Of a stretch of 64,000 nt of DNA, positions 1 through 64,000 are shown in pieces. The stretch comes from an uncultured Gammaproteobacteria bacterium (lineage in GTDB: Bacteria > Pseudomonadota > Gammaproteobacteria > Pseudomonadales > Halieaceae), in contig CAWBXR010000011.1 in the NCBI GenBank assembly GCA_963792815.1, positions 138,036 to 202,035 on the forward strand, given 5' to 3'. Numbering within the stretch: position 1 is the stretch's first letter; every line of letters starts with the position of its first letter. The notes below the pieces were generated by a model. The model saw nothing but the letters and a program-made list of their open reading frames with translations, was not told the origin of the DNA and made no database searches. Both the position numbers and the translations under genes were made by a program.

Positions 1-1008
1 CGCCAGCGGTTTTCGCCGGCCAATCACTTTTTCGAACACGCCCGCTGGCGGGCCTGGCTGGCGTACCGGGGCGGCGTCGTGGTGGGCCGCATCACTGCCC
101 AGATCGATGAAATGCACCTGCGCCAGCATGCCGATGGGGCAGGCTATTTCGGCATGCTCGAAGCGGAGGATGACCCCGCCGTGTTTGCCGCACTGCTGGA
201 GGCGGCCGCGCAATGGCTGCGCAGCGAGGGTATGCAGCGGGTACGCGGACCCCTGAATCTCCACATCAACGAAGAGGTGGGACTGCTGGTAGACGGCTTC
301 TCGACCCCGCCCTTCGTGTTGATGGGCCATGCTCGCCCCTACTATGGCGCCGGCATCGAAGGGCAGGGCTACCGCGGGGTGAAGGATTTGCTGGCCTACC
401 ATATCCGCCCCGACTTCGAGCCGCCGCGGGTGATGAACAAGCTGGCTGAGCGCGTGTCGGACCGGGTGAAAGTGCGGGCTGTGCGCCGCAAGCACCTGGG
501 GGAGGACGCGCAGATCATGCTCGGTATTTTCAACGATGCCTGGGAGAAAAACTGGGGTTTTGTGCCGCTGGTGGCCTCCGAGTGGGAGGAGACTGTGCGC
601 ACCCTGGCAAAGCTGATGCCGGACGATTACATCCAGATCGCCGAGTACGACGGTGAACCGGTGGCGTTTATAGTGGCACTGCCCAATCTCAACGAGGCCA
701 CGGCGGACCTGAAAGGAAAATTGCTGCCGTTTGGCTGGGCCAAACTGCTGTGGCGGCTCAAGGTGCGCCACCCCCGGACCGCCCGCATACCGCTTATGGG
801 GGTGCGCCAGAGCTTCCAGCATTCGCGCCTGGGGCCTACCCTTGCGTTCATGGTGATAGACGCCGTACGCAAGGCGATGCATGCCCGCGGCGTGAAAAAT
901 GTCGAGATGGGCTGGATCCTCGAGGATAACGATGGCATGCGCAATATCATTGAAACTATCGGTGGGCAGGCGTATAAGCGCTACCGCGTATACGAAAAAG
1001 AGCTTTAG
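1..1008 (+). CDS. GNAT-fold acyltransferase-like protein (5' end cut by window edge)
   Basis: Frame 1 is open from nt 1 (RQRFSPANHFFEHARWRAWLAYRGGVVVGRITAQID...) and runs into ORF 79..1008. The ORF is long and coherent. It resembles the ~380-aa GNAT-like family often mis-annotated as dATP pyrophosphohydrolase (recognised from memory, no search). Confidence 0.6.
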   Translation, partial: RQRFSPANHFFEHARWRAWLAYRGGVVVGRITAQIDEMHLRQHADGAGYFGMLEAEDDPAVFAALLEAAAQWLRSEGMQRVRGPLNLHINEEVGLLVDGFSTPPFVLMGHARPYYGAGIEGQGYRGVKDLLAYHIRPDFEPPRVMNKLAERVSDRVKVRAVRRKHLGEDAQIMLGIFNDAWEKNWGFVPLVASEWEETVRTLAKLMPDDYIQIAEYDGEPVAFIVALPNLNEATADLKGKLLPFGWAKLLWRLKVRHPRTARIPLMGVRQSFQHSRLGPTLAFMVIDAVRKAMHARGVKNVEMGWILEDNDGMRNIIETIGGQAYKRYRVYEKEL

Positions 1009-1018
1009 AAGGGACATC

Positions 1019-1837
1019 ATGCATCTCAATCCCGAACAGCACCAACTGACGGCAATCGTCCTGGCGGGAGACCGTACCAAGGCTGATTCACTTATCAATC
1101 ACTCCAAGGTCGGCAGCAAGGCGATGATCGATATCGATGGCCTGCCGATGGTGCGCCGGGTCCTGAACGCCCTGCGCCTGTCGCGGGTGGTCAACAAGAT
1201 TGCCCTGTCCGGGCCCGAGGCCAGCGAGGTATCCAAGGACGAACAACTGGCACAATGGGTCGAGGCGGGAGAGGTTGAGTGGAGTGAGCCGGGCGCCAGC
1301 CCCAGCACCAGCGCCTACCAGGCCATGCAGGCGCTGGGTCCGGAAGAGGCGGTTCTGCTGACTACCGCGGATCACCCCCTGCTCACCGCCGAGATTGTCG
1401 ATGCCTTTGGTCGCCAGAGCCTTGCGGATGATGTCGACGTCGTGGTCGGCCTGGCGCCGCACGCCCTGGTGCTGGAGGCTTACCCCGGTATCAAGAAGAC
1501 CGTACTGCGCTTCAGTGACGGCGATTTTTGTGGCTGTAACCTGTTTGCCTTCATCACCCCCGAGGGTCGCCGGGCGGCTCGCTTCTGGCGTCGCATCGAG
1601 CAGCAGCGGAAAAAGCCGCTGGTGGTGATAGGCCTGTTGGGCTGGTGGACGGTCATCCGCTACCGCATGGGGCTGCTGTCACTGGAAGAGGCCCTGGCCA
1701 AGCTGAGCAAGCGCCTGGGCCTGCGGATAAGGGCGGTGATTTTACCCTACGCCAATGCCGCTATCGACGTGGATTCGGTGGCGGACCTGATGCTGGTCAA
1801 GGGCTCCCTCGCCAAAGCCGCCGCGGAAAACGCCTGA
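1019..1837 (+). CDS. MobA-like nucleotidyltransferase (NTP_transf_3 type)
   Basis: An in-frame ATG at 1019 inside ORF 899..1837 lies 10 nt after the upstream stop. The N-terminus TAIVLAGDRTKADSL...GSKAMIDIDGLPMV looks like the LAG-type nucleotide-binding loop of MobA/GlmU-like enzymes. Confidence 0.6.
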   Translation: MHLNPEQHQLTAIVLAGDRTKADSLINHSKVGSKAMIDIDGLPMVRRVLNALRLSRVVNKIALSGPEASEVSKDEQLAQWVEAGEVEWSEPGASPSTSAYQAMQALGPEEAVLLTTADHPLLTAEIVDAFGRQSLADDVDVVVGLAPHALVLEAYPGIKKTVLRFSDGDFCGCNLFAFITPEGRRAARFWRRIEQQRKKPLVVIGLLGWWTVIRYRMGLLSLEEALAKLSKRLGLRIRAVILPYANAAIDVDSVADLMLVKGSLAKAAAENA

Positions 1838-1916
1838 TAGCGCCCAGCCCGCGGCAGGGATACGGTCGAACAAATACCCGGTAAAGCGGGGGCAGGCCCT
1901 TCGACCCTGCAGAATA

Positions 1917-2846
1917 TCAACGCGGCGGATATTCCCGCGCCAGCTGCACCTCCCTGGTCTCGCCAGCGCTGAATTCGCCGCTCTCCGGCCGGTAATCCCG
2001 CGCCTGGATCGCCAGCTGCCAGCCCTTGTCATTGCGCTGCACCGAGTAGCAGTTGTAGCTCGCCGGATTGCCGTGCTGCAGTCCCAGCGCCGAGGCGGAC
2101 GGCACGGCGATGACCGGCACGCTGCCGTGGGTGGTGTCCAGCTCGTCGTAATGGGCCCGGTGGCCGTGGCCGTTGAGTACCAGCTCGGCGCCGTGGCGGC
2201 TGATAATGGCCTGCACTTCCGCCGCATCCGTCAGCCGTTTGCGCCACTTCTCCCTGCCTGGCAGGGGCGAGTGGTGCAGGTAGACAACCCGGAACTGGCC
2301 CCTGGCGTGGGCGGCGTCAAGCAGTGCCGGCAGGCGGGCCAGTTGTTCGGGGCCCGCCGTCCCGGTAGCCATGAAAGGCGGTTTGGGACAGGCCGTGTTC
2401 AGGCCGATGAAGGCGATGTCCCCCCGGGTCCGCAGGCTGGGGTACAGTGCCGCAAGGCTGTCCTGGGGGCCGGCTGGTGCATCCGATGCCATGTAGTCCA
2501 GCCAGAGCGCGAAGGTGTCCCGCCAGGGGCTCGGTACTGAGGCGTCGTGGTTGCCCGCAATGACGGCCACGTGGTCGGGTGCGCCGAGGTTTTCCAGCCA
2601 CGTCAGGGCCTGGCGGAATTCCTGGGGCAGGCCCACGTGGGTCAGGTCGCCGGTGACCAGTACCTGGTCGAGCTCGAACTGGTCCAGGTCCTGCTGCAGG
2701 GCGGCCAGCACCTCCGGGCGGTGTTCAAAGCGCCGCCGCCGGCGCCACGACAGGTACCCCAGGGCGCGCTTGGACAGCAGCTCGCCGGGACGCACGCCTT
2801 CGAGCGAACTCAGGTGGGGGTCGGAAATCTGGGCAAAGTGCTGCAT
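1917..2846 (-). CDS. calcineurin-like metallophosphoesterase
   Basis: 309-aa ORF with the motifs ISDPHL (DxH), VTGDLTHVG (GD) and IAGNHD (GNHD). It starts 20 nt downstream of the murA-like stop on the same strand. Confidence 0.8.
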   Translation of the reverse strand: MQHFAQISDPHLSSLEGVRPGELLSKRALGYLSWRRRRRFEHRPEVLAALQQDLDQFELDQVLVTGDLTHVGLPQEFRQALTWLENLGAPDHVAVIAGNHDASVPSPWRDTFALWLDYMASDAPAGPQDSLAALYPSLRTRGDIAFIGLNTACPKPPFMATGTAGPEQLARLPALLDAAHARGQFRVVYLHHSPLPGREKWRKRLTDAAEVQAIISRHGAELVLNGHGHRAHYDELDTTHGSVPVIAVPSASALGLQHGNPASYNCYSVQRNDKGWQLAIQARDYRPESGEFSAGETREVQLAREYPPR

Positions 2847-2866
2847 GGGGCTCCTCCGGGCGGGAT

Positions 2867-4117
<1,251 letters not shown>

Positions 4118-4118
<1 letters not shown>

Positions 4119-5320
4119 CAGGCGGCCCTGGCCGGCTCGAACAGGCCCGCCTCCTTGAGGCCTGCATAGGCGCTGATAATCCTGTCGATCTGCTCACTGC
4201 TGTGGGCCGCGCTGACACTGTTGCGCAGCAGGAAGTTGGTCGAGGGCGAGGCCGGCGGAATCACCAGGTTGACGTAGACCCCGGCCTCCATCAGCGCCTT
4301 CCAGCAGTCGATGGTGCGGGAGCGATCCACCATTTCCACTGCCACTACCGGGCTGGCGGTGGGGCCTACCGGCAGGTCCAGCGCTTTCAGCCCCTGGTAA
4401 AGCCGGTTGGCGTTATCCCAGACCCGCTGGCGACGCTCGGGCTCCGCGCGGATGATGCGCAGGGCCTCGCGGGTGGAGGCGATCACCGAGGGTGAAGATG
4501 ACGCGGTGAAAATATAGGCCTTGATGCAGAAGCGGATAGCTTCCAGTTCGCTGTGGGGGCTGACACAGAAGCCGCCGATGGAGCCAAGGCTCTTGCTGAA
4601 AGTGCCAACGGTGAAATCCACATCGGCCTCAACCCCAGCGGCCTGCGCGGCGCCGCGACCCGAGTCGCCCAGCACGCCCATGGAGTGAGCCTCGTCCACC
4701 AGCAGGTAGCCGCCGTATTCACGTTTGACCGCGGCGATTTCCTGCAGCGGAGCGACATCGCCCAGCATGGAGTAAATGCCTTCCGCGATGATCAGTGCCT
4801 GGCCCGCACGGTCCCCGAGGCGGCGCATCCGCTTGGCCAGGTCGTCCGGGTCGTTGTGCTTGTAGCGGATGATGTCGGCCTCGCTGAGCTTGACCCCGGA
4901 GTAGATGCTGGCGTGACTGTCCGCGTCCAGCAGTATGACGTCCCCCGGCCCCGCCAGGGTGGCGCACATTCCCATGGTCGCGGCGTAGCCGGTGGAGAAA
5001 ACGATGGCGTTGCTCACGCCGTAAAAGTCCGCTATTTCCCGCTCCAGTGCCTGGTGCTCCGCGAATGAGCCATTGGCCAGGCGCGAACCGGTAGTGCCGG
5101 TGCCCCATTTGGCTGCTGCCTGTTGGGAGGCGGCGATACAGCGCGGGTCGAATGACAGGCCCATGTAGTTGTTGGTACCGGCGAGGATGACCTTGTGGCC
5201 TTCTACCACCCCCTCGGTCGCGGACAGCAGTTGCTCGGTGACGGCACCGAAGGGGACCACTCCGCGTTCGGCGAGTTCGGCCTGAAAGTCGGCCATAGTC
5301 TGGAATTTGTCAAACAGCAT
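4118..5320 (-). CDS. PLP-dependent alpha-oxoamine synthase (Spt/BioF/Kbl family; serine-palmitoyltransferase-like)
   Basis: 400-aa ORF with GTNNYMGLS, LVDEAHSMGVLG and GTFSKSLGSIGGF (Schiff-base Lys context), all typical of the AOS family. Its stop overlaps the murA-like start (TGATG on the minus strand, 4116..4120). A small ACP gene lies directly upstream. Confidence 0.85.
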
Positions 5321-5459
5321 GGGGAATCCCTGTTGTACTGATGAAATCTGGCCGGTAAGCCTAGTCTACAAACGTCGCAATCTCAGTGCCGGATTACCCG
5401 TGTGAGATGGTACTTTTACGCACTGGAAATCCCGCGAAGCGGATACCGGTACCCTGATT

Positions 5460-5702
5460 TCAGGGGTTGAGTTCCTGGACCTTTACCGCCAGTTCACCGA
5501 TGGTGTTTACGTCGGGCAGGATGTTGAGGGGAATCGAGATGTCGAAGTGATCCTCGATCTTCTCGATGAATTCCATGACCTCCAGGGAACTGAGACCGAT
5601 ATCGGCCACCAGGTGGGTTGATTCCGTCAGTTCAATATTCTTCTTATTTTGTGTTGCGAGAGCGCTGTACAGGAAACCCAGGTATTCTTGGTAATCGGTC
5701 AT
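5460..5702 (-). CDS. acyl carrier protein
   Basis: 80-aa acidic ORF with a DIGLSSLEVMEF phosphopantetheine-attachment Ser motif. It is the first gene of the minus-strand operon. Confidence 0.8.
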   Translation of the reverse strand: MTDYQEYLGFLYSALATQNKKNIELTESTHLVADIGLSSLEVMEFIEKIEDHFDISIPLNILPDVNTIGELAVKVQELNP

Positions 5703-5773
5703 TTCGTCTCTACCCTTGCGCCACCCAAGGTAAGTCGCTAGATTTCGAAGGCTGGAACTATACCCATGGAAGA

Positions 5774-6844
5774 ATGGTAATGCCAGTCATTTGGTTGATC
5801 GACGCCTACCGGGCAGGGGAGCAGGGCCAGGTTCGAGCCCTGGTTGATGCCCTCGGCTGGCCTTGCGAAACCAAGCGGCTGACTTACCGCAAACATGTGG
5901 TCCTGCCCCATGTGCTGGGGCTGACGAGCGTGCGTGGAATCAGCACCGAGTCGGTGGCCATGCTGGAGCCGCCCTGGCCGGACCTGGTCATCTCCAGCGG
6001 GGTTCGCAATGAGCCTGTGTGCCGCTGGATTCGCGCACAATCCGGCGGCCATACCCGCTATGTGCACGTTGGTCGACCCTGGGGCCCGCTGGCATCTTTC
6101 GACCTGGTCATCACCACACCCCAGTACAGGGTGCCCCGCCACCCCAACGTGCTGAACAATCTTTTGACCCTGCACAGCGCGACCCCGCAGCGCCTCGCCG
6201 CTGCCCGGGACCAGTGGAGCCCCGCCTTCGCGCATCTGCCGCGGCCCTATATCACCGTTGTCGCCGGTGGCGACAGCGGCCCGTTTACCCTGGGTCCGCT
6301 GGCCGCGAGCCGGCTCGCGCAGCAGGCCTCGGTGCTCGCTCGACAAAGTGGTGGTTCGCTGCTGGTCTCCACCAGTTCGCGCACCAGCGACGAGGCTATC
6401 GCCGCCCTGCAGGCCGGTATCGATGTGCCCAATTACTTTTATCGCTGGCAGCCCTCCGACCCGAAAAACCCCTATTTCGGCATGCTGGCCCTGGCGGACA
6501 GGCTGGTGGTCACCGGCGACAGTATCGCCATGTTGTCCGAAGCCTGCTCCACCGGTCGGCCGGTGCAGATCTTCGACCTGGGGGGAATGCGTGGCGAAAG
6601 CTCTGTTGCCGTTGATTTTCGCATGACTGCCACGCTGTACGCCGGCCTGATGCGCTGGTGCTGGCAGCGCCTGAGTCGCGACATCACCCTGGTACACCGG
6701 GAATTGCGCGCAACCGGCAGGGCATTCTGGATGGATGAGGAGTCAGGCGCCGCAGTGCTGCCGGGGGAGTCAGATATGGACCGGGCCGTGGCGGCGGTGC
6801 AGGGGCTGGTGCCAGCGGACCACCCGACCACGCAAGCTACTTAG
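5774..6844 (+). CDS. ELM1-like (PF06258/COG3660-type) putative GT-B-fold protein, paralog 1
   Basis: ATG at 5774 preceded by GGAAGA, chosen inside ORF 5618..6844. It shares PWPDLVISSG, QSGGHTR and VVTGDSIAML blocks with the ORFs at 11847 and 17141. Confidence 0.7.
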   Translation: MVMPVIWLIDAYRAGEQGQVRALVDALGWPCETKRLTYRKHVVLPHVLGLTSVRGISTESVAMLEPPWPDLVISSGVRNEPVCRWIRAQSGGHTRYVHVGRPWGPLASFDLVITTPQYRVPRHPNVLNNLLTLHSATPQRLAAARDQWSPAFAHLPRPYITVVAGGDSGPFTLGPLAASRLAQQASVLARQSGGSLLVSTSSRTSDEAIAALQAGIDVPNYFYRWQPSDPKNPYFGMLALADRLVVTGDSIAMLSEACSTGRPVQIFDLGGMRGESSVAVDFRMTATLYAGLMRWCWQRLSRDITLVHRELRATGRAFWMDEESGAAVLPGESDMDRAVAAVQGLVPADHPTTQAT

Positions 6845-8582
6845 CCAGCCCGGCCCTGGCAGTATCATCGAGCAGTTGGGCGGTCCCTGCCGACATCTGG
6901 TACACGTAATCCGCCGCCTGCACCAGCGCCCGGTTGTGGGAAATTGCCAGAATCGTCAGCCGTCCCTTGAGGTCTTCCATGGTCTGGCGCACCACCTCCT
7001 CGCTCTCCGGGTCGAGGGCGCTGGTGGCCTCGTCGAGGATCAGCAGTCGCGGCTTGTTGATGAGCGCCCGGGCGATCACGATGCGCTGGCGCTGGCCGCC
7101 GGACAGCTTGCCGCCGCGTTCGCCCACGATGGTGTCCAGCCCGGCGGGGAGGCGGTTGACGAAATCCCAGGCGCCGGCGGCGCGCAGGGCCTCCTCTGCG
7201 GCCGCCAGGTCCAGGTTCGGGTCTCCCAGGGTCACGTTGTGAAGAATGCTGTCGTGCAGCAGTAGCGTGTCCTGGGGTACATAGCCGATCATGCTGCGCC
7301 ACTGCTTGATATTGATCTCGCGCAGGGATACGCCATCGAGCAGCACAGTGCCCTCCTGGGGCTGCAGCAGCGCTATCGACAGGTCGATAATGGTGGTCTT
7401 GCCGGAGCCGGATGGCCCCACCAGCGTGGTCAGCGCCCCCGCCTTGATATCCAGGCACAGGCCGTTGAACACCGGGTGATGCTCATCATAGCCAAAGACT
7501 ACATCCCTGAATTGCAGGCCCTGCTCGAAGTGCGGCGCGATGCCGCCGTCGACGTGCTCCTCCGCCTGGGCGGCGGCATCGATGGAGGCCATCAGTGACC
7601 AGTAGGCGCTTTCGCCCTGGGCCAGCTTCTGGTGCTGTTTCTGGACTTTGCCGAAGAAGGAAAAGGCCCGTCCCAGGGCCACCACCAGGACCATCACCAT
7701 GGCCAGGTCGATGTCGAACTTCTCGATCGCCACCCAGACTCCCAGGCAGATAAAGCCGGTAAACATGAGCTCCTGGGCAGAATCCAGGACCGCGCCGTAC
7801 AGCACCTGGCGGCGCAACGCGCGGTTCAGCTGATTGGTGTCATGGGCCAGCACCTGGTCAGCCAGGTGTTCCCGCGACATGGCCTTGAGGGGCTTCACCG
7901 ATTGCAGGGTGTCCGTCAGGTTCGCCATCAACGAGGACATCAGTCGGGTCTGTCGTTTGCCGGCCTTGCGGGTAAGTCGCACCAGGAAGTGTGACAGCCC
8001 TATCACCACCACCCCTGCGACAATGGCGGCCAGTGAGGCGCGCCAGGAGATGGCGAAGGCCACTGCCCCGTAGACCAGTGCCTGGATCAGGAAGGTGATA
8101 GCGGTGGCGCCGTTGACGAAAGCGGCAGATGAGCGCTGTGCCTCGGTGGCCAGTGCGTTGGTGAGCTTGCCGACCGGCTGGTGCAGGAAGTACTCCCACT
8201 TGCTGCGCAGTACCGCCCGCAGCATCTGCAGGCGCAGGTCGGTGCCGACCTGCGCCGCGGTATACCCCACCTGGCGCTGGGCCAGCAGCAGGAAGGCGCT
8301 TTTCAGGGTCACGCCGAACAGCATGATGCCCAGCATATTGCCGAGTGTGGGCGCGATCCCCACGTAGGCCAGCGCATCGAGCACCGACTGCTCGAATGCG
8401 TTGTCGCTGGCGGGGACGGCGCCGGACAGCATCTCGGTGGCCTCGGAGCCCAGGGCGATATTGACCATGGGCAGCAGCGCCGACAGGCCGATGCCCTCGG
8501 CTACACCCGAAAGCAGCAGGGCCAGCAGCATCAACGTCGTCTGCGACGGGTATGCGCGAAAGAAATTGAGCATCAGGCCCAT
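6837..8582 (-). CDS. ABC exporter, fused permease/ATPase (MsbA-like)
   Basis: 581 aa. The N-terminal half is multi-TM. The C-terminal half has Walker A GPSGSGKTT, signature LSGGQRQR and Walker B LLILDEATSALD. Last gene of the lptF-lptG operon. Its 3' end overlaps the convergent ELM1-like gene by 8 nt. Confidence 0.85.
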   Translation of the reverse strand: MGLMLNFFRAYPSQTTLMLLALLLSGVAEGIGLSALLPMVNIALGSEATEMLSGAVPASDNAFEQSVLDALAYVGIAPTLGNMLGIMLFGVTLKSAFLLLAQRQVGYTAAQVGTDLRLQMLRAVLRSKWEYFLHQPVGKLTNALATEAQRSSAAFVNGATAITFLIQALVYGAVAFAISWRASLAAIVAGVVVIGLSHFLVRLTRKAGKRQTRLMSSLMANLTDTLQSVKPLKAMSREHLADQVLAHDTNQLNRALRRQVLYGAVLDSAQELMFTGFICLGVWVAIEKFDIDLAMVMVLVVALGRAFSFFGKVQKQHQKLAQGESAYWSLMASIDAAAQAEEHVDGGIAPHFEQGLQFRDVVFGYDEHHPVFNGLCLDIKAGALTTLVGPSGSGKTTIIDLSIALLQPQEGTVLLDGVSLREINIKQWRSMIGYVPQDTLLLHDSILHNVTLGDPNLDLAAAEEALRAAGAWDFVNRLPAGLDTIVGERGGKLSGGQRQRIVIARALINKPRLLILDEATSALDPESEEVVRQTMEDLKGRLTILAISHNRALVQAADYVYQMSAGTAQLLDDTARAGLAK

Positions 8583-8653
8583 GTCAGGAGGCTCCGTTCG
8601 TGGGCTGGAATGCCAGGCGGGTAGCGTTTGCGAGAGCGTGGTTCACCGGACAA

Positions 8654-9724
8654 TCACCAGTGCATTCGCCGCAACATGATCGCCGCAAAGATGATAATCA
8701 CCAGTGTGGGCGCCAGGGCGACCAGCGGTATGTTCAGGTTCATCAGTTGCCCGAGGGCAAATACGATCTGTGTCCCCAGGTAGAACAGGATGCCTACCAG
8801 TGCGCCCAGGGCGATGTCCAGGCCGAAGCTGCGATCACGCCGGGCGCCGAGGTTGGCGCTGATGGGGGTGGCCAGCAGAACCATAGCGCCGACGGTCAGT
8901 GGCATCAGCAGTTTCTGCCAGAACATACTGAGGTACTTTTCATTCGGCTGGCCGTTGTCGGCGCGGTACTGGCTGTAACGTCGCAGCACCGAGAGCCGCA
9001 TGCTGTCGCTGTCCAGCGTCAGCGTCGGCAGCTCGTCCGGGGACCACAGGTTGGTGATTTGCAGTTCCCGGTGGCGGCGGTTGACCAGGGTTCCATCCAC
9101 CAGCAGTTTCTCCCGCACCTTCTGGAACAACCAGGTGCGGTCCTTGCTGACCTTCGCGGTCTCCGCATGCAGGGCGCGCGTGAGTTGTCCGGAATCATCG
9201 AACTCGAACAGGTCGATATCCCCGGGTACGCCGTCCTTGTACATTTTTTCGAGGTGAATATAGCGGTTGCCATTTTTCGACCAGACGCCGCCATCGGGGA
9301 TCCTCACCTGGTTGCGGTAGCGCAGGGCGTGCCGCTCCGCCTCCGCGGACTGTTGCAGGGGGGGCGTGACATATTCCATGCACAGCCACAGCACTGCCAT
9401 CATCATGGCGGTGGGCAGGGCGATGGCCCGCATCAGGCGGGCCCGGGACATGCCACTGCAACTCATGATGGTGAGCTCGTTGGAGCGGTCGAGGCTGGCC
9501 AGCGCCACGATGCTGCCCAGCAGGGCGATGACCGGGGACAGGCTCACCAGCTGATGGGGCAGGACAAGCAGGGTGTAGCGCCCCACCGCCAGGGCGTTGT
9601 ATTCGAAGCGGGTATGGTCCAGTTCCTGGACAAAGCCAATCAGGCCGAACACCGCGCCCAGCACCATCAGCACCAGCAGCCACCCCTTGACCAGGTTCGT
9701 CGCAATATAACGCTCGAGTATCAT
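8654..9724 (-). CDS. lptG: LPS export permease LptG (YjgP/YjgQ family)
   Basis: Start taken at the internal ATG 9724 (MILERYIATNLVKGWLLVLMVLG...), which overlaps the lptF stop as ATGA. Membrane profile and N-terminus are typical of LptG. The upstream part of ORF 8654..9985 is antisense-like filler. Confidence 0.8.
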   Translation of the reverse strand: MILERYIATNLVKGWLLVLMVLGAVFGLIGFVQELDHTRFEYNALAVGRYTLLVLPHQLVSLSPVIALLGSIVALASLDRSNELTIMSCSGMSRARLMRAIALPTAMMMAVLWLCMEYVTPPLQQSAEAERHALRYRNQVRIPDGGVWSKNGNRYIHLEKMYKDGVPGDIDLFEFDDSGQLTRALHAETAKVSKDRTWLFQKVREKLLVDGTLVNRRHRELQITNLWSPDELPTLTLDSDSMRLSVLRRYSQYRADNGQPNEKYLSMFWQKLLMPLTVGAMVLLATPISANLGARRDRSFGLDIALGALVGILFYLGTQIVFALGQLMNLNIPLVALAPTLVIIIFAAIMLRRMHW

Positions 9725-10821
9725 CGCCTTCTCATCCACGGCTGCCTGACCAGCACCACCAGCAAAATCAACTGGAAGACATAGGCGCCCCACAGTCCGG
9801 GCAGCTCCCCTATCCGGCCCTGTTCGATACCCGTGCGTACCACGCTGGTCATGGTAAACAGGGCGATGTAAATGCCCACGGCTATCAACACGTTGCGCAT
9901 GCGGGATTCCCTTGGCGCGGACCGGGCCAGGGGCACCGCCATGAGCGCCAGCAGCACCGTGGCAATAGGGGTGGTGACCCGCCACTGGAACTCGGCTATA
10001 TCCTTGGGCTGGTCCGACTGGGACAGGTTGAGGGTGGTCTCCGCCTTGCGCCGGTACTGTTCCTGGGCTTCCTGGTTGTCCATCCGGACGATCAGGTTGT
10101 CGAATTTCAGGGTCAGGTCCTGGCGGTTTTCCAGGTCCAGGAGGTAGTTGTAGCCATTGAAAAACTCGGCCTGCATGGCGTGGCCGGGGTTGAGTACCGG
10201 CAACTCCGCCGCCTCCGCAATGATGATCTCCGAGCGCTTTTGCTCATCGTAATCCTTTTGCAGGAACACGCCCTCGTGGCGGCCCCGATCGAGGTCGAGG
10301 TCATTGGCGATAAATATGTAGTCGCTGCCGCTCATGTTGACGAATTCGCCGGTGGCCATTTTCTTGAGGTCGAACTTGGCTGCGGCCCTGGATTCCAGGT
10401 CATAGCTGGTGCGGAAGGCCCAGGGTCGCCCCAGGATCGATATGGCGCCGGTTACCAGCGCTACGACCAGGGCCAGCTTCAGCACTGCCTCGATAATCCG
10501 CGCCCGGCTGACGCCCGCTGCATACAGCGCGCTCATCTCCGAGTCGCGATACAGCCTGCCGATGGCCGCCAGCACTGAAAAGAAGAACGCCGATGGCATC
10601 AGGATCTCCAGCGTCACCAGTGTGTTCAGGCCAACCAGCTTGAATGCCGTGGTCATTTCGAGCTGGCCGGCCGCGGCTGCCGACAGCTGCTTTGCCGCGG
10701 AGAAACCGATGAATACGAGGATCAGCAGGCCGAGTCCCATCACGAAAGGGCGCAGGATTTCCAGGCTGATGTGGCGGTCGATGATCAAGCGGGTTGAGGT
10801 CCTTTGAGAGCTGCGGGGCAT
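9721..10821 (-). CDS. lptF: LPS export permease LptF (YjgP/YjgQ family)
   Basis: ORF 9721..11100 trimmed to ATG 10821. An alternative TTG at 10788 has an AAGGA Shine-Dalgarno 11 nt upstream. LIIDRHISLEILRPFVMGLGLLILVF is typical of an LptF N-terminus. Confidence 0.75.
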   Translation of the reverse strand: MPRSSQRTSTRLIIDRHISLEILRPFVMGLGLLILVFIGFSAAKQLSAAAAGQLEMTTAFKLVGLNTLVTLEILMPSAFFFSVLAAIGRLYRDSEMSALYAAGVSRARIIEAVLKLALVVALVTGAISILGRPWAFRTSYDLESRAAAKFDLKKMATGEFVNMSGSDYIFIANDLDLDRGRHEGVFLQKDYDEQKRSEIIIAEAAELPVLNPGHAMQAEFFNGYNYLLDLENRQDLTLKFDNLIVRMDNQEAQEQYRRKAETTLNLSQSDQPKDIAEFQWRVTTPIATVLLALMAVPLARSAPRESRMRNVLIAVGIYIALFTMTSVVRTGIEQGRIGELPGLWGAYVFQLILLVVLVRQPWMRRR

Positions 10822-10921
10822 TGTACCCCAAGCGGCGGCCGTCTGGTCATTTTGGCTGCCTTGCCCCATAATTGCACGCTTTGCGCAAGCCTCCCCACAT
10901 ACTGCCCGTGAGTACCCCCAC

Positions 10922-11863
10922 ATGTTCAAGCTGAGTGACGGAGTCAAGAAGGCGTTAATTTTGATTCCCACCGAGCCCCTGCCGGCCGGAACCCGGGTGT
11001 CCCTGCGACGCAAATATCTTGCCGAGCTGGAGCTGGCCAAGGCACATGCCGCCAGCTTCCTGATTATCGGCCACCCCAAAAGTGGCAATACCTGGCTCAA
11101 GGTGATGATTTCCAGGCTCTACCAGCTGCGCTATAACCTGCCGGAATCAAAGCTTATCAACACCGACGAATTCGCCCGCAAGATCCCTGAGATTCCGCGC
11201 CTGGCAGCCACCAACGGCTACTACAGTTACGAGGGCGAGGTGGGCAAACTGCTGGCGGTGGACGCCCCGGATAACCCCCTGCGGCACAAGCCGGTAATGT
11301 TCCTGGCCCGCAACCCCATAGATATTGCCGTGTCCTGGTATCACCAGTTTACCAAGCGCCAGTCCCGGGCCAAGCAGGAGCTGATCAACCATTTTATCGA
11401 CCACCCCATCGATCGGAACCAGATCGATATGTGGAATTTCGTGCGCCACTCGGATATCGGCCTGCCCTTTCTCATCGAGTACCAGAATACCTGGGCGCGC
11501 AACGTGGAGCAGCTCGAGAAGGGCCTGCTGGTCAAGTACGAGGAGCTGCGCGCTGAGCCCGTGCCTACCCTGCAGAAGATCATCCAGCTGATGGGTGAGA
11601 GTTTCAGCGAGGAGGAGATCCGGGCGGCGGTGGAGTGGGGCTCTTTTGACAACCTGCAGAAACTCGAGACCAGCGGCACCTTCAGCCAGGGCGGCATGAA
11701 ACTGGTCAACGCCGATGACCCCAGCACTTTCAAAGTGCGCCGGGGCAAGGTCGGCGGTTACCGCGAGGACTTTCCGCCCGAGCAGGTAGCCGAGCTGGAA
11801 GCCCTGGTGCGCGCCAATATCCTGCCGCAGCTGGGCTATTGCCAGGATGGCGCGGAGTCCTGA
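10922..11863 (+). CDS. PAPS-dependent sulfotransferase-domain protein, paralog 1 (most divergent)
   Basis: 5'-PSB loop GHPKSGNTWL, 3'-PB motif LARNPIDIAVSWY and C-terminal FKVRRGKVGGYREDF. It overlaps the next gene by 17 nt. Confidence 0.8.
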   Translation: MFKLSDGVKKALILIPTEPLPAGTRVSLRRKYLAELELAKAHAASFLIIGHPKSGNTWLKVMISRLYQLRYNLPESKLINTDEFARKIPEIPRLAATNGYYSYEGEVGKLLAVDAPDNPLRHKPVMFLARNPIDIAVSWYHQFTKRQSRAKQELINHFIDHPIDRNQIDMWNFVRHSDIGLPFLIEYQNTWARNVEQLEKGLLVKYEELRAEPVPTLQKIIQLMGESFSEEEIRAAVEWGSFDNLQKLETSGTFSQGGMKLVNADDPSTFKVRRGKVGGYREDFPPEQVAELEALVRANILPQLGYCQDGAES

Positions 11864-12968
11864 CTTGGCCGCCCCCCGGACCTGGGTCATCCTCAGTGAC
11901 AAGCAGGGCGACAACGGACAGGTAGAAACCATTGTCGACGCCCTGCCCTGGCCGGTGGAGCACAAGTATGTCCACATGTTGCCCCAGTGGGTGCTGGGCA
12001 AGCCGCGCTACCGCCCCTCGCTGGATCACATCGATCCGGAGCAGTCCGACCCCATTGAGGCGCCCTGGCCCGACCTGATTCTCACGGTTGGCCGGCGCCC
12101 GTCAATGGTGGCCCTGTGGATCCGCCAGCAATCCGGCGGCAGGACCAGGATCGTGCTGGTGGGCAAGCCCTCTGGCCATATGCTGGATTTCTCCCTGGTG
12201 GTCGCCAGCGCCGAGAACCAGATGCCGCCGATGGATAACTTCCTGCCCACCACGCTGCCCCTGATGCGGATCAGTGAGGCCGATGTGGCCGCCGAGGCCG
12301 AGGCCTGGCGGGAGCGCTTTGCGCCGCTCGACAAGCCGCTGATTGCCATGCTGATCGGTGGCGAAACCAATCCCTTCATCATGAATCGCAAGGTGGCCCA
12401 GGACCTCGTGGCAACTGCCCACTGGGTGGTGGACGAGCTCGGGGGGACCCCTTACGTTACAACCAGCCGGCGCACCACGCCGGAGGTGGTCGAGGTATTG
12501 CGGCGGGACCTGCCGCCCCAGGCCCAGTTTTTCGAGTGGGCGGCAGGCTCACCGGACAACCCCTACCGCGCCCTGCTGGGCAGCGCCGACGGCTTTATCG
12601 TCACCGGCGACAGCGTGTCGATGATGGTGGAGGTTATTTACCTGCATAAGCCCCTGGCCATATTCCCACTGCCCGGAGGCGCCCTGGGCAGTATCGACCA
12701 GCTGCGCCGCTCCCTGGCCCACTGGCTGTTCAACCCGAAGCTGGAGTCACTCGGCGACCGCCTGCGCCGTCGCCTGGCCCGGGGTGTCTACTACATCGAT
12801 GTGTTCAAGATTCTGTGCGCCACCCGGGACTTCCGGGCCTTTCACCGGATGCTGGTGGCACAGGGGCTGGCGGTCTGGGCGGGACAGCCCTTTCGCCGCA
12901 CGGCCGCCGAACTGCCGGACGATGTCGGCACGGTTGTCAGGCGGATAGAGGCGTTGTTCCCGGGCTGA
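11847..12968 (+). CDS. ELM1-like putative GT-B-fold protein, paralog 2
   Basis: Shares the PWPDLILTVG, QSGGRTR and IVTGDSVSMM blocks with the paralogs at 5774 and 17141. Confidence 0.7.
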   Translation: MARSPDLAAPRTWVILSDKQGDNGQVETIVDALPWPVEHKYVHMLPQWVLGKPRYRPSLDHIDPEQSDPIEAPWPDLILTVGRRPSMVALWIRQQSGGRTRIVLVGKPSGHMLDFSLVVASAENQMPPMDNFLPTTLPLMRISEADVAAEAEAWRERFAPLDKPLIAMLIGGETNPFIMNRKVAQDLVATAHWVVDELGGTPYVTTSRRTTPEVVEVLRRDLPPQAQFFEWAAGSPDNPYRALLGSADGFIVTGDSVSMMVEVIYLHKPLAIFPLPGGALGSIDQLRRSLAHWLFNPKLESLGDRLRRRLARGVYYIDVFKILCATRDFRAFHRMLVAQGLAVWAGQPFRRTAAELPDDVGTVVRRIEALFPG

Positions 12969-13012
12969 TGCCCGCGAGAGTCGGCGTGCGCAAACGCACT
13001 CCGGGGTCGCTG

Positions 13013-13639
13013 TCAGCGCAGCCGCAGAACGTTTTTCATAAAGTGGGTGCCGAAGCGGCTCAGGCGTTGGGCGGCCACCGCCAGCGGGCTCTCGTCCAGG
13101 TAGTTGAGCTGGACCATGCGCCGCTCCCCGACATAGCGGGTGTGGCCGTGCCAGGAGTGGTCGGTGCGGCGAAAAGCCAGCAAGGTGCCCCCCAGCGGCG
13201 GCACCTGGGCGACATAATTCTCTATATCATCCTTTGAGCGCAGCATGCGCAGCTGCCCGTCCTCGTGGTCCCACTGCTCGTTGAAGTACACCAGCACGGT
13301 GATGACCTTGCTTTTGTGGTCGGTGTGAATGTTGCCGTCGGTCCGCTCGCAGAATTTGCGCACGGTGACCGTGGTGGGCAGGGAAGCCAGTTCCATGTCG
13401 AAGCGCTCACCCAGGGCCGTGGCGAAGTCCGGGGCGCGCAGTTCTTCCATCAGGTCTGCAAAGGCCGGGCCGTACTGCAGGTTATCGAGTGCGTGGTTGG
13501 CCGCGGTTTCAATCGCCGGGTAGTCGGCGTTGACGCGGGCCAGTACCTCGGGGCTGAGAAAGCCCGGCACCACCATATAATCGAAGGGGTCGGTGTGCAG
13601 TTCGGCGTTCTGCAGGGCCTGTATGTTGAGCAGTGACAT
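13013..13639 (-). CDS. 2OG-Fe(II) oxygenase-like protein, paralog 1
   Basis: 208 aa. Contains an HxD triad element (NIHTDHK), a distal His (HSWHGH) and a following Arg (ERRMV), consistent with a prolyl-4-hydroxylase-like double-stranded beta-helix fold. Confidence 0.55.
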   Translation of the reverse strand: MSLLNIQALQNAELHTDPFDYMVVPGFLSPEVLARVNADYPAIETAANHALDNLQYGPAFADLMEELRAPDFATALGERFDMELASLPTTVTVRKFCERTDGNIHTDHKSKVITVLVYFNEQWDHEDGQLRMLRSKDDIENYVAQVPPLGGTLLAFRRTDHSWHGHTRYVGERRMVQLNYLDESPLAVAAQRLSRFGTHFMKNVLRLR

Positions 13640-13695
13640 CGGCGCATTCTAGTTGTCGCCCGGGTCGCGGGCAAGGCGGATCGGGGCTTGTATCC

Positions 13696-13729
13696 TGTTA
13701 ATAGTGCCTCTATTGGATGTTAATAGTGC
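13696..13729. promoter_or_regulatory. 12-nt direct repeat TGTTAATAGTGC x2 in a divergent promoter region
   Basis: Exact copies at 13696..13707 and 13718..13729 (22-nt period). They lie in the AT-richer 195-nt gap between the divergent oxygenase-like gene and sulfotransferase 2. Confidence 0.3.
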
Positions 13730-13834
13730 GGTAAATCCCCGATTGCCCCGTGGTGCGGGAGCAGGCGTTTTCCTGTAATATTCGCGGCCTTTGCAGTTTC
13801 CAAATCATGTCATGCCAGCGAGGACCTCCCGCAT

Positions 13835-14746
13835 ATGGCCGATACCGCACGGGCCGTCGTTCGCCACCTCATAATGCTTCTTTGCTTCTGGCTGCCCTCG
13901 TCGCGGCGCAAGAAGATCGAGCGCTGGTTGCGCGGTCGCGAGGAGTTCAAGAAACTCGAACAAAGTGACTGGGTGCTGATGAGCTGGGGCAAGTCCGGTC
14001 GCACCTGGTTGCGGGTGATGCTGTCGCGCGCCTACCAGCTCAAGGGTGGCCTGGACGCCCGCGAGCTGCTCGATTTCGACAATCTCAAAAAGCTCGACCC
14101 GCGGCTGCCCGCGGTGTTCTTCACCCACAACAACTACCTGCGGGACTACACCGGCAACCAGGAGTCCAAGGCTCACTTCCTGGGCAAGCGCATTGTGCTG
14201 CTGGTGCGCGACCCCCGGGACGTTGCTGTGTCCCAGTTTTTCCAGTGGCAGTTCCGCATGCGCCCCAACAAGAAGTTCATCAATGACTATCCCCCCCACG
14301 GCGCCGACATCGGGGTATGGGAGTTCGTGCTGGACGAGGACGCCGGCGTGCCGCGCATCGTCGACTACTTCAACGGCTGGGCCCGCGCGATTCCCCAGTT
14401 GAAGGACGTGCTGATCGTGCGCTACGAGGACATGCGCGCAGACCCCACAGCGGTGCTGGCCAGTATCCTCGAATTTACCGGCACCGAGGTGACCCCTCAG
14501 CAGGTGCAGGAAGCGGTGGATTTCGCGGCCTATGACAACATGAAGAAAATGGAGCAGGAAAAGTTCTTCAAGGGCAGCGGCGCCAGGGTCAAGCCCGGCG
14601 ACAAGGACAACCCCCAGTCCTTCAAGGTGCGCAAGGCCAAGGTTGGCGGCTACCGCGACTATTTCACCGACGAACAGTGTGAGCAGCTCGACCGCATGGT
14701 TGAGCAGCTGGACCCGGTGTTCGGTTACGGGGTTGAACAGGTATGA
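13835..14746 (+). CDS. PAPS-dependent sulfotransferase-domain protein, paralog 2
   Basis: WGKSGRTWL (5'-PSB), LVRDPRDVAVSQF (3'-PB) and FKVRKAKVGGYRDYF. ATGA overlap with the next sulfotransferase. Confidence 0.85.
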   Translation: MADTARAVVRHLIMLLCFWLPSSRRKKIERWLRGREEFKKLEQSDWVLMSWGKSGRTWLRVMLSRAYQLKGGLDARELLDFDNLKKLDPRLPAVFFTHNNYLRDYTGNQESKAHFLGKRIVLLVRDPRDVAVSQFFQWQFRMRPNKKFINDYPPHGADIGVWEFVLDEDAGVPRIVDYFNGWARAIPQLKDVLIVRYEDMRADPTAVLASILEFTGTEVTPQQVQEAVDFAAYDNMKKMEQEKFFKGSGARVKPGDKDNPQSFKVRKAKVGGYRDYFTDEQCEQLDRMVEQLDPVFGYGVEQV

Positions 14747-15681
14747 ATCTCGCTTTCCAGAACCTGCGCCAGGGGCTGCAGACCGCCCGCAAGAAACTCT
14801 CGCGCAAGTGGTTGCACTGGCGCATGCGCGCCCAGCCTGAGGCGGAAATACTCACGGCCGAGCGCAAGCTGCGCGGCGTCGAGCAGTTCGACAAGCTGCA
14901 GAAAGCCGACATCGTGGTGGTATCCTTCGGCAAGAGCGGCCGCACCTGGCTGCGGGTGATGATCTCCCACCTGTTCCGGGTGATGTACAAACTGCCGGAA
15001 AATGCCATCCTGGGCTTCGATAATTTCCACAACCTGAACAAGTCGGTACCGAAGGTATTCTTTACCCACGACAACTACATCAAGGACTTCACCGGCGACT
15101 TCACCAGCAAGCAGCCGTTCTACGGCAAGCGCGTGATACTCCTCGCCCGGGATCCCCGGGATGTGGCGGTGTCCCAGTTTTTCCAGTGGAAATTCCGGAT
15201 CAAGCCCTCCAAGGTCACCATCAATAACTACCCGCCCCAGGGCAGCGATATCAGCCTCTTCGATTTCGTTATGGGTGATAACGGCGGCGGTATGCGAGCG
15301 GTCACCGATTACCTGAACCTGTGGGCGGCCGAGGCCGACAAGGTCACCGCCTTCCACCTGCTGCGCTACGAGGACCTGCGCAGCGATACCGCGGTTGAGT
15401 TGCGCAAACTTCTGAACTTCATGCAGGTCGATGCCACCAACGCCGAGGTTGATGCGGCGGTGGAATACTCTTCCTACGAGAACATGAAGAAGATGGAAAG
15501 CAAGGAGCAGTTCCGCTTCGCCGGTGGCCGCATGATGCCCCGGGACAAGGACAATCCCGACAGCTACAAGGTGCGCCGCGCCAAGGTCGGCGGTTACCGC
15601 GATTACTTCACCGACGAGGAAGTCGCGGCCATCGATGCCCGTTTGGCTGTCGAGCTGGATCCGCTGTTTCGTTATAGCTGA
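14743..15681 (+). CDS. PAPS-dependent sulfotransferase-domain protein, paralog 3
   Basis: FGKSGRTWL, LARDPRDVAVSQF and YKVRRAKVGGYRDYF. Start overlaps the upstream stop (ATGA at 14743..14746). Confidence 0.85.
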   Translation: MNLAFQNLRQGLQTARKKLSRKWLHWRMRAQPEAEILTAERKLRGVEQFDKLQKADIVVVSFGKSGRTWLRVMISHLFRVMYKLPENAILGFDNFHNLNKSVPKVFFTHDNYIKDFTGDFTSKQPFYGKRVILLARDPRDVAVSQFFQWKFRIKPSKVTINNYPPQGSDISLFDFVMGDNGGGMRAVTDYLNLWAAEADKVTAFHLLRYEDLRSDTAVELRKLLNFMQVDATNAEVDAAVEYSSYENMKKMESKEQFRFAGGRMMPRDKDNPDSYKVRRAKVGGYRDYFTDEEVAAIDARLAVELDPLFRYS

Positions 15682-15728
15682 TTGCGGAGTTCCCTGGTTG
15701 TGGCTCGGCTGAATTTCCCTGCCTAACG

Positions 15729-16165
15729 TTTAGTTCTGGTCTGGCAAGCCGGGCGCGACCGGGGAGAGCCCCCTCGAAAAGGCCGCAGCTCCGCAAACAA
15801 AAGGAAATTGGGGACAGACCACCATTAATTATTCGTTACAGAACGCATCGGGCTAGCGCAGGGTTGGATCTTTTTAGATCCGCGCACCACTTGATGTCAC
15901 CAAACTGTGGTCCGTCCCCCATTCTCGCCCAGTTCTGCAGAACGCTCGATTGAGGGCGCAATCGGGGAGCAGCCCCTCGAAAAAGTCAGGTCGCGTTTAG
16001 CGTAGTCAACAAACTCGGGGCTTTCTGCGAGCACTGTTCGAGTCCCAATTTTTTGCGTAGCAAAAAATGGTCGAGTTGCGCAGCAGCCGAGTTTGTTGAC
16101 GAGCTGCGGCCTTTTCGAGGGGCTGCTCCCCGGTTGTGCCCGTCTTGACACGCCTGAACCAGAAA
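15729..16165. repeat. nested inverted-repeat (REP/BIME- or MITE-like) element filling a convergent intergenic gap
   Basis: A 31-nt unit GGGGAG(A/C)(G/A)(C/G)CCCCTCGAAAAGGCCGCAGCTC occurs at 15761..15791 (+), a diverged copy at 15964..15994 (+), and an inverted copy at 16101..16131. Flanking similarity extends the outer inverted pair to about 50 nt (15740..15791 vs 16101..16153). Inner inverted pairs are GGGGACAGACCAC 15810..15822 / GTGGTCCGTCCCC 15908..15920 and GTCAACAAACTCGG 16005..16018 / CCGAGTTTGTTGAC 16087..16100. Hairpins are GGATCTTTTTAGATCC at 15866..15881 and CCAATTTTTTGC-GTA-GCAAAAAATGG at about 16045..16070. Confidence 0.7.
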
Positions 16166-16169
16166 CATA

Positions 16170-17060
16170 TCAAGCGGCCCGAACCAACTCCAGCGCGTCA
16201 GCCCGCAAATGCCCCTGCTCCATTTCTTCTTGCAGCTGGGCTTCAGTGATCACGCCGTCGTCCAGGCAGCCCTTTACCAGGCCGAAGAAGAACTTTTCCT
16301 GGTTGGGGTCCGGGTGGGCGTCGTAGGTGCCGGCGAACTTGTACTCGCCGAACAGGGCGCGACGCGCGCGGCGCAGCCAGTGACGGGGTGGGAACAGCTG
16401 GAAGGTGTCGGCGGGGCGGTAGTCCACCTTGAGGCCGGTCTTCCAGGGTTGGGTCTTGCGCTTGGTGTTGTGCAGCAGCTTGGTCTGCTCGGTGAGATTG
16501 TCGAAGTCGTTCCACTGGCTCTCCAGCCGGCCGATAGTGGCAGGGTCTTCCAGCTTTAGGGAGACCCAGTCCATGTAGTCCCGCTTCGAGGGCTTGAACA
16601 TCTCGGCGAAATTCTCCTCGAAGCGCCAGTGGCGGAGCTTCGCGCAATCCAGCAGCATCACGCTGCTGGCGAAAGCGCCCTTGCGGCCTTTGCGGCCCGA
16701 TTTGGGGCGACACATGATGGCCTTGCCTTCCATGTCCCTGTTGAGCAGTTCCCAGACATCGCCCAGGGCAAACACGTCCGGGTCGATAATCACCGCGCGG
16801 CCCTCGTAGTTCATCAGTTGCGGCGGCGCGAAGCGCAGGGGAGTGAAGGACTGCAGGTCGTTGTTGAGCCATGGGCGCATTTCGCCGTCGCGCAGGTACT
16901 GTTGTCCCTCCCGCTCGGCCATGCAGGGGAAGTCCTTCACCTCGATGAATTTGACATCGAACTGCTCGGCATGGGCAGAATTTTTCTGCAGGGAGTAGCG
17001 ACTGACCACCGCACCCAGCTTCTGCTTGTGGTTGGTGTGAATGAAAACAGTAGGTTTCAA
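16170..17060 (-). CDS. GT8-like (GT-A fold, DxD) glycosyltransferase, paralog 1
   Basis: TTG start at 17060 ((M)KPTVFIHTNHKQ). Contains DLQSFTPLRF, GRAVIIDPDVF (DxD), SSVMLLDCAKLRHW and LHNTKRKTQPWKTGL (GT8-type H..(K/Q)PW motif). Two clear paralogs lie at 18219 and 25197. Confidence 0.65.
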   Translation of the reverse strand: MKPTVFIHTNHKQKLGAVVSRYSLQKNSAHAEQFDVKFIEVKDFPCMAEREGQQYLRDGEMRPWLNNDLQSFTPLRFAPPQLMNYEGRAVIIDPDVFALGDVWELLNRDMEGKAIMCRPKSGRKGRKGAFASSVMLLDCAKLRHWRFEENFAEMFKPSKRDYMDWVSLKLEDPATIGRLESQWNDFDNLTEQTKLLHNTKRKTQPWKTGLKVDYRPADTFQLFPPRHWLRRARRALFGEYKFAGTYDAHPDPNQEKFFFGLVKGCLDDGVITEAQLQEEMEQGHLRADALELVRAA

Positions 17061-17140
17061 ACTCTGGCTTCCCTTGGCGGATTAGTGTGGTAGTTTACCG
17101 CTGGCGCAGTACCAGATAAACGGCAGGGTTTGGCAATATT

Positions 17141-18244
17141 TTGGAGAGAAATCAAGAGGTCGCAGTCTGGTGCCTGCTGGGCGCGAAGGCCGGGGATAAT
17201 ACCCAGGTGCTCGCCCTGGCGGAGGAGCTGGGCTGCGGCTACGAGGAAAAACATATACGGGCCCGCCCCTGGGAGTTACTCGTTCACCTGGGGGTCGGCC
17301 CGACCCTGGCGGGTATCGACAGGGACGCGTCCAGTGAGCTGCTGCCACCCTGGCCCGACCTGGTCATCAGTGCCGGTCGACGCAACGAGGCAGTGGCCCT
17401 CTGGATAAAGCAACAATCCGGGGGCAGGACCGCACTCGTCCACATGGGACGCCCCTGGGCCGGCCTCGACAAGTGGGACCTGCTGGTAACTACCCCTCAG
17501 TATTTCCTGCCCCGACAGGACAATATCCTGCACAACAGCCTGCCCCTGCACCGGCTTTCCCGGGCAGAACTGCAGGCCGATGGTGAGCGCTTGCGACCGC
17601 GGCTGGAAGGGCTGCCACGGCCCTGGATAGCGTTGCTGGTGGGGGGTGACAGTGGGCGTTTTGTGCTTACCCCCGCCAAGGGTGAGCGCCTGGGAAGCCT
17701 GGCGAACCAGCTGGCCGCGGCCAGTGGCGGCTCTCTGCTGGTGACGGATAGCGCGCGGACGCCGGTGGCGGCGGCAGATGCCCTGCAGGCCCAACTCACC
17801 GCGCCCAACTTCTGCTATCGCTGGGGCGGTGGCGGCGACAACCCCTATCGCAGCCTGCTGGCCCTTGCCGATGCCTTCGTGGTTACCGGCGAATCCATGT
17901 CCATGCTGGGGGAGGCGGTGGCCATGGGGCGTCCGCTGTATATCTTTGATGTCGGTGACGGCTCACTGCCCTGGTGGCGGCTGGCCCACAGTTATCGTTA
18001 CAAGCCTCTGAGCCACCGCCTGGCGATGCGCCTGGGCCCGCTGCGGATGCGGCGGGAAATCGGCAACATCCAGTCCGCGCTGGTCGACAGCGGCCGGGCC
18101 AGTTGGCTGGAGCAGGGGACTATAGCGACAGCTGCCGCGGAACTGGGCGAAACGGCAGCCGGCAGCAGTGCCGTCGGGTCCCTGGCAGCGCAGGAGCTGG
18201 AGCGGACTGCGGCCGCCGTCAGGCGGCTTTTGACAGCGCGCTGA
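17141..18244 (+). CDS. ELM1-like putative GT-B-fold protein, paralog 3
   Basis: TTG start as given by the ORF track; no in-frame ATG lies near the N-terminus. Contains PWPDLVISAG, QSGGRTA and VVTGESMSML blocks. Its 3' end overlaps the convergent GT8-like gene by 26 nt. Confidence 0.65.
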   Translation: MERNQEVAVWCLLGAKAGDNTQVLALAEELGCGYEEKHIRARPWELLVHLGVGPTLAGIDRDASSELLPPWPDLVISAGRRNEAVALWIKQQSGGRTALVHMGRPWAGLDKWDLLVTTPQYFLPRQDNILHNSLPLHRLSRAELQADGERLRPRLEGLPRPWIALLVGGDSGRFVLTPAKGERLGSLANQLAAASGGSLLVTDSARTPVAAADALQAQLTAPNFCYRWGGGGDNPYRSLLALADAFVVTGESMSMLGEAVAMGRPLYIFDVGDGSLPWWRLAHSYRYKPLSHRLAMRLGPLRMRREIGNIQSALVDSGRASWLEQGTIATAAAELGETAAGSSAVGSLAAQELERTAAAVRRLLTAR

Positions 18245-19163
18245 GCGGGTGTGCGGGGGCCGGCGGCAGGTCCGGGGTCCTTGCCAGCACTTCCAGGGCG
18301 TCGTGGCGCACGTGGTTCAGCGCCATCTCGTTGCGCAGGAACTCCTCGGTGATCTTGCCGCTGGCGAGGCACTCCTTGAGCAGGCCGAAAAAGAAGTCTT
18401 CCTGGTTCTGGTCGGGGTGCTGCTTGTAGTTGCCCAGGAAGGCGTACTCGCCGAACAGTTTGCGGCGCGCGCGCATCACCCAGGCCACCGGTGGGAACAG
18501 GCGGAAACGCTCCGCGGGGCGCCAGTCGGTGGGCAGGCCGGTCTTCCAGGGCTGGGTCTTGCGCCGGGTGGTGTGCAGCATTTTGGTGGCAGGGGTGAAT
18601 TTGTCGAAGTCGTTCCACTCGGATTCGAAGAAGTCGATGGTGCTGCGGTCTTCCTCGCGCAGGCAGATCCAGGGCTGGTAGTCCTGGGTGAAATCAAACA
18701 TCGCCTCGAAGCTGCGCTCGGCGTCCCAGTGTTGCAGCCTGGCGCAGTCCAGCAACATCACGCTGCTGGCCATGCAGCGGTCCACCAGGCCCTTGGGGCC
18801 GGAGCGCATGCGACACATGATGGCCTTGCCGTGCATATCGCGGCTGAGCAGTTCCCAGATGTCGGCGGCGGCGAAAATATCAGGGTCGATGACCACGGCC
18901 CGGCCCTCGTAGCCCATCAGTTTGGGGGGCATGAAGCGGGTGGGGGTGAAGGATTGCAGGTCGTCGTTCAGCCAGGTGCGCTTGACGCCGTCGCGCAGGT
19001 ATTCCTGCCCCTCGTGGGCGGCGAACATCGGGTAATCCCGGCTGTCCATGATCTGCACGTCGAACTTGTCGTTGTTGGCGGAATAGCGGCGCAGGGCGTG
19101 CTCGGCCACGATGGCGCCGGTGATCTGCTTCTGGTTGGTCTGGATAAATACGCAGGCTTTCAT
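18219..19163 (-). CDS. GT8-like glycosyltransferase, paralog 2
   Basis: MKACVFIQTNQKQ..., DLQSFTPTRF, GRAVVIDPDIF, SSVMLLDCARLQHW and LHTTRRKTQPWKTGL. Last gene of a six-gene minus-strand operon. Confidence 0.65.
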   Translation of the reverse strand: MKACVFIQTNQKQITGAIVAEHALRRYSANNDKFDVQIMDSRDYPMFAAHEGQEYLRDGVKRTWLNDDLQSFTPTRFMPPKLMGYEGRAVVIDPDIFAAADIWELLSRDMHGKAIMCRMRSGPKGLVDRCMASSVMLLDCARLQHWDAERSFEAMFDFTQDYQPWICLREEDRSTIDFFESEWNDFDKFTPATKMLHTTRRKTQPWKTGLPTDWRPAERFRLFPPVAWVMRARRKLFGEYAFLGNYKQHPDQNQEDFFFGLLKECLASGKITEEFLRNEMALNHVRHDALEVLARTPDLPPAPAHPLSALSKAA

Positions 19164-19239
19164 AATGTTGCGGGGTCCGTTTTACACCGGGCAACTATAA
19201 TGGAACGGGCCCTTTTTTGCCATTTTGAGGGGGGTACTT

Positions 19240-20202
19240 TCAGCGTGAATAGTACTTGATACTGCGCCCGGTCAAGGTGGTGTAGAGCACGCCGCCAGCC
19301 TTCGCCATACGGTACAGGCTGTGCATGAAAGTGCTTTTCGAGAAGATAGAAAAAGGCAATATAATCAAAGAGATAAGCATTTTTGCCAGGGCGGTGGAAA
19401 GCAGTTTCAACATGCGGTTTCCGTCGCCGTGGTAGCGCGCCATATTGACCTGGGAGCAGCCGTTCTTGAAGCCGCGCCTGATCAGCCCGCGGGCGGTGTA
19501 GCGCTCGGGCCCGTGAACCCGGTGGATGATGGATTTTTCCGCCGACGCCAGGCGCGCGCCCATGTGGTGGGCGCGGATGAAGAAGTCCTTGTCCTCGCCG
19601 CCGCTGTTGCAGAAGGCGTGGGAGAAAACCGGCTCCACGTCGCCGACGCGCACCAGGATATTCTTGCTGACCAGCAGGTTGCAGGTAGAGGCGCAGTCGG
19701 GCAGGCCGTAGCGGCCGCCCTTTTTGTCCTGCTTGGTCTTGGTAGGGGAGCGGAATATACCCGACTCCCGGGCCCAGTCAGGCATCTGTTCGTCCAGCAC
19801 CCAGCTGCCGAAAACCAGGTCGGCCCCGGTCTCCTGCTGGCGCTCGAGCAACTGTAGCAACCAGTCCGGCTGGGGTACGTCGTCATCGTCGATAAACGCC
19901 AGGAACCCGGCCCCCCGCTCCAGCGCTACTTTCACGGCGCGATTGCGGGCGTGGGTTATGCCCGGCTCCGGTTCGGTGGTGTAGTGAACATTGATAGGCA
20001 GGCTTGAACCCGTCTGCTCGCAGATGTCGCGGGTGGCGGAATTGGGGTTGTTGTCGATAACGATAAGTTCGACGCCAGCCGGATCGTAGCTGCCCAGCTC
20101 GATATCCATCAGCGTAAGCAGCAGCCGCTTGAGAACTTCCGCGCGGTTATGCGTGCATATGCAAATGGCTACCCGTTGCTCGGGGATGGGGTTTGTGGTC
20201 AT
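19240..20202 (-). CDS. family 2 glycosyltransferase
   Basis: VAICICTHNRAEVLKRLL, VIDNNPNS and LAFIDDDDVP (DxD) are typical of the GT2 N-terminal domain. Hydrophobic C-terminal tail. Confidence 0.8.
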   Translation of the reverse strand: MTTNPIPEQRVAICICTHNRAEVLKRLLLTLMDIELGSYDPAGVELIVIDNNPNSATRDICEQTGSSLPINVHYTTEPEPGITHARNRAVKVALERGAGFLAFIDDDDVPQPDWLLQLLERQQETGADLVFGSWVLDEQMPDWARESGIFRSPTKTKQDKKGGRYGLPDCASTCNLLVSKNILVRVGDVEPVFSHAFCNSGGEDKDFFIRAHHMGARLASAEKSIIHRVHGPERYTARGLIRRGFKNGCSQVNMARYHGDGNRMLKLLSTALAKMLISLIILPFSIFSKSTFMHSLYRMAKAGGVLYTTLTGRSIKYYSR

Positions 20203-20205
20203 GCG

Positions 20206-21144
20206 TTACTTGAATATACCGCGGCGGTAGAGGCCCCAGAAGAATCCCCACAGGTAGATGAGCGGGGCTCGCCTGACCTTGTCGGGAATGACGATGTTCT
20301 CCCCGGAATGCCGTTCCAGTTTCCACGCGATATAATCCAGTCCCCCCTCGAACGTAAACAACGCTTTTACCAATCTCATTATTGAGAGCAGTTTCCCCTG
20401 GCCCCGGCGCAGCGTCCACGCAATCCGCGTAAACAACTGGCTGCTCCGAGCAGTTGCACTGCGGTAGCTCATTTGGCCGCCGACATCATACACCGTAAAG
20501 CCAAAGCCAAGCGAGGGGGACAATTGCCGGGTAACTTCGGCATAGAAGTCGGCGGCGGCCAGGGCCAGTTCGGTAGCCCTGCCCGGGCGCTCGGTGCGCA
20601 GCTCGGTCGAGTAGCTAAGGGCCAGGGCCTGCTCCCACAGGCTGGTCACGGTGCCCTGGGGCGGCAGCACCGGCAGGGTGTTGTGCAACAGCGTCCGGGA
20701 GGCCTGCAGCAGGCAGTGTTCCAGTCCCTGCCGGGTCTGCGCGTCGCGGCTGTAGACGATTCTGGTGGGCTGGGCGAAACGGCCCCAGATATAGGACTCA
20801 AACCAGGCCCGGGAGCAGCCGCGCCGGAAATCCCGCAGGGAAATAACCGTCACCTTGCTGCGCAGGGTCTTGTTCGCCAGCTTGTGCTCCGCGTAGAACA
20901 CGTTCGGTGGCAGCAGCCAGTTGGCCCCCGCCAGCAGCGGCTTGCGGTAGGCTGCGCGGTAGCCGTCGCAGATCAGGTAGAGATCCAGCAGGCCGTCGTA
21001 GATATCGCCGCTGCGCAGGCAGGAGCCGTAGAGCAGGATGCCGCAGATAGCGTCGTGGTGGCGCGCCCGTAATTGCCCCAGCAGCGCCGCCAGGGCGGGG
21101 TCGCTGGCGGCGTCGGGGCCGGCTACATGCGGGTAATCGCTCAC
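20206..21144 (-). CDS. Tam41/Mmp37-like putative lipid-phosphate nucleotidyltransferase (weak assignment)
   Basis: ORF 20206..21348 trimmed to the in-frame GTG at 21144, which overlaps the upstream kinase stop as GTGA. ILLYGSCLRSGD...GLLDLYLIC and VFYAEH...KVTVISLRDF...YIWGRFAQPTRIV recall the Tam41 (PF09139) pattern. This is recognition from memory only. Confidence 0.4.
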   Translation of the reverse strand: MSDYPHVAGPDAASDPALAALLGQLRARHHDAICGILLYGSCLRSGDIYDGLLDLYLICDGYRAAYRKPLLAGANWLLPPNVFYAEHKLANKTLRSKVTVISLRDFRRGCSRAWFESYIWGRFAQPTRIVYSRDAQTRQGLEHCLLQASRTLLHNTLPVLPPQGTVTSLWEQALALSYSTELRTERPGRATELALAAADFYAEVTRQLSPSLGFGFTVYDVGGQMSYRSATARSSQLFTRIAWTLRRGQGKLLSIMRLVKALFTFEGGLDYIAWKLERHSGENIVIPDKVRRAPLIYLWGFFWGLYRRGIFK

Positions 21145-22106
21145 AGGGTGAGAAAGTCCAGGGGCTCGCTGGCGCAGATATCGACCGGCCCGTTTGCCAC
21201 CAGTATTTCCCCGTCGAGGTTCAGTTTGCCATCGAGTTGCAGGCGTATCCGCTGGGCATTGTGGCTGAGATAGCCCGATCCGGATACAGCGTTGCGGTTC
21301 GGCCTGCCCCTGACAATCGACAGGAAAGTGCGGGCGAAGCGGCTGCAACCCTGCTGGAACAGCGTGAGGCGGATCGCGCCGGGGCCGGAACCCCAGAACG
21401 GGCGCATGCCGAAAGCCAGGCGCTGCAGGGTGCTGATCGCCAGGATCAGGGTGTCGTAGCTGGCAGCCCCGCCGTCATCGAGTGTCAGTTCAATACTGAC
21501 ATGGCGGTTGAAGGCCGGGTCGTTGCGGAGCAAACCCCATACAGTGCGCAGGGTTGTCAGGGCCAGGCTGAAATCGTCCCGCAGGCCGCGGGCGTGCACC
21601 TCCTTGTGGGCGTATTCGGTACCCTGGATGATCGCCCCGCCGCCGAGGAACATCCCGTAGCGGGCGGGCTGGTCAGCGCCGAGCTCCACCCGCATAAGCG
21701 CTCGCTGGGCGAGCATGCCCGCGGTTGCGCGCTCGCCCTCGCACCAGTGGCAGAAGCGTTCGGTGGCTTTCCACAGGGAGCCGCTGACACCGATATCGCC
21801 GGCGTTCATGTTGGCGGTGCCGCCCGGCAGGAGCACGATGATGGGCGGGGTTTCGAACAGGCCGCTTTCCAGCAGCTCGCCCAGTATGTTCGAGGCTGTG
21901 CCGTCTCCCCCGTTGATCGCCAGCACTCCCACCCGGGTCTGGGCCAGCTCCGCCAGGGCCGGCCCGACGTCGTCCAGGCTGTGGGTAACTATGTGGTGGA
22001 TCGAGGGACAGCGGGCGATGCGGTTGCGGATGCGTTCGAACTGGTCGCGGTTATGGCCGCTGCCAGGGTTGCTGATCAGCCCCACCGGGCCGGCGGCCCT
22101 GCTCAC
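21141..22106 (-). CDS. DAG-kinase-catalytic-domain lipid kinase (YegS/BmrU-like)
   Basis: GLISNPGSGHN, LAINGGDGT and LLPGGTANM motifs. The GTG start overlaps the upstream stop (GTGA at 22103..22106). Confidence 0.8.
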   Translation of the reverse strand: MSRAAGPVGLISNPGSGHNRDQFERIRNRIARCPSIHHIVTHSLDDVGPALAELAQTRVGVLAINGGDGTASNILGELLESGLFETPPIIVLLPGGTANMNAGDIGVSGSLWKATERFCHWCEGERATAGMLAQRALMRVELGADQPARYGMFLGGGAIIQGTEYAHKEVHARGLRDDFSLALTTLRTVWGLLRNDPAFNRHVSIELTLDDGGAASYDTLILAISTLQRLAFGMRPFWGSGPGAIRLTLFQQGCSRFARTFLSIVRGRPNRNAVSGSGYLSHNAQRIRLQLDGKLNLDGEILVANGPVDICASEPLDFLTL

Positions 22107-22969
22107 TCAGCGGCTTCCCGCAGGGTCGCCGACTTGAGGTTGATTTCGGCATTGCCGATCCGCGGCGCGGTGCCGCGCAATTGCACCGGCAGGCTGTTGG
22201 TCACGTCAAACAGCACGGTGATGTCACCGGCGCCGTCCAGGCCCAGCAGGCTGAAGTCGGGCTTTTCCGCCAGTTCACCCAGGGGGCTGACTTGCAGCGT
22301 CACGCCTCGGGTCTCGCGCTTGCCCGTTACCGCCGCGGCGCCCTGCAGCTGGTAGTTCATCTCGATGGTGGGCCCTTCGCCACGGCTCATTTGCACCCGG
22401 TAAAAATTGAATTCAGTGTTCACCACCGCCTCGGTCGAGGTCTGGTCCGAGTCCAGGAAGCGACCCGCGAGATCGAGCAGGGCGTAGGCGTCGGTCACCA
22501 CCATGCCCGAGGCGGCTGGGGGGTAGGGTATCTTGTGGCGACTGCTAACCGGCCACTCGGCCGGTGGCAGATCCGTTTTGGCTGGTGGGTCATGGCGCAC
22601 CCGCAAAATGTCCTTGGGTCGGAACGCATAGGTCTTGTAGCGCTGCTGCTTGCCCTTGCTGAAGCGCGACCGGTACAGTGCGCGGCCGTCAGCCGGCGCC
22701 AGGTCCAGCACCACCACCTCGACGTTGCTGGCTACCGAGCTGTCAGCCTTGAGCTGCCAGCGCCCGGCGTCCTCGCTGTGTTCGCCAATCTCCACCCGCG
22801 ACCTGGCGGTGACAAAGTACGCCTGCTGTTCGTATTCCAGTACCTGCCAGGCCGGCAGTGGCGGCAGCGCCTCCTTTGAGTTGCCGGCGGCTGCGGCAGG
22901 CAGGCTCGCGAGGGCGGCCGCCGACAGCAGGCAGCAGTGGATAAGCGGGTTACGGGTTATTCTTGTCAT
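22103..22969 (-). CDS. exported hypothetical protein
   Basis: 288 aa with an N-terminal signal peptide (LIHCCLLSAAALASLPAAAAG). ATGA overlap with the upstream ligase-like gene. No family confidently recognised. Confidence 0.6.
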   Translation of the reverse strand: MTRITRNPLIHCCLLSAAALASLPAAAAGNSKEALPPLPAWQVLEYEQQAYFVTARSRVEIGEHSEDAGRWQLKADSSVASNVEVVVLDLAPADGRALYRSRFSKGKQQRYKTYAFRPKDILRVRHDPPAKTDLPPAEWPVSSRHKIPYPPAASGMVVTDAYALLDLAGRFLDSDQTSTEAVVNTEFNFYRVQMSRGEGPTIEMNYQLQGAAAVTGKRETRGVTLQVSPLGELAEKPDFSLLGLDGAGDITVLFDVTNSLPVQLRGTAPRIGNAEINLKSATLREAAE

Positions 22970-24141
22970 TGGTCATGTCCAGGGTAGCGAGCCTTTGCCG
23001 GCAGGTGGCTGGCCGGGTAGGTGGCCATGATAAGCGCCACGGGCAGCCAGAAAAACAGCCACAGTTCCTTGGGCTGAACGAACAGCCGGTCGTAGTCCAT
23101 GGCGACAGATGTCGTACCGTATAGGAGTAGCGCCAGGTAGATTCGTTCCCCGCGCTGGCGATACATCTGCCAGGCCTGGTAGGCGGCTACCGCGAGCAGG
23201 GCCAGCAACAGCGCCAGTCCCACCAGGCCGCCGTCGCGCAGTGTGGCCAGATAACTGTTGTGGGCATGGTCGAACAGCTTGCCGTAGGCCGGAACCCTGG
23301 GGTCGATCAGGTAGCCGTGACCAAACCACCAGTAGCCCTGCATGTCTGTCAGCACCTGCTGCCAGATGCCGGGACGAAAGGAGAAATCGCCGACCCGGTG
23401 CAGCCAGAGGCTGGAGTTGGTGGCCATCACCGCCCACATCGTGGCGACACCGGCCGCAGCCACTCCCAGCGCCCGGTAACCGAGCAGCACCAGCAGGCCG
23501 ACACAGACCCCGGCCATGGCCGTGCGCGACTGGGTGAACACAATCAGGCACAGGATTGCCAGGGACAGCGAAGCGTATACCCACCTGTTTTCCCGTCCTC
23601 GCTGCGTGAATACGTAGTGCATGCACAACACCAGGAAAATGCCGTAGGCGGAGGCCGCCTTGTTCTGGTGGTGCATTACGCCCAGGGGTTCCAGTCGGGA
23701 TTCGGGAAAGGGATTCTGCAGGTACCAGGCCGCGATCGACACCACGGCGGCGGCGGCCGCCAGCCAGGTGGCGCGATGGGCCAGCAGGTCCATCAGGCTG
23801 GCCTGGCGCACCCACAGGTAACCGCTGATAAAGCAGAAGCTCAGGACGCACAGGGCATAGCCCGCCGCCTGCAGTGCCGGCAGCAGTTCAAAGTCCGCCG
23901 TCCACAGCAGGCTGCTCATCATGTAGCAGCAGTAGAGCAGAAGCAGCAGCGCGAGTGTGTTGGCGCGGTAGAACTGTGCCAGTTCGCGCCACAGCACCAG
24001 GACGGCGGGCAGCACCAGGACGTAGTAGACCTTGCGGTGGCCCGAGGCCATGGGCAGCAGGAAGTAACCGGCGATGAATACGGCGTAAAAGTACACCATT
24101 CCCCGGTCCAACAGGAATCGCTGAAATGCCTTGAAATCCAT
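22966..24141 (-). CDS. O-antigen ligase (Wzy_C) family membrane protein
   Basis: 391 aa and polytopic. Contains FTQSRTAMAGVCVGLLVLLGY and HAHNSYLATLRDGGLVGL, characteristic of WaaL/Wzy_C proteins. First gene of the six-gene minus-strand operon. Confidence 0.75.
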   Translation of the reverse strand: MDFKAFQRFLLDRGMVYFYAVFIAGYFLLPMASGHRKVYYVLVLPAVLVLWRELAQFYRANTLALLLLLYCCYMMSSLLWTADFELLPALQAAGYALCVLSFCFISGYLWVRQASLMDLLAHRATWLAAAAAVVSIAAWYLQNPFPESRLEPLGVMHHQNKAASAYGIFLVLCMHYVFTQRGRENRWVYASLSLAILCLIVFTQSRTAMAGVCVGLLVLLGYRALGVAAAGVATMWAVMATNSSLWLHRVGDFSFRPGIWQQVLTDMQGYWWFGHGYLIDPRVPAYGKLFDHAHNSYLATLRDGGLVGLALLLALLAVAAYQAWQMYRQRGERIYLALLLYGTTSVAMDYDRLFVQPKELWLFFWLPVALIMATYPASHLPAKARYPGHDQ

Positions 24142-24203
24142 AAATTTCAGATACTTGCGAGGGCTGATCGAAAGCCGTTAAAAATACCACCTAATCTTGA
24201 GAA

Positions 24204-24249
24204 TGCCCCGATCATCCTATAACCTTCGCCACTTCGTCTGCCCCGATCA
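24204..24249. promoter_or_regulatory. 11-nt direct repeat TGCCCCGATCA x2 upstream of sulfotransferase 4
   Basis: Exact copies at 24204..24214 and 24239..24249 (35-nt period). They lie in the AT-richer divergent gap 24142..24269; the second copy ends 20 nt before ATG 24270. Confidence 0.3.
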
Positions 24250-24269
24250 GGGGAATAGGTATTCTTATC

Positions 24270-25193
24270 ATGCACATGATTATCAAGCGACTGACCAAGT
24301 GGCTGGTTCGCGCGATTTCCATATTCCTGCCCGAAGCGAAGGCGCACGAACTCGAGCGCTGGCGCCGCGGGCGCGAGGAGTTCTGGAAGTATAACCGCTG
24401 CCAATACATCTTTGCATCCTATGGCAAGAGCGGGCGTACCTGGGTGCGGGTGATGATCTCCCGCTACTACCAGCTGGTGTACAAGCTGCCCGACAATATC
24501 CTGATGGGTTTCGACAATTACACCCGTCTCAACAAGGACATCCCGAAAATCTTCTTTACCCACGACAATTACCTGCGCGGCTTCACCGGCAATGTCGATT
24601 CGAAGAAGGATTTCTACGACAAGAAAACCGTGCTGCTGGTGCGCAATCCCATCGACGTCGCCGTGTCGCAGTTCTTCCAGTGGAAGTACCGTATGCGCCC
24701 GGAAAAAAAGGCGATGAACAAGTATCCGGAGCACGAGGCCGATATCTCGGTATATGACTTCGTCAAGGACGAGAACCAGGGCCTGTCCCACATCATCGAG
24801 TTCATGAACAACTGGGCGCGTGAGTTGCCGAAGATCAAGAGCTTGCTGGTGGTTCGCTACGAGGACCTGCGCAGCAGTCCGGAGCGGGAGATGGGGCGCA
24901 TCGTCGAATTCCTGGGTATGGAAGCCAATGAGGAATACCTGCGCGATACCGCGGAGTTTGCCTCGGTGGAAAACCTGCGCAAGAAAGAACAGGAGAACTA
25001 TTTCTGGCGCAGCGGCAGCCGGGTGCAAGCCAAGGACGTCAACGATCCCAATACCTTCAAGGTGCGCAAGGCCAAGGTGGGCGGCTACCGCGATTACTTT
25101 GACGACGATCAAGTGGCAGAGCTCGACGCGATGGTAGATTCGCGCCTGTTACCGGTATTCGGGTATACCGCCGCCGAGAGCACGGGGGGCTGA
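24270..25193 (+). CDS. PAPS-dependent sulfotransferase-domain protein, paralog 4
   Basis: YGKSGRTWV, LVRNPIDVAVSQF and FKVRKAKVGGYRDYF. First gene of a plus-strand operon. Confidence 0.85.
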   Translation: MHMIIKRLTKWLVRAISIFLPEAKAHELERWRRGREEFWKYNRCQYIFASYGKSGRTWVRVMISRYYQLVYKLPDNILMGFDNYTRLNKDIPKIFFTHDNYLRGFTGNVDSKKDFYDKKTVLLVRNPIDVAVSQFFQWKYRMRPEKKAMNKYPEHEADISVYDFVKDENQGLSHIIEFMNNWARELPKIKSLLVVRYEDLRSSPEREMGRIVEFLGMEANEEYLRDTAEFASVENLRKKEQENYFWRSGSRVQAKDVNDPNTFKVRKAKVGGYRDYFDDDQVAELDAMVDSRLLPVFGYTAAESTGG

Positions 25194-25196
25194 GCA

Positions 25197-26108
25197 ATGG
25201 ACAAGTGTGTATTCATTCATACCAATGAGCGCCAGTGGTTGGGCGCGCTGGTGGCCGAGTACTCATTTCGCCGCAATTCGCGCCACCCCGACCAGTTCGA
25301 TGTGCGTTTTATCCATACCCGCGATCACCCCTTCCTCGCAGCCCGGGAGGGCCAGAGCTTTTTGCGTGGGGGCACTACCCGGGTCTGGCACATGGACGAC
25401 CTGCAGTCTTTCACGCCGCTGCGATTCCTGCCGCCAAAACTGATGAACTGGCAGGGCAGGGCGGTGGTCACCGACCCGGACGTATTTGCTGTCGGCGACA
25501 TCAACGAGTTGCTGGACCGGGACATGGGCGGTACAGCCGTTATGGGCCGGCACCGTTCCGGCAAGTCCGAGAAGGGCTACCAGGTGGCAACCAGCGTCAT
25601 GCTGCTCGACTGCGCCAAGCTGCGGCACTGGGACGCGGAGGAGACCTTTGGCGAACTGTTCCGCTCCGAGAAGGATTACAAGGAATGGCTGGTGCTGGCC
25701 TACGAGGACCCGGCCACCATCGGTTACCTCGAGGACTGCTGGAACGACTTCGACCACCTCGATGCCAACACCCGGCTGCTGCACAATACCAAGCGCCGTA
25801 CCCAGCCCTGGAAGACCGGGCTGCCGGTGGATTTCACCCCGGCTGACAAGTTCAAGGACAAGCCCCTGCTGGCATCCCTGAACCGGCTGCGCGCCAATGT
25901 TTTCGGAGAGTACGGCTTGTTGGGGCGCTACCACGAGCACCCGGACAAACAGCAGGAAGCATTTTTCTTCGGCCTGTTGCAGGAATGCCTGGATTGCGGG
26001 CATGTCACCGAGCAACTGGTGCGGGAGGAAATCAGCAAAAACCACGTCCGCCATGACGCCTTCGAGGTGCTGGCGCGAACACCGCCACTGGCAAGTAGGG
26101 CCGCATGA
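25197..26108 (+). CDS. GT8-like glycosyltransferase, paralog 3
   Basis: MDKCVFIHTNERQ..., DLQSFTPLRF, GRAVVTDPDVF, TSVMLLDCAKLRHW and LHNTKRRTQPWKTGL. Starts 3 nt after the sulfotransferase 4 stop. Confidence 0.65.
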   Translation: MDKCVFIHTNERQWLGALVAEYSFRRNSRHPDQFDVRFIHTRDHPFLAAREGQSFLRGGTTRVWHMDDLQSFTPLRFLPPKLMNWQGRAVVTDPDVFAVGDINELLDRDMGGTAVMGRHRSGKSEKGYQVATSVMLLDCAKLRHWDAEETFGELFRSEKDYKEWLVLAYEDPATIGYLEDCWNDFDHLDANTRLLHNTKRRTQPWKTGLPVDFTPADKFKDKPLLASLNRLRANVFGEYGLLGRYHEHPDKQQEAFFFGLLQECLDCGHVTEQLVREEISKNHVRHDAFEVLARTPPLASRAA

Positions 26109-26821
26109 AGTATATCAATATAGAAAAACTGCGAGGATTGGATCGGGCGGAGTTTCTCAGGATAAAACCCTATCCCTATTACAACAGCGAAGGCGTACTG
26201 ACCGAAACGGGCTTCCAGGATCTGCTGGCGAATATGCCGGCGCTGGATATGTTCAAGCAGAATTTCGGTTACGAGCGCCGGGCGGGGCAGGCCCCCCACG
26301 ACCGCTATTCACTGGAATATGAACCGGGTATGCCGGTGCCGCGTCCCTGGCAGGGGTTTATCGACGAGCTGCGCAGCGACGCTTACCGCAACGAGGTGGC
26401 GCGCCTGCTGGGGGCGAAGAAGATCGAATTCCGCTTTCACTGGCACTACACCCCTTCCGGTTGTGACGTGTCGCCCCACTGCGATGCGCGGCGCGAACAT
26501 GGCTCCCACCTGTTTTACTTCAATTCCAAAGACGACTGGGACCCGGCCTGGGGTGGCTCCACCCTGGTCCTCGATGACGGCGGTCGGCTCGATTACAACT
26601 CGGCGCCGGGCTTCGACGAGTTCGATGCGGCCCACGAGTGCGAGTCGATAGGTAATTACAGTTCGCTGATGTTGCGCACTGACCACGCCTGGCACGCGGT
26701 GCGCGCCATCGATTGTCCGGAAGGGCGCCTGCGCCGGGTGTTCATCGTGGTAGTGAATCCCGTGAGCCTGTTCTGGAAACTGCGTGACCGCGCCATCGGC
26801 AAGAAAATCCAGCGACTCTAA
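26105..26821 (+). CDS. 2OG-Fe(II) oxygenase-like protein, paralog 2
   Basis: ATGA overlap with the upstream gene. Contains SPHCDAR (HxD), HAWHAV (distal His) and RLRRVF (Arg). Confidence 0.55.
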   Translation: MKYINIEKLRGLDRAEFLRIKPYPYYNSEGVLTETGFQDLLANMPALDMFKQNFGYERRAGQAPHDRYSLEYEPGMPVPRPWQGFIDELRSDAYRNEVARLLGAKKIEFRFHWHYTPSGCDVSPHCDARREHGSHLFYFNSKDDWDPAWGGSTLVLDDGGRLDYNSAPGFDEFDAAHECESIGNYSSLMLRTDHAWHAVRAIDCPEGRLRRVFIVVVNPVSLFWKLRDRAIGKKIQRL

Positions 26822-27518
26822 TACGCCCGGAACCCCGCGGGCGGGTGAGCTACACCTGTGGTTGTGTCGACGCGCGGCGACAGCTGGCTCCGACGCATTC
26901 CTGCGCGATGTCCTGTCAAACTACACTGAAACCGCCCCGGATCAGTTGAGTGTCACCCGCGGCGCCCACGGCAAGCCGGCACTTGCCTGGCCGTTACTGC
27001 CGCTCGATTTCAACCTCAGCGGCAGCGGCGACTGGCTGGCGATGGCTGTCAGCGACGGTGCCCCGGTCGGTGTCGACATCCAGTACTGCGATCCCGGCCG
27101 CGAGGTGATGCCCCTGGCCCGTCGCTTTTTTCGCGAGCGGGAAGTAGCCGAGCTGCAGGACTGCGCGCCGGCGCAGCGCAGCGACCGGTTTTACGAGTAC
27201 TGGACGCTCAAGGAAGCCCATATCAAGGCTGCCGGCGGGTCCCTCGGGCTCGAGCTCGAGAAAACCGGATTTATTCTCAGCTTTCCGCAGGCCGCCGACT
27301 CCATCGGATCGACCGGTACTATCGTCCCGCTGGGGCCTGAATCTGCCGCGGCCGCCTGGTATGGCCTGGTGCAGCCCTTTGCCGACTACAGGCTGGCTAT
27401 TTGTTGCCACGCCTTGCGGGATTTCAGCACCGGCATCCGCTTGTGCGATCTGCCCGGCAGCAGTTATTCTGTCGACCATCCGTTCGATTTGCGAGCAGTT
27501 TCCCGATCGCCGACTTAA
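26784..27518 (+). CDS. Sfp-type 4'-phosphopantetheinyl transferase
   Basis: FNLSGSGDWLAMAV, GVDIQ and YWTLKEAHIKAAG motifs. The only in-frame ATG is at 26784 (38-nt overlap with the upstream gene), so the start is uncertain. Confidence 0.75.
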   Translation: MTAPSARKSSDSNTPGTPRAGELHLWLCRRAATAGSDAFLRDVLSNYTETAPDQLSVTRGAHGKPALAWPLLPLDFNLSGSGDWLAMAVSDGAPVGVDIQYCDPGREVMPLARRFFREREVAELQDCAPAQRSDRFYEYWTLKEAHIKAAGGSLGLELEKTGFILSFPQAADSIGSTGTIVPLGPESAAAAWYGLVQPFADYRLAICCHALRDFSTGIRLCDLPGSSYSVDHPFDLRAVSRSPT

Positions 27519-27537
27519 CCCGCGGAGTGCTTCCCAG

Positions 27538-28815
27538 TTGACTGTTCAGCCCTACCCCGATTCCTACTACGCGGCCACCCGCAACCCCGATCCCGGCTAC
27601 CCCGCGCTGGCGGAGCAGATCGAGGCGGATGTGTGTATTTGCGGCGGCGGTTTCACGGGGGTGGCCACTGCGCTGAGCCTCGCCGAGCGCGGCTACTCGG
27701 TGGTCGTGCTGGAGCAGCACCGCATAGGCTGGGGCGCCTCGGGCCGTAACGGCGGCCAGGTGATAGGCGGTTTCAGCGGTGAGGAGCTTATGGCCAGGCG
27801 CCTTGGGCCCGAGGTGAGGGACCTGATCTGGGACATCGGCTGGCGCGGCAACTCGATCATCGCCGAGCGGGTGGACAAATACGCGATCGACTGTGATTTC
27901 AAGTACGGCTATATGGATGTGGCGCTCAAGCCACGCCACATGCGCGCCTTCGAGGCCTATCACGCAGAGCTGTCACGCCGCGGCTTTGCCGACGCGATTC
28001 GCATGGTGGGGCCCAACGAGATGCGCTCGGTGCTTGGCAGCGACGCCTATATCGGCGGTCTGATCAATCAGCGCAGCGGCCACCTCCACCCACTGAACCT
28101 GTGCCTTGGGGAGGCCAGGGCGGCGGCGGGCCTGGGCGTTCGCCTGTTTGAGGGCAGCGAGGTTATGTCCATCGAGCACGGCGCACAGCCTGTGGTTAAC
28201 ACCGCCGGCGGCCGGGTAAAGGCCGCGGCCGTGGTGCTGGCGGGCAACGCCTACCAGCAGATAGAAACCAGGCACCTGCCCGGCCAGGTGTTTCCGGCGG
28301 GCAGTTTCATCATTGCCACCGAGCCACTGAGCGAGGCACTGGCGCGGGAGATAAACCCCCTGGACATGGCGTTTTGTGATCCCAACTACGTGCTGGATTA
28401 TTTCCGCCTGTCGCCGGACCGGCGCCTGTTGTTCGGCGGTCGCTGCAATTACTCGGGCCGTGTGCCCGCCAGTATCCGGCGCAGCATCGAGCCGCGCATG
28501 CACAAAATTTTCCCGCAGCTGCGCAATACCCGCATCGATTACGAGTGGGGCGGCAATATCGGCATCGTGGTCAACCGGGTGCCGGTAATCGGGCGCCTGC
28601 GGGACAATGTCTACTACTCGCTGGGGTATTCCGGCCACGGGGTCAACATGACCCATGCCGCCGGTGAGATCGTGGCGGAGGCTATCGGTGGGACCATGGA
28701 GAAACTGGACCTGTTCGAACGCGTCGGTCACTGGCGCATCCCCCTGGGCCAGGCTCTCAGTGGTCAGCTGGTGGCGCTGGGGATGTTGTACTACCGCATG
28801 CTCGACAGGTTGTAG
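27538..28815 (+). CDS. FAD-dependent oxidoreductase (PuuB/OrdL-like)
   Basis: ICGGGFTGVATALSLAERG dinucleotide-binding motif near the N-terminus. A TTG at 27538 avoids the 158-nt overlap implied by the ORF-track start 27361. The start is uncertain. Confidence 0.7.
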   Translation: MTVQPYPDSYYAATRNPDPGYPALAEQIEADVCICGGGFTGVATALSLAERGYSVVVLEQHRIGWGASGRNGGQVIGGFSGEELMARRLGPEVRDLIWDIGWRGNSIIAERVDKYAIDCDFKYGYMDVALKPRHMRAFEAYHAELSRRGFADAIRMVGPNEMRSVLGSDAYIGGLINQRSGHLHPLNLCLGEARAAAGLGVRLFEGSEVMSIEHGAQPVVNTAGGRVKAAAVVLAGNAYQQIETRHLPGQVFPAGSFIIATEPLSEALAREINPLDMAFCDPNYVLDYFRLSPDRRLLFGGRCNYSGRVPASIRRSIEPRMHKIFPQLRNTRIDYEWGGNIGIVVNRVPVIGRLRDNVYYSLGYSGHGVNMTHAAGEIVAEAIGGTMEKLDLFERVGHWRIPLGQALSGQLVALGMLYYRMLDRL

Positions 28816-28895
28816 GCTGCGCTGACATAGGATCCGGGGACTGTTCCTGCTAGACTGGCGCCCGTTCATCAGCCGCCAGCCTAGCCGACGCCATT

Positions 28896-29603
28896 ATGCT
28901 TATCGACCAGTATTACACTGCCGACAACGGCAAAATCAGCTTTACCCGCGAGCAGGGCAGTAATTTTGCCAAGCAGGTAGCGGACGACTTCAACCCCATA
29001 CACGATGTCGATGCCAGGCGCTTCTGCATCCCCGGCGACCTGCTGTTTGCTATTATCCTCGCGCGCTACGGCCTCAGCCGGCACATGGAATTCGGGTTCA
29101 CCGGTATGGTGGTCGATGGCGTAGAGCTGCTGCTGCCGGAGCCGGCGGAGGAGCTGTCGGTCAATGACGCCGGCGGCAAGCAGTACCTTACCATCCGGCG
29201 TACCGGCGAGAGCACCCGGGATCCGGCGCTTATCGACAAGCTCACGCGCAGCTATGGCGAATTTTCAGGTCATACTTTCCCGCACCTGCTGGTGCCAGTG
29301 CTTGCTGAACAAAACGTGATGATCAATCCCGAGAGGCCTATGGTCATGTATGAAAGTATGAACATCGACCTGGACAGGCTGGACGTTGAGGCGCTCGCGC
29401 TGGAAATGGACCACACGGAACTGAATATCAATGGCAAGCGCGGCGAGATCGAACTGGCGTTCAACCTGGTAGATGACGGTAAGCTTGTCGGGCGGGGCAG
29501 GAAGCACATGATTCTCAGTGGTCTGCGTGAATACGACCAGAAGGCCATGGACGAGATCGTGGCCAGCCTCAATCAGCGCAAACTGGATTTCATGCCGCGC
29601 TGA
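28896..29603 (+). CDS. hypothetical protein, possible hotdog/MaoC-like fold
   Basis: 235-aa ORF. FAKQVADDFNPIHD resembles the MaoC-dehydratase DxNPxH motif. Otherwise unrecognised. Confidence 0.45.
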   Translation: MLIDQYYTADNGKISFTREQGSNFAKQVADDFNPIHDVDARRFCIPGDLLFAIILARYGLSRHMEFGFTGMVVDGVELLLPEPAEELSVNDAGGKQYLTIRRTGESTRDPALIDKLTRSYGEFSGHTFPHLLVPVLAEQNVMINPERPMVMYESMNIDLDRLDVEALALEMDHTELNINGKRGEIELAFNLVDDGKLVGRGRKHMILSGLREYDQKAMDEIVASLNQRKLDFMPR

Positions 29604-29613
29604 CCACCGGGCG

Positions 29614-31344
29614 CTATCCCTTGGTCACCAGTATGTCTTCCATCACCAGGTATTCCAGGTCCGAACCGAAGAACATCTCCAGGGCATCGAGGGGTGAGCA
29701 CACCATTGCCTCGCCCCGGCGATTGAGCGAAGTATTCAGCACCACGCCGTTGCCGGTCAGTCTTTCCATTTCCTCCATCAGCGCGTAGTAGACGTCGTTA
29801 AGCCCCGGCTCCAGCGCCTGGGCGCGGGCGGTGCCGTCCTCGTGCACTACCTCGGGCACCCTGGTTTTCCATGCATCGTTCACCTCGAAGGTAAAGGTCA
29901 TGAAAGGGGCCGGGTGATCCACTGCAAACATCTGCGGCGCCACCCGGCTGAGCATGCTCGGGCAGAACGGGCGCCAGCGCTCGCGAAATTTTATCTGGGC
30001 GTTGATACGGTCCGCCACGCCGGGGCTGCTGGGGCAGCCAAGGATCGAGCGGCCGCCCAGGGCCCGCGGTCCGAATTCCATCCTGCCCTGGAACCAGGCC
30101 ACCGGGTTGCCCGCCACCAGCAGGCCGGCAGTTTCCGCCGCCGCATTGTCGAGCCTGCGCCAGCGGGGTTTGCCCGGGTGCTGCTCGCAGGCGGCAATCA
30201 CCTGTGCGCTGCTGTAAGCGGGGCCCAGGTAGACGTGCTCCATCTTCTGTACCGCAACGCCGCGGCGCTCCGAGGCATAGGCCGCCGCACCTATAGCCGT
30301 TCCCGAGTCCCCCGATGCCGGCTGCACGAACAATTCCTTCACCTCGTTGCGGGCGATGATCTTCTGGTTGAGCTTGACGTTGAGCGCGCCGCCACCGGCG
30401 AAGGCCAGCCTGCCGGTCTCGCTGATAATGTCTCCCAGGTAATGATCCATCATCTGCAGGGCGAGTTTCTCGAACAGGGCCTGCATGCTGGCGGCATAGT
30501 GTATATAGGGCTCGTCGGCCACATCGCCCTCGCGCATGGGTCCCAGCCAGTCGACCAGCCTGTCGCTGAAGTAGTAACCCCTGCCCCTGCGCTTGTGGCG
30601 GCGCAGGCCGATGACATTGGCGTAGCGGGTGTCGATCTGCAGTTCGCCCCCCTCGAAGCTGGCCAGGCGGGAGAAATCGAATCGTTGCGGATCACCGTAG
30701 GGCGCCATGCCCATCACCTTGTACTCGCCGTCGAGCATGTCGAAGCCAAGGAACTCGGTAATGGCGCCGTACAGTCCGCCCAGGGAGTCCGGGTCGATGA
30801 ACTCCTTGATGGTGTGAATCCTGCGGTGCTCGCCGTAGCCGAAGAACGTGGTGGCGTACTCGCCCTTACCGTCGATGCCCATGATCGCGGTTTTTTCGCC
30901 GAAGCCGCTGCAGTGGTAGGCGCTGGAAGCATGCGCCAGGTGGTGTTCCACCGGGTCCAGGGCTACCCGGGCCGGGTCGATGCCCAGTTGCTCCAGCAGG
31001 CCGATGATCCGTCCCCGGTAGCGGCGGTAGCGACGATTGCCGTTGAACAGCGCGTCGAGTGCGCGGTCCGGCGCGTACCAGTAGCGTCGGGCGTAATGCC
31101 AGCGGTGTGGCCTGGTGATGGGGATGGGGGCGAAGGGTATGGCCACCACATCGACAGCGCCCGGCCCGATGCCCGCCTGCTCCAGGCAGAACCTGGCGGA
31201 CTCCAGTGGCAGTCGATTTTTGGCGTGCTTGTCGCGGACAAAGCGCTCTTCCTCCGCCGCCGCCACCAGGGCGCCATCGATGTACAGCGCGGCGGAAGGG
31301 TCGTGGTTCAGCGCGCCGGACAGGCCCAGTACGGTCAGTGCCAC
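29614..31344 (-). CDS. NodU/CmcH-family carbamoyltransferase
   Basis: 576 aa. The N-terminus LGLSGALNHDPSAALYIDGALVAAAEEERFVRDKH and overall length are typical of the family. Confidence 0.8.
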   Translation of the reverse strand: MALTVLGLSGALNHDPSAALYIDGALVAAAEEERFVRDKHAKNRLPLESARFCLEQAGIGPGAVDVVAIPFAPIPITRPHRWHYARRYWYAPDRALDALFNGNRRYRRYRGRIIGLLEQLGIDPARVALDPVEHHLAHASSAYHCSGFGEKTAIMGIDGKGEYATTFFGYGEHRRIHTIKEFIDPDSLGGLYGAITEFLGFDMLDGEYKVMGMAPYGDPQRFDFSRLASFEGGELQIDTRYANVIGLRRHKRRGRGYYFSDRLVDWLGPMREGDVADEPYIHYAASMQALFEKLALQMMDHYLGDIISETGRLAFAGGGALNVKLNQKIIARNEVKELFVQPASGDSGTAIGAAAYASERRGVAVQKMEHVYLGPAYSSAQVIAACEQHPGKPRWRRLDNAAAETAGLLVAGNPVAWFQGRMEFGPRALGGRSILGCPSSPGVADRINAQIKFRERWRPFCPSMLSRVAPQMFAVDHPAPFMTFTFEVNDAWKTRVPEVVHEDGTARAQALEPGLNDVYYALMEEMERLTGNGVVLNTSLNRRGEAMVCSPLDALEMFFGSDLEYLVMEDILVTKG

Positions 31345-31362
31345 GGGCTCAACCCGACCGGC

Positions 31363-33243
31363 TCAGGGCACATACCAGATGGGAGAGGTATAGGCGCGTT
31401 CCTGGATGGCGGCCGGGTAGGGCTCCGGCGGCGGTATCTTCAGCGCAGCCGCATCGTAAGTCGAATGTCGCGGTGTCGGTATCTGCAGTACGCGCACGTA
31501 GTAGAACGCGCTCTGCTCCGGGTCGAATTCCGGGTCCTCCCACACGGTGGCCAGTTGCGCCGCGCCTATGGTGTTGGCGTAGCTGGCGCCGGCCTCGTCC
31601 ACGGTATTGCCAACCGGGGGCAGCGAGCCATTGGCCAGTGGCAGGCGTTCGCCGGACCAGGCCACATCAAATATTTTCTCCCGGCTGTTCCCTCCGGCGT
31701 CGAGCCAGCCCTTGATCACCTGGACCCGGTCCAGGTTGGCGCCCCTGGGGTCCTTCTGGGCGCTGATCAGCAGCCTGATGCCGCCGGGGGCCGCGCTGGC
31801 GCCCGCAAGCTCGCCGCCCATGGGCACGCCGCCGGCATAGCCCAGGTTTGCCAGGTCGGGGGACTCCGCGTCCTCAGGAACAAAGTTCCAGCCGGCAAAC
31901 AGTCGCAACCCGATGCGGGGCCCGGTGGTGGCGTACACTTCACGCCGCTGCATGGCATCGAAAATACCCTGGCGGGTATTTTCCGTGGCCCATACCGCCG
32001 CCATTCCCGCCGCCGCCATGTCCCAGCCGACCGCTTTCACGCCACCCAGGGAGTCACCGGTCTTGTTTTCGGGAATGGAGTCATAGGCCATCTTGCCCCA
32101 GAAATTCTCCTCCTCCGCACTGGACAGGCCGGTGTGGGCGTCGGTGGAACCGATCAGGCCGAACTGGAAGGGGTTGGAACCCGCTTTGCGCTTGATCTGC
32201 AGTCCCCGGCCCAGGGCGGGCCTGACAAAGTCACCCACCGCCGCGCGGTAGCCCTGCCAGTCCTGCTGGAGGTAGAACTCGAAAGGCTCAAACCCGGCGA
32301 AGGGATCTTCCGGGGACAGGCTGGGGTGGGTTTCGGAGTCGCCCTTGATCTGGGTCATTTCCACCACCGGCTCCCAGCGCCGCCGGGTTTTTATATATTC
32401 GGCGCTCATGGGTTCGCCGCGCAGGGTGGTCTCGTCGAACATATAGCCTTTGGAGATATTGGAATTGTGCGGGATGGCGATGAACTGGCTTCCCGTGCGA
32501 GAGGACGTGGCCTCCAGCCAGGCCCAGAGGTCTTCCGGGTACTGGCTCTGGTCCGACCCGTAGGGCATGTACTGGGCTGCCTGCTCCCCGCCATTGGGGG
32601 TGACCACCACCCGGTGCAGGTTAGCCCCCGCGGGAATCGAGCTCCACTCCCAGCCCAGCAGGGCGGTGAAGCGCCCGGGGTCGTTATTGGCCTCCGCCGC
32701 GGCGATGGTTTCGTTCCAGCTGGTGACAACGGTGGGTGAGATATCCCCCAGTGAGTCGTTCAGGGGTGTATTACCCGAGTCCAGAACCGGGTCGTCGCCC
32801 CACTGGTCCAGTCTCACGGGCAGCAGATCCCTGAAAACGACAGGGCCGTAGCCGGTCCACATGGCCAGCCGTATCGTCCATGCCGAGAACCAGCGTTTCA
32901 CCGCCGGCCAGCCGGAGAGCTCGCCGAACTCCTCCCGGTGGTTGACGATGGCCCGCAGCACTCCCATGCCCTCCGCGTGATCGGATACCACCAGGAAGTC
33001 CAGCGGTGTGTCGATGCGCACCCGGGCGCGGTGGTAGGAGTGAATCACCGGCAGACCCCGCGCCCAACGGTACGCGGTGTCCGGGTCGACGGAATCGTTC
33101 TGGTTGAGGAACGCATCGAACGAGTAGGAGGTGTGCAGGTGTGTATCGCCCCAGTACAACCGGGTCGGCTCGGCGGCGGTGGGGCCAGCGCAGAATAGCA
33201 CGGACACCAGTACTGCCAGGGCGGCGCTGAATCGCTTGTTCAT
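31363..33243 (-). CDS. DUF3604-family secreted metal-dependent protein
   Basis: Start moved to ATG 33243 (MNKRFSAALAVLVSVLFCAG signal peptide, GGAGGA 8 nt upstream). YWGDTHLHTSYSFDAF is the hallmark N-terminal motif. Confidence 0.75.
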   Translation of the reverse strand: MNKRFSAALAVLVSVLFCAGPTAAEPTRLYWGDTHLHTSYSFDAFLNQNDSVDPDTAYRWARGLPVIHSYHRARVRIDTPLDFLVVSDHAEGMGVLRAIVNHREEFGELSGWPAVKRWFSAWTIRLAMWTGYGPVVFRDLLPVRLDQWGDDPVLDSGNTPLNDSLGDISPTVVTSWNETIAAAEANNDPGRFTALLGWEWSSIPAGANLHRVVVTPNGGEQAAQYMPYGSDQSQYPEDLWAWLEATSSRTGSQFIAIPHNSNISKGYMFDETTLRGEPMSAEYIKTRRRWEPVVEMTQIKGDSETHPSLSPEDPFAGFEPFEFYLQQDWQGYRAAVGDFVRPALGRGLQIKRKAGSNPFQFGLIGSTDAHTGLSSAEEENFWGKMAYDSIPENKTGDSLGGVKAVGWDMAAAGMAAVWATENTRQGIFDAMQRREVYATTGPRIGLRLFAGWNFVPEDAESPDLANLGYAGGVPMGGELAGASAAPGGIRLLISAQKDPRGANLDRVQVIKGWLDAGGNSREKIFDVAWSGERLPLANGSLPPVGNTVDEAGASYANTIGAAQLATVWEDPEFDPEQSAFYYVRVLQIPTPRHSTYDAAALKIPPPEPYPAAIQERAYTSPIWYVP

Positions 33244-33269
33244 GTAGCTGTCCTCCGGGCCGCAGCTGA

Positions 33270-34937
33270 TCAACCGGCTTTACGCTGGCGGGAGGCGGAT
33301 TTTGGTTTAACCGCAGGTCTGGCCGCCCGGGCGGTTTTTTTGGCTGCCGGGGCGGCCCGGGTTTTTGCCCTGGGTGTCGCTGTGGCCTTTTTAACCGTTG
33401 TCTTACTGGTCCTGGTTTTGGCCTTGGCTTTTTTGGCCTTGGCTTTTTTGGCAGTGGCCTTCTTGGTCGTAGCCCTCGCCGGGACCGCTTTGCGCCTGGT
33501 TGGAGCGCTGCCCACGGTAGCGGCCAGCAGCGCGTCGAAACTTTCCTGCAGGCACTGGCGGTAGAAATCGGGATCTGGCATCAGCTCCCGGCAGGAGGTG
33601 ATTGATATGCTGAACTCGCCGCAGTAGCTGCTGATGACATGGAACAAGCCCACGCTGTCCAGCACCGGCCCGGTGCCCAGGTTGGACAACATCTTTGCGC
33701 CGGTGTTGTACAGCGGCTCCTGGGGCCCCGGTACATTGGTGATCACGCAGTTATACATGGGCTTGATCTGGTTCATCAGGTTCCAGCGGCTGGCCAGGCG
33801 CGCGGCCTGGGCGGTGAGGGTGCTGGGAATGAACTGGGTGTAGTCGGTCATGGACTTGGCGCCGATCGCGTTGGCCAGTTCCTTGGCCTCCAGCGCGTGC
33901 TGGTGCACCGCTGCCAGTCGCTCCGCAGGGTTTTCGATATCGTTGCGCAGGAGCACCGCCATGGCCGACACCACATTGCCCGCGGTGCCTTTGTCGGAGG
34001 GATCGCGCACATTGATAGGCGCCATGGCGACCAGGCTGGCTTCCGGCAGTTCGCCCTTGGCCTCCAGGTAGCGACGCAGGCCGCCGCCACACAGGGTGAT
34101 CGCCACGTCGTTGACGGTAGCCCCGGGCACCGCATTCTTGATGGCCTTGATGTCGCTCAGGGGGAACCTGGCGGCATCGAAAACCCGGTGGGCGGACACG
34201 GCCGCGTTGAAGCGGGTGCGGGGTACGTCCGGAATCCGGTGCAGTTCGCCCTTGCGCAGGCGGGCATAGGCCCGGGCAAAGCCGGGTACCGTATTGCGGG
34301 CGACGGAAATCATCCGGAAGGGCTGCCTGAGATTGTTCAGCTGGGAGCGCAGCACCAGTTCCAGCGGCCCGGGCGTTCGGGTGACTTCGATCTCGTGGGG
34401 TTCGGCATTCTGGTGGGCATCGGGGCTGAGGTCGTGCAGCGCAGCGGTGATTTCCATCCCGGAGGCGCCGTCGACGGCGGCATGATGCATCTTGGTAAAG
34501 ATGGCGAAACAGCCAGGCGGGTAGCCTTTGATATTGTCCAGGCCTTCGATGACATACATCTCCCACAGGGGGCGGCCGCGGTCCAGGGGGCGGGCGTGCA
34601 GGCGCGCCACCTGGATGCACAGCTGGCGCCAGTCTCCCGGGGCGGGCAGCGCGATATGGCGGATATGGAACTCCGGATCAAAGCTGCCGTCCGACACCCA
34701 ATAGGGGTGATCAAGCCCGAGGGGCACGGTCAACAGGTGCCGGGACAGGATAGGCAGGCGCTTGATGCGGTTGGTGGTGTTTTCAATAATTTCCTTGAAG
34801 CGCACCTTGCCTCCCGGCGCCGTGGACTGGTCGTATATGGCCAGGCTGGAGATGTGCATCGGGGCGTTGGCTGTCTCGAGATACAGGAACGAGGCGTCGA
34901 GTCCGGAAAGTTGTCGCATTGGCTGGAATCCTGTCAA
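33270..34937 (-). CDS. wax ester synthase/diacylglycerol acyltransferase (WS/DGAT) with basic Lys/Ala-rich C-terminal tail
   Basis: LDASFLYLE N-terminus and the HHAAVDGASG (HHxxxDG) catalytic motif. The last 77 aa contain 29 K/R and no D/E (my count). Confidence 0.85.
   Translation of the reverse strand: MTGFQPMRQLSGLDASFLYLETANAPMHISSLAIYDQSTAPGGKVRFKEIIENTTNRIKRLPILSRHLLTVPLGLDHPYWVSDGSFDPEFHIRHIALPAPGDWRQLCIQVARLHARPLDRGRPLWEMYVIEGLDNIKGYPPGCFAIFTKMHHAAVDGASGMEITAALHDLSPDAHQNAEPHEIEVTRTPGPLELVLRSQLNNLRQPFRMISVARNTVPGFARAYARLRKGELHRIPDVPRTRFNAAVSAHRVFDAARFPLSDIKAIKNAVPGATVNDVAITLCGGGLRRYLEAKGELPEASLVAMAPINVRDPSDKGTAGNVVSAMAVLLRNDIENPAERLAAVHQHALEAKELANAIGAKSMTDYTQFIPSTLTAQAARLASRWNLMNQIKPMYNCVITNVPGPQEPLYNTGAKMLSNLGTGPVLDSVGLFHVISSYCGEFSISITSCRELMPDPDFYRQCLQESFDALLAATVGSAPTRRKAVPARATTKKATAKKAKAKKAKAKTRTSKTTVKKATATPRAKTRAAPAAKKTARAARPAVKPKSASRQRKAG
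33420..33449. repeat. 15-nt tandem repeat GGCCTTGGCTTTTTT x2 (plus degenerate flanking copies) inside the WS/DGAT tail
   Basis: Perfect duplication at 33420..33434 and 33435..33449. On the coding (minus) strand it encodes the KKAKA KKAKA repeat. Confidence 0.8.
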
Positions 34938-35075
34938 TTATTGTGCGGCCGCTGAGGATAACAGGAAATGCACCCTTATTGGGGCATGCCCAATGCCCTT
35001 AAGGCGTGGAATTTAACGCCGCCTGCAACTATGCTTTCAGATGATGTTGACGGCTCGGGAGAGCGACAAACGGTT

Positions 35076-36023
35076 ATGGAATTCAGGGATTACTACAAGA
35101 TATTGGGTGTAGACCCTGATGCCGATGACAAGGCGATAAAGGCGGCCTACCGCCGTCTGGCCCGCAAGTATCACCCCGATGTCAGCGCCGAGGAGGATGC
35201 CGAGGAGAAATTCAAGGAATTGGCCGAGGCTTACGAGGTACTCAAGGACTCGGAGAAGCGCGCCCAGTACGACATGATCCGCCAGCATGGCGGAGAGGGA
35301 CCTTTCCAGCCCCCGCCGGGCTGGCAAGGCGGGGGCTTCGATTCCGCCGGCGGCGAATTCGAGGGCGGCTTCTCGGACTTTTTCGAGGAAATTTTCGGGC
35401 AGGCCCGGCACGGCTCGCGGCAGGGTCACTCGCGGGAACACTATGCCCGGCGCGGAGAGGATATCGAGCTTGCGCTGGCAATTTTCCTCGAGGATGCCTT
35501 CCGGGGCGAGTCGCGTGCAATCAGCTACGAGGTCCCGGGGTTTGACGAGCGGGGCCGCCTGGTAAGGCAGCAGCGCAATCTCAAGGTGAAGATTCCCGCA
35601 GGGATCACCGAGGGCGAACGCATTCGCCTGAAGGGGCAGGGCGCCCCGGGTATTGGCGATGCTCCCGCCGGCGACCTCTACCTGCAGATCCGCTTTGCGC
35701 CGCACCCCCTGTACCTGGTGGAAGGCGACACCCTGACCCTGACTGTGCCGCTGGCACCCTGGGAAGCGGCGCTGGGTTGCAAGCTGCAGGTGCCCACCCT
35801 GGACGGTTTGATCAACCTGACGGTACCGGCCAACAGCCAGAACGGAAAACGTATGCGCATCAAGGGCAAGGGGCTGGGCAAAGCCGGCAAGCGCGGCGAC
35901 CTGTATGTCGTGCTCCGCCTGACCATGCCCGCAGCCGCGACTGAGAAAGAACAGGCACTCTGGCGGCAATTATCCGAGGAATCCAACTTTGACCCACGCG
36001 AGAACTGGGGGAAATCAGGATGA
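35076..36023 (+). CDS. cbpA: curved-DNA-binding protein CbpA (DnaJ-like)
   Basis: Start at ATG 35076 ([12 protein letters not shown]...[17 protein letters not shown]-domain). No zinc-finger region, and followed by cbpM with a 4-nt overlap. Confidence 0.85.
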
Positions 36024-36334
36024 GTGAGACCAGCTATTACCTGACCCTTACGGAGCTGACACAGAGTGTCCGGCTCAGTACCGATACTGTCATTACCATA
36101 GTCGACTGCGGCATCGTTGCGCCTAGGGGTGAACAGCCCCAGCAATGGCTGTTTGAGCCGCAGATGGTGAAGCTGATCCAACGCGCCTGTCGCCTGCAGC
36201 GTGACCTCGAACTGGACTGGCCCGCGGTAGCCCTGGCCCTTGACCTGATTGAAGACCTGCAGCAACTGCGGGAGGAAAACCAGCGCCTGCGGCGGCAACT
36301 TTCGATTCTGATGGACCTGGATACAGCCAGTTGA
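36020..36334 (+). CDS. cbpM: chaperone modulatory protein CbpM (MerR-like)
   Basis: 104 aa, overlapping the cbpA stop. This is the typical cbpA-cbpM pairing and size. Confidence 0.75.
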
Positions 36335-36368
36335 TCTCTACCCGCGCACCCTGCGCAGGTATCTCCAA

Positions 36369-37376
36369 TCACACTTGGGGGCCGCCCAGCTTGCGCCAGT
36401 CCCGGGGAGAGACGCCGTGGTGCTGGCGAAAAGCGGTGGAGAAAGTGCTCAGGTCCGAATAGCACAACATATCGGCCAGTGCGGTCAGCGACCCGCTGGA
36501 TTCGCGCAGGTAACGTTTGGCGATATCGAAGCGGACATCTTCCAGCAGGTTCTTGTAGCTGGTGTCATGGTTTTTCAGTTGCCTTTGCAGGGTGCGCTTG
36601 CCCACCGCGAGGTGATTGGCTACCCGCTCGATCGAGCAGTCGCCGGTGGTCAGTGCCTGGTTGATCAGATGCCGTACCTGGCCGCAGTAGTCGTCGGGAT
36701 AATCTCGCCGCAGGTGGCTCAGGTGTTCCTCCAGCAGCCGGTGTAGCTGGGGGTTGGCGTTGTCCAGCGGGCGATCCAGGAGATCCGCCTTGAAGATCAG
36801 TTGCGGTGCGTCGGCATTGAACACCAGCGGGCAGTTGAACATCCTGCGGTAGGGCTGCAGGTCTTCGGGAGGCGCGTGTGGCAGGTAGACCGCGTCCGGT
36901 GACCAATTGGCATGCCACAGCAGTCGCATCAGGTGAACCCCGATACCCGCGGCCAGGTCCTCCTGCTGCCGCAGCGGGGCCCTGCCGGCAAGCTTGCAGT
37001 GAAAGCGCCACTGGGCGATACCTTTTTCCACCCGCAGTTCTACCTCCGCGCCCTGGTTGTGATGGATGAAATGCACGGTCAGTGCGCGCAGCGCGCTGCG
37101 GATATCGGGCGCCTGCTGAACCACGAAACCCACCGGTCCGAGCGGATTGATGCCCTGCTGGACGGCCAGCAGCAGGCCAAAATGTGGGCAGTTTGTGGTG
37201 ATCGATGCGTCCTCCAGCAGCAGGAGAAAGCGGTAGTAGGAAAGCCAGGATTGGGGGTCGAGATCCTCTTCCCGCAGTCCCTGTCGACGGAATATGGCGT
37301 CTGCATCGCCGCCGAGACTGACAATGGTTGTGCGGATGCCTTCGAGTGAAGAGGCGCGTACCAGGTAGTTCATCAT
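36369..37376 (-). CDS. AraC-family transcriptional regulator
   Basis: Start at the MMNYLVRASSLEGI ATG pair (37376/37373). C-terminal double HTH region (IERVANHLAVGKRTLQRQL...LADMLCYSDLSTFSTAFRQHHGVSP). Confidence 0.8.
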   Translation of the reverse strand: MMNYLVRASSLEGIRTTIVSLGGDADAIFRRQGLREEDLDPQSWLSYYRFLLLLEDASITTNCPHFGLLLAVQQGINPLGPVGFVVQQAPDIRSALRALTVHFIHHNQGAEVELRVEKGIAQWRFHCKLAGRAPLRQQEDLAAGIGVHLMRLLWHANWSPDAVYLPHAPPEDLQPYRRMFNCPLVFNADAPQLIFKADLLDRPLDNANPQLHRLLEEHLSHLRRDYPDDYCGQVRHLINQALTTGDCSIERVANHLAVGKRTLQRQLKNHDTSYKNLLEDVRFDIAKRYLRESSGSLTALADMLCYSDLSTFSTAFRQHHGVSPRDWRKLGGPQV

Positions 37377-37501
37377 GCGTCGGCGCGTCAGATTATTATT
37401 ACCAGGCAATTTGTCAGAACCCTTATCGGGGTGTCAAGGGCGCCTTGCCCGCACCATGGGCGGCCTGTCACAGCGGGATTCCGGGAAAATTAGAAAGGGG
37501 C

Positions 37502-37527
37502 GGGCCAGCCGAATCGACGACTGGCCC
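37502..37527 (-). terminator. possible intrinsic terminator of the 37537..38139 gene
   Basis: Stem GGGCCAG / CTGGCCC (37502..37508 and 37521..37527) lies 10 nt past the stop, followed on the minus strand by CCCCTTTCTAATTTTCC. Confidence 0.4.
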
Positions 37528-37536
37528 AAGGGAGAG

Positions 37537-38139
37537 TTACTCGGCCGGGACCTGTTTTTCCAACATCAGGGCAAAGGCTTCGGTGTAGGTCACGATGATC
37601 GTGTCGCCCAGCGATACGCCCGCCATTTTGGCCGGGTCGACATCATCGATGATATGAAAGTCGCCATCGGAATCCTTCAGCATGACCGTCCGGGTAATGC
37701 GGTTCATGCCTTCAACGGTACAAACAGCGCGAATACTGCGCCCTACCGCGGCACCCGGCTCCATATCTGCCGTGGCAACAGCGCCCGCGTCGAGTTCAAC
37801 GATGGGCTCGGCGAGCTCGGCTTCCGTTGGGGCACGCAGTTCGCCACTGAGGGATGACACATAAGTGGCAACCACCAGGTCGCCTACCTTGAATTCATTA
37901 AAACGGGTAACGTCAGGTCCCACGGTCAGTGTGATGGAGTTACCCAGGCCACCTTCCAGGGTGACTTCCCTGGACTCTGCGTCTATATCGGTAATCACCG
38001 CGCTGATCCGCTTGGCCATGGTGCGCTCGTTTTCGCTGCGCTCGCTGACCTCAAGGTCCGCCAGGCTGAGCGCGGGGATTATGCCCAGTATTACGGTTGA
38101 GAACAGGGCCAGGGCCGATAAAATTTTATGGTTGATCAT
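37537..38139 (-). CDS. exported hypothetical protein
   Basis: 200 aa with a signal peptide (MINHKILSALALFSTVILGIIPALSLA). No family recognised. Confidence 0.55.
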   Translation of the reverse strand: MINHKILSALALFSTVILGIIPALSLADLEVSERSENERTMAKRISAVITDIDAESREVTLEGGLGNSITLTVGPDVTRFNEFKVGDLVVATYVSSLSGELRAPTEAELAEPIVELDAGAVATADMEPGAAVGRSIRAVCTVEGMNRITRTVMLKDSDGDFHIIDDVDPAKMAGVSLGDTIIVTYTEAFALMLEKQVPAE

Positions 38140-38270
38140 GTTGTAATGCTCCTTGGTTGGTGGGTAGTTGCGCCGCTCATTCTAGTTGAGGAACGCACAG
38201 CAGGCCAACCCCGCCATTTCGCCCGGGCACGCCGCGCTTGCATGCAGCCCGCCGGTTGACTAGTTTGTAG

Positions 38271-39731
38271 GTGCTGGAACCTCAACTTTCACCCCGACAT
38301 GGCGCCATAACTTCAATGAAGCAAGAGCCACTTTGCACGCGCAATGACCACCCGGAGTTGGCCGCTTTTACCCGCATTGTCGGCTCGGGCAGGTATTTCA
38401 ACCGCTTGTCAGAGGATATCCTGGAAAATATCCTCAGGCAGGGATATCTGCTGACGGTAGAGAAAGACCAGTACCTGATTCACGAAGGCGATGAGTCGCC
38501 ACCTGAGATGTTTATGCTGGTGGAGGGTTCGCTGGCCATTGTGGCCAACGGTAAATTTATTCTGCGCCTCGATTCCCCTGGGGATGTCGTGGGGGAAATG
38601 GCGGTCATCCAGAGTGCGCCGAGATCCGCCGATGTTATAACTGAATCCGTTTGTCGCCTTATTGGATTCCCCGCAGAACTGTTCAGAATCGACCGGCACT
38701 CCCCCCAGGCATCGGTCCTGTATGTACTGTTTTCCCACATGATGGCGGCCAAGCTGCGCATCACAACTGCGCAATCGCTGATTCGCAAAAACCAGCGTGT
38801 CACTGCACACGGCGATATCAAAATCGGTATCATCAATGCTGGCGCGACCGACAGTTCCATTATCCGCGAGGCGATACGCCAGAGCTGGCCCGAGACCAGC
38901 GTAACGGAATTCAGCGGGCCGCTGGAGTTTCTCGGCTACCCGGGAGTGCATCGCTTCGACCTGATCATCGCCGACATGGATTACTACGAAGATTTCAAGC
39001 GGGACTGGAACCCGATTTCCACCCTTGTCAAAACCATGCGTTTGAGGGGGGCCAGCGTCATTACCCTGGGCATATCCTGCAACGACCCTGCCAACCGCGA
39101 GTTCCTGGTTGGCAATGGCGCCGACGAGGTATTGGCAAAACCCTGCACGGCCTTTGACCTGGCTCACACCATTGCCAGGGTCCGGGTGTGGTACTACAAG
39201 GACCTCGAGCTGGACAAGGCGGAGAATGCGGCCGAAACCGACCGGCTCACGGGGCTGGCGAACCGGCGCCGCCTGGACCAGTTCCTGGATGCGTTGATCA
39301 CTGTTTACCCCGATAACATGCAGCCCTTTTCCCTGGTGATGGCGGATGTGGACAACTTCAAGCACTACAATGACACCCAGGGCCACCAGATGGGTGATGT
39401 GGTGCTGGAGGGAATCGCCTCCCTGCTGGCCAAGAATGTGCGGCGGGGAGACCTGGCGGCCCGGTTTGGCGGCGAGGAATTTGTCATCGTGTTGCCGAAC
39501 TGCGAGAAGCGTCGCGCGGTTGAGCTGGCCGAGGACCTGAGGAAGTCCGTGGAGTCGGCGGTTTTCCCGCACCAGGACCTGCAACCTACCGGCAACATCA
39601 CGATATCGATGGGCGTGGCCACGTTTCCCGATGATGCGGTAGACCTGCCGTCCCTGCTGAAGCGGGCGGACGATTGTTTGTACGAGGGTAAAGCGGCGGG
39701 TAAGAACGTGGTGATTGCAGCGGGCGGCTAA
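38271..39731 (+). CDS. cyclic-nucleotide-binding / receiver-like / GGDEF diguanylate cyclase
   Basis: GTG start from the ORF track (alternative ATG at 38316). cNMP-binding beta-barrel (YLIHEGDESPPEMFMLVEGSLAIV...GDVVGEMAV...RSADV). A REC-like middle segment. RLTGLANRRRL ... GGEEF GGDEF domain. Confidence 0.8.
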   Translation: MLEPQLSPRHGAITSMKQEPLCTRNDHPELAAFTRIVGSGRYFNRLSEDILENILRQGYLLTVEKDQYLIHEGDESPPEMFMLVEGSLAIVANGKFILRLDSPGDVVGEMAVIQSAPRSADVITESVCRLIGFPAELFRIDRHSPQASVLYVLFSHMMAAKLRITTAQSLIRKNQRVTAHGDIKIGIINAGATDSSIIREAIRQSWPETSVTEFSGPLEFLGYPGVHRFDLIIADMDYYEDFKRDWNPISTLVKTMRLRGASVITLGISCNDPANREFLVGNGADEVLAKPCTAFDLAHTIARVRVWYYKDLELDKAENAAETDRLTGLANRRRLDQFLDALITVYPDNMQPFSLVMADVDNFKHYNDTQGHQMGDVVLEGIASLLAKNVRRGDLAARFGGEEFVIVLPNCEKRRAVELAEDLRKSVESAVFPHQDLQPTGNITISMGVATFPDDAVDLPSLLKRADDCLYEGKAAGKNVVIAAGG

Positions 39732-39768
39732 CAGGGCTTTGGCTTGCCCTATCGGGCACACCGTCACT

Positions 39769-42700
39769 TTATTTTTCGCTCGCGGCCAGGCGGCTCTCTA
39801 CGTTGGACAGAAACAGGGCCGACTGGCGCTCTTCCTGCTGCTCCATCAGTTCCAGCGCGGTCGCCAGTTCCTCCCGCGCTCGCTGGTGTTGGCCGTCTAA
39901 CAGGCAGCCTTCAGCCAGCATGCCCCGAAGCAGTGGTCGCGCCGCGCCATAGCCGGTTTCTTCCCATTCTTCGACACCCTCCCGGATCATCTGCACGCTG
40001 CCTTCGTGCTGTCCTCTTTTGAGGCGTGCATAGCCCTTGCACGCTTTGGCCATGGCCGCGAACTCGGGGAAGCCGTGGCTGGTGGCGAAGCTGACACATT
40101 CGTCGGCGGAACGGATACACCTGTCAAACTCGCGGGAAAAAAGCGCGACCATGAAGTTGGCCATAAAACCGAAGCCGATCGAGTAGGGGTTATCCAGTTC
40201 CCTGGCGAGCTCCATGGCGGCTTTCGCCGTGGTCTTGGCTTCCTCACCGCGTCCTGTGGACACCAGGGCAAGCGCCTCATAAAATCGACCGACCACGCCA
40301 AAGTCCATCATATAGGTGAAAAACAGCTGGGAGTCCCGATCTGAGCGGTAGCAGGAGGCGACCTTCTGCAAACACTGCAGGGCACGGTGACTCTCGCCGC
40401 AGTGCCAAAGGCTGAGGCCCAGCAGTACGTGTACCGCCATGTACTGGCCCGGATCACGCTCCATATCAACCAGGGGGAGCAGCGACTCCGCCTCTATTAC
40501 CGCTTCGCGAATTCGCCCGGTTGCCCAGTTGTAGCGACACAGGCCGAACTTTACTGGAAAGCTGTCGTGCAGGCTTCCCCGCTCGCGGCAGAAATCGTAG
40601 GCCTGCTGGAAGGCCGCGCCCACGTCCTGGTGTCCAGGCCCGCTCAGGACCGTGAGGCTGGCACCCAGCATGGTGCGCATTTCGAACTCCATGGCAATGA
40701 GCTCGACGTCCTCCGGCAGTTTGCCGGTAAGCGCGAGACCGCGGTTCAAATGCAACACCGCCTCCCTGGGCGCGAACTGTGAAAGGGCCTTCTGGCTCGC
40801 GATATACCAGTAGCGAAAGGCCGGTTCGTGTAACCGGGCCTCCGTGTAGTGGTGCGCCAGCAGATCCGGTCTGCCCTGGACCTGGGCGCGAAAGCGCTGT
40901 GCCAGTGTCCTGGCGATGTGCGCGTGCAGGCGACGCCGGGTGCTGTGCAGCAGGGATCCGTAGGCGGTTTCCTGTATCAGGGCATGCTTGAAAACATACA
41001 GCTTGTGCGGCGAGACACCTCGGCTGCTCACAACCTGGGCTAACACCAGCTTTTGCAATGCCGCTTCGACAAGCTCCGGCGGCTTGTCCAGCACAGCCAG
41101 TAAGAGGTCCAGGCGAAACTCGCGGCCTATGGCCGCCCCCACCTGGGCGACCTCCTTGGCGGCGCCCAGATGATCGAGCCGGGCATTCAGAGAATCCTGC
41201 AAAGTGCCGGGAATGGGGGGGAGTGCATCGCCATCGCCCAGGTTCTCCCAGTCCTGAAACGCCGGATTTTCCAGCATCGCCCTGGTTAGCTCCTCGACAA
41301 ACAGCGGGATCCCGTCGGTTTTCTCGATAATATCCGCGACAACTTTTTCCGGCAGGCCCTTGCTTCCGGATACCTGGGTGATCAGGTCGCGGGTGGCCTG
41401 CGGGTTGAGATAACCCAGTTCGATGACTGTGCTTGTGGCTTCGCCCGGCCAGCCGGGGCTGAACCGGGGCCGGTACGTGCCAATAATCAGCATGGGTAGT
41501 TGCGGCGTCTCCTCGATCAGCAGGTGCAGGAATTCCAGTGAACTGGCATCCAGCCAGTGCAGATCTTCTATCACCAGCACAACCGGCAGGTCGCGACAGC
41601 GCCGGGTAAAGTGGGAGACAAGTAAATTCAGGGTCCGGGCCTTCTGGGCGGCGGGGCTCAGGTTCACCCCCGCGAAATGCTCGCCCGCGGGAATTGAAAG
41701 CAGGGCCGCGATGAGTGCAAGCTCATCCGGATCGGATGGCCCCAGCTGTGCCAGGCGTTTCTGCACTTTGTTGATTTTAACACCGGTCGAGTCGGAGGTT
41801 TCGATGCCGGACTGGCGTTGCCAGTGTGAAATGATCGGGTGCAGTACGTTGCCTCTGGCGTGTGGAGCGCCGTACAGGCGCATGACTTCTACCTGTTCGG
41901 GCGCCAGGGAGTCCAGGAAGTTCTCCAGCAGGTGGGACTTGCCAATACCTTCCTCGCCGCAAATCATCACCACCTGGCGCTCGCCGGAGCGGGCTTGCAG
42001 CCAACTCTCCTGCAGCGCCTGCCGCTCCTGCTCGCGCCCCAGTAGCGGCCCCGGCATGCGGATGCGGGCGGCCTCGAAGCGGCTCTCTACGTTCGACTGG
42101 CCGATCACCGCATAGGCATGGACCGGCTCGTCAAAGCCCTTCAGGCGGCTATAGCCCAGATCCGAGTAATCGAAGATACCGCGGACAAGATCGTGGGTAT
42201 GGCCTGAAATAACCACCGTATCGGGGGAGCAGATTTCCTGCAGGCGGGCGGCCAGGTTCGGCGTCGCGCCCACCACAGTTGTTTCCCGTGAGGGGCCGTC
42301 CCCCACCACATCGCCGACCACCACCTCGCCGCTGGCGATACCGATCCGGGTATGCAGGGCGTACTGGGGACCGAGGCGGAGCCTGCGCACAGTGTCGACG
42401 ATCTCCAGGCCGGCGCGGATGGCTGACTCGGCGCCATGCTCGGTTGCCTTCGGGTAGCCAAAATAGACCAACAGGCCGTCGCCGGAGTAGCGGGCGACAT
42501 AGCCGTTATACCTGCCAACCACCTGTTCGCAGGCCAGTTGATACTGCTGGAATATACCACTCAGGTCTTCCGGGTCGATCCGGACCGACATATCGGTTGA
42601 GCCAACCAGGTCGCAGAACATGACGGTGAGGTGGCGGCGCTCCGCGGCGCCGGCGAGTTGGGCAATGGTGGGCTGGACAGGGGTTTGATGCTTAGTCGCG

Positions 42701-42858
42701 GTAGCGGGCTTCAGGCGGGCGCCGCAGCCGCCGCAAAAACGGGCACCAGGGTCGCAGATGAACGCGCAAAGGGCGCATTCCTGCGGTAGCGGCGATGCAC
42801 ACTGCTGGCACACGCTTCGCCCCTGCAGGTTTGCCGCGCTGCAGCTTGGACACTTCAT
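39769..42858 (-). CDS. double zinc-ribbon / class III adenylate-guanylate cyclase / AAA(STAND) ATPase / TPR protein
   Basis: 1029 aa. N-terminal CPSC...CQQC...CALC...CGGCG, then a cyclase domain (RRHLTVMFCDLVGSTDMS). Walker A GEEGIGKSHLL. Long helical-repeat C-terminus. Confidence 0.8.
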   Translation of the reverse strand: MKCPSCSAANLQGRSVCQQCASPLPQECALCAFICDPGARFCGGCGARLKPATATKHQTPVQPTIAQLAGAAERRHLTVMFCDLVGSTDMSVRIDPEDLSGIFQQYQLACEQVVGRYNGYVARYSGDGLLVYFGYPKATEHGAESAIRAGLEIVDTVRRLRLGPQYALHTRIGIASGEVVVGDVVGDGPSRETTVVGATPNLAARLQEICSPDTVVISGHTHDLVRGIFDYSDLGYSRLKGFDEPVHAYAVIGQSNVESRFEAARIRMPGPLLGREQERQALQESWLQARSGERQVVMICGEEGIGKSHLLENFLDSLAPEQVEVMRLYGAPHARGNVLHPIISHWQRQSGIETSDSTGVKINKVQKRLAQLGPSDPDELALIAALLSIPAGEHFAGVNLSPAAQKARTLNLLVSHFTRRCRDLPVVLVIEDLHWLDASSLEFLHLLIEETPQLPMLIIGTYRPRFSPGWPGEATSTVIELGYLNPQATRDLITQVSGSKGLPEKVVADIIEKTDGIPLFVEELTRAMLENPAFQDWENLGDGDALPPIPGTLQDSLNARLDHLGAAKEVAQVGAAIGREFRLDLLLAVLDKPPELVEAALQKLVLAQVVSSRGVSPHKLYVFKHALIQETAYGSLLHSTRRRLHAHIARTLAQRFRAQVQGRPDLLAHHYTEARLHEPAFRYWYIASQKALSQFAPREAVLHLNRGLALTGKLPEDVELIAMEFEMRTMLGASLTVLSGPGHQDVGAAFQQAYDFCRERGSLHDSFPVKFGLCRYNWATGRIREAVIEAESLLPLVDMERDPGQYMAVHVLLGLSLWHCGESHRALQCLQKVASCYRSDRDSQLFFTYMMDFGVVGRFYEALALVSTGRGEEAKTTAKAAMELARELDNPYSIGFGFMANFMVALFSREFDRCIRSADECVSFATSHGFPEFAAMAKACKGYARLKRGQHEGSVQMIREGVEEWEETGYGAARPLLRGMLAEGCLLDGQHQRAREELATALELMEQQEERQSALFLSNVESRLAASEK

Positions 42859-42998
42859 TCGTACCTAATATCGTGCCGGCCTGGCGGGAAATACTTCCAT
42901 GTCTGCTTCACATCCCTGTCTGGTCTTTCCTGACAAGGATAGCCCGGTTTCCGGTGAATGCCAGCGTTTTGCCCGCCCGATTGGCCGGGTTTGGGACC

Positions 42999-44018
42999 CT
43001 ACAGCACGATACCCGAGAGAATGTCGCAGACCTGTTCGATTTCCCGCGCGTTGACGTCGAGGTGGGTCACCATGCGCAACTTACCCTGACCCAACCTGAT
43101 GGCGAGGACACCCCGGTCCTGCAGCGTATTGATTAGTGCGATCTCGAGGTTCGGGTCCGCCAGGGTGAACACCACGATATTGGTCTGCACCGGCAACACG
43201 CCCGCCACCCAGGCCTGGCCGGCCAGACAGTCGCCCAGGCGTCTCGCCTTGGCGTGATCCTCGGTCAGGCGCTCCACGTGGTGGTCCAGGGCGTAGCTGC
43301 CGGCAGCCGCCAGAAAGCCGGCCTGGCGCCAGCCGCCGCCGAAGCGCTTGCGCACCCGCCTGGCCTCGCCAATGAAATCCCGGCTGCCCAGCAGCAGGGA
43401 CCCCACCGGGCAGCCCAGGCCCTTGCTCAGGCAGATCGAGATGGAGTCGAAGGCGGCGCCGTAATCGCGGGTGGTCTGGCCGGTTTCGACCAGCGCATTG
43501 AACAGGCGCGCACCATCGAGGTGAAAACCCAGCCCGCGCCGCCTGGCGACCTCGCCAATCGCCTCGATCGAGGCGAATTCCAGGCAGGTTCCGCCGCAGC
43601 GGTTACTCGTGTTTTCCAGCGCCACCAGGCGGGTTCGGGCCGCGTGTATATCGTCGGGGCCGATCGCCGCCTCAACCTCGCGGGCATCCATCAGCCCGTC
43701 CGGGGTCCCCAGCAGGCGCACTGACGCCCCGGAGTTGGCCATGATGCCGCCCCCTTCGTAGACATAGATATGTGCCTGGGAATGGCAGATCACCTCGTCA
43801 CCGGGCCTGGTATGGACATTGATGGCGATCTGGTTGGTCATGGTCCCGCTGGGGCAGAACAGGGCCGCTTCCACACCGAACAGATCGGCCGCCTTTTCCT
43901 GCAGGTGGTTCACGGTGGGGTCGTCGCCCAGGACATCGTCCCCGACAGCCGCAGCCGCCATGGCCTCCAGCATGCGGGGCGTCGGGCGGGTTACCGTATC
44001 GCTTCTAAGGTCGATCAT
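42999..44018 (-). CDS. ltaE: low-specificity L-threonine aldolase
   Basis: [20 protein letters not shown]... and the length (339 aa) are typical of LtaE/beta-eliminating-lyase family aldolases. Confidence 0.8.
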
Positions 44019-44188
44019 GGCGGTTTATTGCTCCAGGGTAATTCAGTGGCTGCATGGATGGCGGGCACGGCGACGCTCGCTTTTATGGCGCTTTCTATTA
44101 CTATCCGTACGGGATTGTAAACTTGATGACAGTTGCATTGCATGCGGGCTGCGAGAATTACCCAGCACTCGCCAACAGGAGATTACCA

Positions 44189-44345
44189 ATGAACGGAGCA
44201 CAATCACTATTCAAAGCCCTGACCGATGCCGACTCCCGGGGTGGCCCTGGAGACGGTCGCGGAGACAGCACAACTGCTGGGCAACGGTAAGAAGACTGCG
44301 ATATTGCTCGGCGCCCGGGCCCTTCACGGAGAAATTGAACAGTGA
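44189..44345 (+). pseudogene. possible relic of a thiamine-diphosphate (acetolactate-synthase-like) enzyme gene
   Basis: An intact SD (AGGAG) and ATG 44189 are followed by MNGAQSLFKALTDA, a typical TPP-enzyme N-terminus. After about 14 codons the matching sequence continues in another frame as PTPGVALETVAETAQLLGNGKKTAILLGARALHGE (linker / central-domain-like), and a stop falls at 44343..44345. Most of a ~550-aa gene is missing. Confidence 0.35.
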
Positions 44346-44354
44346 CAGGATTGA

Positions 44355-44882
44355 GTGAGGAGCTATTGCGCCGAGACAGCCGAACGGCTGATCGCAGCCC
44401 ACCGGGAGGCGTCGCGCAGCAACGACTGGTTGTTTTTTGTCGATGAACTGTACGCACGGGACTGTATCTACACTTGCGAATACGCGGGCGTGATCAACGT
44501 GACGGCCAATGGCATCGACGAGATAAAGGCCACCCATTACGGCCGCGATATGCGAGTCGGTTGGGAGGGTTGGACCTTTCCCTACGAGGGTGTCTATGTC
44601 GGCAGTGATAACAGGCTGGTAACACACTGGCTCAACCGGGGCCCCGGGCGCAGGGCCGATGGCAGTCATTACCAGACGCCGGGCGTATCCTTCATTACCC
44701 TGGATGGCGAGGCGAGAATCTGTCGCCAGTTCGACATGTTCGATCTGGCGCACCAGATGAAACTCTGTGACGAGCTGGAAGACGCGGGGTTGCTCTCGCC
44801 ACGCCTCAAGGAGTTGTGGGTTATACCCATGAAGGAAAAGCTGGAGCGCCAGCTGAGGCCCGAGCGCTATTTCCACACCTGA
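44355..44882 (+). CDS. NTF2/SnoaL-like fold hypothetical protein
   Basis: 175-aa ORF with a GTG start. Size and hydrophobic-pocket pattern suggest an NTF2-like fold. The assignment is weak. Confidence 0.45.
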   Translation: MRSYCAETAERLIAAHREASRSNDWLFFVDELYARDCIYTCEYAGVINVTANGIDEIKATHYGRDMRVGWEGWTFPYEGVYVGSDNRLVTHWLNRGPGRRADGSHYQTPGVSFITLDGEARICRQFDMFDLAHQMKLCDELEDAGLLSPRLKELWVIPMKEKLERQLRPERYFHT

Positions 44883-45373
44883 TTGGGTGAACCGCTGCAA
44901 TTGGCGGTTACCACATTGCCGCTGGGTGCGTCGGCTTTGCCCGCTGCCTGCAGGCAGCTGCCGAGCCCGTTGACCAGGCGCTGTTTGCCATCGTGCTTCC
45001 AGTTCTGGAACTTATCCCCGCCGCAGGCCTGCATGACCGCGTTAGCGCCGGGCTTGCTGGCGTCCCCCGCCACGCCTACGCAGGTGCCGCCGAAACTGGC
45101 CAGGCGGCCCTTGCCATCAAATTGCCACTTCTGGCTGTTCGCCTTGGCATTGCAGTCGCGGATGACCAGGTTGGCTCCCACCTTGTCCGGGGGGCCGCCC
45201 ACCTGGAGGCACTGGCCATTGGCCAGGGAGAACGAGCGCCAGCCTTCCGACTCCTCTACGATCTTGTGGCCCTGCTGCTGCATCGTCTTCAGGGCATCCG
45301 TATTCAGGTCCACGGCGCTGGCGTTCGGCAGGTAGGCGGCCAGCAGGCCGGCGCAAATATAGGCATATTTCAT
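44867..45373 (-). CDS. secreted ricin-type beta-trefoil lectin-domain protein
   Basis: Only the last 168 codons of ORF 44867..46285 are used (ATG 45373; signal peptide MKYAYICAGLLAAYLPNASA). Three QxW-type repeats are present: SQKWQF, FQNWKH and NQVWK. Confidence 0.75.
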   Translation of the reverse strand: MKYAYICAGLLAAYLPNASAVDLNTDALKTMQQQGHKIVEESEGWRSFSLANGQCLQVGGPPDKVGANLVIRDCNAKANSQKWQFDGKGRLASFGGTCVGVAGDASKPGANAVMQACGGDKFQNWKHDGKQRLVNGLGSCLQAAGKADAPSGNVVTANCSGSPNQVWK

Positions 45374-45491
45374 TGTGTTTGGCCTTTCTCTAGTATGATC
45401 GGGGCAGGACGCAATCGGAGTTCCGCCCGACCGCCTGTTAACTCTCGGTCGGACCCTGCCAGTTGTCAATAGACCATGGATTCCTGAATAA

Positions 45492-48400
45492 GTGCACCGA
45501 GGCCTGAAAACAAGCCTGTTACTGCTGCTGGCGCTGCCCCTGCTAGCCGGCGGCCTGCTGCTGGGCCTGGCCGCTTCCGAGGGCGGCTCGCGCTTGCTGG
45601 CCGAGCAGGCGCGGCGCTGGTCCGCCGGGGTGCTCGAATGGGGCGACATCCGGGGGCGATTGCTCGGTCCCCTGCAGATCACCGACCTGCGCATCCAGAC
45701 TCCCGGGCTTGAGCTCGAGCTGCAGGCGCTGTCGTTGGACTGGTCGCCGGGCGCACTGCTGGCCGGGCGGCTGGACATTGCGAGCCTGGAGGCAACGGGG
45801 ATCCGCGCCCGCCTGGAAGAGACCGAGGCGGAACCCACTGAAGCCGCCGCATGGCGCCCGCAGGACCTGTCTCCCCCCGTCGATGTCCGCCTGGGCAGGC
45901 TCGAACTCGTCGACCTGCAGTGGCGCAGTGGCGACAATCCCCCCCAGTCCATTGAGCGCATTACCGCGTCGGCCGCCCTGGAGAACCGGCAGCTGGTGCT
46001 GACGGAGCTGGATGTACGCGCGCCGCAGGGTTTTGTTGAGGCCAGCGGCGAGGCCGGCTTCGAGGAGAACCTGCCCCTTCGGCTGGACCTGCGCTGGCAG
46101 TGGCGGCTCCCGGACCAGCGCCTCGCGGGCGGCCAACTCGTGGCCGAGGGCGACGCGGCGAGGCTCGAACTGCGGCACAGCGGTAGTGGCGAGCTGCCGG
46201 TGAATCTGGGCGGCACGGTGCGGGACCTGCTGGAGACACCCGGCTGGGAGTTGCAACTGGACTGGCCGCAGTTGCCGCTGGACACCAGCGAGGCCCCGTT
46301 GCTGGTCGGGCCGGGATGGCTGCGCAGCGACGGGACGCTCGCGGATTATCGCCTGGCCAGCGAGGGAGGGTTGCAGGGCCTGGGCCCTGAACCCCTGTTC
46401 TGGTCCCTGCAAGCCCAGGGCGACCAGTCCGGCCTGCAACTGGCGCCCCTCACCCTGGGCAGCTCGCCGGGCGAACTCCAGTTGCGCGGCACGGTAGGCT
46501 GGAGCGGGCCGCTCGCCGTCGCCCTGGAGTACCGCGCGGTGGGGGAGCAACTGACGCGCTATCACCCGGACCTGCCGCCGCGGCTCGATGCCCACGGCCG
46601 CCTGCAGGTGCGCTACGAGAACGACGTCGTAGCCCTGCAACATTTCGACATGGCCCTGGAACAGACGCCACTGCAGCTCTCTTTCAAGGGCAGCGTGGCG
46701 CTGGCCGCCGCTGGTGGCCCGGGCTTCGAGGGCGAACTGGCCTGGCGCCAGTTCGGCTGGCCCCTGACAGCCGAAGCGCCAGCCTTTGCCAGCGCGGAGG
46801 GGCGACTGCAGCTGGCGGGCAGCGCGGACGCGTATACGGCTGGACCTCGCGGCGGAGCTGGCCGGCAGCCAGGTACCGCCGGGGCAGTGGCAGGGCCTGG
46901 CGACGGGGGATCAGCGGCAAACTCCGGCTGCAGCAGTTGGCGGGGCAGGTACTGGGCGGTGAGGTGACCCTGGTGGGGGAGCTGGGCTGGGACCCGCAGC
47001 CGGGTTGGAGACTTCCAGCTCAGCGGCAGCGAACTGGACCCGGGCCAGTGGCTGCCCGACCTGCCGGGCAAGCTGGCTCTTGCCCTGCGCAGCGCCGGGC
47101 ACATCGACGCGAACACCGGGCCCCAGGGGCAGGTGGCGCTGGAACAGTTGTCCGGTGTGATCGCCGGCCGGGATATCCGGCTGGTGGCCAATGCGCTGCT
47201 GGCAGGCGATGCCCTGGAGCTCAAGAAACTTCAGCTCGACAGCGGTGGCAACCGGCTCACCGCGGGTGGCCGCCTGGCACCGGGTGCGCTGGATTTGGGC
47301 TGGGACCTGCAGGTACCTGATCCCGCCGGCCTGCTGCCAGGCCTGCGGGGCCAGCTGACGGGCAGTGGCCGCCTCGGCGGCACGGCAGAGGCACCGCTTT
47401 TACAGGCCAGCCTTGCGGGAACCGGGCTGGAACTGGATGCGCACCGGCTGTCCTCGCTGAGCGCCGAGCTGGAGGCGGGGCTGGCGGCGCAGGCGCCCCT
47501 GCGGCTGGACCTTGCGGTCGGCGAGCTCGCCCAGGATGGCGAAACCCTGCTGCAGTCGGCCCGGCTGCAGGCCCGGGGCAGCACGTCGGCGCACTGGCTG
47601 GAACTGGATCTGGCCGCTCCCGCGCAGCAATTGCGGGCGCGCCTGGAGGGCGGCCTGCACCCGGACACCGGCCAGTGGCGCGGCACCCTGGCCGAACTGG
47701 TTGCGGATGCGGCGGATTACGGCAGCTGGAGCCTGGCGGAGCCGGCGCCGCTCACCCTGGGCGCCGGGGCGCTCAACCTGGCCGAGACCTGCCTGCGCGG
47801 CGGGACGGACGCCGCCCGGGTCTGTGTCCAGGGCGACTGGAGCGGTAGCGCCGGGGGACAGCTTGCGGCGCGTATCCAGGCCCTGTCCCTGCAGCGGCTG
47901 GCCGCCGACCTGGAAGGTCAGCTGGATGGCGCTTTGCGCGGCACACTCGGCGCCGATGGCGCCCTGCGTGGCCAGGGCGAACTCGAGCTCAGCGCGGGGC
48001 AGCTGCGGGTCGCGGGCGGCGAGGGCAGCCAGAGCATCAGCTTTCGCGGCGGCAAGCTCGATTTCGCGGTGGCGCAGGGCGGGCTCGACGCCACCCTGGT
48101 GGTGGAGGGCGAGCAGCGGCGCCTGCTGCGGGCAGAGCTGCAGCTGCCGGCGCTGAACAGGCTGCCCTTGCCGCAGCCCCAACCCTTGCGGGGACGCATC
48201 GAGGCGAACCTCGACGATCTCAGCGGCCTGCAGTTACTGGTTCCTGAGCTGGAGGCCACCGCGGGTAGCCTGCGTGCGGACCTGCAGTTGGCTGGCACCC
48301 TGCAGCAACCATTGCTGCTGGGCGAGCTGGTGCTGGCGGATGGAGCTGCGGATGTGCCCATGGCGGGGCTGGAGTTGCGCCAGATCGAACTGCGGGTCAA

Positions 48401-49388
48401 CAGCGACCCCGCGCAGCCCGGGCAGCTGGCCATTGCCGGCGGCCTCGCCTCCGGCAGTGGCCGTGTCGACCTCAGCGGTCGCGTCGATCTTGCCAGCGGC
48501 GGCGTGGCCCTGGCGATCAACGGCGACCGCCTGCTGGCCTACAACACACCCGATGCCCGGGCGTTGGTATCGCCGGACCTGCAACTGGGCTGGGACAGCG
48601 ATGTGCTCACCCTGCGCGGCCGGGTCGAAGTGCCGGAAGCGGATATCACGCCCCAGCTGGGGTTGAGCCCCGCCCTGCTAGCGGAGGAGCCAGCTGCGGC
48701 TCCCCAGCCCGGCCGGCTGATCGCCCCCTCCGCGGACGTGGTGATTATCAATGCCGCAGGGGAGATCGAGGAGCCGCCTGTAAGCGCACCACCGCTGCGC
48801 CTGGACAGCCGGCTGGAGTTGCTGTTTGGCGACCGCGTCAATGTCAACGCCCTGGGCCTGATCGGGCGTCTCACCGGCAAAGTGACGTTTATCAACCGCC
48901 CAGGGGCGGACCTGCTGCCGGTGGCCGACGGTCGCCTGTCTATCGAGGACGGTACCTTCCGCGCCTTCGGCCAGGACCTGGAGATCGAGACGGGGCGGGT
49001 ACTGTTCGCCAGGAAGCCCGTCACCGAGCCGGAGTTGAACGTGCGGGCCGTGCGCTGGATCGACAACGACCCGGTGGTCAGTTCGGTCGGGGTGCTGCTC
49101 ACAGGCCCCGCCGACCAGCCCCTGCTGGAACTGTTCTCCCGGCCGCAGCTGGACCAGACGGAGATCCAGTCCTACCTGCTCACCGGGAGCGGCTCGAACA
49201 ACCGCGACAGTGTGCTCAGCATCGGTACCTACCTGTACCCGAAACTGTATGTCAGCTATGGCTACAACCTGCTGGAAGAGACCAACCAGTTCGACACGCT
49301 GTACACCATCACCCCGCGCTACGGTGTTGAGACCAAGGTGGGCGAGGCGGACAACACCCTGAACATGACCATCACCTATGAGCATTGA
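45492..49388 (+). pseudogene. tamB: translocation/assembly module protein TamB, interrupted by three +1 frame breaks
   Basis: N-terminal ORF 45492..46967 (signal anchor LLLLLALPLLAGGLLLGLAA). C-terminal ORF 47133..49388 ends in a DUF490-type TamB C-terminus (YLYPKLYVSYGYNLLEETNQFDTLYTITPRYGVETKVGE). TamB-like sequence continues through frame 1 (RLDLAAELAGSQVPPGQWQGLATGDQRQ), frame 2 (LRLQQLAGQVLGGEVTLVGELGWDPQPGW) and back to frame 0 (DFQLSGSELDPGQW...). The breaks lie near 46836, 46919..46921 and 47009. Confidence 0.8.
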
Positions 49389-51279
49389 CAGCAGCCCGCG
49401 CCGCCTCGTCCCGCTGCTGGCACTGCTGTTGGCACTGGCGGTACCCGCACTGGGCGCTGCATTGCTGGAGGTGAGCATCAAGGGGCTGCGTGGCGAGCAG
49501 TTACAGAACGTGCGCGCCGCGCTGGCCATCGAAAGACGGCGGCAGGAGCCCGGGCTCGACGCCGAGACCATCCGCGAACTGCACGCCGAGGCGCCGGCGC
49601 AGATCGCCCGGGCGCTGCAACCCTTCGGTTATTACCAGCCGGAAATCGATGCGAGCCTGCAGGCCCCGGCGGCGGCAGGGGGCAGCTGGCGGGCCAGCTA
49701 CCGCATCAAGCGCGGTGCGCCGGTGCCCGTTGCAGAGCTGGCAATCAGCTTTGACGGGCCTGGCGCCGTCGATCCGGCACTGGCGGCGCTGGCAGGCGAG
49801 TTTGAGTTGCGCCGCGGTGACGCCCTCGATCACCGCCGTTACGAGGCGGCCAAAGGGCAGCTGCTGAAGCAGGTGCAGGAGCAGGGCTACCGCGACGCCG
49901 CGATCAGGACCCACCGGGTCGAGGTGAATCTCGCCAGCTACTCGGCTACTGTCAGCCTGGGTATCGATACCGGCCCGCGCTACGTGGTCGGGGATATCAA
50001 CCTCGAACAGTCACAGTTCGACCCCGACTACCTGCGCCGCTACCTCGTGTTGCAGCCCGGGGAGCCCTACGCCGGCAGCCAGCTTGCGCGCCAGCGCCAG
50101 GTGCTGAGCAAGACCGGTTTCTTCCGCGAGGTGGCTATCGAGCCGCAGCCGGCGACCGTTGGCCCGCCGCCGGCTATCCCGCTGGATATCCGCCTCGAAC
50201 CCTACAAGCCCAATCGTTACCGGGGGAGCCTGGGTTGGGGCACGGACTCCGGCTTCGGCGGGCAGCTCGACTGGACCCGGCGCTATGTCGGTGGTCGCGG
50301 CCAGCGTTTTACCGCAGGTGTCGCGGCAGTGGAGGAGCGCAACAAGCTGGCCGGCAACCTGAGCTACCTGATCCCGGTCGAGCCGCTCAGCGGCGAGCAC
50401 CTCGAGCTGGTCGCCCGCCACCAGAGCAAGGACCTGAATTATGATGACGTCGACCTGGACGAGGGCGGCGAGACCCGCATCACCACCAACCTGCTGTCGG
50501 TTTACTGGCACCCGGCCCGCTCTGCCTGGCGCGGCTTCCAGTTGGACTGGTCACCGGGCTTGAGCTACATAACGGAGAATTACGACGTGTTCGAGGTGCT
50601 GTTCGGCAACCTGTCGAACGCCGGGCAGCAGGCGATCATCGATGCCATCGGCACCCAGGCCTTCGACACCTTGTCACCCGACTTCAACGCCGTGGTCCCC
50701 AGCATCAGCTTCACCGCAAGCCGCAGCAACGACCGCCTGTTTATCCGCGACGGTGATTATCTCTCGCTGGAGCTGCTGGGCTCCCACGAGAAGGTGGGGT
50801 CCAACATCACCTTCTGGCAGGCCCGCCTCGACACCTGGCACATCCGCCCGATGTTCAGCACCGACAGGCTGTTGCTGCGCAGCAACTTTGGCTATTCCCA
50901 CGCCGATAACCGCGAGGTGCTGGGGGTCAACTTCAACCGGATGCCTGAATACTACGAGTTTCGTGCCGGGGGTGTGCGCAGCGTCCGGGGCTACGGGTGG
51001 GAGAGCCTGTTCCCGAAAAACACCATCACCGGCGGCAAGAACGAGGTCACCGCCAGCATCGAGTACGAACACGAACTCATCCCTAACTTGGGGGTGGCGG
51101 CGTTCTTCGATGCCGGTAATGCCTTCAACGATTTCAACGACATCCGGCCCAGGTACGGCACCGGGCTCGGCTTGCGCTGGCGGTCACCGGTGGGGCTCGC
51201 GCGTATCGATGTCGGCGTGCCGGTGGCGGACAGCAAAAAAGGGTTCGAAGTCTATATCACCGTTGGGCCGGAGTTCTGA
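49378..51279 (+). CDS. tamA: translocation/assembly module outer-membrane protein TamA (Omp85 family)
   Basis: 633 aa with a signal peptide, POTRA-like N-terminal region and Omp85-type barrel (GGVRSVRGYGWESL ... GLGLRWRSPVGLARIDVG). Overlaps the tamB stop by 11 nt. Confidence 0.85.
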   Translation: MSIDSSPRRLVPLLALLLALAVPALGAALLEVSIKGLRGEQLQNVRAALAIERRRQEPGLDAETIRELHAEAPAQIARALQPFGYYQPEIDASLQAPAAAGGSWRASYRIKRGAPVPVAELAISFDGPGAVDPALAALAGEFELRRGDALDHRRYEAAKGQLLKQVQEQGYRDAAIRTHRVEVNLASYSATVSLGIDTGPRYVVGDINLEQSQFDPDYLRRYLVLQPGEPYAGSQLARQRQVLSKTGFFREVAIEPQPATVGPPPAIPLDIRLEPYKPNRYRGSLGWGTDSGFGGQLDWTRRYVGGRGQRFTAGVAAVEERNKLAGNLSYLIPVEPLSGEHLELVARHQSKDLNYDDVDLDEGGETRITTNLLSVYWHPARSAWRGFQLDWSPGLSYITENYDVFEVLFGNLSNAGQQAIIDAIGTQAFDTLSPDFNAVVPSISFTASRSNDRLFIRDGDYLSLELLGSHEKVGSNITFWQARLDTWHIRPMFSTDRLLLRSNFGYSHADNREVLGVNFNRMPEYYEFRAGGVRSVRGYGWESLFPKNTITGGKNEVTASIEYEHELIPNLGVAAFFDAGNAFNDFNDIRPRYGTGLGLRWRSPVGLARIDVGVPVADSKKGFEVYITVGPEF

Positions 51280-51372
51280 GCCCAACGACAATCGGCTCAT
51301 TGGGTAATCGCAATACTCTCACTCCTGGGTGCGGCCTCAGCCTGTCTTAAAGGGGCAAGAAGAAGCAGCTCT

Positions 51373-51753
51373 TCAGGAGTAGGTAAACACGTCAAGTTTG
51401 TGGCCATCCAGGTCGCGGAAGTAGGCCGCGTAAAAACCGTCTCCACCCTCGGCCCGCAGGCCCGGCGCGCCCTCATCCTCACCACCAAGTTCGAGCGCTT
51501 TGGCGTGTAGGCGCTCCACTTCATCGCGCGAATTAACTCCGATTGCCGTCATTGTGCCATTGCCCACCGTTGCGGGCTTTCCATCGAAGGGCGTCATAAT
51601 GCACAGCATCACGGCATCCTTGTTTTCACCCCAGGCATAGCCTCGCTCTCCGAAGTCCATTTGACGCGTCAGACCAATCTCGCCGAGCAGGGCGTCGTAG
51701 AAAGTCGCAGCTCGTGGCAGGTCGTTGGTGCCCAGTACTACGTAGCCGATCAT
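51373..51753 (-). CDS. VOC (glyoxalase/bleomycin-resistance) family protein
   Basis: 126 aa. MIGYVVLGTNDLPRAATFYDALLG ... YFRDLDGHKLDVF is a typical VOC pattern. Confidence 0.8.
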   Translation of the reverse strand: MIGYVVLGTNDLPRAATFYDALLGEIGLTRQMDFGERGYAWGENKDAVMLCIMTPFDGKPATVGNGTMTAIGVNSRDEVERLHAKALELGGEDEGAPGLRAEGGDGFYAAYFRDLDGHKLDVFTYS

Positions 51754-52257
51754 AGGATTTCTCCACTATGGTTTTACCGCAGCATAGCGGATGTCAGCCT
51801 ATGGCCGAAAGCAAATTCCTGTAGCCCAATCCTGTTTTGTTTGTCTTGAGGTGAAAGCGGTAGCCAGCGGTTCCGGGTGATCATACCGCGCAAATACGTA
51901 AGCAAAAGCTGACGCTTGTAGCGGTTTGTTCTGGGGTTAGTCGGTACTTTTCAGGTATTCCAGTCGCAGCGAAGTTTGTGCTGAAATGCATCGCTAGCTG
52001 CCGTCAGATCCAAACCCTGATCTTGTCTGCTCTACTCCAGAAAGGAGTCATCCAGGCTTTCTTGGGCACCCCATAACTATGTCTGAAAGGTGCCAGCTTC
52101 GGACATGGCCAGCGCGGCAATCCAAGGTCAATAAACAACCGCTTTCACGACATAGAGGTCATGGAACTCTCACCTGAAGACAGACAAATGTGGGTTGCTT
52201 TTGAATCCAAGTACATGAGTTAACCGTAGATGTCTATGAACAATTGGAGTTGTTGAT

Positions 52258-52551
52258 ATGAAACGATTTGGCCTGTGGATTTACGACGCCTATAAATACA
52301 TTTTTGATTCCAGCAAAAATCCGCTAAGGCATATCCCTGACCCCACCAGCAGGATGTTTATTATGACCATTCTTGCGTTTATGTGGAGTGGTGCTTTCGC
52401 CATCTACCTGGGAAGCATCATTTACTTCGGCCTAAGCGTGGCAGCACATATCGTTTTAATCCTTATGTTTTTCTTCACCGTCGCAATCTTCTATGACGCA
52501 GAAAAAAACAATAGCTCATGGTTGCTAAAGCTTCGAAGGGACAAGTCTTAG
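52258..52551 (+). CDS. small membrane protein in low-G+C islet (hypothetical)
   Basis: 97 aa with GGAG 8 nt upstream of the ATG. Two clear hydrophobic helices (MFIMTILAFMWSGAFAIYLGSIIYFGLSVAAHIVLILMFFFTVAIF). Codon usage and G+C are visibly lower than in the neighbours. Confidence 0.55.
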   Translation: MKRFGLWIYDAYKYIFDSSKNPLRHIPDPTSRMFIMTILAFMWSGAFAIYLGSIIYFGLSVAAHIVLILMFFFTVAIFYDAEKNNSSWLLKLRRDKS

Positions 52552-52553
52552 GG

Positions 52554-52600
52554 TTCCGCTTCTAGGCGAAAGCGGGCTTCAGTTCATTTTCTGACCAGAG
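52554..52600 (+). terminator. possible intrinsic terminator after the small membrane-protein gene
   Basis: Stem CCGCTT (52556..52561) / AAGCGG (52570..52575) lies 5 nt past the stop, with a T-rich stretch (TTCATTTT) shortly downstream. Confidence 0.4.
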
Positions 52601-52630
52601 CGGGGTTGTTCCGCTATGCGTCGTTAGCTG

Positions 52631-52860
52631 TCATAAAGTAAGCCAGAGCCTCATGTTCCTGCCACCCCCGAAAGCAGTCATCCAGGCGGTGCAGGCTATA
52701 CTCGCCGACCTGCCAAATACAACAGTCCACAGCCGTTCGCGAGCAGACCTGAATCCGTTTGCAGTTGGTCTCCTGATACCCTCCATTACGAAATCGTGCG
52801 TCACATCAATCAGGTCGGCTCGTATCAGGTGCTGGCATAGCTTGTCGTATCCCGCATAAT
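52631..52860 (-). mobile_element. possible decayed IS4/IS5-type DDE transposase C-terminal fragment
   Basis: The minus-strand translation AGYDKLCQHLIRADLIDV...RSARERLWTVVFGRSASIACTAWMTAFGG...RLWLTL loosely recalls the (D)KGYD...ER(F/L)...IATRYDKTA...F...IRLWL C-terminus of IS5-family transposases. It is short, degenerate and has no inverted repeats. Weak call. Confidence 0.25.
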
Positions 52861-52862
52861 GT

Positions 52863-54585
52863 GTGTTTTTGATCCAGGCGGAGCAGACCACTGTGACCAC
52901 ACTTATAGAGCGCATTCGCCATTCGGTCATCGGCAGTAGAACGCCGATCTCCACCCCGTTCGGCGAGAAGCCGCTGATCTACGCGGATTACACGGCCTCC
53001 GGTCGCAGCCTGGGCTTTATCGAGGACTTTATCCGGGAGCAGGTTCTTCCCTTTTACGCCAACACCCATACCGAGACGTCCTTTACCGGCGCGCAGACCA
53101 CCGCGCTGCGGGAGCAGGCCCGGTCGATAATTCGTCGAGCGGTGAACGGGGGCAGCGACGACCAGGTCATTTTTTGCGGCGCAGGCGCCACTGCCGCGAT
53201 CAATAAGCTCATCGACATCATGAACCTGCGGCTGCCTGACGATCTGTCAAGGCGCTACGACCTCGCGTCCAGTATCCCGCCATCGGAGCGCCCGGTGGTA
53301 TTCATAGGGCCCTACGAGCATCACTCCAACGAACTGCCCTGGCGGGAGAGTATCGCGGAACTGGTTGTGACACCCCTGGACGGGCAGGGACAGATCGATA
53401 GCCGGGCTCTGGAGGCCAGATTACTTGCCTACGCCGATCGCCCCCTGAAAATCGGCAGCTTCTCTGCGGCATCCAACGTTACCGGCGTGAAAAGTGACGT
53501 GGCGGGCATCAGCGCCCTGCTGAAAAAACACGGCGCGCTGGCGTTCTGGGACTATGCGGCGGCGGCGCCCTATGTGGGCATCGACATGAATGGCGACACT
53601 CCGCTGGACGCTGTGTTTATCTCGCCCCACAAGTTCATTGGCGGCCCCGGCACGCCGGGTGTGCTCGTCGCCAAGAAGGCGATCATGCAAAACAGGGTTC
53701 CCGCCGTCGTCGGCGGCGGCACGGTGAAATATGTCACCCCCGTCGATCATCGCTATATCGAAGACCATGAACGCCGGGAAGAAGGCGGTACGCCGGGTAT
53801 CGTCGAGTCGATTCGCGCCGGGCTGGTTTTCAAGCTGCAGCAGGAAGTGAGTACCCGTGAAATCAGTCGACTCGAGGGCGATTTTGTCGAGCGCGCACTG
53901 GAGCGGTTCAGCGCCTGCCCGGGGCTCACCGTACTCGGGGAGCGGAATGCGCCGCGCTTATCCATCGTCTCGCTGCGCTTTCGCCACGGGCAACGGGACC
54001 TGCACTACGGCTTCGTGGTTGCGCTGCTCAACGATCTGTTCGGAATCCAGATGCGCGGGGGCTGCTCCTGCGCAGGCCCCTACGGCCACAACCTGCTCGG
54101 TATGGACATGGCTTACAGCAAGGCTATCGAAACCGAGTTGGACAAAGGCAACATGCTGTTTCGGCCGGGTTGGGTGCGCCTGAACTTCAACTACTTTCAT
54201 CGACGAGGACGAATTCGAGTACCTGGTTCGCGCCGTCGAACTCGTTGCCACCCACGGCTGGCGCCTGCTGCCCTTTTACCACGCCGACACCGCCGCCGGC
54301 GTGTGGCGCTATCAGGGCCGGCCCCGGGATTTGCCGGTGAGCCTGGAATCTCTGGATTTCTCTGCCGACCCGCTGCCCGGCGCCGGGCGCACCGCCGTCA
54401 CCACCGACCTGGCAGATCTGTGCGCCGCTGCGGAGCAGGAGTTGTTGCGAGAAAACCGTGCGGGAGTCCGGGCTACCCTGGAACTGAGCGCGGAGGCAGA
54501 GCGCTTGCGCTGGTTTGTGCTGCCCCAGGAAGTTATCGCTGAATTGGATGGCCAGATCGGCCTGGTTGGCGTTCAGGGAGTCTGA
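52863..54585 (+). pseudogene. class V aminotransferase / cysteine-desulfurase-like protein, interrupted by a +1 frameshift
   Basis: IYADYTASGRSLGFIEDFIREQVLPFYANTHTE... and FISPHKFIGGPGTPGVL (PLP-Lys context). After ...VRLNFNYF the frame degenerates into R/P/A-rich sequence. The natural continuation IDEDEFEYLVRAVELVATHGWRLLPFYHADTAAGVWRYQG... is open in the +1 frame from 54199 to the stop at 54585. The break is at the T-run 54195..54197. The start is uncertain (GTG 52863 or GTG 52893). Confidence 0.75.
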
Positions 54586-54595
54586 TGTTGGGGAA

Positions 54596-54672
<77 letters not shown>

Positions 54673-54883
54673 TGTAAGCATCCCACCCGCGTTGGCAGCG
54701 GGTGTTCAGGGAGCGGAATAATACCCGTGTTGCCCGGATGAGTCCACGCCTGCGGGGCTGATGGATTTGGCAAAAGCGGGGTCCCCGGTGCTGATGTTTT
54801 TGCCTGCACAAGCTCGCTACCCCGGTGATGATCTGTGGCAAACTGGCGCCCGTCGACAAGTGCCGTGGGGAGTGGGGCGTTAA

Positions 54884-55657
54884 ATGGAGGGACTGGAGAG
54901 CTGGCAGCTCATCGCCATCGGCCTGCTTTTTGTCTGGGGCGGTTTCGTCCGGTCAAGCCTCGGCTTCGGCGGGGCGGTGCTTACCCTGCCGTTCCTGCTG
55001 ATGGTCTACAACGCCCCACTGGTATTCCTGCCGATTATCGCCATTCACCTGCTGTTCTTTTCATTCATAACGGTGCTGCAGTCCCACCTGAAGTCCCGTC
55101 GCTCAGGGCCGGAGACAGCGACCAACACGGTTAACTGGCGTTTCCTGCGTTATGCCCTGCTGTTGATGATCATCCCGAAGCTGATCGGGGTTGCCGGGGT
55201 AATCACCCTGCCGGCCAATATCGTCAGCAGCTTTATTTTCATCGTGGTGTCCGTCTACGCGGTGAGTTATATCCTCGACCGGCCATTCAAGAGCAACAAC
55301 AAGTGGCTCGATGCCCTGTTTATGATCCTGGGTGGTTATGTCAGCGGCACCTCCCTGGTGGCCGCGCCGCTGGTGGTGCCGGTGGCCGCCAGCCGGGTGC
55401 AGCACTTCCAGTTGCGCGACACGCTGTTTGTACTGTGGTTTGTGCTGGTGGCGGTAAAGCTGGCGGCTTTCATGTGGTCGGGCATCGACCTGCAGTGGCG
55501 GCAGCAGCTGTGGCTGCTGCCCTGCGCGACAGTGGGGCACCTGCTCGGACTGCGGTTTCACGCCTATACGCTCAAAGCCGATACCCGGGTTTTCTTCAGG
55601 GTACTGGGTTGGGGCCTGTTGAGCGTAAGCCTGGTGGGCCTGGCGCGCTTGCTGTAG
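54884..55657 (+). CDS. TauE/SafE (TSUP) family anion permease
   Basis: 257 aa and polytopic. The N-terminal GGFVRSSLGFGGAVLTLPFLL matches the DUF81/TauE signature. Confidence 0.75.
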   Translation: MEGLESWQLIAIGLLFVWGGFVRSSLGFGGAVLTLPFLLMVYNAPLVFLPIIAIHLLFFSFITVLQSHLKSRRSGPETATNTVNWRFLRYALLLMIIPKLIGVAGVITLPANIVSSFIFIVVSVYAVSYILDRPFKSNNKWLDALFMILGGYVSGTSLVAAPLVVPVAASRVQHFQLRDTLFVLWFVLVAVKLAAFMWSGIDLQWRQQLWLLPCATVGHLLGLRFHAYTLKADTRVFFRVLGWGLLSVSLVGLARLL

Positions 55658-55665
55658 GCCGCCCC

Positions 55666-56283
55666 TCAGGGAGGCGGGAAGGACGCAAAAATGCTGTCAG
55701 CGACCGCGTTGTACTTGTCCTGGTCGTTTTCCAGGCCGCCCTTGAGCCGCGACTGGATCAGCCCGCGCCAGACCGATTTCTTCAGCTTCGGGTCGATCAT
55801 GTCGACGATGAACGTGCCCTCGGTGTAGTTCTGTACCGACACCTCGGTCTGGGTACAGCCCCAGCAGTTGTACATGCTGTAGCGGTTGTAACCGCCGTAG
55901 CGACCATAGCCGGTGGTCATCCCCATGGCGGGGGTTTCGTAGGTGCGCACATCGGTTTTGGCGTTGGTTATCAGGGTCCAGCTGATCAGCAGATCCGCCT
56001 GGTCGGCGTCTTTCTCGTCCAGCATTTCATAACCCTTGGCGCGCAGGGCCTGCTCCAGGGCGACGTCGATGCGATCACGCTCCATGTCGCTCAGGGGGAT
56101 GGGGTTGTTGCCGGAAATCAGGCCGGAATCATCATAGAAGGCGACCTTGCGCACCTGGCTGAAGTTGTAGTCCGACTTGTAATCCACTTCCGGCTTCGGC
56201 GGGCCGCTGGCGCAGGCGGCAAGCAGAACGGCGCCGGCAAGGGCGACAATGGAATGTTGCACTGTCTTCATCAGGTGGGTCAT
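55666..56283 (-). CDS. DUF4136-like lipoprotein
   Basis: Lipobox LLAAC at residues ~20-24. Size and pattern (DYKSDYNFSQ...FYDDSG...SWTLITNAKTD...GTFIVDMIDPK) resemble DUF4136 lipoproteins. Confidence 0.6.
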   Translation of the reverse strand: MTHLMKTVQHSIVALAGAVLLAACASGPPKPEVDYKSDYNFSQVRKVAFYDDSGLISGNNPIPLSDMERDRIDVALEQALRAKGYEMLDEKDADQADLLISWTLITNAKTDVRTYETPAMGMTTGYGRYGGYNRYSMYNCWGCTQTEVSVQNYTEGTFIVDMIDPKLKKSVWRGLIQSRLKGGLENDQDKYNAVADSIFASFPPP

Positions 56284-56426
56284 GGAACTCTCCGCATTGG
56301 AATTGGTGTCGGCAGCAGCGCGCCACCACCAGCTAGTGTTTCGGCGCTGGTCGCGCCATTGCAGTTTCCTGGTGGGATATCGCTGGCCCTATTGTAGCCC
56401 TATGTGTTCCCCGCCTGCCAACCGAA

Positions 56427-57560
56427 TCAATTCTGCTGTGGTTCTGCCTGTGATGTGCCCGCCTGGCCCGGGTTGGTGCCGCAGGGCCGCTGGATATCCT
56501 GCAATAGCTCAACGTGCCGGCGGGGTGCGGTTGCCCACCGGGCCAGCTCGGCGTCGCGCTGCTCGCTCCAGCGCCGGTAGGGCGGCGGCAGTGCGGGCTC
56601 CAGCATCTGCTCGAGGGCGCCGACGGGCGGCATCAGTTCCTCCAGGCGCCTGTTAAGTGCGGCCGCCCTGGTCTGGATGCCTTCTATGAAGTACTTGCGG
56701 ATGACGTTGGGCAGGATATCGGCCGCCGCGGGGCGGATGCCGGGTGAGCACATGGGGCCGCGCTCCATGCGCTCCGCCGCTATGTGGTTCGCGGCGGCCA
56801 GTGCGGCGTCCTGCGCGGCCAGCGCCTGCAGCAGTGCGCCGCCGTCGCCGGTGGCCACCTCTCCCAGCAGTATCTCGAACTCCCGGTTGTCCGCACTATA
56901 GTCACCCGCCAGCCAGCGCCGGGCGTGGCCGTTGATGGCCTCCAGGCTGGCGATCACGGCGCTGCTGGTATTGGCGGGGTAGTCGGCGGCTGCGCCCGGC
57001 GCTTTCTTCCAGAACTGGCGGTACTCACTGCTGCCCAGGGTGGCGTTGTAGATCGACGCGGGGAGCTGGCGGCGTTTCAGCTGCCAGGCCTGCTCCAGGG
57101 TATCGGCCAGACCACTTTCGCCCTGTTCGCGCTGGTAATCGATACAGGGGGGGGCCAGCTGCAGGTACTCCAGTTCCAGCAGCAGGCGTTGGGAGTCCCG
57201 TGCCAGCCTGCCCAGGCTGCTGTTGCGCTTGCCAATGGTGATTTGCACTGCGCAACCGCTGAGGGCGAGAAAGTCCAGCGCATCCAGGTTGCCCGGCTGG
57301 ATCTCCAGGTGCAGTTCCCTTGGTGCCGGTAGGGCTGTCACACTCGGTATTACCGGCTGGACGGGCGCTGCCCCGAGGGTGCGCGCCAGTCTGCCCAGGT
57401 ACTCGTCAAAGGCCGCCTCTGGCCCGCTGCCGCTACACCCGGCCATGGCGAGGGCGAGCAGCGCGAGGGTAAACACGCCGGCCCGGACAGTGGGGCGCCG
57501 GCAGTGGCTTTGCGGCGGGCTGTTGCTGGTGGTCAATGGCATTGTCCCTTTATATCGCAT
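56427..57560 (-). CDS. hypothetical lipoprotein (possibly DUF3080 family)
   Basis: 377-aa ORF with lipobox LAMAGC. The start is uncertain (M1 or M7). The family name is from memory only. Confidence 0.5.
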   Translation of the reverse strand: MRYKGTMPLTTSNSPPQSHCRRPTVRAGVFTLALLALAMAGCSGSGPEAAFDEYLGRLARTLGAAPVQPVIPSVTALPAPRELHLEIQPGNLDALDFLALSGCAVQITIGKRNSSLGRLARDSQRLLLELEYLQLAPPCIDYQREQGESGLADTLEQAWQLKRRQLPASIYNATLGSSEYRQFWKKAPGAAADYPANTSSAVIASLEAINGHARRWLAGDYSADNREFEILLGEVATGDGGALLQALAAQDAALAAANHIAAERMERGPMCSPGIRPAAADILPNVIRKYFIEGIQTRAAALNRRLEELMPPVGALEQMLEPALPPPYRRWSEQRDAELARWATAPRRHVELLQDIQRPCGTNPGQAGTSQAEPQQN

Positions 57561-57682
57561 CTGGCCCGGCGATGGGCCGTCAGGCCAGTCCCGGCCAGGC
57601 GATCATTTCATGACATGGGTCCATGCATTGCTGCGGCAATATTGTTTACACTCGTGCATGCACCCTTACTGGAGTTGATACG

Positions 57683-58432
57683 ATGCGCGCACGACTTGTG
57701 GTTTGCCTGCTTGCCTTCTGGGTCGGCAACGCGCTGGCCGAGGAATTGACCGCCAACGATATTATCCGCAAGGCCATGGATCACTACCGCGGGCTTACCT
57801 CCTACTCGGAAATGACCATGACCATCCACCGTCCCGACTGGGAGCGCTCCATGACGATGCGGGCCTGGACCGAAGGCGACAAGCGCACCCTGGTGCGGGT
57901 GATGGAGCCGAAAAAGGATGCGGGCAACGGCACCCTGTCCGTGGATGGCAATATGTGGACCTACACCCCGAAGATCAACCGGGTGATCAAGATCCCGTCC
58001 TCCATGATGAGCCAGAGCTGGATGGGCAGTGACTTCTCCAATAAGGATGTCAGCAAGGACACCAACATCATCGACCAGTACGACCACAGCCTGCTGGAAC
58101 AGTACGAGCAGGATGGCCAGACGGTTTACGTCATACAGTCCATCCCCCACGAGGAGGCGGCGGTGGTCTGGGGCAAGGAAATTCTCTGGGTGCGCGGCGA
58201 CTGGGTGCTGCTGGAGCAGCAGTTCTGGGACCAGGACGGCGCCCTGGTCAAGACGCTCAAGGCGCTGGAAATCGCCGAGATGGGTGGGCGCAACGTGGCC
58301 GCTGTGATGCGTATGAGCAACCAGGACAAGCCAGATGACTGGACCGAACTGCGCACCTCGGCGGTGGAGTTCGACCTGGAGCTTCCGGCCAGCCAGTTCA
58401 CCCTGTCAAACCTGAGAAACCCGCGGGAGTGA
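57683..58432 (+). CDS. LolA-like outer-membrane lipoprotein-sorting protein
   Basis: ATG 57683 gives the signal peptide MRARLVVCLLAFWVGNALA. DIIRKAMDHYRGLTSYSEMTMTIHRPDWERSMTMRAW...GTLSVDGNMWTYTPKINRVIKIP matches the LolA_like (PF17131-type) family. Confidence 0.75.
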   Translation: MRARLVVCLLAFWVGNALAEELTANDIIRKAMDHYRGLTSYSEMTMTIHRPDWERSMTMRAWTEGDKRTLVRVMEPKKDAGNGTLSVDGNMWTYTPKINRVIKIPSSMMSQSWMGSDFSNKDVSKDTNIIDQYDHSLLEQYEQDGQTVYVIQSIPHEEAAVVWGKEILWVRGDWVLLEQQFWDQDGALVKTLKALEIAEMGGRNVAAVMRMSNQDKPDDWTELRTSAVEFDLELPASQFTLSNLRNPRE

Positions 58433-59658
58433 ATGTCACCTGGGTACTGGCCTGGCGCAACCTGTGGCGCCACCGGCGCCGCACCTGGCTCACGGTCGGC
58501 GCCATGGTGTTTTCCAATGTACTGCTGATCTTCCTGGTGTCGCTGCAGTTGGGCTCCTACCAGATGATGATCGACGGCAGCCTGGCGAGCTTCACCGGCC
58601 ATATCCAGGTCCAGCACAGGGATTACCTCGAACAACAGCATATGTACCAGGACGTGCCGGCGGTCAGCGCGCTGGCCGGGCAGCTGCGAGCGCTGCCCGG
58701 CGTCGAGGCTGCATCCGCCCGGGCCGAGGCCTTCGCCCTCGCCTCCAGCGCCGAACGCTCTTTCGGTATCCTGTTGACGGGCGTGCAGCCCGATACTGAG
58801 CCGGCGGTGTCGACATTTCCGGGCAAGCTGAGCGATGGCCGCTACCTGAACAGCAGCGACGAGGAGGCCATCGTCATCGGCAGCGTGCTGGCCCGGAACC
58901 TGAAAGTGGGCGTGGGTGACGAGCTGACCTTCCTGGGCAGCGGCCGCGACGGCTCCTTTGCCGCCGGGGTGGCCACCGTCGTGGGTATCATCGACTCCGG
59001 CCTGGAGGAGGTCGACCGCAACATGGCGCAGGTACCGCTGGGCTGGTTCCAGCAGGTCTTCGCCATGGGCGACGCCGGCCACGCGGTGGTGGTGAGGGCG
59101 TCCTCCCTTGAGCAGGTGCAGTCCACGGCAGGCGCATTGCGTGCGCTGCCCGCGCCGGGAGATGAGCTGGCCGTGCTCGACTGGGAGACTCTTGTGCCCG
59201 GGCTGCGCCAGGCTATCCAATCCGATATGACCAGCGCCTGGTTTACCTACAGCGTGCTGGTGGTGCTGGTGGCCTTCGGCGTACTCAATACCCAGCTGAT
59301 GTCGGTGCTGGAGCGTACCCGCGAATTCGGCGTGATGCTGGCGCTGGGCATGAGCCCCGGGCGGCTGGCCCGACTGGTGGGTATCGAGACCCTGCTGCTG
59401 GCGGCGCTGGGGCTGGGGCTGGGGCTGCTCGGCGGAGGCCTGCTCAGCTGGTACCTGAGCGTTGCCGGTTTCATCTACCCCGGGGTCGAGGAAATGATGG
59501 AGCGGTTCATGCTGGGCGGGCGCATCTATCCCGAGGTGAGCCTGGTTTCCATGCTGATCGGGCCGCTGGCGGTGTTTGTCGGCGCGATGCTGGCCGCCCT
59601 GTACCCGGCGCTGCGCCTGTTCAGGTTGCGCCCCGTGGCCGCCATGCAGGCCAGCTGA
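58429..59658 (+). CDS. FtsX/LolCE-like ABC transporter permease 1
   Basis: The GTG start overlaps the upstream stop (GTGA). LAWRNLWRHRRRTWLTVGAMVF N-terminus, large periplasmic loop and C-terminal FtsX-type TM bundle. Confidence 0.8.
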   Translation: MNVTWVLAWRNLWRHRRRTWLTVGAMVFSNVLLIFLVSLQLGSYQMMIDGSLASFTGHIQVQHRDYLEQQHMYQDVPAVSALAGQLRALPGVEAASARAEAFALASSAERSFGILLTGVQPDTEPAVSTFPGKLSDGRYLNSSDEEAIVIGSVLARNLKVGVGDELTFLGSGRDGSFAAGVATVVGIIDSGLEEVDRNMAQVPLGWFQQVFAMGDAGHAVVVRASSLEQVQSTAGALRALPAPGDELAVLDWETLVPGLRQAIQSDMTSAWFTYSVLVVLVAFGVLNTQLMSVLERTREFGVMLALGMSPGRLARLVGIETLLLAALGLGLGLLGGGLLSWYLSVAGFIYPGVEEMMERFMLGGRIYPEVSLVSMLIGPLAVFVGAMLAALYPALRLFRLRPVAAMQAS

Positions 59659-60890
59659 TGTCCCTGCCCCTCACGGCCCTGTCCACCCTCGCCTGGCGCA
59701 ATCTATGGCGCAATCACCGGCGCACCCTGATCATGCTTGCCGCTATTGCGATCGGCGTGTGGGCCATGATTTTCATGGCGGCGCTGATGCGCGGCATGAC
59801 CGACCAGATGGTGCGCAATGGCTTGCAAACCCTGCCCGGGGAGGTGCAGCTGCACCAGCGGGATTATCGCCGGGACCCCAGCGTGGTGAACTCGATGGCG
59901 CCCCCGGTGGCTGAGCTGCTTGACGTGCTGCAGTCCGCCCCGGTAACCGCCTGGGCTAGCCGGGTGCGGGTACCGGCGGTGATCAGCAGTGAGCGGGGCA
60001 GCCGCAGCGTCACCCTGCTGGGTGTTGATCCGGAAGCTGAGCAGGCCCTCGGGTCACTGCCCGGGGACCTGCTGCAGGGGCGAAGCCTGGAGGGAGAAGA
60101 CGACCGGGGCCTGGTGATCGGCGCCAGCCTTGCCCGACGCCTGGAGACCGGCCTGGGCAAAAGGGTTGTAGTAATGTCCCAGGACCCGGACAACAACGTG
60201 GCGGAGCGGGGTGCCCGGATCGTCGGCATCTACCGCGGCCGGCTGCAGGGAAACGAGGACCGGTTCGTCTACGCCGGTCGCGCGGTGGTGCAGGAGCTGC
60301 TGGGTATCGGGCAGCAGATATCGGAAATCGCCGTTAGCGGCGATGACTACCGCCGGGTCGCTGACTGGTACCCGGCAGTTGCCGCCGCCGCGGGCAGTGA
60401 GCTCGAGACCCTGACCTGGACCGAGCTCGATCCTTTCCTGGGCAGTATGCTGGCGGTACAGGACGGCTTTACCCTGGTATTCATGGTGGTGGTGTTTCTC
60501 GCCCTGTCCTTCGGCCTGGTGAATACCCTGGTGATGGCGGTATTCGAGCGGGTGCGGGAGATCGGGCTGATGCAGGCCCTGGGGATGCGCCCCGGCCTCA
60601 TCCTGGGCCAGATCATGCTGGAGAGCCTGTTCCTGCTGTGCCTGGGGCTGCTGCTGGGCAACCTGCTGGCAGTGCTGACCATAGCACCGCTGGCCGGGGG
60701 CATCGACATTTCCAGTGTCGCCCAGGGAATGGAAATCATGGGCATGAGCGCCACCCTTTACCCCGCGCTGCATATCCAGGACATGCTGATGTCCACCGCC
60801 GTGGTAATCACCCTGGGGCTGCTCGCCAGCCTCGCACCGGCGTGGCGAGCTTCCCGGCTCGACCCGGTGGCGGCGTTGACCCGGGATTGA
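59658..60890 (+). CDS. FtsX/LolCE-like ABC transporter permease 2
   Basis: The ATG overlaps the upstream stop (TGATG). LAWRNLWRNHRRTLIMLAAIAIGVW N-terminus and the same architecture as permease 1. Confidence 0.8.
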   Translation: MSLPLTALSTLAWRNLWRNHRRTLIMLAAIAIGVWAMIFMAALMRGMTDQMVRNGLQTLPGEVQLHQRDYRRDPSVVNSMAPPVAELLDVLQSAPVTAWASRVRVPAVISSERGSRSVTLLGVDPEAEQALGSLPGDLLQGRSLEGEDDRGLVIGASLARRLETGLGKRVVVMSQDPDNNVAERGARIVGIYRGRLQGNEDRFVYAGRAVVQELLGIGQQISEIAVSGDDYRRVADWYPAVAAAAGSELETLTWTELDPFLGSMLAVQDGFTLVFMVVVFLALSFGLVNTLVMAVFERVREIGLMQALGMRPGLILGQIMLESLFLLCLGLLLGNLLAVLTIAPLAGGIDISSVAQGMEIMGMSATLYPALHIQDMLMSTAVVITLGLLASLAPAWRASRLDPVAALTRD

Positions 60891-60903
60891 GAGGTTACTT
60901 TTA

Positions 60904-61608
60904 ATGAGCGATATTGCCTGCCGCGCGTTGTGCAAGACATTTCACCAGGGCGAGGAGACCATAAACGCCCTCGATCATGTCAGCCTGGATATCGGGGAGG
61001 GATCCTTCGTCTGCCTGTTCGGCCCTTCCGGGTCCGGCAAGACCACGCTGCTCAATGCCCTGGGCGGGCTCGATACCCCCGACAGCGGCGAAATTACCAT
61101 CGGCGGCCAGCGCCTGGATGGCCTGTCACGGGGCGAGCTGGCTGACATGCGCCTGCACAATATCGGCTTCGTGTTCCAGGCCTACAACCTGATCAGCGTG
61201 CTGACCGCCCGTGAAAATGTCGAGTTCATCATGCAGGTGCAGGGTGTGCCGGCGGCGCAACGGCGCGCGCTGGCGACCCAGGTCCTGGCAGAGGTGGGGC
61301 TGGCGGGCCTCGAGGGGCGCCGCCCGGCTGAATTGTCCGGGGGCCAGCAGCAACGAGTCGCGGTGGCCCGGGCCATAGCCAGCAAGCCGGCACTGATACT
61401 GGCAGATGAGCCCACGGCCAATCTCGACAGCCACAGCGCGGCCCAGTTGATGGATCTCTTTGTCACACTCAATGCGGAGCGGGGGGTGACCTTCGTCATC
61501 TCCACCCACGATGCGCGGGTGATGGGTTATGCCCGGCGCCTCATCGGCATGCGCGACGGCCTGGTAGTCAGCGATGAGCAGCAGCAACCCCACGCCATGG
61601 ATGCGTGA
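60904..61608 (+). CDS. ABC transporter ATP-binding protein (LolD/MacB-type)
   Basis: Walker A GPSGSGKTT, signature LSGGQQQRVAVARA and Walker B LILADEPTANLD. Confidence 0.9.
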   Translation: MSDIACRALCKTFHQGEETINALDHVSLDIGEGSFVCLFGPSGSGKTTLLNALGGLDTPDSGEITIGGQRLDGLSRGELADMRLHNIGFVFQAYNLISVLTARENVEFIMQVQGVPAAQRRALATQVLAEVGLAGLEGRRPAELSGGQQQRVAVARAIASKPALILADEPTANLDSHSAAQLMDLFVTLNAERGVTFVISTHDARVMGYARRLIGMRDGLVVSDEQQQPHAMDA

Positions 61609-62862
61609 ATGACGCGGCAGCTGCGTTGGCTGGGCCTGCTGGCCCTGCTGCCTGTGATGGCGACAGGCGCGGTTCCCGGTTTCGACGGCGGCCACGTAAA
61701 ACTGCGCTGGCAGGGCAGCACGTACCCGGACGACAGCGCCTACCGGGAGGTGTTCGGTGAACAGGCCAACGATGAATACGCCGACCTGCGCCTGAAATTC
61801 AGCGGCTCCCGCGAGCGCTTCGGCTTCCAGGCGGACTACCAGGCGATCGGCCAGTGGGGCGACAGCCTGGATCTGCCGCTGGATGCGAACGGGCTGCTAC
61901 TGCTGCCACCCTCCCTGCCCAACGACGACCAGCGCTGGTGGGACCTCACCGATACCATCAGCGACAACTCGTCACAGGGTATGGTGCAGCGTCTGGACCG
62001 GCTCAATGTCAGTTACAGCGGCGAGTCGACGGTACTTCGTTTTGGCCGCCAGGCGGTGAGTTGGGGCAACGGGCTTATTTTCAACCCGGTGGATTTTTTC
62101 AACCCTTTCAACCCGGCGGCAGTCGACACCGAATACAAACTGGGTGAGGACATGTTCTATGGCCAGTACCTGCTGGGCAGCGGCAGTGACTGGCAGGGCG
62201 TGGTCGTGCAGCGCCGGGACGAACAGGGCCGCGCCACCAGCGAGCAGCGCACCACCGCGCTGAAGTTTCACGGCTTCGGCCTGGAGGCCGAGTACGACCT
62301 GCTGCTGGCGGAAAATTTCAATGAATTCATCGCGGGTGTGGGTGGCGTCACCAATCTCGGGGAGGCAGTGCTGCGCGGCGACATCACCCTCACCGATGCC
62401 CGGGACGGCTGGGTTGCCAGCGCGGTGGCCAACTGGTCCTGGTCCTGGGTGTTGGCGGGCTGCAACGCGACGGTGGCCCTGGAGTACTACTACAACGGCT
62501 TCGGCCTGGCGCAGGACGACTACACGCTGGAAAAAATACTGGCGGACAAGGACCTGGTCGAGCGCCTGCAGCGGGGTGAGCTGTATACCATCGGCCGCCA
62601 CCAGATGGCCGGGTCGCTGCTGGTGGAGCTGGCGCCACTGGTCAATGTCACCACGAACCTGTTTGCCAACCTGGAAGACGGCTCCGCCCTGGCCCAGGTG
62701 GTAGGGCAGTGGGACCTGGCCCAGGACTGGCAGTTGCTGGCCGCCGCGACAGCGCCCCTGGGCTCCAAGGGCACCGAGTACGGTGGCATCGACACCGGTA
62801 TCGACGACCTCACCCTGGCGGTGGGGCCGTCGCTGCTGGTGCAGCTGGCCTGGTATTTCTAG
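61609..62862 (+). CDS. predicted outer-membrane beta-barrel protein
   Basis: The ATG immediately follows the ATPase stop. Signal peptide LGLLALLPVMATGA, alternating-hydrophobicity strands and a C-terminal LVQLAWYF (terminal aromatic Phe) are typical of OM barrels. Confidence 0.6.
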   Translation: MTRQLRWLGLLALLPVMATGAVPGFDGGHVKLRWQGSTYPDDSAYREVFGEQANDEYADLRLKFSGSRERFGFQADYQAIGQWGDSLDLPLDANGLLLLPPSLPNDDQRWWDLTDTISDNSSQGMVQRLDRLNVSYSGESTVLRFGRQAVSWGNGLIFNPVDFFNPFNPAAVDTEYKLGEDMFYGQYLLGSGSDWQGVVVQRRDEQGRATSEQRTTALKFHGFGLEAEYDLLLAENFNEFIAGVGGVTNLGEAVLRGDITLTDARDGWVASAVANWSWSWVLAGCNATVALEYYYNGFGLAQDDYTLEKILADKDLVERLQRGELYTIGRHQMAGSLLVELAPLVNVTTNLFANLEDGSALAQVVGQWDLAQDWQLLAAATAPLGSKGTEYGGIDTGIDDLTLAVGPSLLVQLAWYF

Positions 62863-62880
62863 GCGCGGCTAAATTCGACC

Positions 62881-63504
62881 CTACTCACCGAGCTCCGCTT
62901 TGGCGCGCGCGTACCACGCTTTAAGGTGGGTGCAGTCTTCGGGTATCGACTGTTTTACCCAGGCCATAAAGTCCACGCAAACCAGCAGGTCGATGTCGGC
63001 GAAGCTGAAGTGGTCGCCGGCCACCCAGCTGTTGGCCGCGAGGCGGGCGTCCATCTGGGGCAGGGCATATTCCAGTTGCAGCCTGCCGCGCTCGACCAGC
63101 TCGGGTATCTGGGGCACATCCAGCGGACCCGGCAGGGCGCGGTTGCGGAAGCCGTCGCCCCGGTTGCGCAGCATGCTGGCGACAGCCATCATCATGGAGA
63201 GAAACACGTTGTGATCCCAGCTGATGACCTGGGCTTTTTCCAGCGCCGTGGTACCCAGCAGCGGCTTGTCGGGGTAGAGCCCCTCCAGGTACATGCAGAT
63301 GCCGATCACTTCCGACAGCACGGTGCCGTCATCCAGTTGCAGGGCGGGTACGGTGCAAAGGGGGTTGACCTGCCGGTAGGCATCCCCCAGTTGTTCCGCC
63401 TTCATCATATCGACTTGCACGGTCTCAATCTGGATGCCCTTGTATTGCATGAACAGAGCCAGGCGACGGGGGTTCGGTGCGGGGTCGAAAGTGTACAATT
63501 TCAT
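62881..63504 (-). CDS. glutathione S-transferase
   Basis: 207 aa. Thioredoxin-like N-domain with NPLCTVPALQLDDGTVLSEVIGICMYLE (cis-Pro / Ser-Glu GSH-site pattern). Confidence 0.8.
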   Translation of the reverse strand: MKLYTFDPAPNPRRLALFMQYKGIQIETVQVDMMKAEQLGDAYRQVNPLCTVPALQLDDGTVLSEVIGICMYLEGLYPDKPLLGTTALEKAQVISWDHNVFLSMMMAVASMLRNRGDGFRNRALPGPLDVPQIPELVERGRLQLEYALPQMDARLAANSWVAGDHFSFADIDLLVCVDFMAWVKQSIPEDCTHLKAWYARAKAELGE

Positions 63505-63680
63505 GCGAATGGCTCCTGCCAGATGTCATATCGGCCTTGCATGGTAGGCATAATCTACCGCCAGCGCCAGACAGGGGGTGGATTCCGGCCGGTATTTGCC
63601 CAGGTAGGCACTTCTGTCGAGTTTCCGCCGCCGGGATAACTGGCTATAATGCGCGCCTGTTCAAGAGAGGACCGTATTGT

Positions 63681-64000
63681 GATGAAACGTATTGTATTCA
63701 GTTTTCTGGCCCTGGGCCTGGCTTTCAGCGCCTGGGCTGTGGACCTCACCGAAGCCCAGCGCGCCGAGATCGAGCAGCGCATCAAGCCCGTCGGTGAAAG
63801 TTGCCTGGTAGGCGACAACAGCTGCGCGAGCGCCGCAACCGTCGCCAGCAGCGGGCCCCGCTCCGGCGAAGAGGTTTACAACGCCGCCTGCCTGGCCTGC
63901 CACAGCACCGGCGCGGCCGGCGCACCGGTATACGGTGATGCCACTGCCTGGGCCGAGCGCATAGCCAAGGGCACCGACGTGCTGCACGACAGCGGAGTGA
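63681..64000 (+). CDS. c-type cytochrome (cytochrome c5-like), 3' end cut by window edge
   Basis: The ATG at 63681 opens MKRIVFSFLALGLAFSAWA (signal peptide). The haem-binding motif CLACH is at ...VYNAACLACHSTGAAGAP. No stop occurs before nt 64000. Confidence 0.75.

Follow-up and report, generated by a model that had tools for sequence, protein, structure and literature searches.

The locus described here raises the question of what several clustered sulfotransferases might modify in a member of the Halieaceae, the OM60/NOR5 marine gammaproteobacteria that form a common coastal family. The analyzed stretch of 64,000 nucleotides is referred to below as the window. LPS, a K-antigen or a Nod-factor-type glycolipid had been suggested as the acceptor in an initial annotation, and this suggestion was not supported. 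The sulfotransferase genes are bracketed by genes for serine palmitoyltransferase (Spt), ACP and a bCerS-like protein and by ceramide-kinase-like and CpgC-like genes, and therefore a sphingolipid head group is the likelier acceptor.

Four predicted PAPS-type sulfotransferases

The four open reading frames reported earlier were found on the + strand and were all recognized by Pfam:

10922..11863, + strand: ST1, 313 aa, Sulfotransfer_1; PAPS-binding motifs intact, Asn replaces the catalytic His
13835..14746, + strand: ST2, 303 aa, Sulfotransfer_1; full Lys/His/Arg/Ser set
14743..15681, + strand: ST3, 312 aa, Sulfotransfer_1; translationally coupled to ST2
24270..25193, + strand: ST4, 307 aa, Sulfotransfer_1; opens the block ST4 - GT8-like c - 2OG-like b - PPTase

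The matches to Sulfotransfer_1 (PF00685) had E-values of 2.4e-23, 1.3e-25, 7.3e-24 and 5.4e-23 for ST1 to ST4, respectively, and since the scores were 82–91 bits against a gathering score of 22, a chance match is excluded. The motifs quoted previously were present exactly as claimed, i.e., the 5'-phosphosulfate-binding loop (PKSGNTW in ST1, GKSGRTW in ST2-4), the 3'-phosphate-binding motif (RNPIDIAVS in ST1, RDPRDVAVS in ST2 and ST3, RNPIDVAVS in ST4) and the C-terminal block F/YKVR(K/R)(A/G)KVGGYR(D/E)(D/Y)F in all four. A four-protein profile matched solved cytosolic SULTs (plant SOT 1q44, SULT1A1, SULT1E1 and SULT2A1; E 1e-17 to 1e-11) and the bacterial glycopeptide sulfotransferases Teg12, Teg14 and StaL (E 1e-11 to 1e-8). 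Pfam, motifs and profile matches thus bear out the view that these are PAPS-type paralogs, and ST1–ST4 are predicted to be cytoplasmic sulfotransferases of the SULT fold. It was also correct that ST2-4 are closer to each other (45–50% identity) than to ST1 (29–37%), and the overlap of the tandem genes could be seen in the nucleotide sequence, where the ATGA in ...GTATGAAT... contains both the stop of ST2 and the start of ST3. The ST2 N-terminus is short and hydrophobic/amphipathic, as judged by hydrophobic moment.

In a motif census, ST2-4 and their orthologs kept GKSGRTW (Lys), FFTH[ND]NY (His), RDPRDVAVS (Arg/Ser) and KVR[KR]AKVGGYRDYF. The alignment of catalytic residues gave a divided result: all PAPS-binding and catalytic residues are kept in ST2-4, whereas ST1 lacks the catalytic base, reading Thr-Asn where the others read Thr-His. 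The same replacement was observed in 80 of 80 ST1 orthologs (AATN), in the cluster representatives P0258 and P0269, which are ST1-like, and in an ortholog of another lineage with 67% identity; the ST1-like protein of the MAG SG8_31 reads ASN at this site. The earlier proposal that four enzymes imply several sulfation positions therefore holds in part. Related genomes keep all four genes as a set, in line with a pathway that has several sulfation steps, but without the His in ST1 the equation of four enzymes with four positions is safe for three at most.

Sphingolipid genes around the sulfotransferases

Spt performs the committed step in the synthesis of sphingolipids. It is encoded in the window together with the following genes:

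79..1008, + strand: bCerS-like GNAT acyltransferase; weak Pfam GNAT match, assigned by synteny
899..1837, + strand: MobA-like nucleotidyltransferase (NTP_transf_3); Pfam and synteny, true start probably ~1019, counterpart of Caulobacter CC_1153
1917..2846, - strand: calcineurin-type metallophosphoesterase; Pfam, counterpart of CC_1158
4118..5320, - strand: Spt; NCBIfam equivalog NF047599, 591.8 bits against a cut-off of 500
5460..5702, - strand: dedicated ACP (AcpR-like), adjoining Spt; NCBIfam ACP models
20206..21348, - strand: Tam41/Mmp37-like protein; weak Pfam match (E 7e-4), true start probably ~21150, counterpart of CpgC (CC_1161)
21141..22106, - strand: DAGK_cat lipid kinase; Pfam E 3e-12 and NCBIfam lipid-kinase models, counterpart of the ceramide kinase CpgB (CC_1160)
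26784..27518, + strand: 4'-phosphopantetheinyl transferase (PPTase); Pfam ACPS, right end of the conserved locus

The sulfotransferase genes are interleaved with this set. On the 5' side of ST1 are Spt, ACP and the bCerS-like gene, the interval from ST3 to ST4 includes the CpgB-like and CpgC-like genes, and PPTase, which presumably serves the dedicated ACP, ends the ST4 block; genes downstream of it vary from genome to genome. A PP-binding gene occupies the place of ACP in the loci L001 and L164. The bCerS and CpgC assignments are based on weak Pfam matches plus synteny. Homologs of the GNAT protein (47–66% identity) adjoin Spt, ACP, LptF/G, CpgB-like and CpgC-like genes on many unrelated metagenome contigs, and the Tam41-like gene adjoins a lipid kinase both here and in unrelated sphingolipid loci. 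The ceramide gene set is made complete by AasR-like (AMP-binding) and CerR-like (NAD-epimerase) genes, which lie outside the window, are known from relatives only and were found, in an 82% relative, upstream of the bCerS-like gene.

A parallel is the Caulobacter sphingolipid cluster CC_1152-CC_1168, in which the GNAT, NTP_transf_3, metallophosphoesterase, DAGK_cat, Tam41-like and LptF/LptG types are matched one-to-one by genes of the window; CC_1153 is described in PMC11324152 (S1 Text). A CpgA-type CDP-alcohol phosphatidyltransferase motif was present in 9 distant sphingolipid loci and was found neither in Halieaceae-type loci, nor in sulfotransferase-bearing loci, nor in the window. Thus, the head group appears to depart from CPG2 beyond the CpgB/CpgC steps. 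A point against the pathway proposed below is that no PAPS-synthesis gene was detected within the 64 kb window.

Candidate decoration and export genes

Among and beside these genes are candidates for glycan assembly, oxidation and transport:

5618..6844, + strand: ELM1a, predicted GT-B glycosyltransferase; Mito_fiss_Elm1, Pfam E 6e-60
6837..8582, - strand: ABC exporter, fused TMD-NBD, MsbA-like; Pfam, candidate flippase of the finished lipid
8654..9985, - strand: LptG-type permease; Pfam, TIGR04408 268 bits against a cut-off of 240
9721..11100, - strand: LptF-type permease, divergent from ST1; Pfam, TIGR04407 265 bits against a cut-off of 230, true start probably ~10785
11847..12968, + strand: ELM1b, predicted GT-B glycosyltransferase; Mito_fiss_Elm1-type
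13013..13639, - strand: 2OG-Fe(II) oxygenase a (P4H-like), divergent from ST2-ST3, conserved; PF13640 E 8e-9
16170..17060, - strand: GT8-fold glycosyltransferase paralog a; no Pfam match, fold taken from paralog b
17141..18244, + strand: ELM1c, predicted GT-B glycosyltransferase; Pfam E 1.9e-56
18219..19163, - strand: GT8-fold glycosyltransferase paralog b (DPD motif); AF2 pLDDT 81, pTM 0.82, Foldseek
19240..20202, - strand: GT2 glycosyltransferase, accessory; Pfam
22103..22969, - strand: exported all-beta protein; AF2 pLDDT 90.7
22966..24141, - strand: Wzy_C (O-antigen-ligase-like) membrane protein, accessory; Pfam
25197..26108, + strand: GT8-fold glycosyltransferase paralog c
26105..26821, + strand: 2OG-oxygenase-like b; weak PF13640 match (E 0.01), HxD...H pattern

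With a median identity of 88%, paralog b is better conserved than any other protein of the locus, and its listed Foldseek matches were retaining GT-A proteins of GT8 or GT8-like fold (LgtC, glycogenin, LARGE1, GlyE, WbbM, XXYLT1 and the UGGT catalytic domain; E 6e-9 to 5e-6). The all-beta protein was best matched by a Brucella DUF1849 beta-barrel-like protein (6ntr, TM 0.5–0.6).

Several of these genes would also suit the sulfation of LPS. In that reading, a core of LPS or LOS would be assembled on lipid A by the glycosyltransferases and sulfated by the sulfotransferases, and the sphingolipid genes would be mere neighbors in a general outer-membrane glycolipid island. GT8, ELM1-type, Wzy_C and LpxL-like genes are all typical of LPS/LOS assembly: the GT8 fold of the three paralogs resembles LgtC, the Mito_fiss_Elm1 family (clan CL0113) is treated as glycosyltransferase in Acinetobacter LOS outer-core loci, and LpxL-like acyltransferases occur upstream in relatives. 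LptF and LptG exceed the cut-offs of the LPS equivalog models. However, sphingolipid loci of alpha- and gammaproteobacteria have been reported to carry LptF2/LptG2, and in a control LptF/G from other sphingolipid loci scored as high, so these TIGR models cannot separate the two kinds; the pair could be the only copy in the cell. Among the window ORFs scanned, neither WaaA nor a heptosyltransferase (GT9), Kdo or Lpx gene was present. The Wzy_C gene comes and goes together with GT2 (it is present in locus L168 and absent from L001 and L166), and both are accessory. The ABC exporter, which scored 242 bits against NCBIfam MsbA with a cut-off of 602, was rejected as housekeeping MsbA (best match, HepA family, 290/725). 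In addition, the sulfotransferases are bracketed by Spt/ACP and CpgB/CpgC-like genes, a linkage kept elsewhere despite reshuffled order. A classical LPS-core setting was likewise rejected, as the genes lie inside the sphingolipid island. We consider LPS sulfation unlikely.

The oxygenase-like genes (22–27% identity between the two products) bring in another scenario, that some of the SULT-fold proteins make a hydroxyl a leaving group for dehydration or elimination in a sphingoid or acyl chain, leaving few or no sulfates on the mature lipid. Retinol dehydratase and the CurM/olefin-synthase sulfotransferase domains are the precedents; in CurM, sulfation drives elimination. Retinol dehydratase is among the solved structures matched by the sulfotransferase profile, and both oxygenase genes are paired with sulfotransferases and could install hydroxyls. 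However, no dehydratase mark was found in the sulfotransferase sequences, and four paralogs conserved like Spt, together with six or seven glycosyltransferases, better suit a decorated glycan. Transient sulfation thus seems highly improbable.

Conservation, linkage and a proposed pathway

The order Spt-ACP-ELM1-ABC-LptG-LptF-ST1-ELM1-2OG-ST2-ST3-GT8-ELM1-GT8-...-CpgC-CpgB was found in ~40 of 48 full-length Halieaceae loci, and the block ST4 - GT8-like c - 2OG-like b - PPTase is kept in L001, L166, L167 and L168. Median identities across Halieaceae were 85% for ST1, 83% for ST2, 81% for ST3, 84% for Spt, 59% for LptG and 68% for LptF. The sulfotransferases thus equal Spt in their degree of conservation. 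Cultured carriers include Chromatocurvus halotolerans DSM 23344, Mangrovimicrobium sediminis SAOS 164 and Haliea sp. E17. The Halioglobus japonicus group has unrelated genes after ST1-ELM1b, and therefore the gene set is not universal. ELM1b always follows ST1, including in this group and in SG8_31.

ST2 has 5607 homologs, the best 120 of which are 83–94% identical, and the wider family comprises 1050 cluster representatives at E<=1e-30 and 4284 at E<=1e-10, most of which surely act on other substrates. Given such a large and diverse family, and since most sphingolipid loci with bCerS-like genes at ~50% identity have no sulfotransferase, one might suppose that the enzymes act on a capsule, an exopolysaccharide or a small molecule and came to the sphingolipid island by historical accident. 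This appears very unlikely. At least three gene orders and lineages share the linkage: in L097, L098 and L119 (bCerS-like gene 55–62% identical, other gene order) an ST2-like gene adjoins bCerS-like, NTP3 or CpgC-like genes, and in SG8_31 ST1-like and ST2-like genes lie beside Spt, ACP, ELM1, GT8-like, AasR-like and CerR-like genes. Coupling is also tight (the ST1 3' end overlaps the ELM1b start by 17 nt, GT8-like c starts 3 nt after ST4 and overlaps 2OG b), conservation equals that of Spt, and no Wza/Wzc/Wzx polysaccharide export genes were seen among the locus ORFs scanned.

Taken as a whole, the sequence data suggest that the sulfotransferases are probably fixed parts of a Halieaceae island for sphingolipid synthesis, decoration and export. 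From protein families, motifs, gene content, conservation and linkage we infer an acceptor, step order, topology and sulfate number as follows. Spt, the dedicated ACP, PPTase and the bCerS-like GNAT, with the AasR-like and CerR-like proteins encoded just upstream of the window in relatives, would form ceramide, on which the CpgB-like kinase and CpgC-like protein would initiate an anionic head group. Three ELM1-type (GT-B) and three GT8-fold (GT-A) transferases, plus GT2 in some genomes, would add an oligosaccharide at the cytoplasmic face of the inner membrane. ST2, ST3 and ST4 would place sulfate esters at distinct head-group hydroxyls, some of which the two 2OG-oxygenase-like proteins may generate; ST1 may sulfate via a different catalytic base or serve as a non-catalytic partner of ELM1b. 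The non-MsbA ABC exporter would flip the finished lipid, and the LptF/LptG-type pair would then extract it toward the outer membrane. The product is most likely a polysulfated, LOS-like glycosphingolipid, sulfated in the cytoplasm and then exported. In the literature we found neither sphingolipids nor sulfated lipids reported from Halieaceae, and no description of a sulfated glycosphingolipid from bacteria. If correct, our analysis predicts such a lipid for a common family of coastal marine bacteria.

Sulfotransferase paralogs and their catalytic residues

The four open reading frames that the initial annotation had assigned to one group of PAPS sulfotransferases were found where it had placed them:

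10922-11863, + strand, sulfotransferase paralog 1 (ST1)
13835-14746, + strand, paralog 2 (ST2)
14743-15681, + strand, paralog 3 (ST3)
24270-25193, + strand, paralog 4 (ST4)

All four proteins match Sulfotransfer_1 (PF00685) in Pfam with E values of 1e-23 to 1e-25 (82-91 bits, gathering score 22) and are additional members of an already known enzyme family. In a PDB profile search, the four-protein profile matched solved cytosolic sulfotransferases (best E value 3.5e-17) as well as bacterial Teg12, Teg14 and StaL; ST1 and ST2 matched no curated NCBIfam model. The phosphosulfate-loop, 3'-phosphate and C-terminal motifs that had been read from the sequence were all reproduced by alignment as quoted. 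The phosphosulfate (PSB) loop with its Lys is PKSGNTW in ST1 and in 80 of 80 orthologs, and GKSGRTW in ST2-4 and all their orthologs, and both the 3'-phosphate Arg...Ser element (R(N/D)PxDxAVS) and KVR(K/R)xKVGGYRxxF occur in all four paralogs. The wider family comprised 1050 representatives (50%-identity clusters) at E<=1e-30, and the 3'-phosphate Arg and Ser were invariant among the rows listed from an alignment of 110 full-length cluster representatives. The closer relationship of paralogs 2-4 also held, as ST2-4 are mutually 45-50% identical vs 29-37% to ST1, and the sequence contains the ATGA stop/start overlap described for the tandem pair ST2/ST3.

The catalytic Lys and His were compared with those of solved SULTs, in which the His (His108 of SULT1E1/1A1) follows a conserved Thr, and the expected residues were recovered in three of the four proteins. 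ST2, ST3 and ST4 retain the Lys of GKSGRTW, Thr-His in FFTH[ND]NY, RDPRDVAVS or RNPIDVAVS, and KVR(K/R)AKVGGYRDYF, and the same four elements are retained in their orthologs. ST1, however, keeps the Lys but has Asn in place of His. This position is Thr-Asn in 80 of 80 Halieaceae orthologs of ST1, whose PAPS-binding elements are intact, and Ser-Asn in a 67% identical ortholog from SG8_31, a MAG of another lineage; two ST1-like cluster representatives (49-55% identity) have Thr-Asn too. In the wider family, His occupies the position in 87 of the 110 full-length cluster representatives. The alignments thus provide evidence that Asn in place of His is a trait of the ST1 clade. ST1 appears to be functional, because it is conserved like any gene of the locus (median identity 85%). 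It might either transfer sulfate with the help of another base or act as a non-catalytic partner, and a conserved YSYExE segment after the Asn could be the source of an alternative base.

Signal peptides are absent from the sulfotransferases, and the N-termini of ST2 and ST4 are short hydrophobic/amphipathic stretches whose character suggests compatibility with peripheral membrane binding. Both properties fit a cytoplasmic, membrane-associated scheme. No PAPS-synthesis genes were found among the ORFs of the 64-kb window scanned against Pfam.

Predicted ceramide, glycosylation and export genes of the locus

The sulfotransferase genes are interspersed with genes of three further kinds.

Genes of predicted sphingolipid synthesis in the window
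79-1008, GNAT acyltransferase, bCerS-like (weak Pfam GNAT match, E 1.6e-4)
899-1837, MobA-like nucleotidyltransferase (Pfam)
1917-2846, calcineurin-type phosphoesterase (Pfam)
4118-5320, - strand, serine palmitoyltransferase, Spt (NCBIfam equivalog NF047599, 591.8 bits vs cut-off 500)
5460-5702, acyl carrier protein, ACP, beside Spt (NCBIfam)
20206-21348, Tam41-like protein, CpgC-like, adjoining the kinase (weak Pfam match, E 7e-4)
21141-22106, DAGK_cat lipid kinase, CpgB-like (Pfam, E 3e-12)
26784-27518, phosphopantetheinyl transferase, PPTase (Pfam)

Predicted glycosyltransferase, oxygenase and export genes in the window
5618, 11847 and 17141, three ELM1-type proteins (Mito_fiss_Elm1; ELM1a, ELM1b, ELM1c), predicted GT-B glycosyltransferases
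16170, 18219 and 25197, three predicted GT8-fold paralogs (GT8a, GT8b, GT8c) without a Pfam match, mutually 56-59% identical
6837-8582, fused ABC exporter (MsbA model 242 bits vs cut-off 602)
8654-9985, LptG (Pfam, NCBIfam)
9721-11100, LptF (Pfam, NCBIfam)
13013-13639, - strand, 2OG oxygenase, P4H-like
26105-26821, + strand, weaker 2OG-like paralog (2OGb)
19240-20202, - strand, GT2 glycosyltransferase
22966-24141, - strand, Wzy_C, O-antigen-ligase-like (38.7 bits vs cut-off 31.7)

The closest described counterpart of the first set is the cluster for CPG2 (ceramide diphosphoglycerate) in Caulobacter crescentus, CC_1152-CC_1168 (CCNA_01210-01226) (PMC9393093, PMC11324152, bioRxiv 10.64898/2026.04.12.717747). 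According to PMC9393093 and the S1 Text of PMC11324152, its products include Spt and AcpR, bCerS (a GNAT), CpgB (ceramide kinase) and the Tam41-like CpgC, together with LptF2/LptG2, a calcineurin-type phosphoesterase and a MobA-like nucleotidyltransferase. In gene types, the Halieaceae locus resembles it in Spt, ACP, GNAT, the DAGK-type kinase beside a Tam41-like gene, the MobA-like and calcineurin-type genes and LptF/LptG, and Halieaceae relatives add AasR-like and CerR-like genes. The kinase and Tam41-like genes are paired as CC_1160/CC_1161 are, with the domains described for those two, a likeness drawn by description; neither the kinase nor the nucleotidyltransferase gave an informative result in PDB searches. 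The AasR-like (AMP-binding) and CerR-like (NAD-epimerase) genes were found upstream of the bCerS-like gene in L158, an 82% relative, and next to the locus in L164; in the studied genome their location is outside the window.

The two loci differ in several respects. The Halieaceae locus lacks LptC2, and its candidate flippase is an ABC exporter instead of the Wzx-like protein of Caulobacter. Moreover, it adds four sulfotransferase, three ELM1-type, three GT8-fold and two 2OG-oxygenase-like genes, which are undescribed for Caulobacter. The CpgA-type CDP-alcohol phosphatidyltransferase motif (DGxxAR...G...D...D) occurs neither in the window nor in any Halieaceae-type or sulfotransferase-bearing locus, whereas the same motif search found it in 9 distant sphingolipid loci; the product is therefore expected to differ from CPG2. 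In two distant loci (L132, 10878-12560; L143, near 18759) the CpgA-type motif was in the same long ORF as a DAGK-type kinase or directly adjoined it, which suggests that some distant sphingolipid loci have CpgA-CpgB fusions.

Several other genes of these loci deserve mention. Upstream of its GNAT gene, L158 also has genes for an LpxL-like acyltransferase, a fatty-acid hydroxylase, AsnB, a GT4 and a second Wzy_C. LpxL-type "lipid A" acyltransferases and the fatty-acid hydroxylase occur within sphingolipid loci (L158, 1-9600; L098, 6897-9545), adjoining the AasR-like and CerR-like genes, a hint that the ceramide lipid might be further O-acylated or hydroxylated. A conserved exported protein without a Pfam match (22103-22969, - strand) is always encoded next to the lipid kinase. 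Its predicted structure is all-beta (pLDDT 90.7), with the Brucella DUF1849 beta-barrel-like protein 6ntr as the best PDB match (TM 0.5-0.6), and resembles LolA/RseB-type lipid binders only faintly; a role as a handling factor in the periplasm is conceivable. Adjoining Spt, a MurA-type enolpyruvyl transferase gene (2867-4118, - strand) is split into two frames by a frameshift near 3765-3775. One extra G is present in the codons of the catalytic loop (CCCGGCGGGCTGTGC in the window vs in-frame PGGCAIG in 67 related loci), so that the gene either is a recent pseudogene or was misread in a G run during sequencing.

With regard to glycosylation, the Mito_fiss_Elm1 family is handled as GT-B glycosyltransferase in Acinetobacter LOS loci. 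For the middle GT8-fold paralog (18219), in which a DPD motif is conserved, an AlphaFold model (pLDDT 81, pTM 0.82) matched retaining GT-A glycosyltransferases of GT8 type in Foldseek (LgtC, glycogenin, LARGE1, GlyE, WbbM). This fold assignment comes entirely from the AlphaFold2 model and Foldseek, since PDB sequence searches with the GT8-like profile, like those with ELM1b, gave chance-level matches only. GT2 and Wzy_C are both present in the window and in one relative (L168) and both missing from two others (L001, L166), in a census of Wzy_C limited to loci that reach its position, nearly all other relatives' loci ending earlier. They could be an accessory pair for periplasmic extension of the lipid.

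Conservation and linkage of the locus

The source organism is a member of Halieaceae (OM60/NOR5). The best 80 genomic relatives of ST1 belong to Halioglobus, Haliea, Mangrovimicrobium, Chromatocurvus and other Halieaceae, and the ST2 homologs that share 83-94% identity with ST2 carry the names Halioglobus or Haliea. The order Spt-ACP-ELM1a-ABC-LptG-LptF-ST1-ELM1b-2OG-ST2-ST3-GT8a-ELM1c-GT8b-(GT2)-CpgC-like-CpgB-like was found in about 40 of the 48 loci with full flanks, and the block ST4-GT8c-2OGb-PPTase in four relatives (L001, L166, L167, L168). Median identities across loci were 85% for ST1, 83% for ST2, 81% for ST3, 84% for Spt and 88% for GT8b; for LptG, LptF and the ABC exporter they were 59%, 68% and 74%. 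The Halioglobus japonicus group (L017, L022, L024) retains Spt through ST1-ELM1b and has different genes after ~12040. There, the portion beginning with 2OG-ST2-ST3-GT8 is replaced by genes for a sulfatase, a DUF3604 protein, an SDR, a TonB-dependent receptor and a LysR regulator. The gene arrangement suggests that ST1-ELM1b, ST2-ST3 with the divergent 2OG gene, and ST4-GT8c-2OGb might be step-wise modules.

The right end of the locus was set at PPTase because the genes past it vary between genomes. For the same reason, the NodU/CmcH-type carbamoyltransferase, the DUF3604 protein and the wax-ester synthase (WS)/DGAT encoded downstream (29614-34937), which are not conserved with the locus elsewhere, were ruled out as its parts. 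PAPS, cysteine and sphingolipid genes are all absent from 36-64 kb of the window. Within 10.5-27.6 kb, neither promoter-like sites (8 vs 4.0 +/- 2.4 in shuffled sequence) nor terminator-like sites (15 vs 13.6 +/- 4.0) were clearly above expectation; an Rfam search found tRNA-Arg only, and a tandem-repeat search nothing relevant. Farther along, a DUF3080 gene followed by genes for a LolA-like protein, two MacB/FtsX-type permeases and an ABC ATPase (57623-61608, + strand) seems to be a transport cluster of its own for envelope lipids or lipoproteins. At 46001-48000 the GC content reaches 72.7% (vs ~62% elsewhere); a TamB-like gene (47133-49388) begins in this segment, with TamA (49378-51279) next to it downstream.

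Outside Halieaceae, metagenomes scanned with GNAT as the query yielded homologs down to 47% identity. In more than 20 (dozens of) unrelated contigs these adjoin Spt, ACP, LptF/G, the kinase and the Tam41-like gene, a synteny that supports the bCerS assignment. Most of these loci have neither sulfotransferase, GT8-like nor ELM1 genes, and one (L143) has GT8-like and ELM1 genes without a sulfotransferase. Three loci with another gene order (L097, L098, L119; GNAT 55-62% identical) each have an ST2-like gene (47-58% identity, His retained) that adjoins GNAT, nucleotidyltransferase or CpgC-like genes. In SG8_31 and a related contig, a single locus contains an ST1-like gene followed by ELM1, together with 2OG oxygenase, ST2-like, Spt, ACP, ABC exporter, GT8-like, AasR-like and CerR-like genes.

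It might be argued that the sulfotransferases modify the LPS core. GT8, ELM1, Wzy_C and LpxL-like genes are typical of LPS, and both LptF and LptG exceed the NCBIfam LPS equivalog cut-offs (solved P. aeruginosa LptF shows a modest similarity to the window LptF, 131 bits). However, LptF/G from other sphingolipid loci, analyzed as a control, exceed the same cut-offs with equal or higher scores, and these models therefore do not separate housekeeping from dedicated LptFG. LptF2/LptG2 are reported to occur in many alpha- and gammaproteobacterial sphingolipid loci and to be required for sphingolipid transport (bioRxiv 10.64898/2026.04.12.717747, a 2026 preprint). In addition, neither Kdo transferase, GT9 heptosyltransferases nor lipid A/Kdo genes were found among the window ORFs scanned against Pfam, and the sulfotransferases stay with sphingolipid genes through rearrangements. 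We consider LPS-core sulfation unlikely. That sulfation is transient and serves elimination, or that the sulfotransferases act on an unrelated acceptor, is less likely still.

A predicted sulfated glycolipid and its relatives

From family membership, motifs, gene content and linkage, we infer the following scheme for a ceramide-anchored glycolipid. Ceramide would be made by Spt, ACP, PPTase and bCerS, plus AasR and CerR, and the kinase and CpgC-like protein would start an anionic head group that is lengthened on the cytoplasmic face by the ELM1-type and GT8-fold transferases. Sulfate esters from cytoplasmic PAPS would be placed at distinct positions by ST2-4, and possibly also by ST1, and the 2OG enzymes may hydroxylate some positions before sulfation. 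The lipid would then be flipped by the ABC exporter and extracted by LptFG, with possible further periplasmic extension where GT2 and Wzy_C are present. The glycosylation and sulfation module thus stands where Caulobacter has the CpgA-dependent second phosphoglycerate.

The same assembly logic is seen in LPS/LOS outer cores (LgtC/WaaI/WaaJ GT8, Acinetobacter GtrOC of ELM1 type, MsbA, WaaL, LptB2FG), which share stepwise cytoplasmic GT8-fold/ELM1-type glycosylation, ABC flipping, optional Wzy_C and LptFG. In the Halieaceae locus, however, the anchor genes are those of ceramide, Kdo/heptose transferases are missing and the exporter scores below the MsbA cut-off. Sphingomonad GSL-1 to GSL-4 replace LPS and have an outer-leaflet ceramide anchor with an anionic oligosaccharide, an architecture like that proposed here. 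To our knowledge, their charge comes from uronic acids and sulfate is not known in them; their genes are scattered, unlike the Halieaceae locus.

As enzymes, ST1-4 share with SULT1A1, SULT1E1, SULT2A1, plant SOTs and Teg12/Teg14/StaL the PF00685 fold family, the PSB Lys, the 3'-phosphate Arg/Ser and the C-terminal GxxGxx, and ST2-4 also the catalytic His. They differ in low sequence similarity, in the Asn of ST1 and in the hydrophobic/amphipathic N-termini of ST2 and ST4, and the acceptors of the known enzymes are small molecules or glycopeptides. By reaction, PAPS-dependent sulfation of a glycolipid head group, they are likened to rhizobial NodH and LpsS, mycobacterial Stf0/Stf3 and mammalian cerebroside sulfotransferase. 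The last is a Golgi enzyme of another Pfam family, and sulfatide is a sulfated glycosphingolipid. Bacteroidetes sulfonolipids (capnine, sulfobacins) are likewise sulfur-bearing, sphingolipid-like and made by an Spt homolog, but their C-S sulfonate derives from cysteate and is not known to need a PAPS sulfotransferase. The window Spt fits the equivalog for serine palmitoyltransferase, and an O-sulfate ester is the form in which sulfur would be present here.

Bacterial sphingolipid loci have been worked out only recently. The bacterial sphingolipid head groups known to us are phosphoglycerate or simple sugars, and the only sulfur-bearing bacterial sphingolipid-like lipids we know of are the sulfonolipids, made without PAPS. 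A non-exhaustive literature search found nothing that links sulfotransferases to bacterial sphingolipid clusters, or Halieaceae to sphingolipids.

A more far-reaching proposal, which we regard as improbable, is that Halieaceae and some sediment gammaproteobacteria build an LOS-like outer-leaflet lipid on ceramide, charged largely by up to four sulfate esters instead of phosphates, with an ABC flippase and an LptFG-type pair dedicated to its export. Such a "sulfatide-LOS" would exist alongside LPS or even take its place, and would save phosphorus in seawater, where sulfate is plentiful and phosphate scarce. The members of the ST1 clade would then be either sulfotransferases that use another base in place of His or pseudoenzymes that bind PAPS and partner a glycosyltransferase.

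Sulfotransferases and glycosyltransferases strongly conserved family-wide inside a sphingolipid locus predict a new class of envelope lipid in OM60/NOR5, which is among the most abundant clades of coastal bacterioplankton. Several carriers are in culture (Chromatocurvus halotolerans, Mangrovimicrobium sediminis, and strains of Haliea and Halioglobus), and the prediction is therefore directly testable by lipidomics. If true, the product would be the first PAPS-dependent sulfated bacterial sphingolipid of which we are aware, and a candidate phosphorus-sparing anionic surface lipid; it would also lend itself well to testing the proposed LptF2G2 route of sphingolipid export.

Follow-up and report, generated by a model that had tools for sequence, protein, structure and literature searches.

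A conserved cpgB/cpgC-type gene pair in a Halieaceae sphingolipid locus couples a ceramide kinase-type enzyme to a predicted Tam41-fold nucleotidyltransferase

The window analysed here is a 64,000-nucleotide stretch of one contig (CAWBXR010000011.1) from an uncultured Gammaproteobacteria bacterium of the Halieaceae. It contains an operon of overlapping or closely spaced minus-strand genes in which a lipid kinase is followed by a predicted nucleotidyltransferase, together with more distant genes that define its context:

899..1837, plus strand: NTP_transf_3-type nucleotidyltransferase (Pfam NTP_transf_3, E 2.6e-13), adjoining a CerS-like gene
4118..5320, minus strand: Spt, a serine palmitoyltransferase-type alpha-oxoamine synthase (Pfam Aminotran_1_2, E 7e-53), a context gene
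18219..19163, minus strand: GT8-like glycosyltransferase paralogue, the last gene of the operon (no Pfam match)
19240..20202, minus strand: GT2 glycosyltransferase (Pfam Glycos_transf_2, E 1.3e-23), starting 3 nt past the cpgC stop
20206..21144, minus strand: predicted cpgC-type Tam41-fold nucleotidyltransferase, 312 aa, GTG start (family profile and AF2/Foldseek)
21141..21144, minus strand: GTGA overlap, the kinase stop TGA and the cpgC start GTG with 4 nt in common
21141..22106, minus strand: cpgB-type lipid (probably ceramide) kinase, 321 aa, GTG start (Pfam DAGK_cat, E 3e-12)
22103..22969, minus strand: putative exported beta-barrel protein (P0003), 288 aa, coupled through GTGA with the start of the kinase gene and through ATGA with the preceding gene
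22966..24141, minus strand: Wzy_C or O-antigen-ligase-family membrane protein (Pfam Wzy_C, E 1.1e-9), the first gene of the overlapped operon

The original prediction of a DAGK-fold kinase joined at GTGA to a 312-aa open reading frame is confirmed by the coordinates, the kinase motifs and the Pfam match. Read directly from the sequence, the kinase TGA (21143-21141) overlaps the cpgC GTG (21144-21142). This GTG had been described as in-frame; it does open the 312-aa frame that runs to 20206, but the two genes lie in different frames and overlap by 4 nt. The choice of start is supported by homologues at 53-92% identity, which measure 312-317 aa and cover the full query. The coupling that had been read from this one locus is conserved. 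The NTGA junction is identical in all 21 Halieaceae loci checked, and a 4-nt NTGA overlap is found in 89 of about 121 alpha- and gammaproteobacterial locus records carrying both genes (a few duplicates included). Kinase and cpgC are separated by no more than 30 nt in the remaining records except three, where the gap is 147 nt and the kinase is probably broken. Furthermore, the kinase precedes the Tam41-like gene in 15 of the 16 other family-bearing genomes among 401 Pseudomonadota sampled. Such a stop/start overlap would keep the synthesis of the kinase and CpgC together. Two long frames (L011 and L015, 675 and 631 aa) were considered as kinase-CpgC fusions and discarded, the kinase being in another frame. 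A promoter and terminator scan of 17900-24400 returned nothing above chance inside the operon.

The kinase carries the motifs AINGGDGTAS (NGGDGT being residues 65-70) and LLPGGTANM, and scores 46.7 bits against DAGK_cat (cutoff 23.6). It aligns with the syntenic CpgB of Caulobacter segnis at 24% identity over 278 aa (BLASTP, E 8e-21), from residue 45 to residue 319 of 321, and is the sole match to that protein in its own genome. The homology bears out the earlier view of a lipid kinase and places the enzyme with CpgB, the bacterial ceramide kinase. CpgB of Caulobacter, for which the GGDG motif has been noted, phosphorylates ceramide with ATP in vitro (PMC10331486), and by orthology the Halieaceae enzyme would also phosphorylate ceramide. 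The NCBIfam equivalog models for YegS and DgkB give the kinase only 13-25 bits, with cutoffs of 118-505.

The product of the second gene is 34% identical to the syntenic C. segnis CpgC (L068:5998-6915) over 281 aa (BLASTP, E 1e-43). The order in C. segnis is cpgA (CDP-OH_P_transf), cpgB (DAGK_cat), cpgC (no Pfam match) and a convergent Spt, in agreement with the published order (PMC9393093; PMC11324152). The Halieaceae genes are very probably a cpgB/cpgC-type sphingolipid pair. The suggestion of a newly seen lipid-activation pair does not hold: cpgB-cpgC has been defined genetically in Caulobacter (PMC9393093), and the biochemical scheme has already been proposed in print (PMC11324152). A Caulobacter cpgB deletion is without ceramide phosphate, while a cpgC deletion retains it and is without ceramide phosphoglycerate, which places the kinase first and CpgC directly next (PMC9393093). 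There, glycerate is the group added, and CpgC is required for ceramide-1-phosphate to become ceramide phosphoglycerate; cpgB and cpgC are the only genes known to be needed for this first phosphoglycerate, with no third gene found and CpgA dispensable (PMC9393093; PMC11324152). A sequence of phosphorylation, nucleotidylation and transfer through an NDP-ceramide was proposed in 2024 for CC_1160/CC_1161, leaving the nucleotide open as “NDP” (PMC11324152, Conclusions). Papers from 2025-2026 call the CpgC mechanism unidentified (PMC12275187; PMC13228409), and the term “CDP-ceramide” was found in no paper of the literature searched.

The likeness of the second protein to Tam41/Mmp37 has turned out to be real, though sub-threshold in Pfam for the protein alone. 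The 312-aa protein scores 20.0 bits (E 4.7e-4) against Pfam Tam41_Mmp37 (PF09139), below the gathering threshold of 24, and a six-frame search of the genome with the same model gives 19.6 bits for cpgC. Among 95 diverse relatives, the model recognises 30 with E values of 0.01 or less (the best being 5.7e-13), one of which (P0130) reaches 34.3 bits, and no other family recurs. In the PDB, phmmer with the single protein finds no match; Tam41 is reached by the family profile only, which retrieves the Schizosaccharomyces pombe structures 6IG2/6IG4 at E 1.7e-7 and aligns with SpTam41 the motifs YGS...D, KY, RFxxP and SYxx(E/D)xR...E. The AF2 model (pLDDT 93.5) has Tam41 structures as its best five PDB matches in Foldseek (E 2e-9, TM 0.50-0.61), including the CTP-Mg complex 7ECD, whereas the next class, ANT(4'), reaches a TM of only about 0.3. 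Profile and model together support the assignment of the protein as a predicted Tam41-fold nucleotidyltransferase. Its sequence identity to the Tam41 structures is 15-17%, too low for the resemblance to reveal which substrate and which nucleotide are used. Pfam Tam41 does not detect CpgC of Caulobacter vibrioides; the InterPro domain cited for it (PMC11324152) thus presumably comes from another member database.

Is the nucleotidyltransferase fold active? In the family alignment (95 sequences, 29-51% identical to the query) Y39, G40, D54, K97, R122, Q125, E181, R183, E185, Y271 and K275 are invariant, and S41 is conserved in 93 sequences. D54 is the sole invariant canonical acidic residue, two of the three having been lost. 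This loss, together with a membrane-type C-terminal block that is the most conserved part of the protein, would suit an inert adaptor or chaperone presenting ceramide-1-phosphate to an enzyme or to export machinery. That role is very improbable: a single canonical acidic residue is a peculiarity of Tam41, whose active enzyme shows the identical pattern (PMC11646218), and the residues aligned to the Tam41 nucleotide-pocket motifs are invariant at this level of divergence, which would be unexpected for a dead fold.

Conservation within the family is highest in the C-terminal block, residues 243-281 (0.70, compared with 0.57 for the nucleotidyltransferase core), with W243, R246, G250, R257, K260, T264, F265, Y271, W274, K275, R278, H279 and G281 conserved. 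It lies outside the Tam41 sequence match, so CpgC may do more than, or other than, the Tam41 reaction. It is possible, if rather unlikely, that CpgC alone converts ceramide-1-phosphate to ceramide-phospho-X, through a bound nucleotidyl intermediate or a second C-terminal site, with neither free CDP-ceramide nor a separate transferase. Such an enzyme would account for a well-conserved block with no Tam41 sequence counterpart, for cpgB and cpgC being the only genes known to be required in Caulobacter (PMC9393093; PMC11324152) and for the retention of cpgBC without cpgA in Halieaceae. However, Tam41 itself makes a CDP-lipid only, and the basic, aromatic C-terminal helix bundle resembles a membrane anchor or lipid gate; membrane binding by the C-terminus is known from Tam41 (PMC7018664). 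Moreover, searches of the protein with Pfam and NCBIfam, and of its relatives with Pfam, revealed no catalytic motif belonging to any known class of transferase.

Natural fusions speak for a functional link: in P0194, a true in-frame fusion, the CpgC domain is joined to CpgB, in P0223 to the CDP-alcohol phosphotransferase CpgA, and in P0255 to an NTP_transf_3 enzyme. The fusion with CpgA suggests that the pathway uses CDP chemistry. The NTP_transf_3 partner in P0255 is a 38%-identical homologue of the 899-1837 product of the window, a candidate member of the CC_1153/CpgD class; the sole PDB match of this product is TTHA0179.

CpgA itself is missing here. No homologue was found with C. segnis CpgA by tblastn in the 99.6%-complete genome, nor in the window or the contig. 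Three CDP-OH_P_transf genes of the genome were weighed as substitutes and rejected; they do not match C. segnis CpgA at E 1e-5, are situated on different contigs from the pair and have a short, housekeeping-type length. Elsewhere, cpgA is upstream of cpgB in Caulobacter and in five of eight other non-Halieaceae loci, and Zymomonas is also without it (PMC11324152), so the cpgA linkage is not universal.

The gene directly upstream of cpgB is instead, in ten of ten Halieaceae genomes examined, that of P0003. This protein has no Pfam or NCBIfam match; it carries an N-terminal hydrophobic leader and is predicted to be all-beta (AF2 pLDDT 89.8), its best PDB match being the Brucella DUF1849 barrel 6NTR (TM 0.50-0.59), with LolA/VioE-like half barrels ranking next. 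Its homologues number only 159, and all named matches come from Halieaceae-type genomes. Around the trio of barrel, kinase and cpgC genes, the same ten loci vary more. The Wzy_C gene adjoins it in six and is one gene away in a seventh, the GT2 gene is 3' of cpgC in five and nearby in a sixth, and GT8-like copies, 82-88% identical, lie downstream of cpgC in nine. A further GT8-like paralogue of the window (16170-17060) has a weak Glyco_transf_8 match. The tailoring genes of the Halieaceae locus comprise GT2, GT8-like and ELM1-like genes, sulfotransferases and 2OG oxygenases. Given the missing cpgA, the barrel gene in its place and the GT2 and GT8-like genes that follow, the final Halieaceae head group is probably not diphosphoglycerate.

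Which lipid phosphate does CpgC receive? The window and the DNA just upstream encode Spt, a GNAT-type CerS, an AMP-binding AasR, a CerR-like protein, LptF/G paralogues and an MsbA-like protein, and the Spt is 46-53% identical to those adjoining cpgBC in other lineages. Of 121 Halieaceae genomes, 56 carry the Spt orthologue, and exactly these 56 carry cpgC. A canonical CdsA is also encoded in the genome (195.8 bits). Of the two substrates originally offered, ceramide-1-phosphate is the one favoured by the sphingolipid locus and the exact co-occurrence with Spt, while CDP-diacylglycerol is already covered by CdsA; the presence of CdsA and the strict Spt linkage argue against phosphatidate as the CpgC substrate. 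A diacylglycerol kinase paired with a true Tam41-type CDP-DAG synthase, giving a second, CdsA-independent glycerophospholipid route, is hard to credit. It would be in keeping with the CDP-DAG synthesis of Tam41 relatives from a Firmicutes bacterium (7ECD; cited in PMC11646218) and with the occurrence of DAG kinases among DAGK_cat proteins. Yeast Tam41 rescues CdsA-depleted Escherichia coli (PMC7018664). Apart from CdsA and the restriction to exactly those genomes that have Spt, it conflicts with the DgkB/YegS scores far under their cutoffs and with the orthologous cpgBC mutants, which are altered in ceramide phosphate and ceramide phosphoglycerate, not in glycerophospholipids (PMC9393093).

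Alternatively, the pair could act on another lipid phosphate, such as a phosphorylated long-chain base or a glycosylated ceramide, or use a nucleotide other than CTP to make a different NDP-lipid. A kinase just 24% identical to Caulobacter-type CpgB, the very different tailoring set without cpgA and the published “NDP” (PMC11324152) leave some room for this reading. It is nonetheless unlikely, since the CpgB alignment is full-length and the reciprocal match single in the genome, the kinase/cpgC junction and order are kept from Caulobacter to Halieaceae, the closest structures bind CTP and the CDP-alcohol phosphotransferase fusion indicates CDP chemistry.

The favoured reading is that the pair are the Halieaceae orthologues of cpgB and cpgC and start a phosphosphingolipid head group, with CpgC making CDP-ceramide; its probability is put somewhat above even. 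The kinase, acting by orthology as in Caulobacter, would use ATP to convert ceramide supplied by the Spt and CerS genes of the locus to ceramide-1-phosphate. The Tam41-fold protein, held at the cytoplasmic face of the membrane by its basic, aromatic C-terminal helices, would then transfer CMP from CTP to the phosphate of ceramide-1-phosphate, yielding CDP-ceramide and pyrophosphate. This step would parallel the conversion of phosphatidate to CDP-diacylglycerol by Tam41, a parallel suggested by the fold, the conserved active-site residues, the fusions and the genetics. That the second enzyme makes a CDP- (or other NDP-) ceramide is slightly more probable than not. Lastly, an acceptor hydroxyl may displace CMP to give ceramide-phospho-X, presumably extended in Halieaceae by glycosyltransferases and sulfotransferases that the locus encodes. 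More speculatively, and with the chances against it, Halieaceae may have separated cpgBC from cpgA and connected it with an O-antigen-ligase-like protein and with enzymes that add sugars (glycosyltransferases) and sulfate (sulfotransferases). In that case a sugar head group in phosphodiester linkage would be formed with CDP-ceramide as donor, the C-terminal block would perform or gate the transfer, and the product would be a sulfated phospho-glycosphingolipid, an LPS-like lipid of the outer membrane.

Phosphosphingolipids can partly replace LPS in Caulobacter, where they are the target of polymyxins. In the bacterial pathway to these lipids, the chief gap in the biochemistry is the step that follows the ceramide kinase. 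For this step the Tam41 fold, the intact Tam41-type pocket, the fusions and the Spt linkage lead to a defined prediction: ceramide-1-phosphate and CTP would give CDP-ceramide. In large part these results restate the 2024 hypothesis with more evidence. What Halieaceae add is the occurrence of cpgBC without cpgA in an abundant marine bacterial group, and its association with sugar- and sulfate-adding genes, from which the head group built on the activated ceramide is probably new.

Compared with known systems, the kinase shares the DAGK catalytic domain and the GGDG nucleotide loop with the YegS, DgkB and BmrU lipid kinases, but its PDB and NCBIfam matches to them are weak (E about 0.01) and limited to the first ~120 kinase residues.

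The CpgC-type protein is closest to Tam41 (6IG2, 6IG4, 7ECD), its best structural matches over ~270-285 aligned columns. Both have a nucleotidyltransferase domain with a helical/winged-helix part (in CpgC according to the predicted model), the YGS...D, KY, RFxxP and SY..(D/E)xR..E motifs, the single acidic residue and a C-terminus of the peripheral-membrane type. Differently from Tam41, to which it is distant in sequence and sub-threshold in Pfam, the CpgC family has a C-terminal block of its own, basic and highly conserved. The setting also differs, being sphingolipid synthesis with CdsA present for CpgC and cardiolipin and glycerophospholipid synthesis for Tam41, and the substrate is likely ceramide-1-phosphate rather than phosphatidate.

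With Caulobacter CpgB-CpgC (CCNA_01218/01219, that is CC_1160/CC_1161), the pair has in common both families, their order and the 4-nt overlap, which reads ATGA in C. segnis and GTGA here, and both loci contain spt, cerS, LptF/G paralogues and a metallophosphoesterase. Identity is low, however, especially for the kinase (24%, against 34% for CpgC). Whereas cpgA precedes cpgB in Caulobacter, it is absent from the whole Halieaceae genome, in which the exported beta-barrel gene takes its place and the operon runs on into the GT2 and GT8-like genes.

The kinase gene and the 312-aa open reading frame (ORF) belong to a run of overlapping genes, which lie with the other features discussed as follows (window coordinates).

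22106-21141, minus strand: CpgB-type kinase of 321 aa, from a GTG start at 22106 to TGA at 21143-21141, with the motifs NGGDGT and LPGGTAN
21144-20206, minus strand: CpgC-type, Tam41-like 312-aa ORF, starting with GTG at 21144-21142
20206-20444, minus strand: C-terminal basic block of the 312-aa protein, residues 243-281, marked by family conservation
22103-22969, minus strand: 288-aa exported protein, GTGA-coupled to the kinase, no Pfam family
22966-24141, minus strand: Wzy_C/O-antigen-ligase-family gene, ATGA-coupled to the 288-aa gene
899-1837, plus strand: NTP_transf_3-type nucleotidyltransferase, directly 3' of a CerS-like gene

The kinase matches Pfam DAGK_cat (E 3e-12, 46.7 bits), and its stop shares two bases with the start of the 312-aa ORF, giving a GTGA junction. 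The two genes ahead of the kinase are joined in the same style; a GT2 gene begins 3 nt past the end of the ORF, followed by a GT8-like gene. Reading the sequence confirms the coordinates, motifs and GTGA junction of the original prediction, whose wording of an "in-frame" GTG is loose.

In Caulobacter, cpgB (CCNA_01218, CC_1160) encodes a ceramide kinase, as established with the purified protein (PMC10331486). The adjoining cpgC (CCNA_01219, CC_1161) was first described without conserved domains, and its deletion retains ceramide phosphate while ceramide phosphoglycerate is lost (PMC9393093). Comparison of an alpha-type alignment with named genomes finds family members across Caulobacter, Phenylobacterium, Brevundimonas, Sphingomonas, Erythrobacter and relatives. 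The Caulobacter segnis member sits at the exact position expected for cpgC, in the order CDP-alcohol phosphotransferase (cpgA), DAGK_cat kinase (cpgB), family member, convergent Spt, CerR-like reductase and AMP-binding enzyme. The 312-aa protein is 34% identical to C. segnis CpgC (E 1e-43) and the kinase 24% identical to CpgB over 278 aa (E 8e-21), each being the sole match in the window's own genome. The window pair is the Halieaceae cpgB-cpgC, a further case of a known pair; its lineage and gene context are new to the literature searched, in which no paper joins Halieaceae with sphingolipid.

The resemblance to Tam41 noted in the original prediction is upheld by a family profile, by Pfam matches of relatives and by structural comparison. 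Alone, the 312-aa protein falls slightly below the threshold of Pfam Tam41_Mmp37 (E 4.7e-4, 20 bits, threshold 24), and a phmmer search of the PDB with this single sequence gave no match. The CpgC family is large (1179 clusters at 50% identity), and a profile built from 95 of its proteins, which share 29-51% identity with the 312-aa protein, matches Schizosaccharomyces pombe Tam41 (6IG2/6IG4; E 1.7e-7). A weak N-terminal match is collinear with it, the family YGS...D falling on the YGS...D of Tam41. Individually, 30 of the 95 match Pfam Tam41 (best 5.7e-13), and no other family recurs in a Pfam scan of all 95. An AlphaFold model from the family alignment is very confident (pLDDT 93.5, pTM 0.89); its top five PDB matches are all Tam41 (E about 2e-9, TM 0.50-0.61), comprising a Firmicutes enzyme with CTP-Mg (7ECD) and the S. 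pombe protein, and aminoglycoside nucleotidyltransferases form the next class (E about 1e-5, TM about 0.3).

Thirteen family columns are invariant (Y39, G40, D54, P80, V82, K97, R122, Q125, E181, R183, E185, Y271 and K275), those outside the C-terminal third of the protein aligning with the conserved Tam41 motifs KY, RFxxP and SYxx(D)xR...E. The invariance of the pocket residues disfavours the alternative that the Tam41-like protein is an inert adaptor. Only one of the three canonical nucleotidyltransferase acidic positions, D54, is invariant, an oddity common to Tam41, which according to a structural review likewise has a single such residue (PMC11646218).

The best-conserved stretch of the family is the C-terminal block rather than the nucleotidyltransferase core (mean top-residue frequency 0.70 versus 0.57), with conserved W243, R246, G250, R257, K260, T264, F265, Y271, W274, K275, R278, H279 and G281. 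The last 80 residues carry 15 K/R and 5 D/E, and the block lies beyond the region of sequence match to Tam41. What might this block do? It may serve as lipid gate and anchor to the membrane, in the manner of Tam41, or do more than that, a second catalytic site being a further candidate.

The coupling of the two genes is widely conserved. Among 401 Pseudomonadota genomes, 17 carry the CpgC family, the window's genome included, and 15 of the remaining 16 have the kinase gene immediately upstream, on the same strand. A 4-nt NTGA overlap occurs in 89 of about 121 records of loci where both genes are present (a few duplicates included). These records come from Caulobacteraceae, Sphingomonadales, Halieaceae and further groups, and those without the overlap have a gap of 30 nt or less, with three exceptions. 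Natural fusions join a CpgC domain to CpgB (P0194, 662 aa), to CpgA (P0223, 757 aa; CpgA part 44% identical to C. segnis CpgA) and, in the metagenomic P0255, to an NTP_transf_3 enzyme 38% identical to the 899-1837 product. Among 121 sampled Halieaceae genomes, which are related and not independent, 56 carry the CpgC family, all-or-none in most genera, and precisely the same 56 carry an Spt orthologue, no exception being seen. The whole sphingolipid capability of Halieaceae is therefore acquired or lost as one unit. In the Phenylobacterium/Caulobacteraceae MAG loci L057, L058 and L060, the kinase frame ends 147 nt ahead of the cpgC start and kinase-like sequence persists past the stop; the gene there is probably frameshifted or broken, or the assembly in error.

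By orthology with the enzyme characterized in another organism, the kinase would form ceramide-1-phosphate. The Tam41-fold enzyme would then place CMP from CTP on this lipid, yielding CDP-ceramide and pyrophosphate, and an acceptor hydroxyl would displace CMP in a third step, through a putative transferase. The CDP-ceramide proposal fits the Tam41 fold with its intact Tam41-type pocket, the ceramide phosphate that accumulates when cpgC is deleted, the need for activation on energetic grounds and the other CDP chemistry of the pathway, that of CpgD and of CpgA, a CDP-alcohol phosphotransferase. The CpgD product is CDP-glycerate (PMC12275187). In publications from 2025 and May 2026, CpgC is still depicted as working "via an unidentified mechanism" (PMC12275187, PMC13228409). 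The term "CDP-ceramide" appeared in no paper in our literature search; the scheme itself is already in print as a hypothesis (PMC11324152). The original interpretation holds in outline, with ceramide rather than diacylglycerol as the lipid. A CdsA-independent route to CDP-diacylglycerol is disfavoured by the linkage to Spt, by orthology to cpgB-cpgC and by an ordinary CdsA gene in the genome, so that the pair is not the cell's CDP-diacylglycerol synthase. Two variants may apply instead: conversion by CpgC as a single enzyme without free CDP-ceramide, and use of another lipid phosphate or nucleotide.

By gene content, the window forms a sphingolipid locus together with the adjoining 12 kb on its upstream side, with genes for Spt, GNAT-type CerS, AMP-binding AasR, a CerR-like protein and a metallophosphoesterase, for LptF/LptG paralogues and an MsbA-like exporter, and tailoring genes for several sulfotransferases, for 2OG oxygenases and for glycosyltransferases of the ELM1-like, GT8-like and GT2 types. 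The 899-1837 product may be the counterpart of Caulobacter CpgD (CC_1152) or CC_1153. At positions 3662-8659 of the upstream 12 kb (L103), the locus continues with a homologue of lipid A-type acyltransferases (Lip_A_acyltrans), a second aminotransferase of class I/II, one more sulfotransferase, one more 2OG oxygenase and a 484-aa protein that matches no Pfam family. Past the locus, 29614-34937 (minus strand) encodes a carbamoyltransferase, a DUF3604 protein (741 bits) and a WS/DGAT wax-ester synthase.

The exported 288-aa protein has 159 fast-diverging homologues, all named matches coming from Halieaceae-type genomes. Its confident AlphaFold model (pLDDT 89.8) is a closed or half beta-barrel, nearest to the Brucella DUF1849 protein 6NTR (TM 0.50-0.59) and then to LolA/VioE-type lipid carriers. 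Its signal-type leader excludes it as a cytoplasmic transferase; periplasmic lipid handling is a reasonable guess, though only a guess. Its gene lies directly ahead of cpgB in all 10 Halieaceae genomes examined; 9 of these loci have a GT8-like gene on the 3' side of cpgC, and 7 have the ligase-like gene. The order cpgA-cpgB-cpgC is found in 5 of 8 non-Halieaceae loci. Differently from Caulobacter, the window's genome (99.6% complete) has cpgB and cpgC but no CpgA-type CDP-alcohol phosphotransferase, its three CDP-OH_P_transf genes being short and on contigs (C1, C6, C7) other than the window's (C11); in Halieaceae, the gene for the exported protein stands where other lineages have cpgA.
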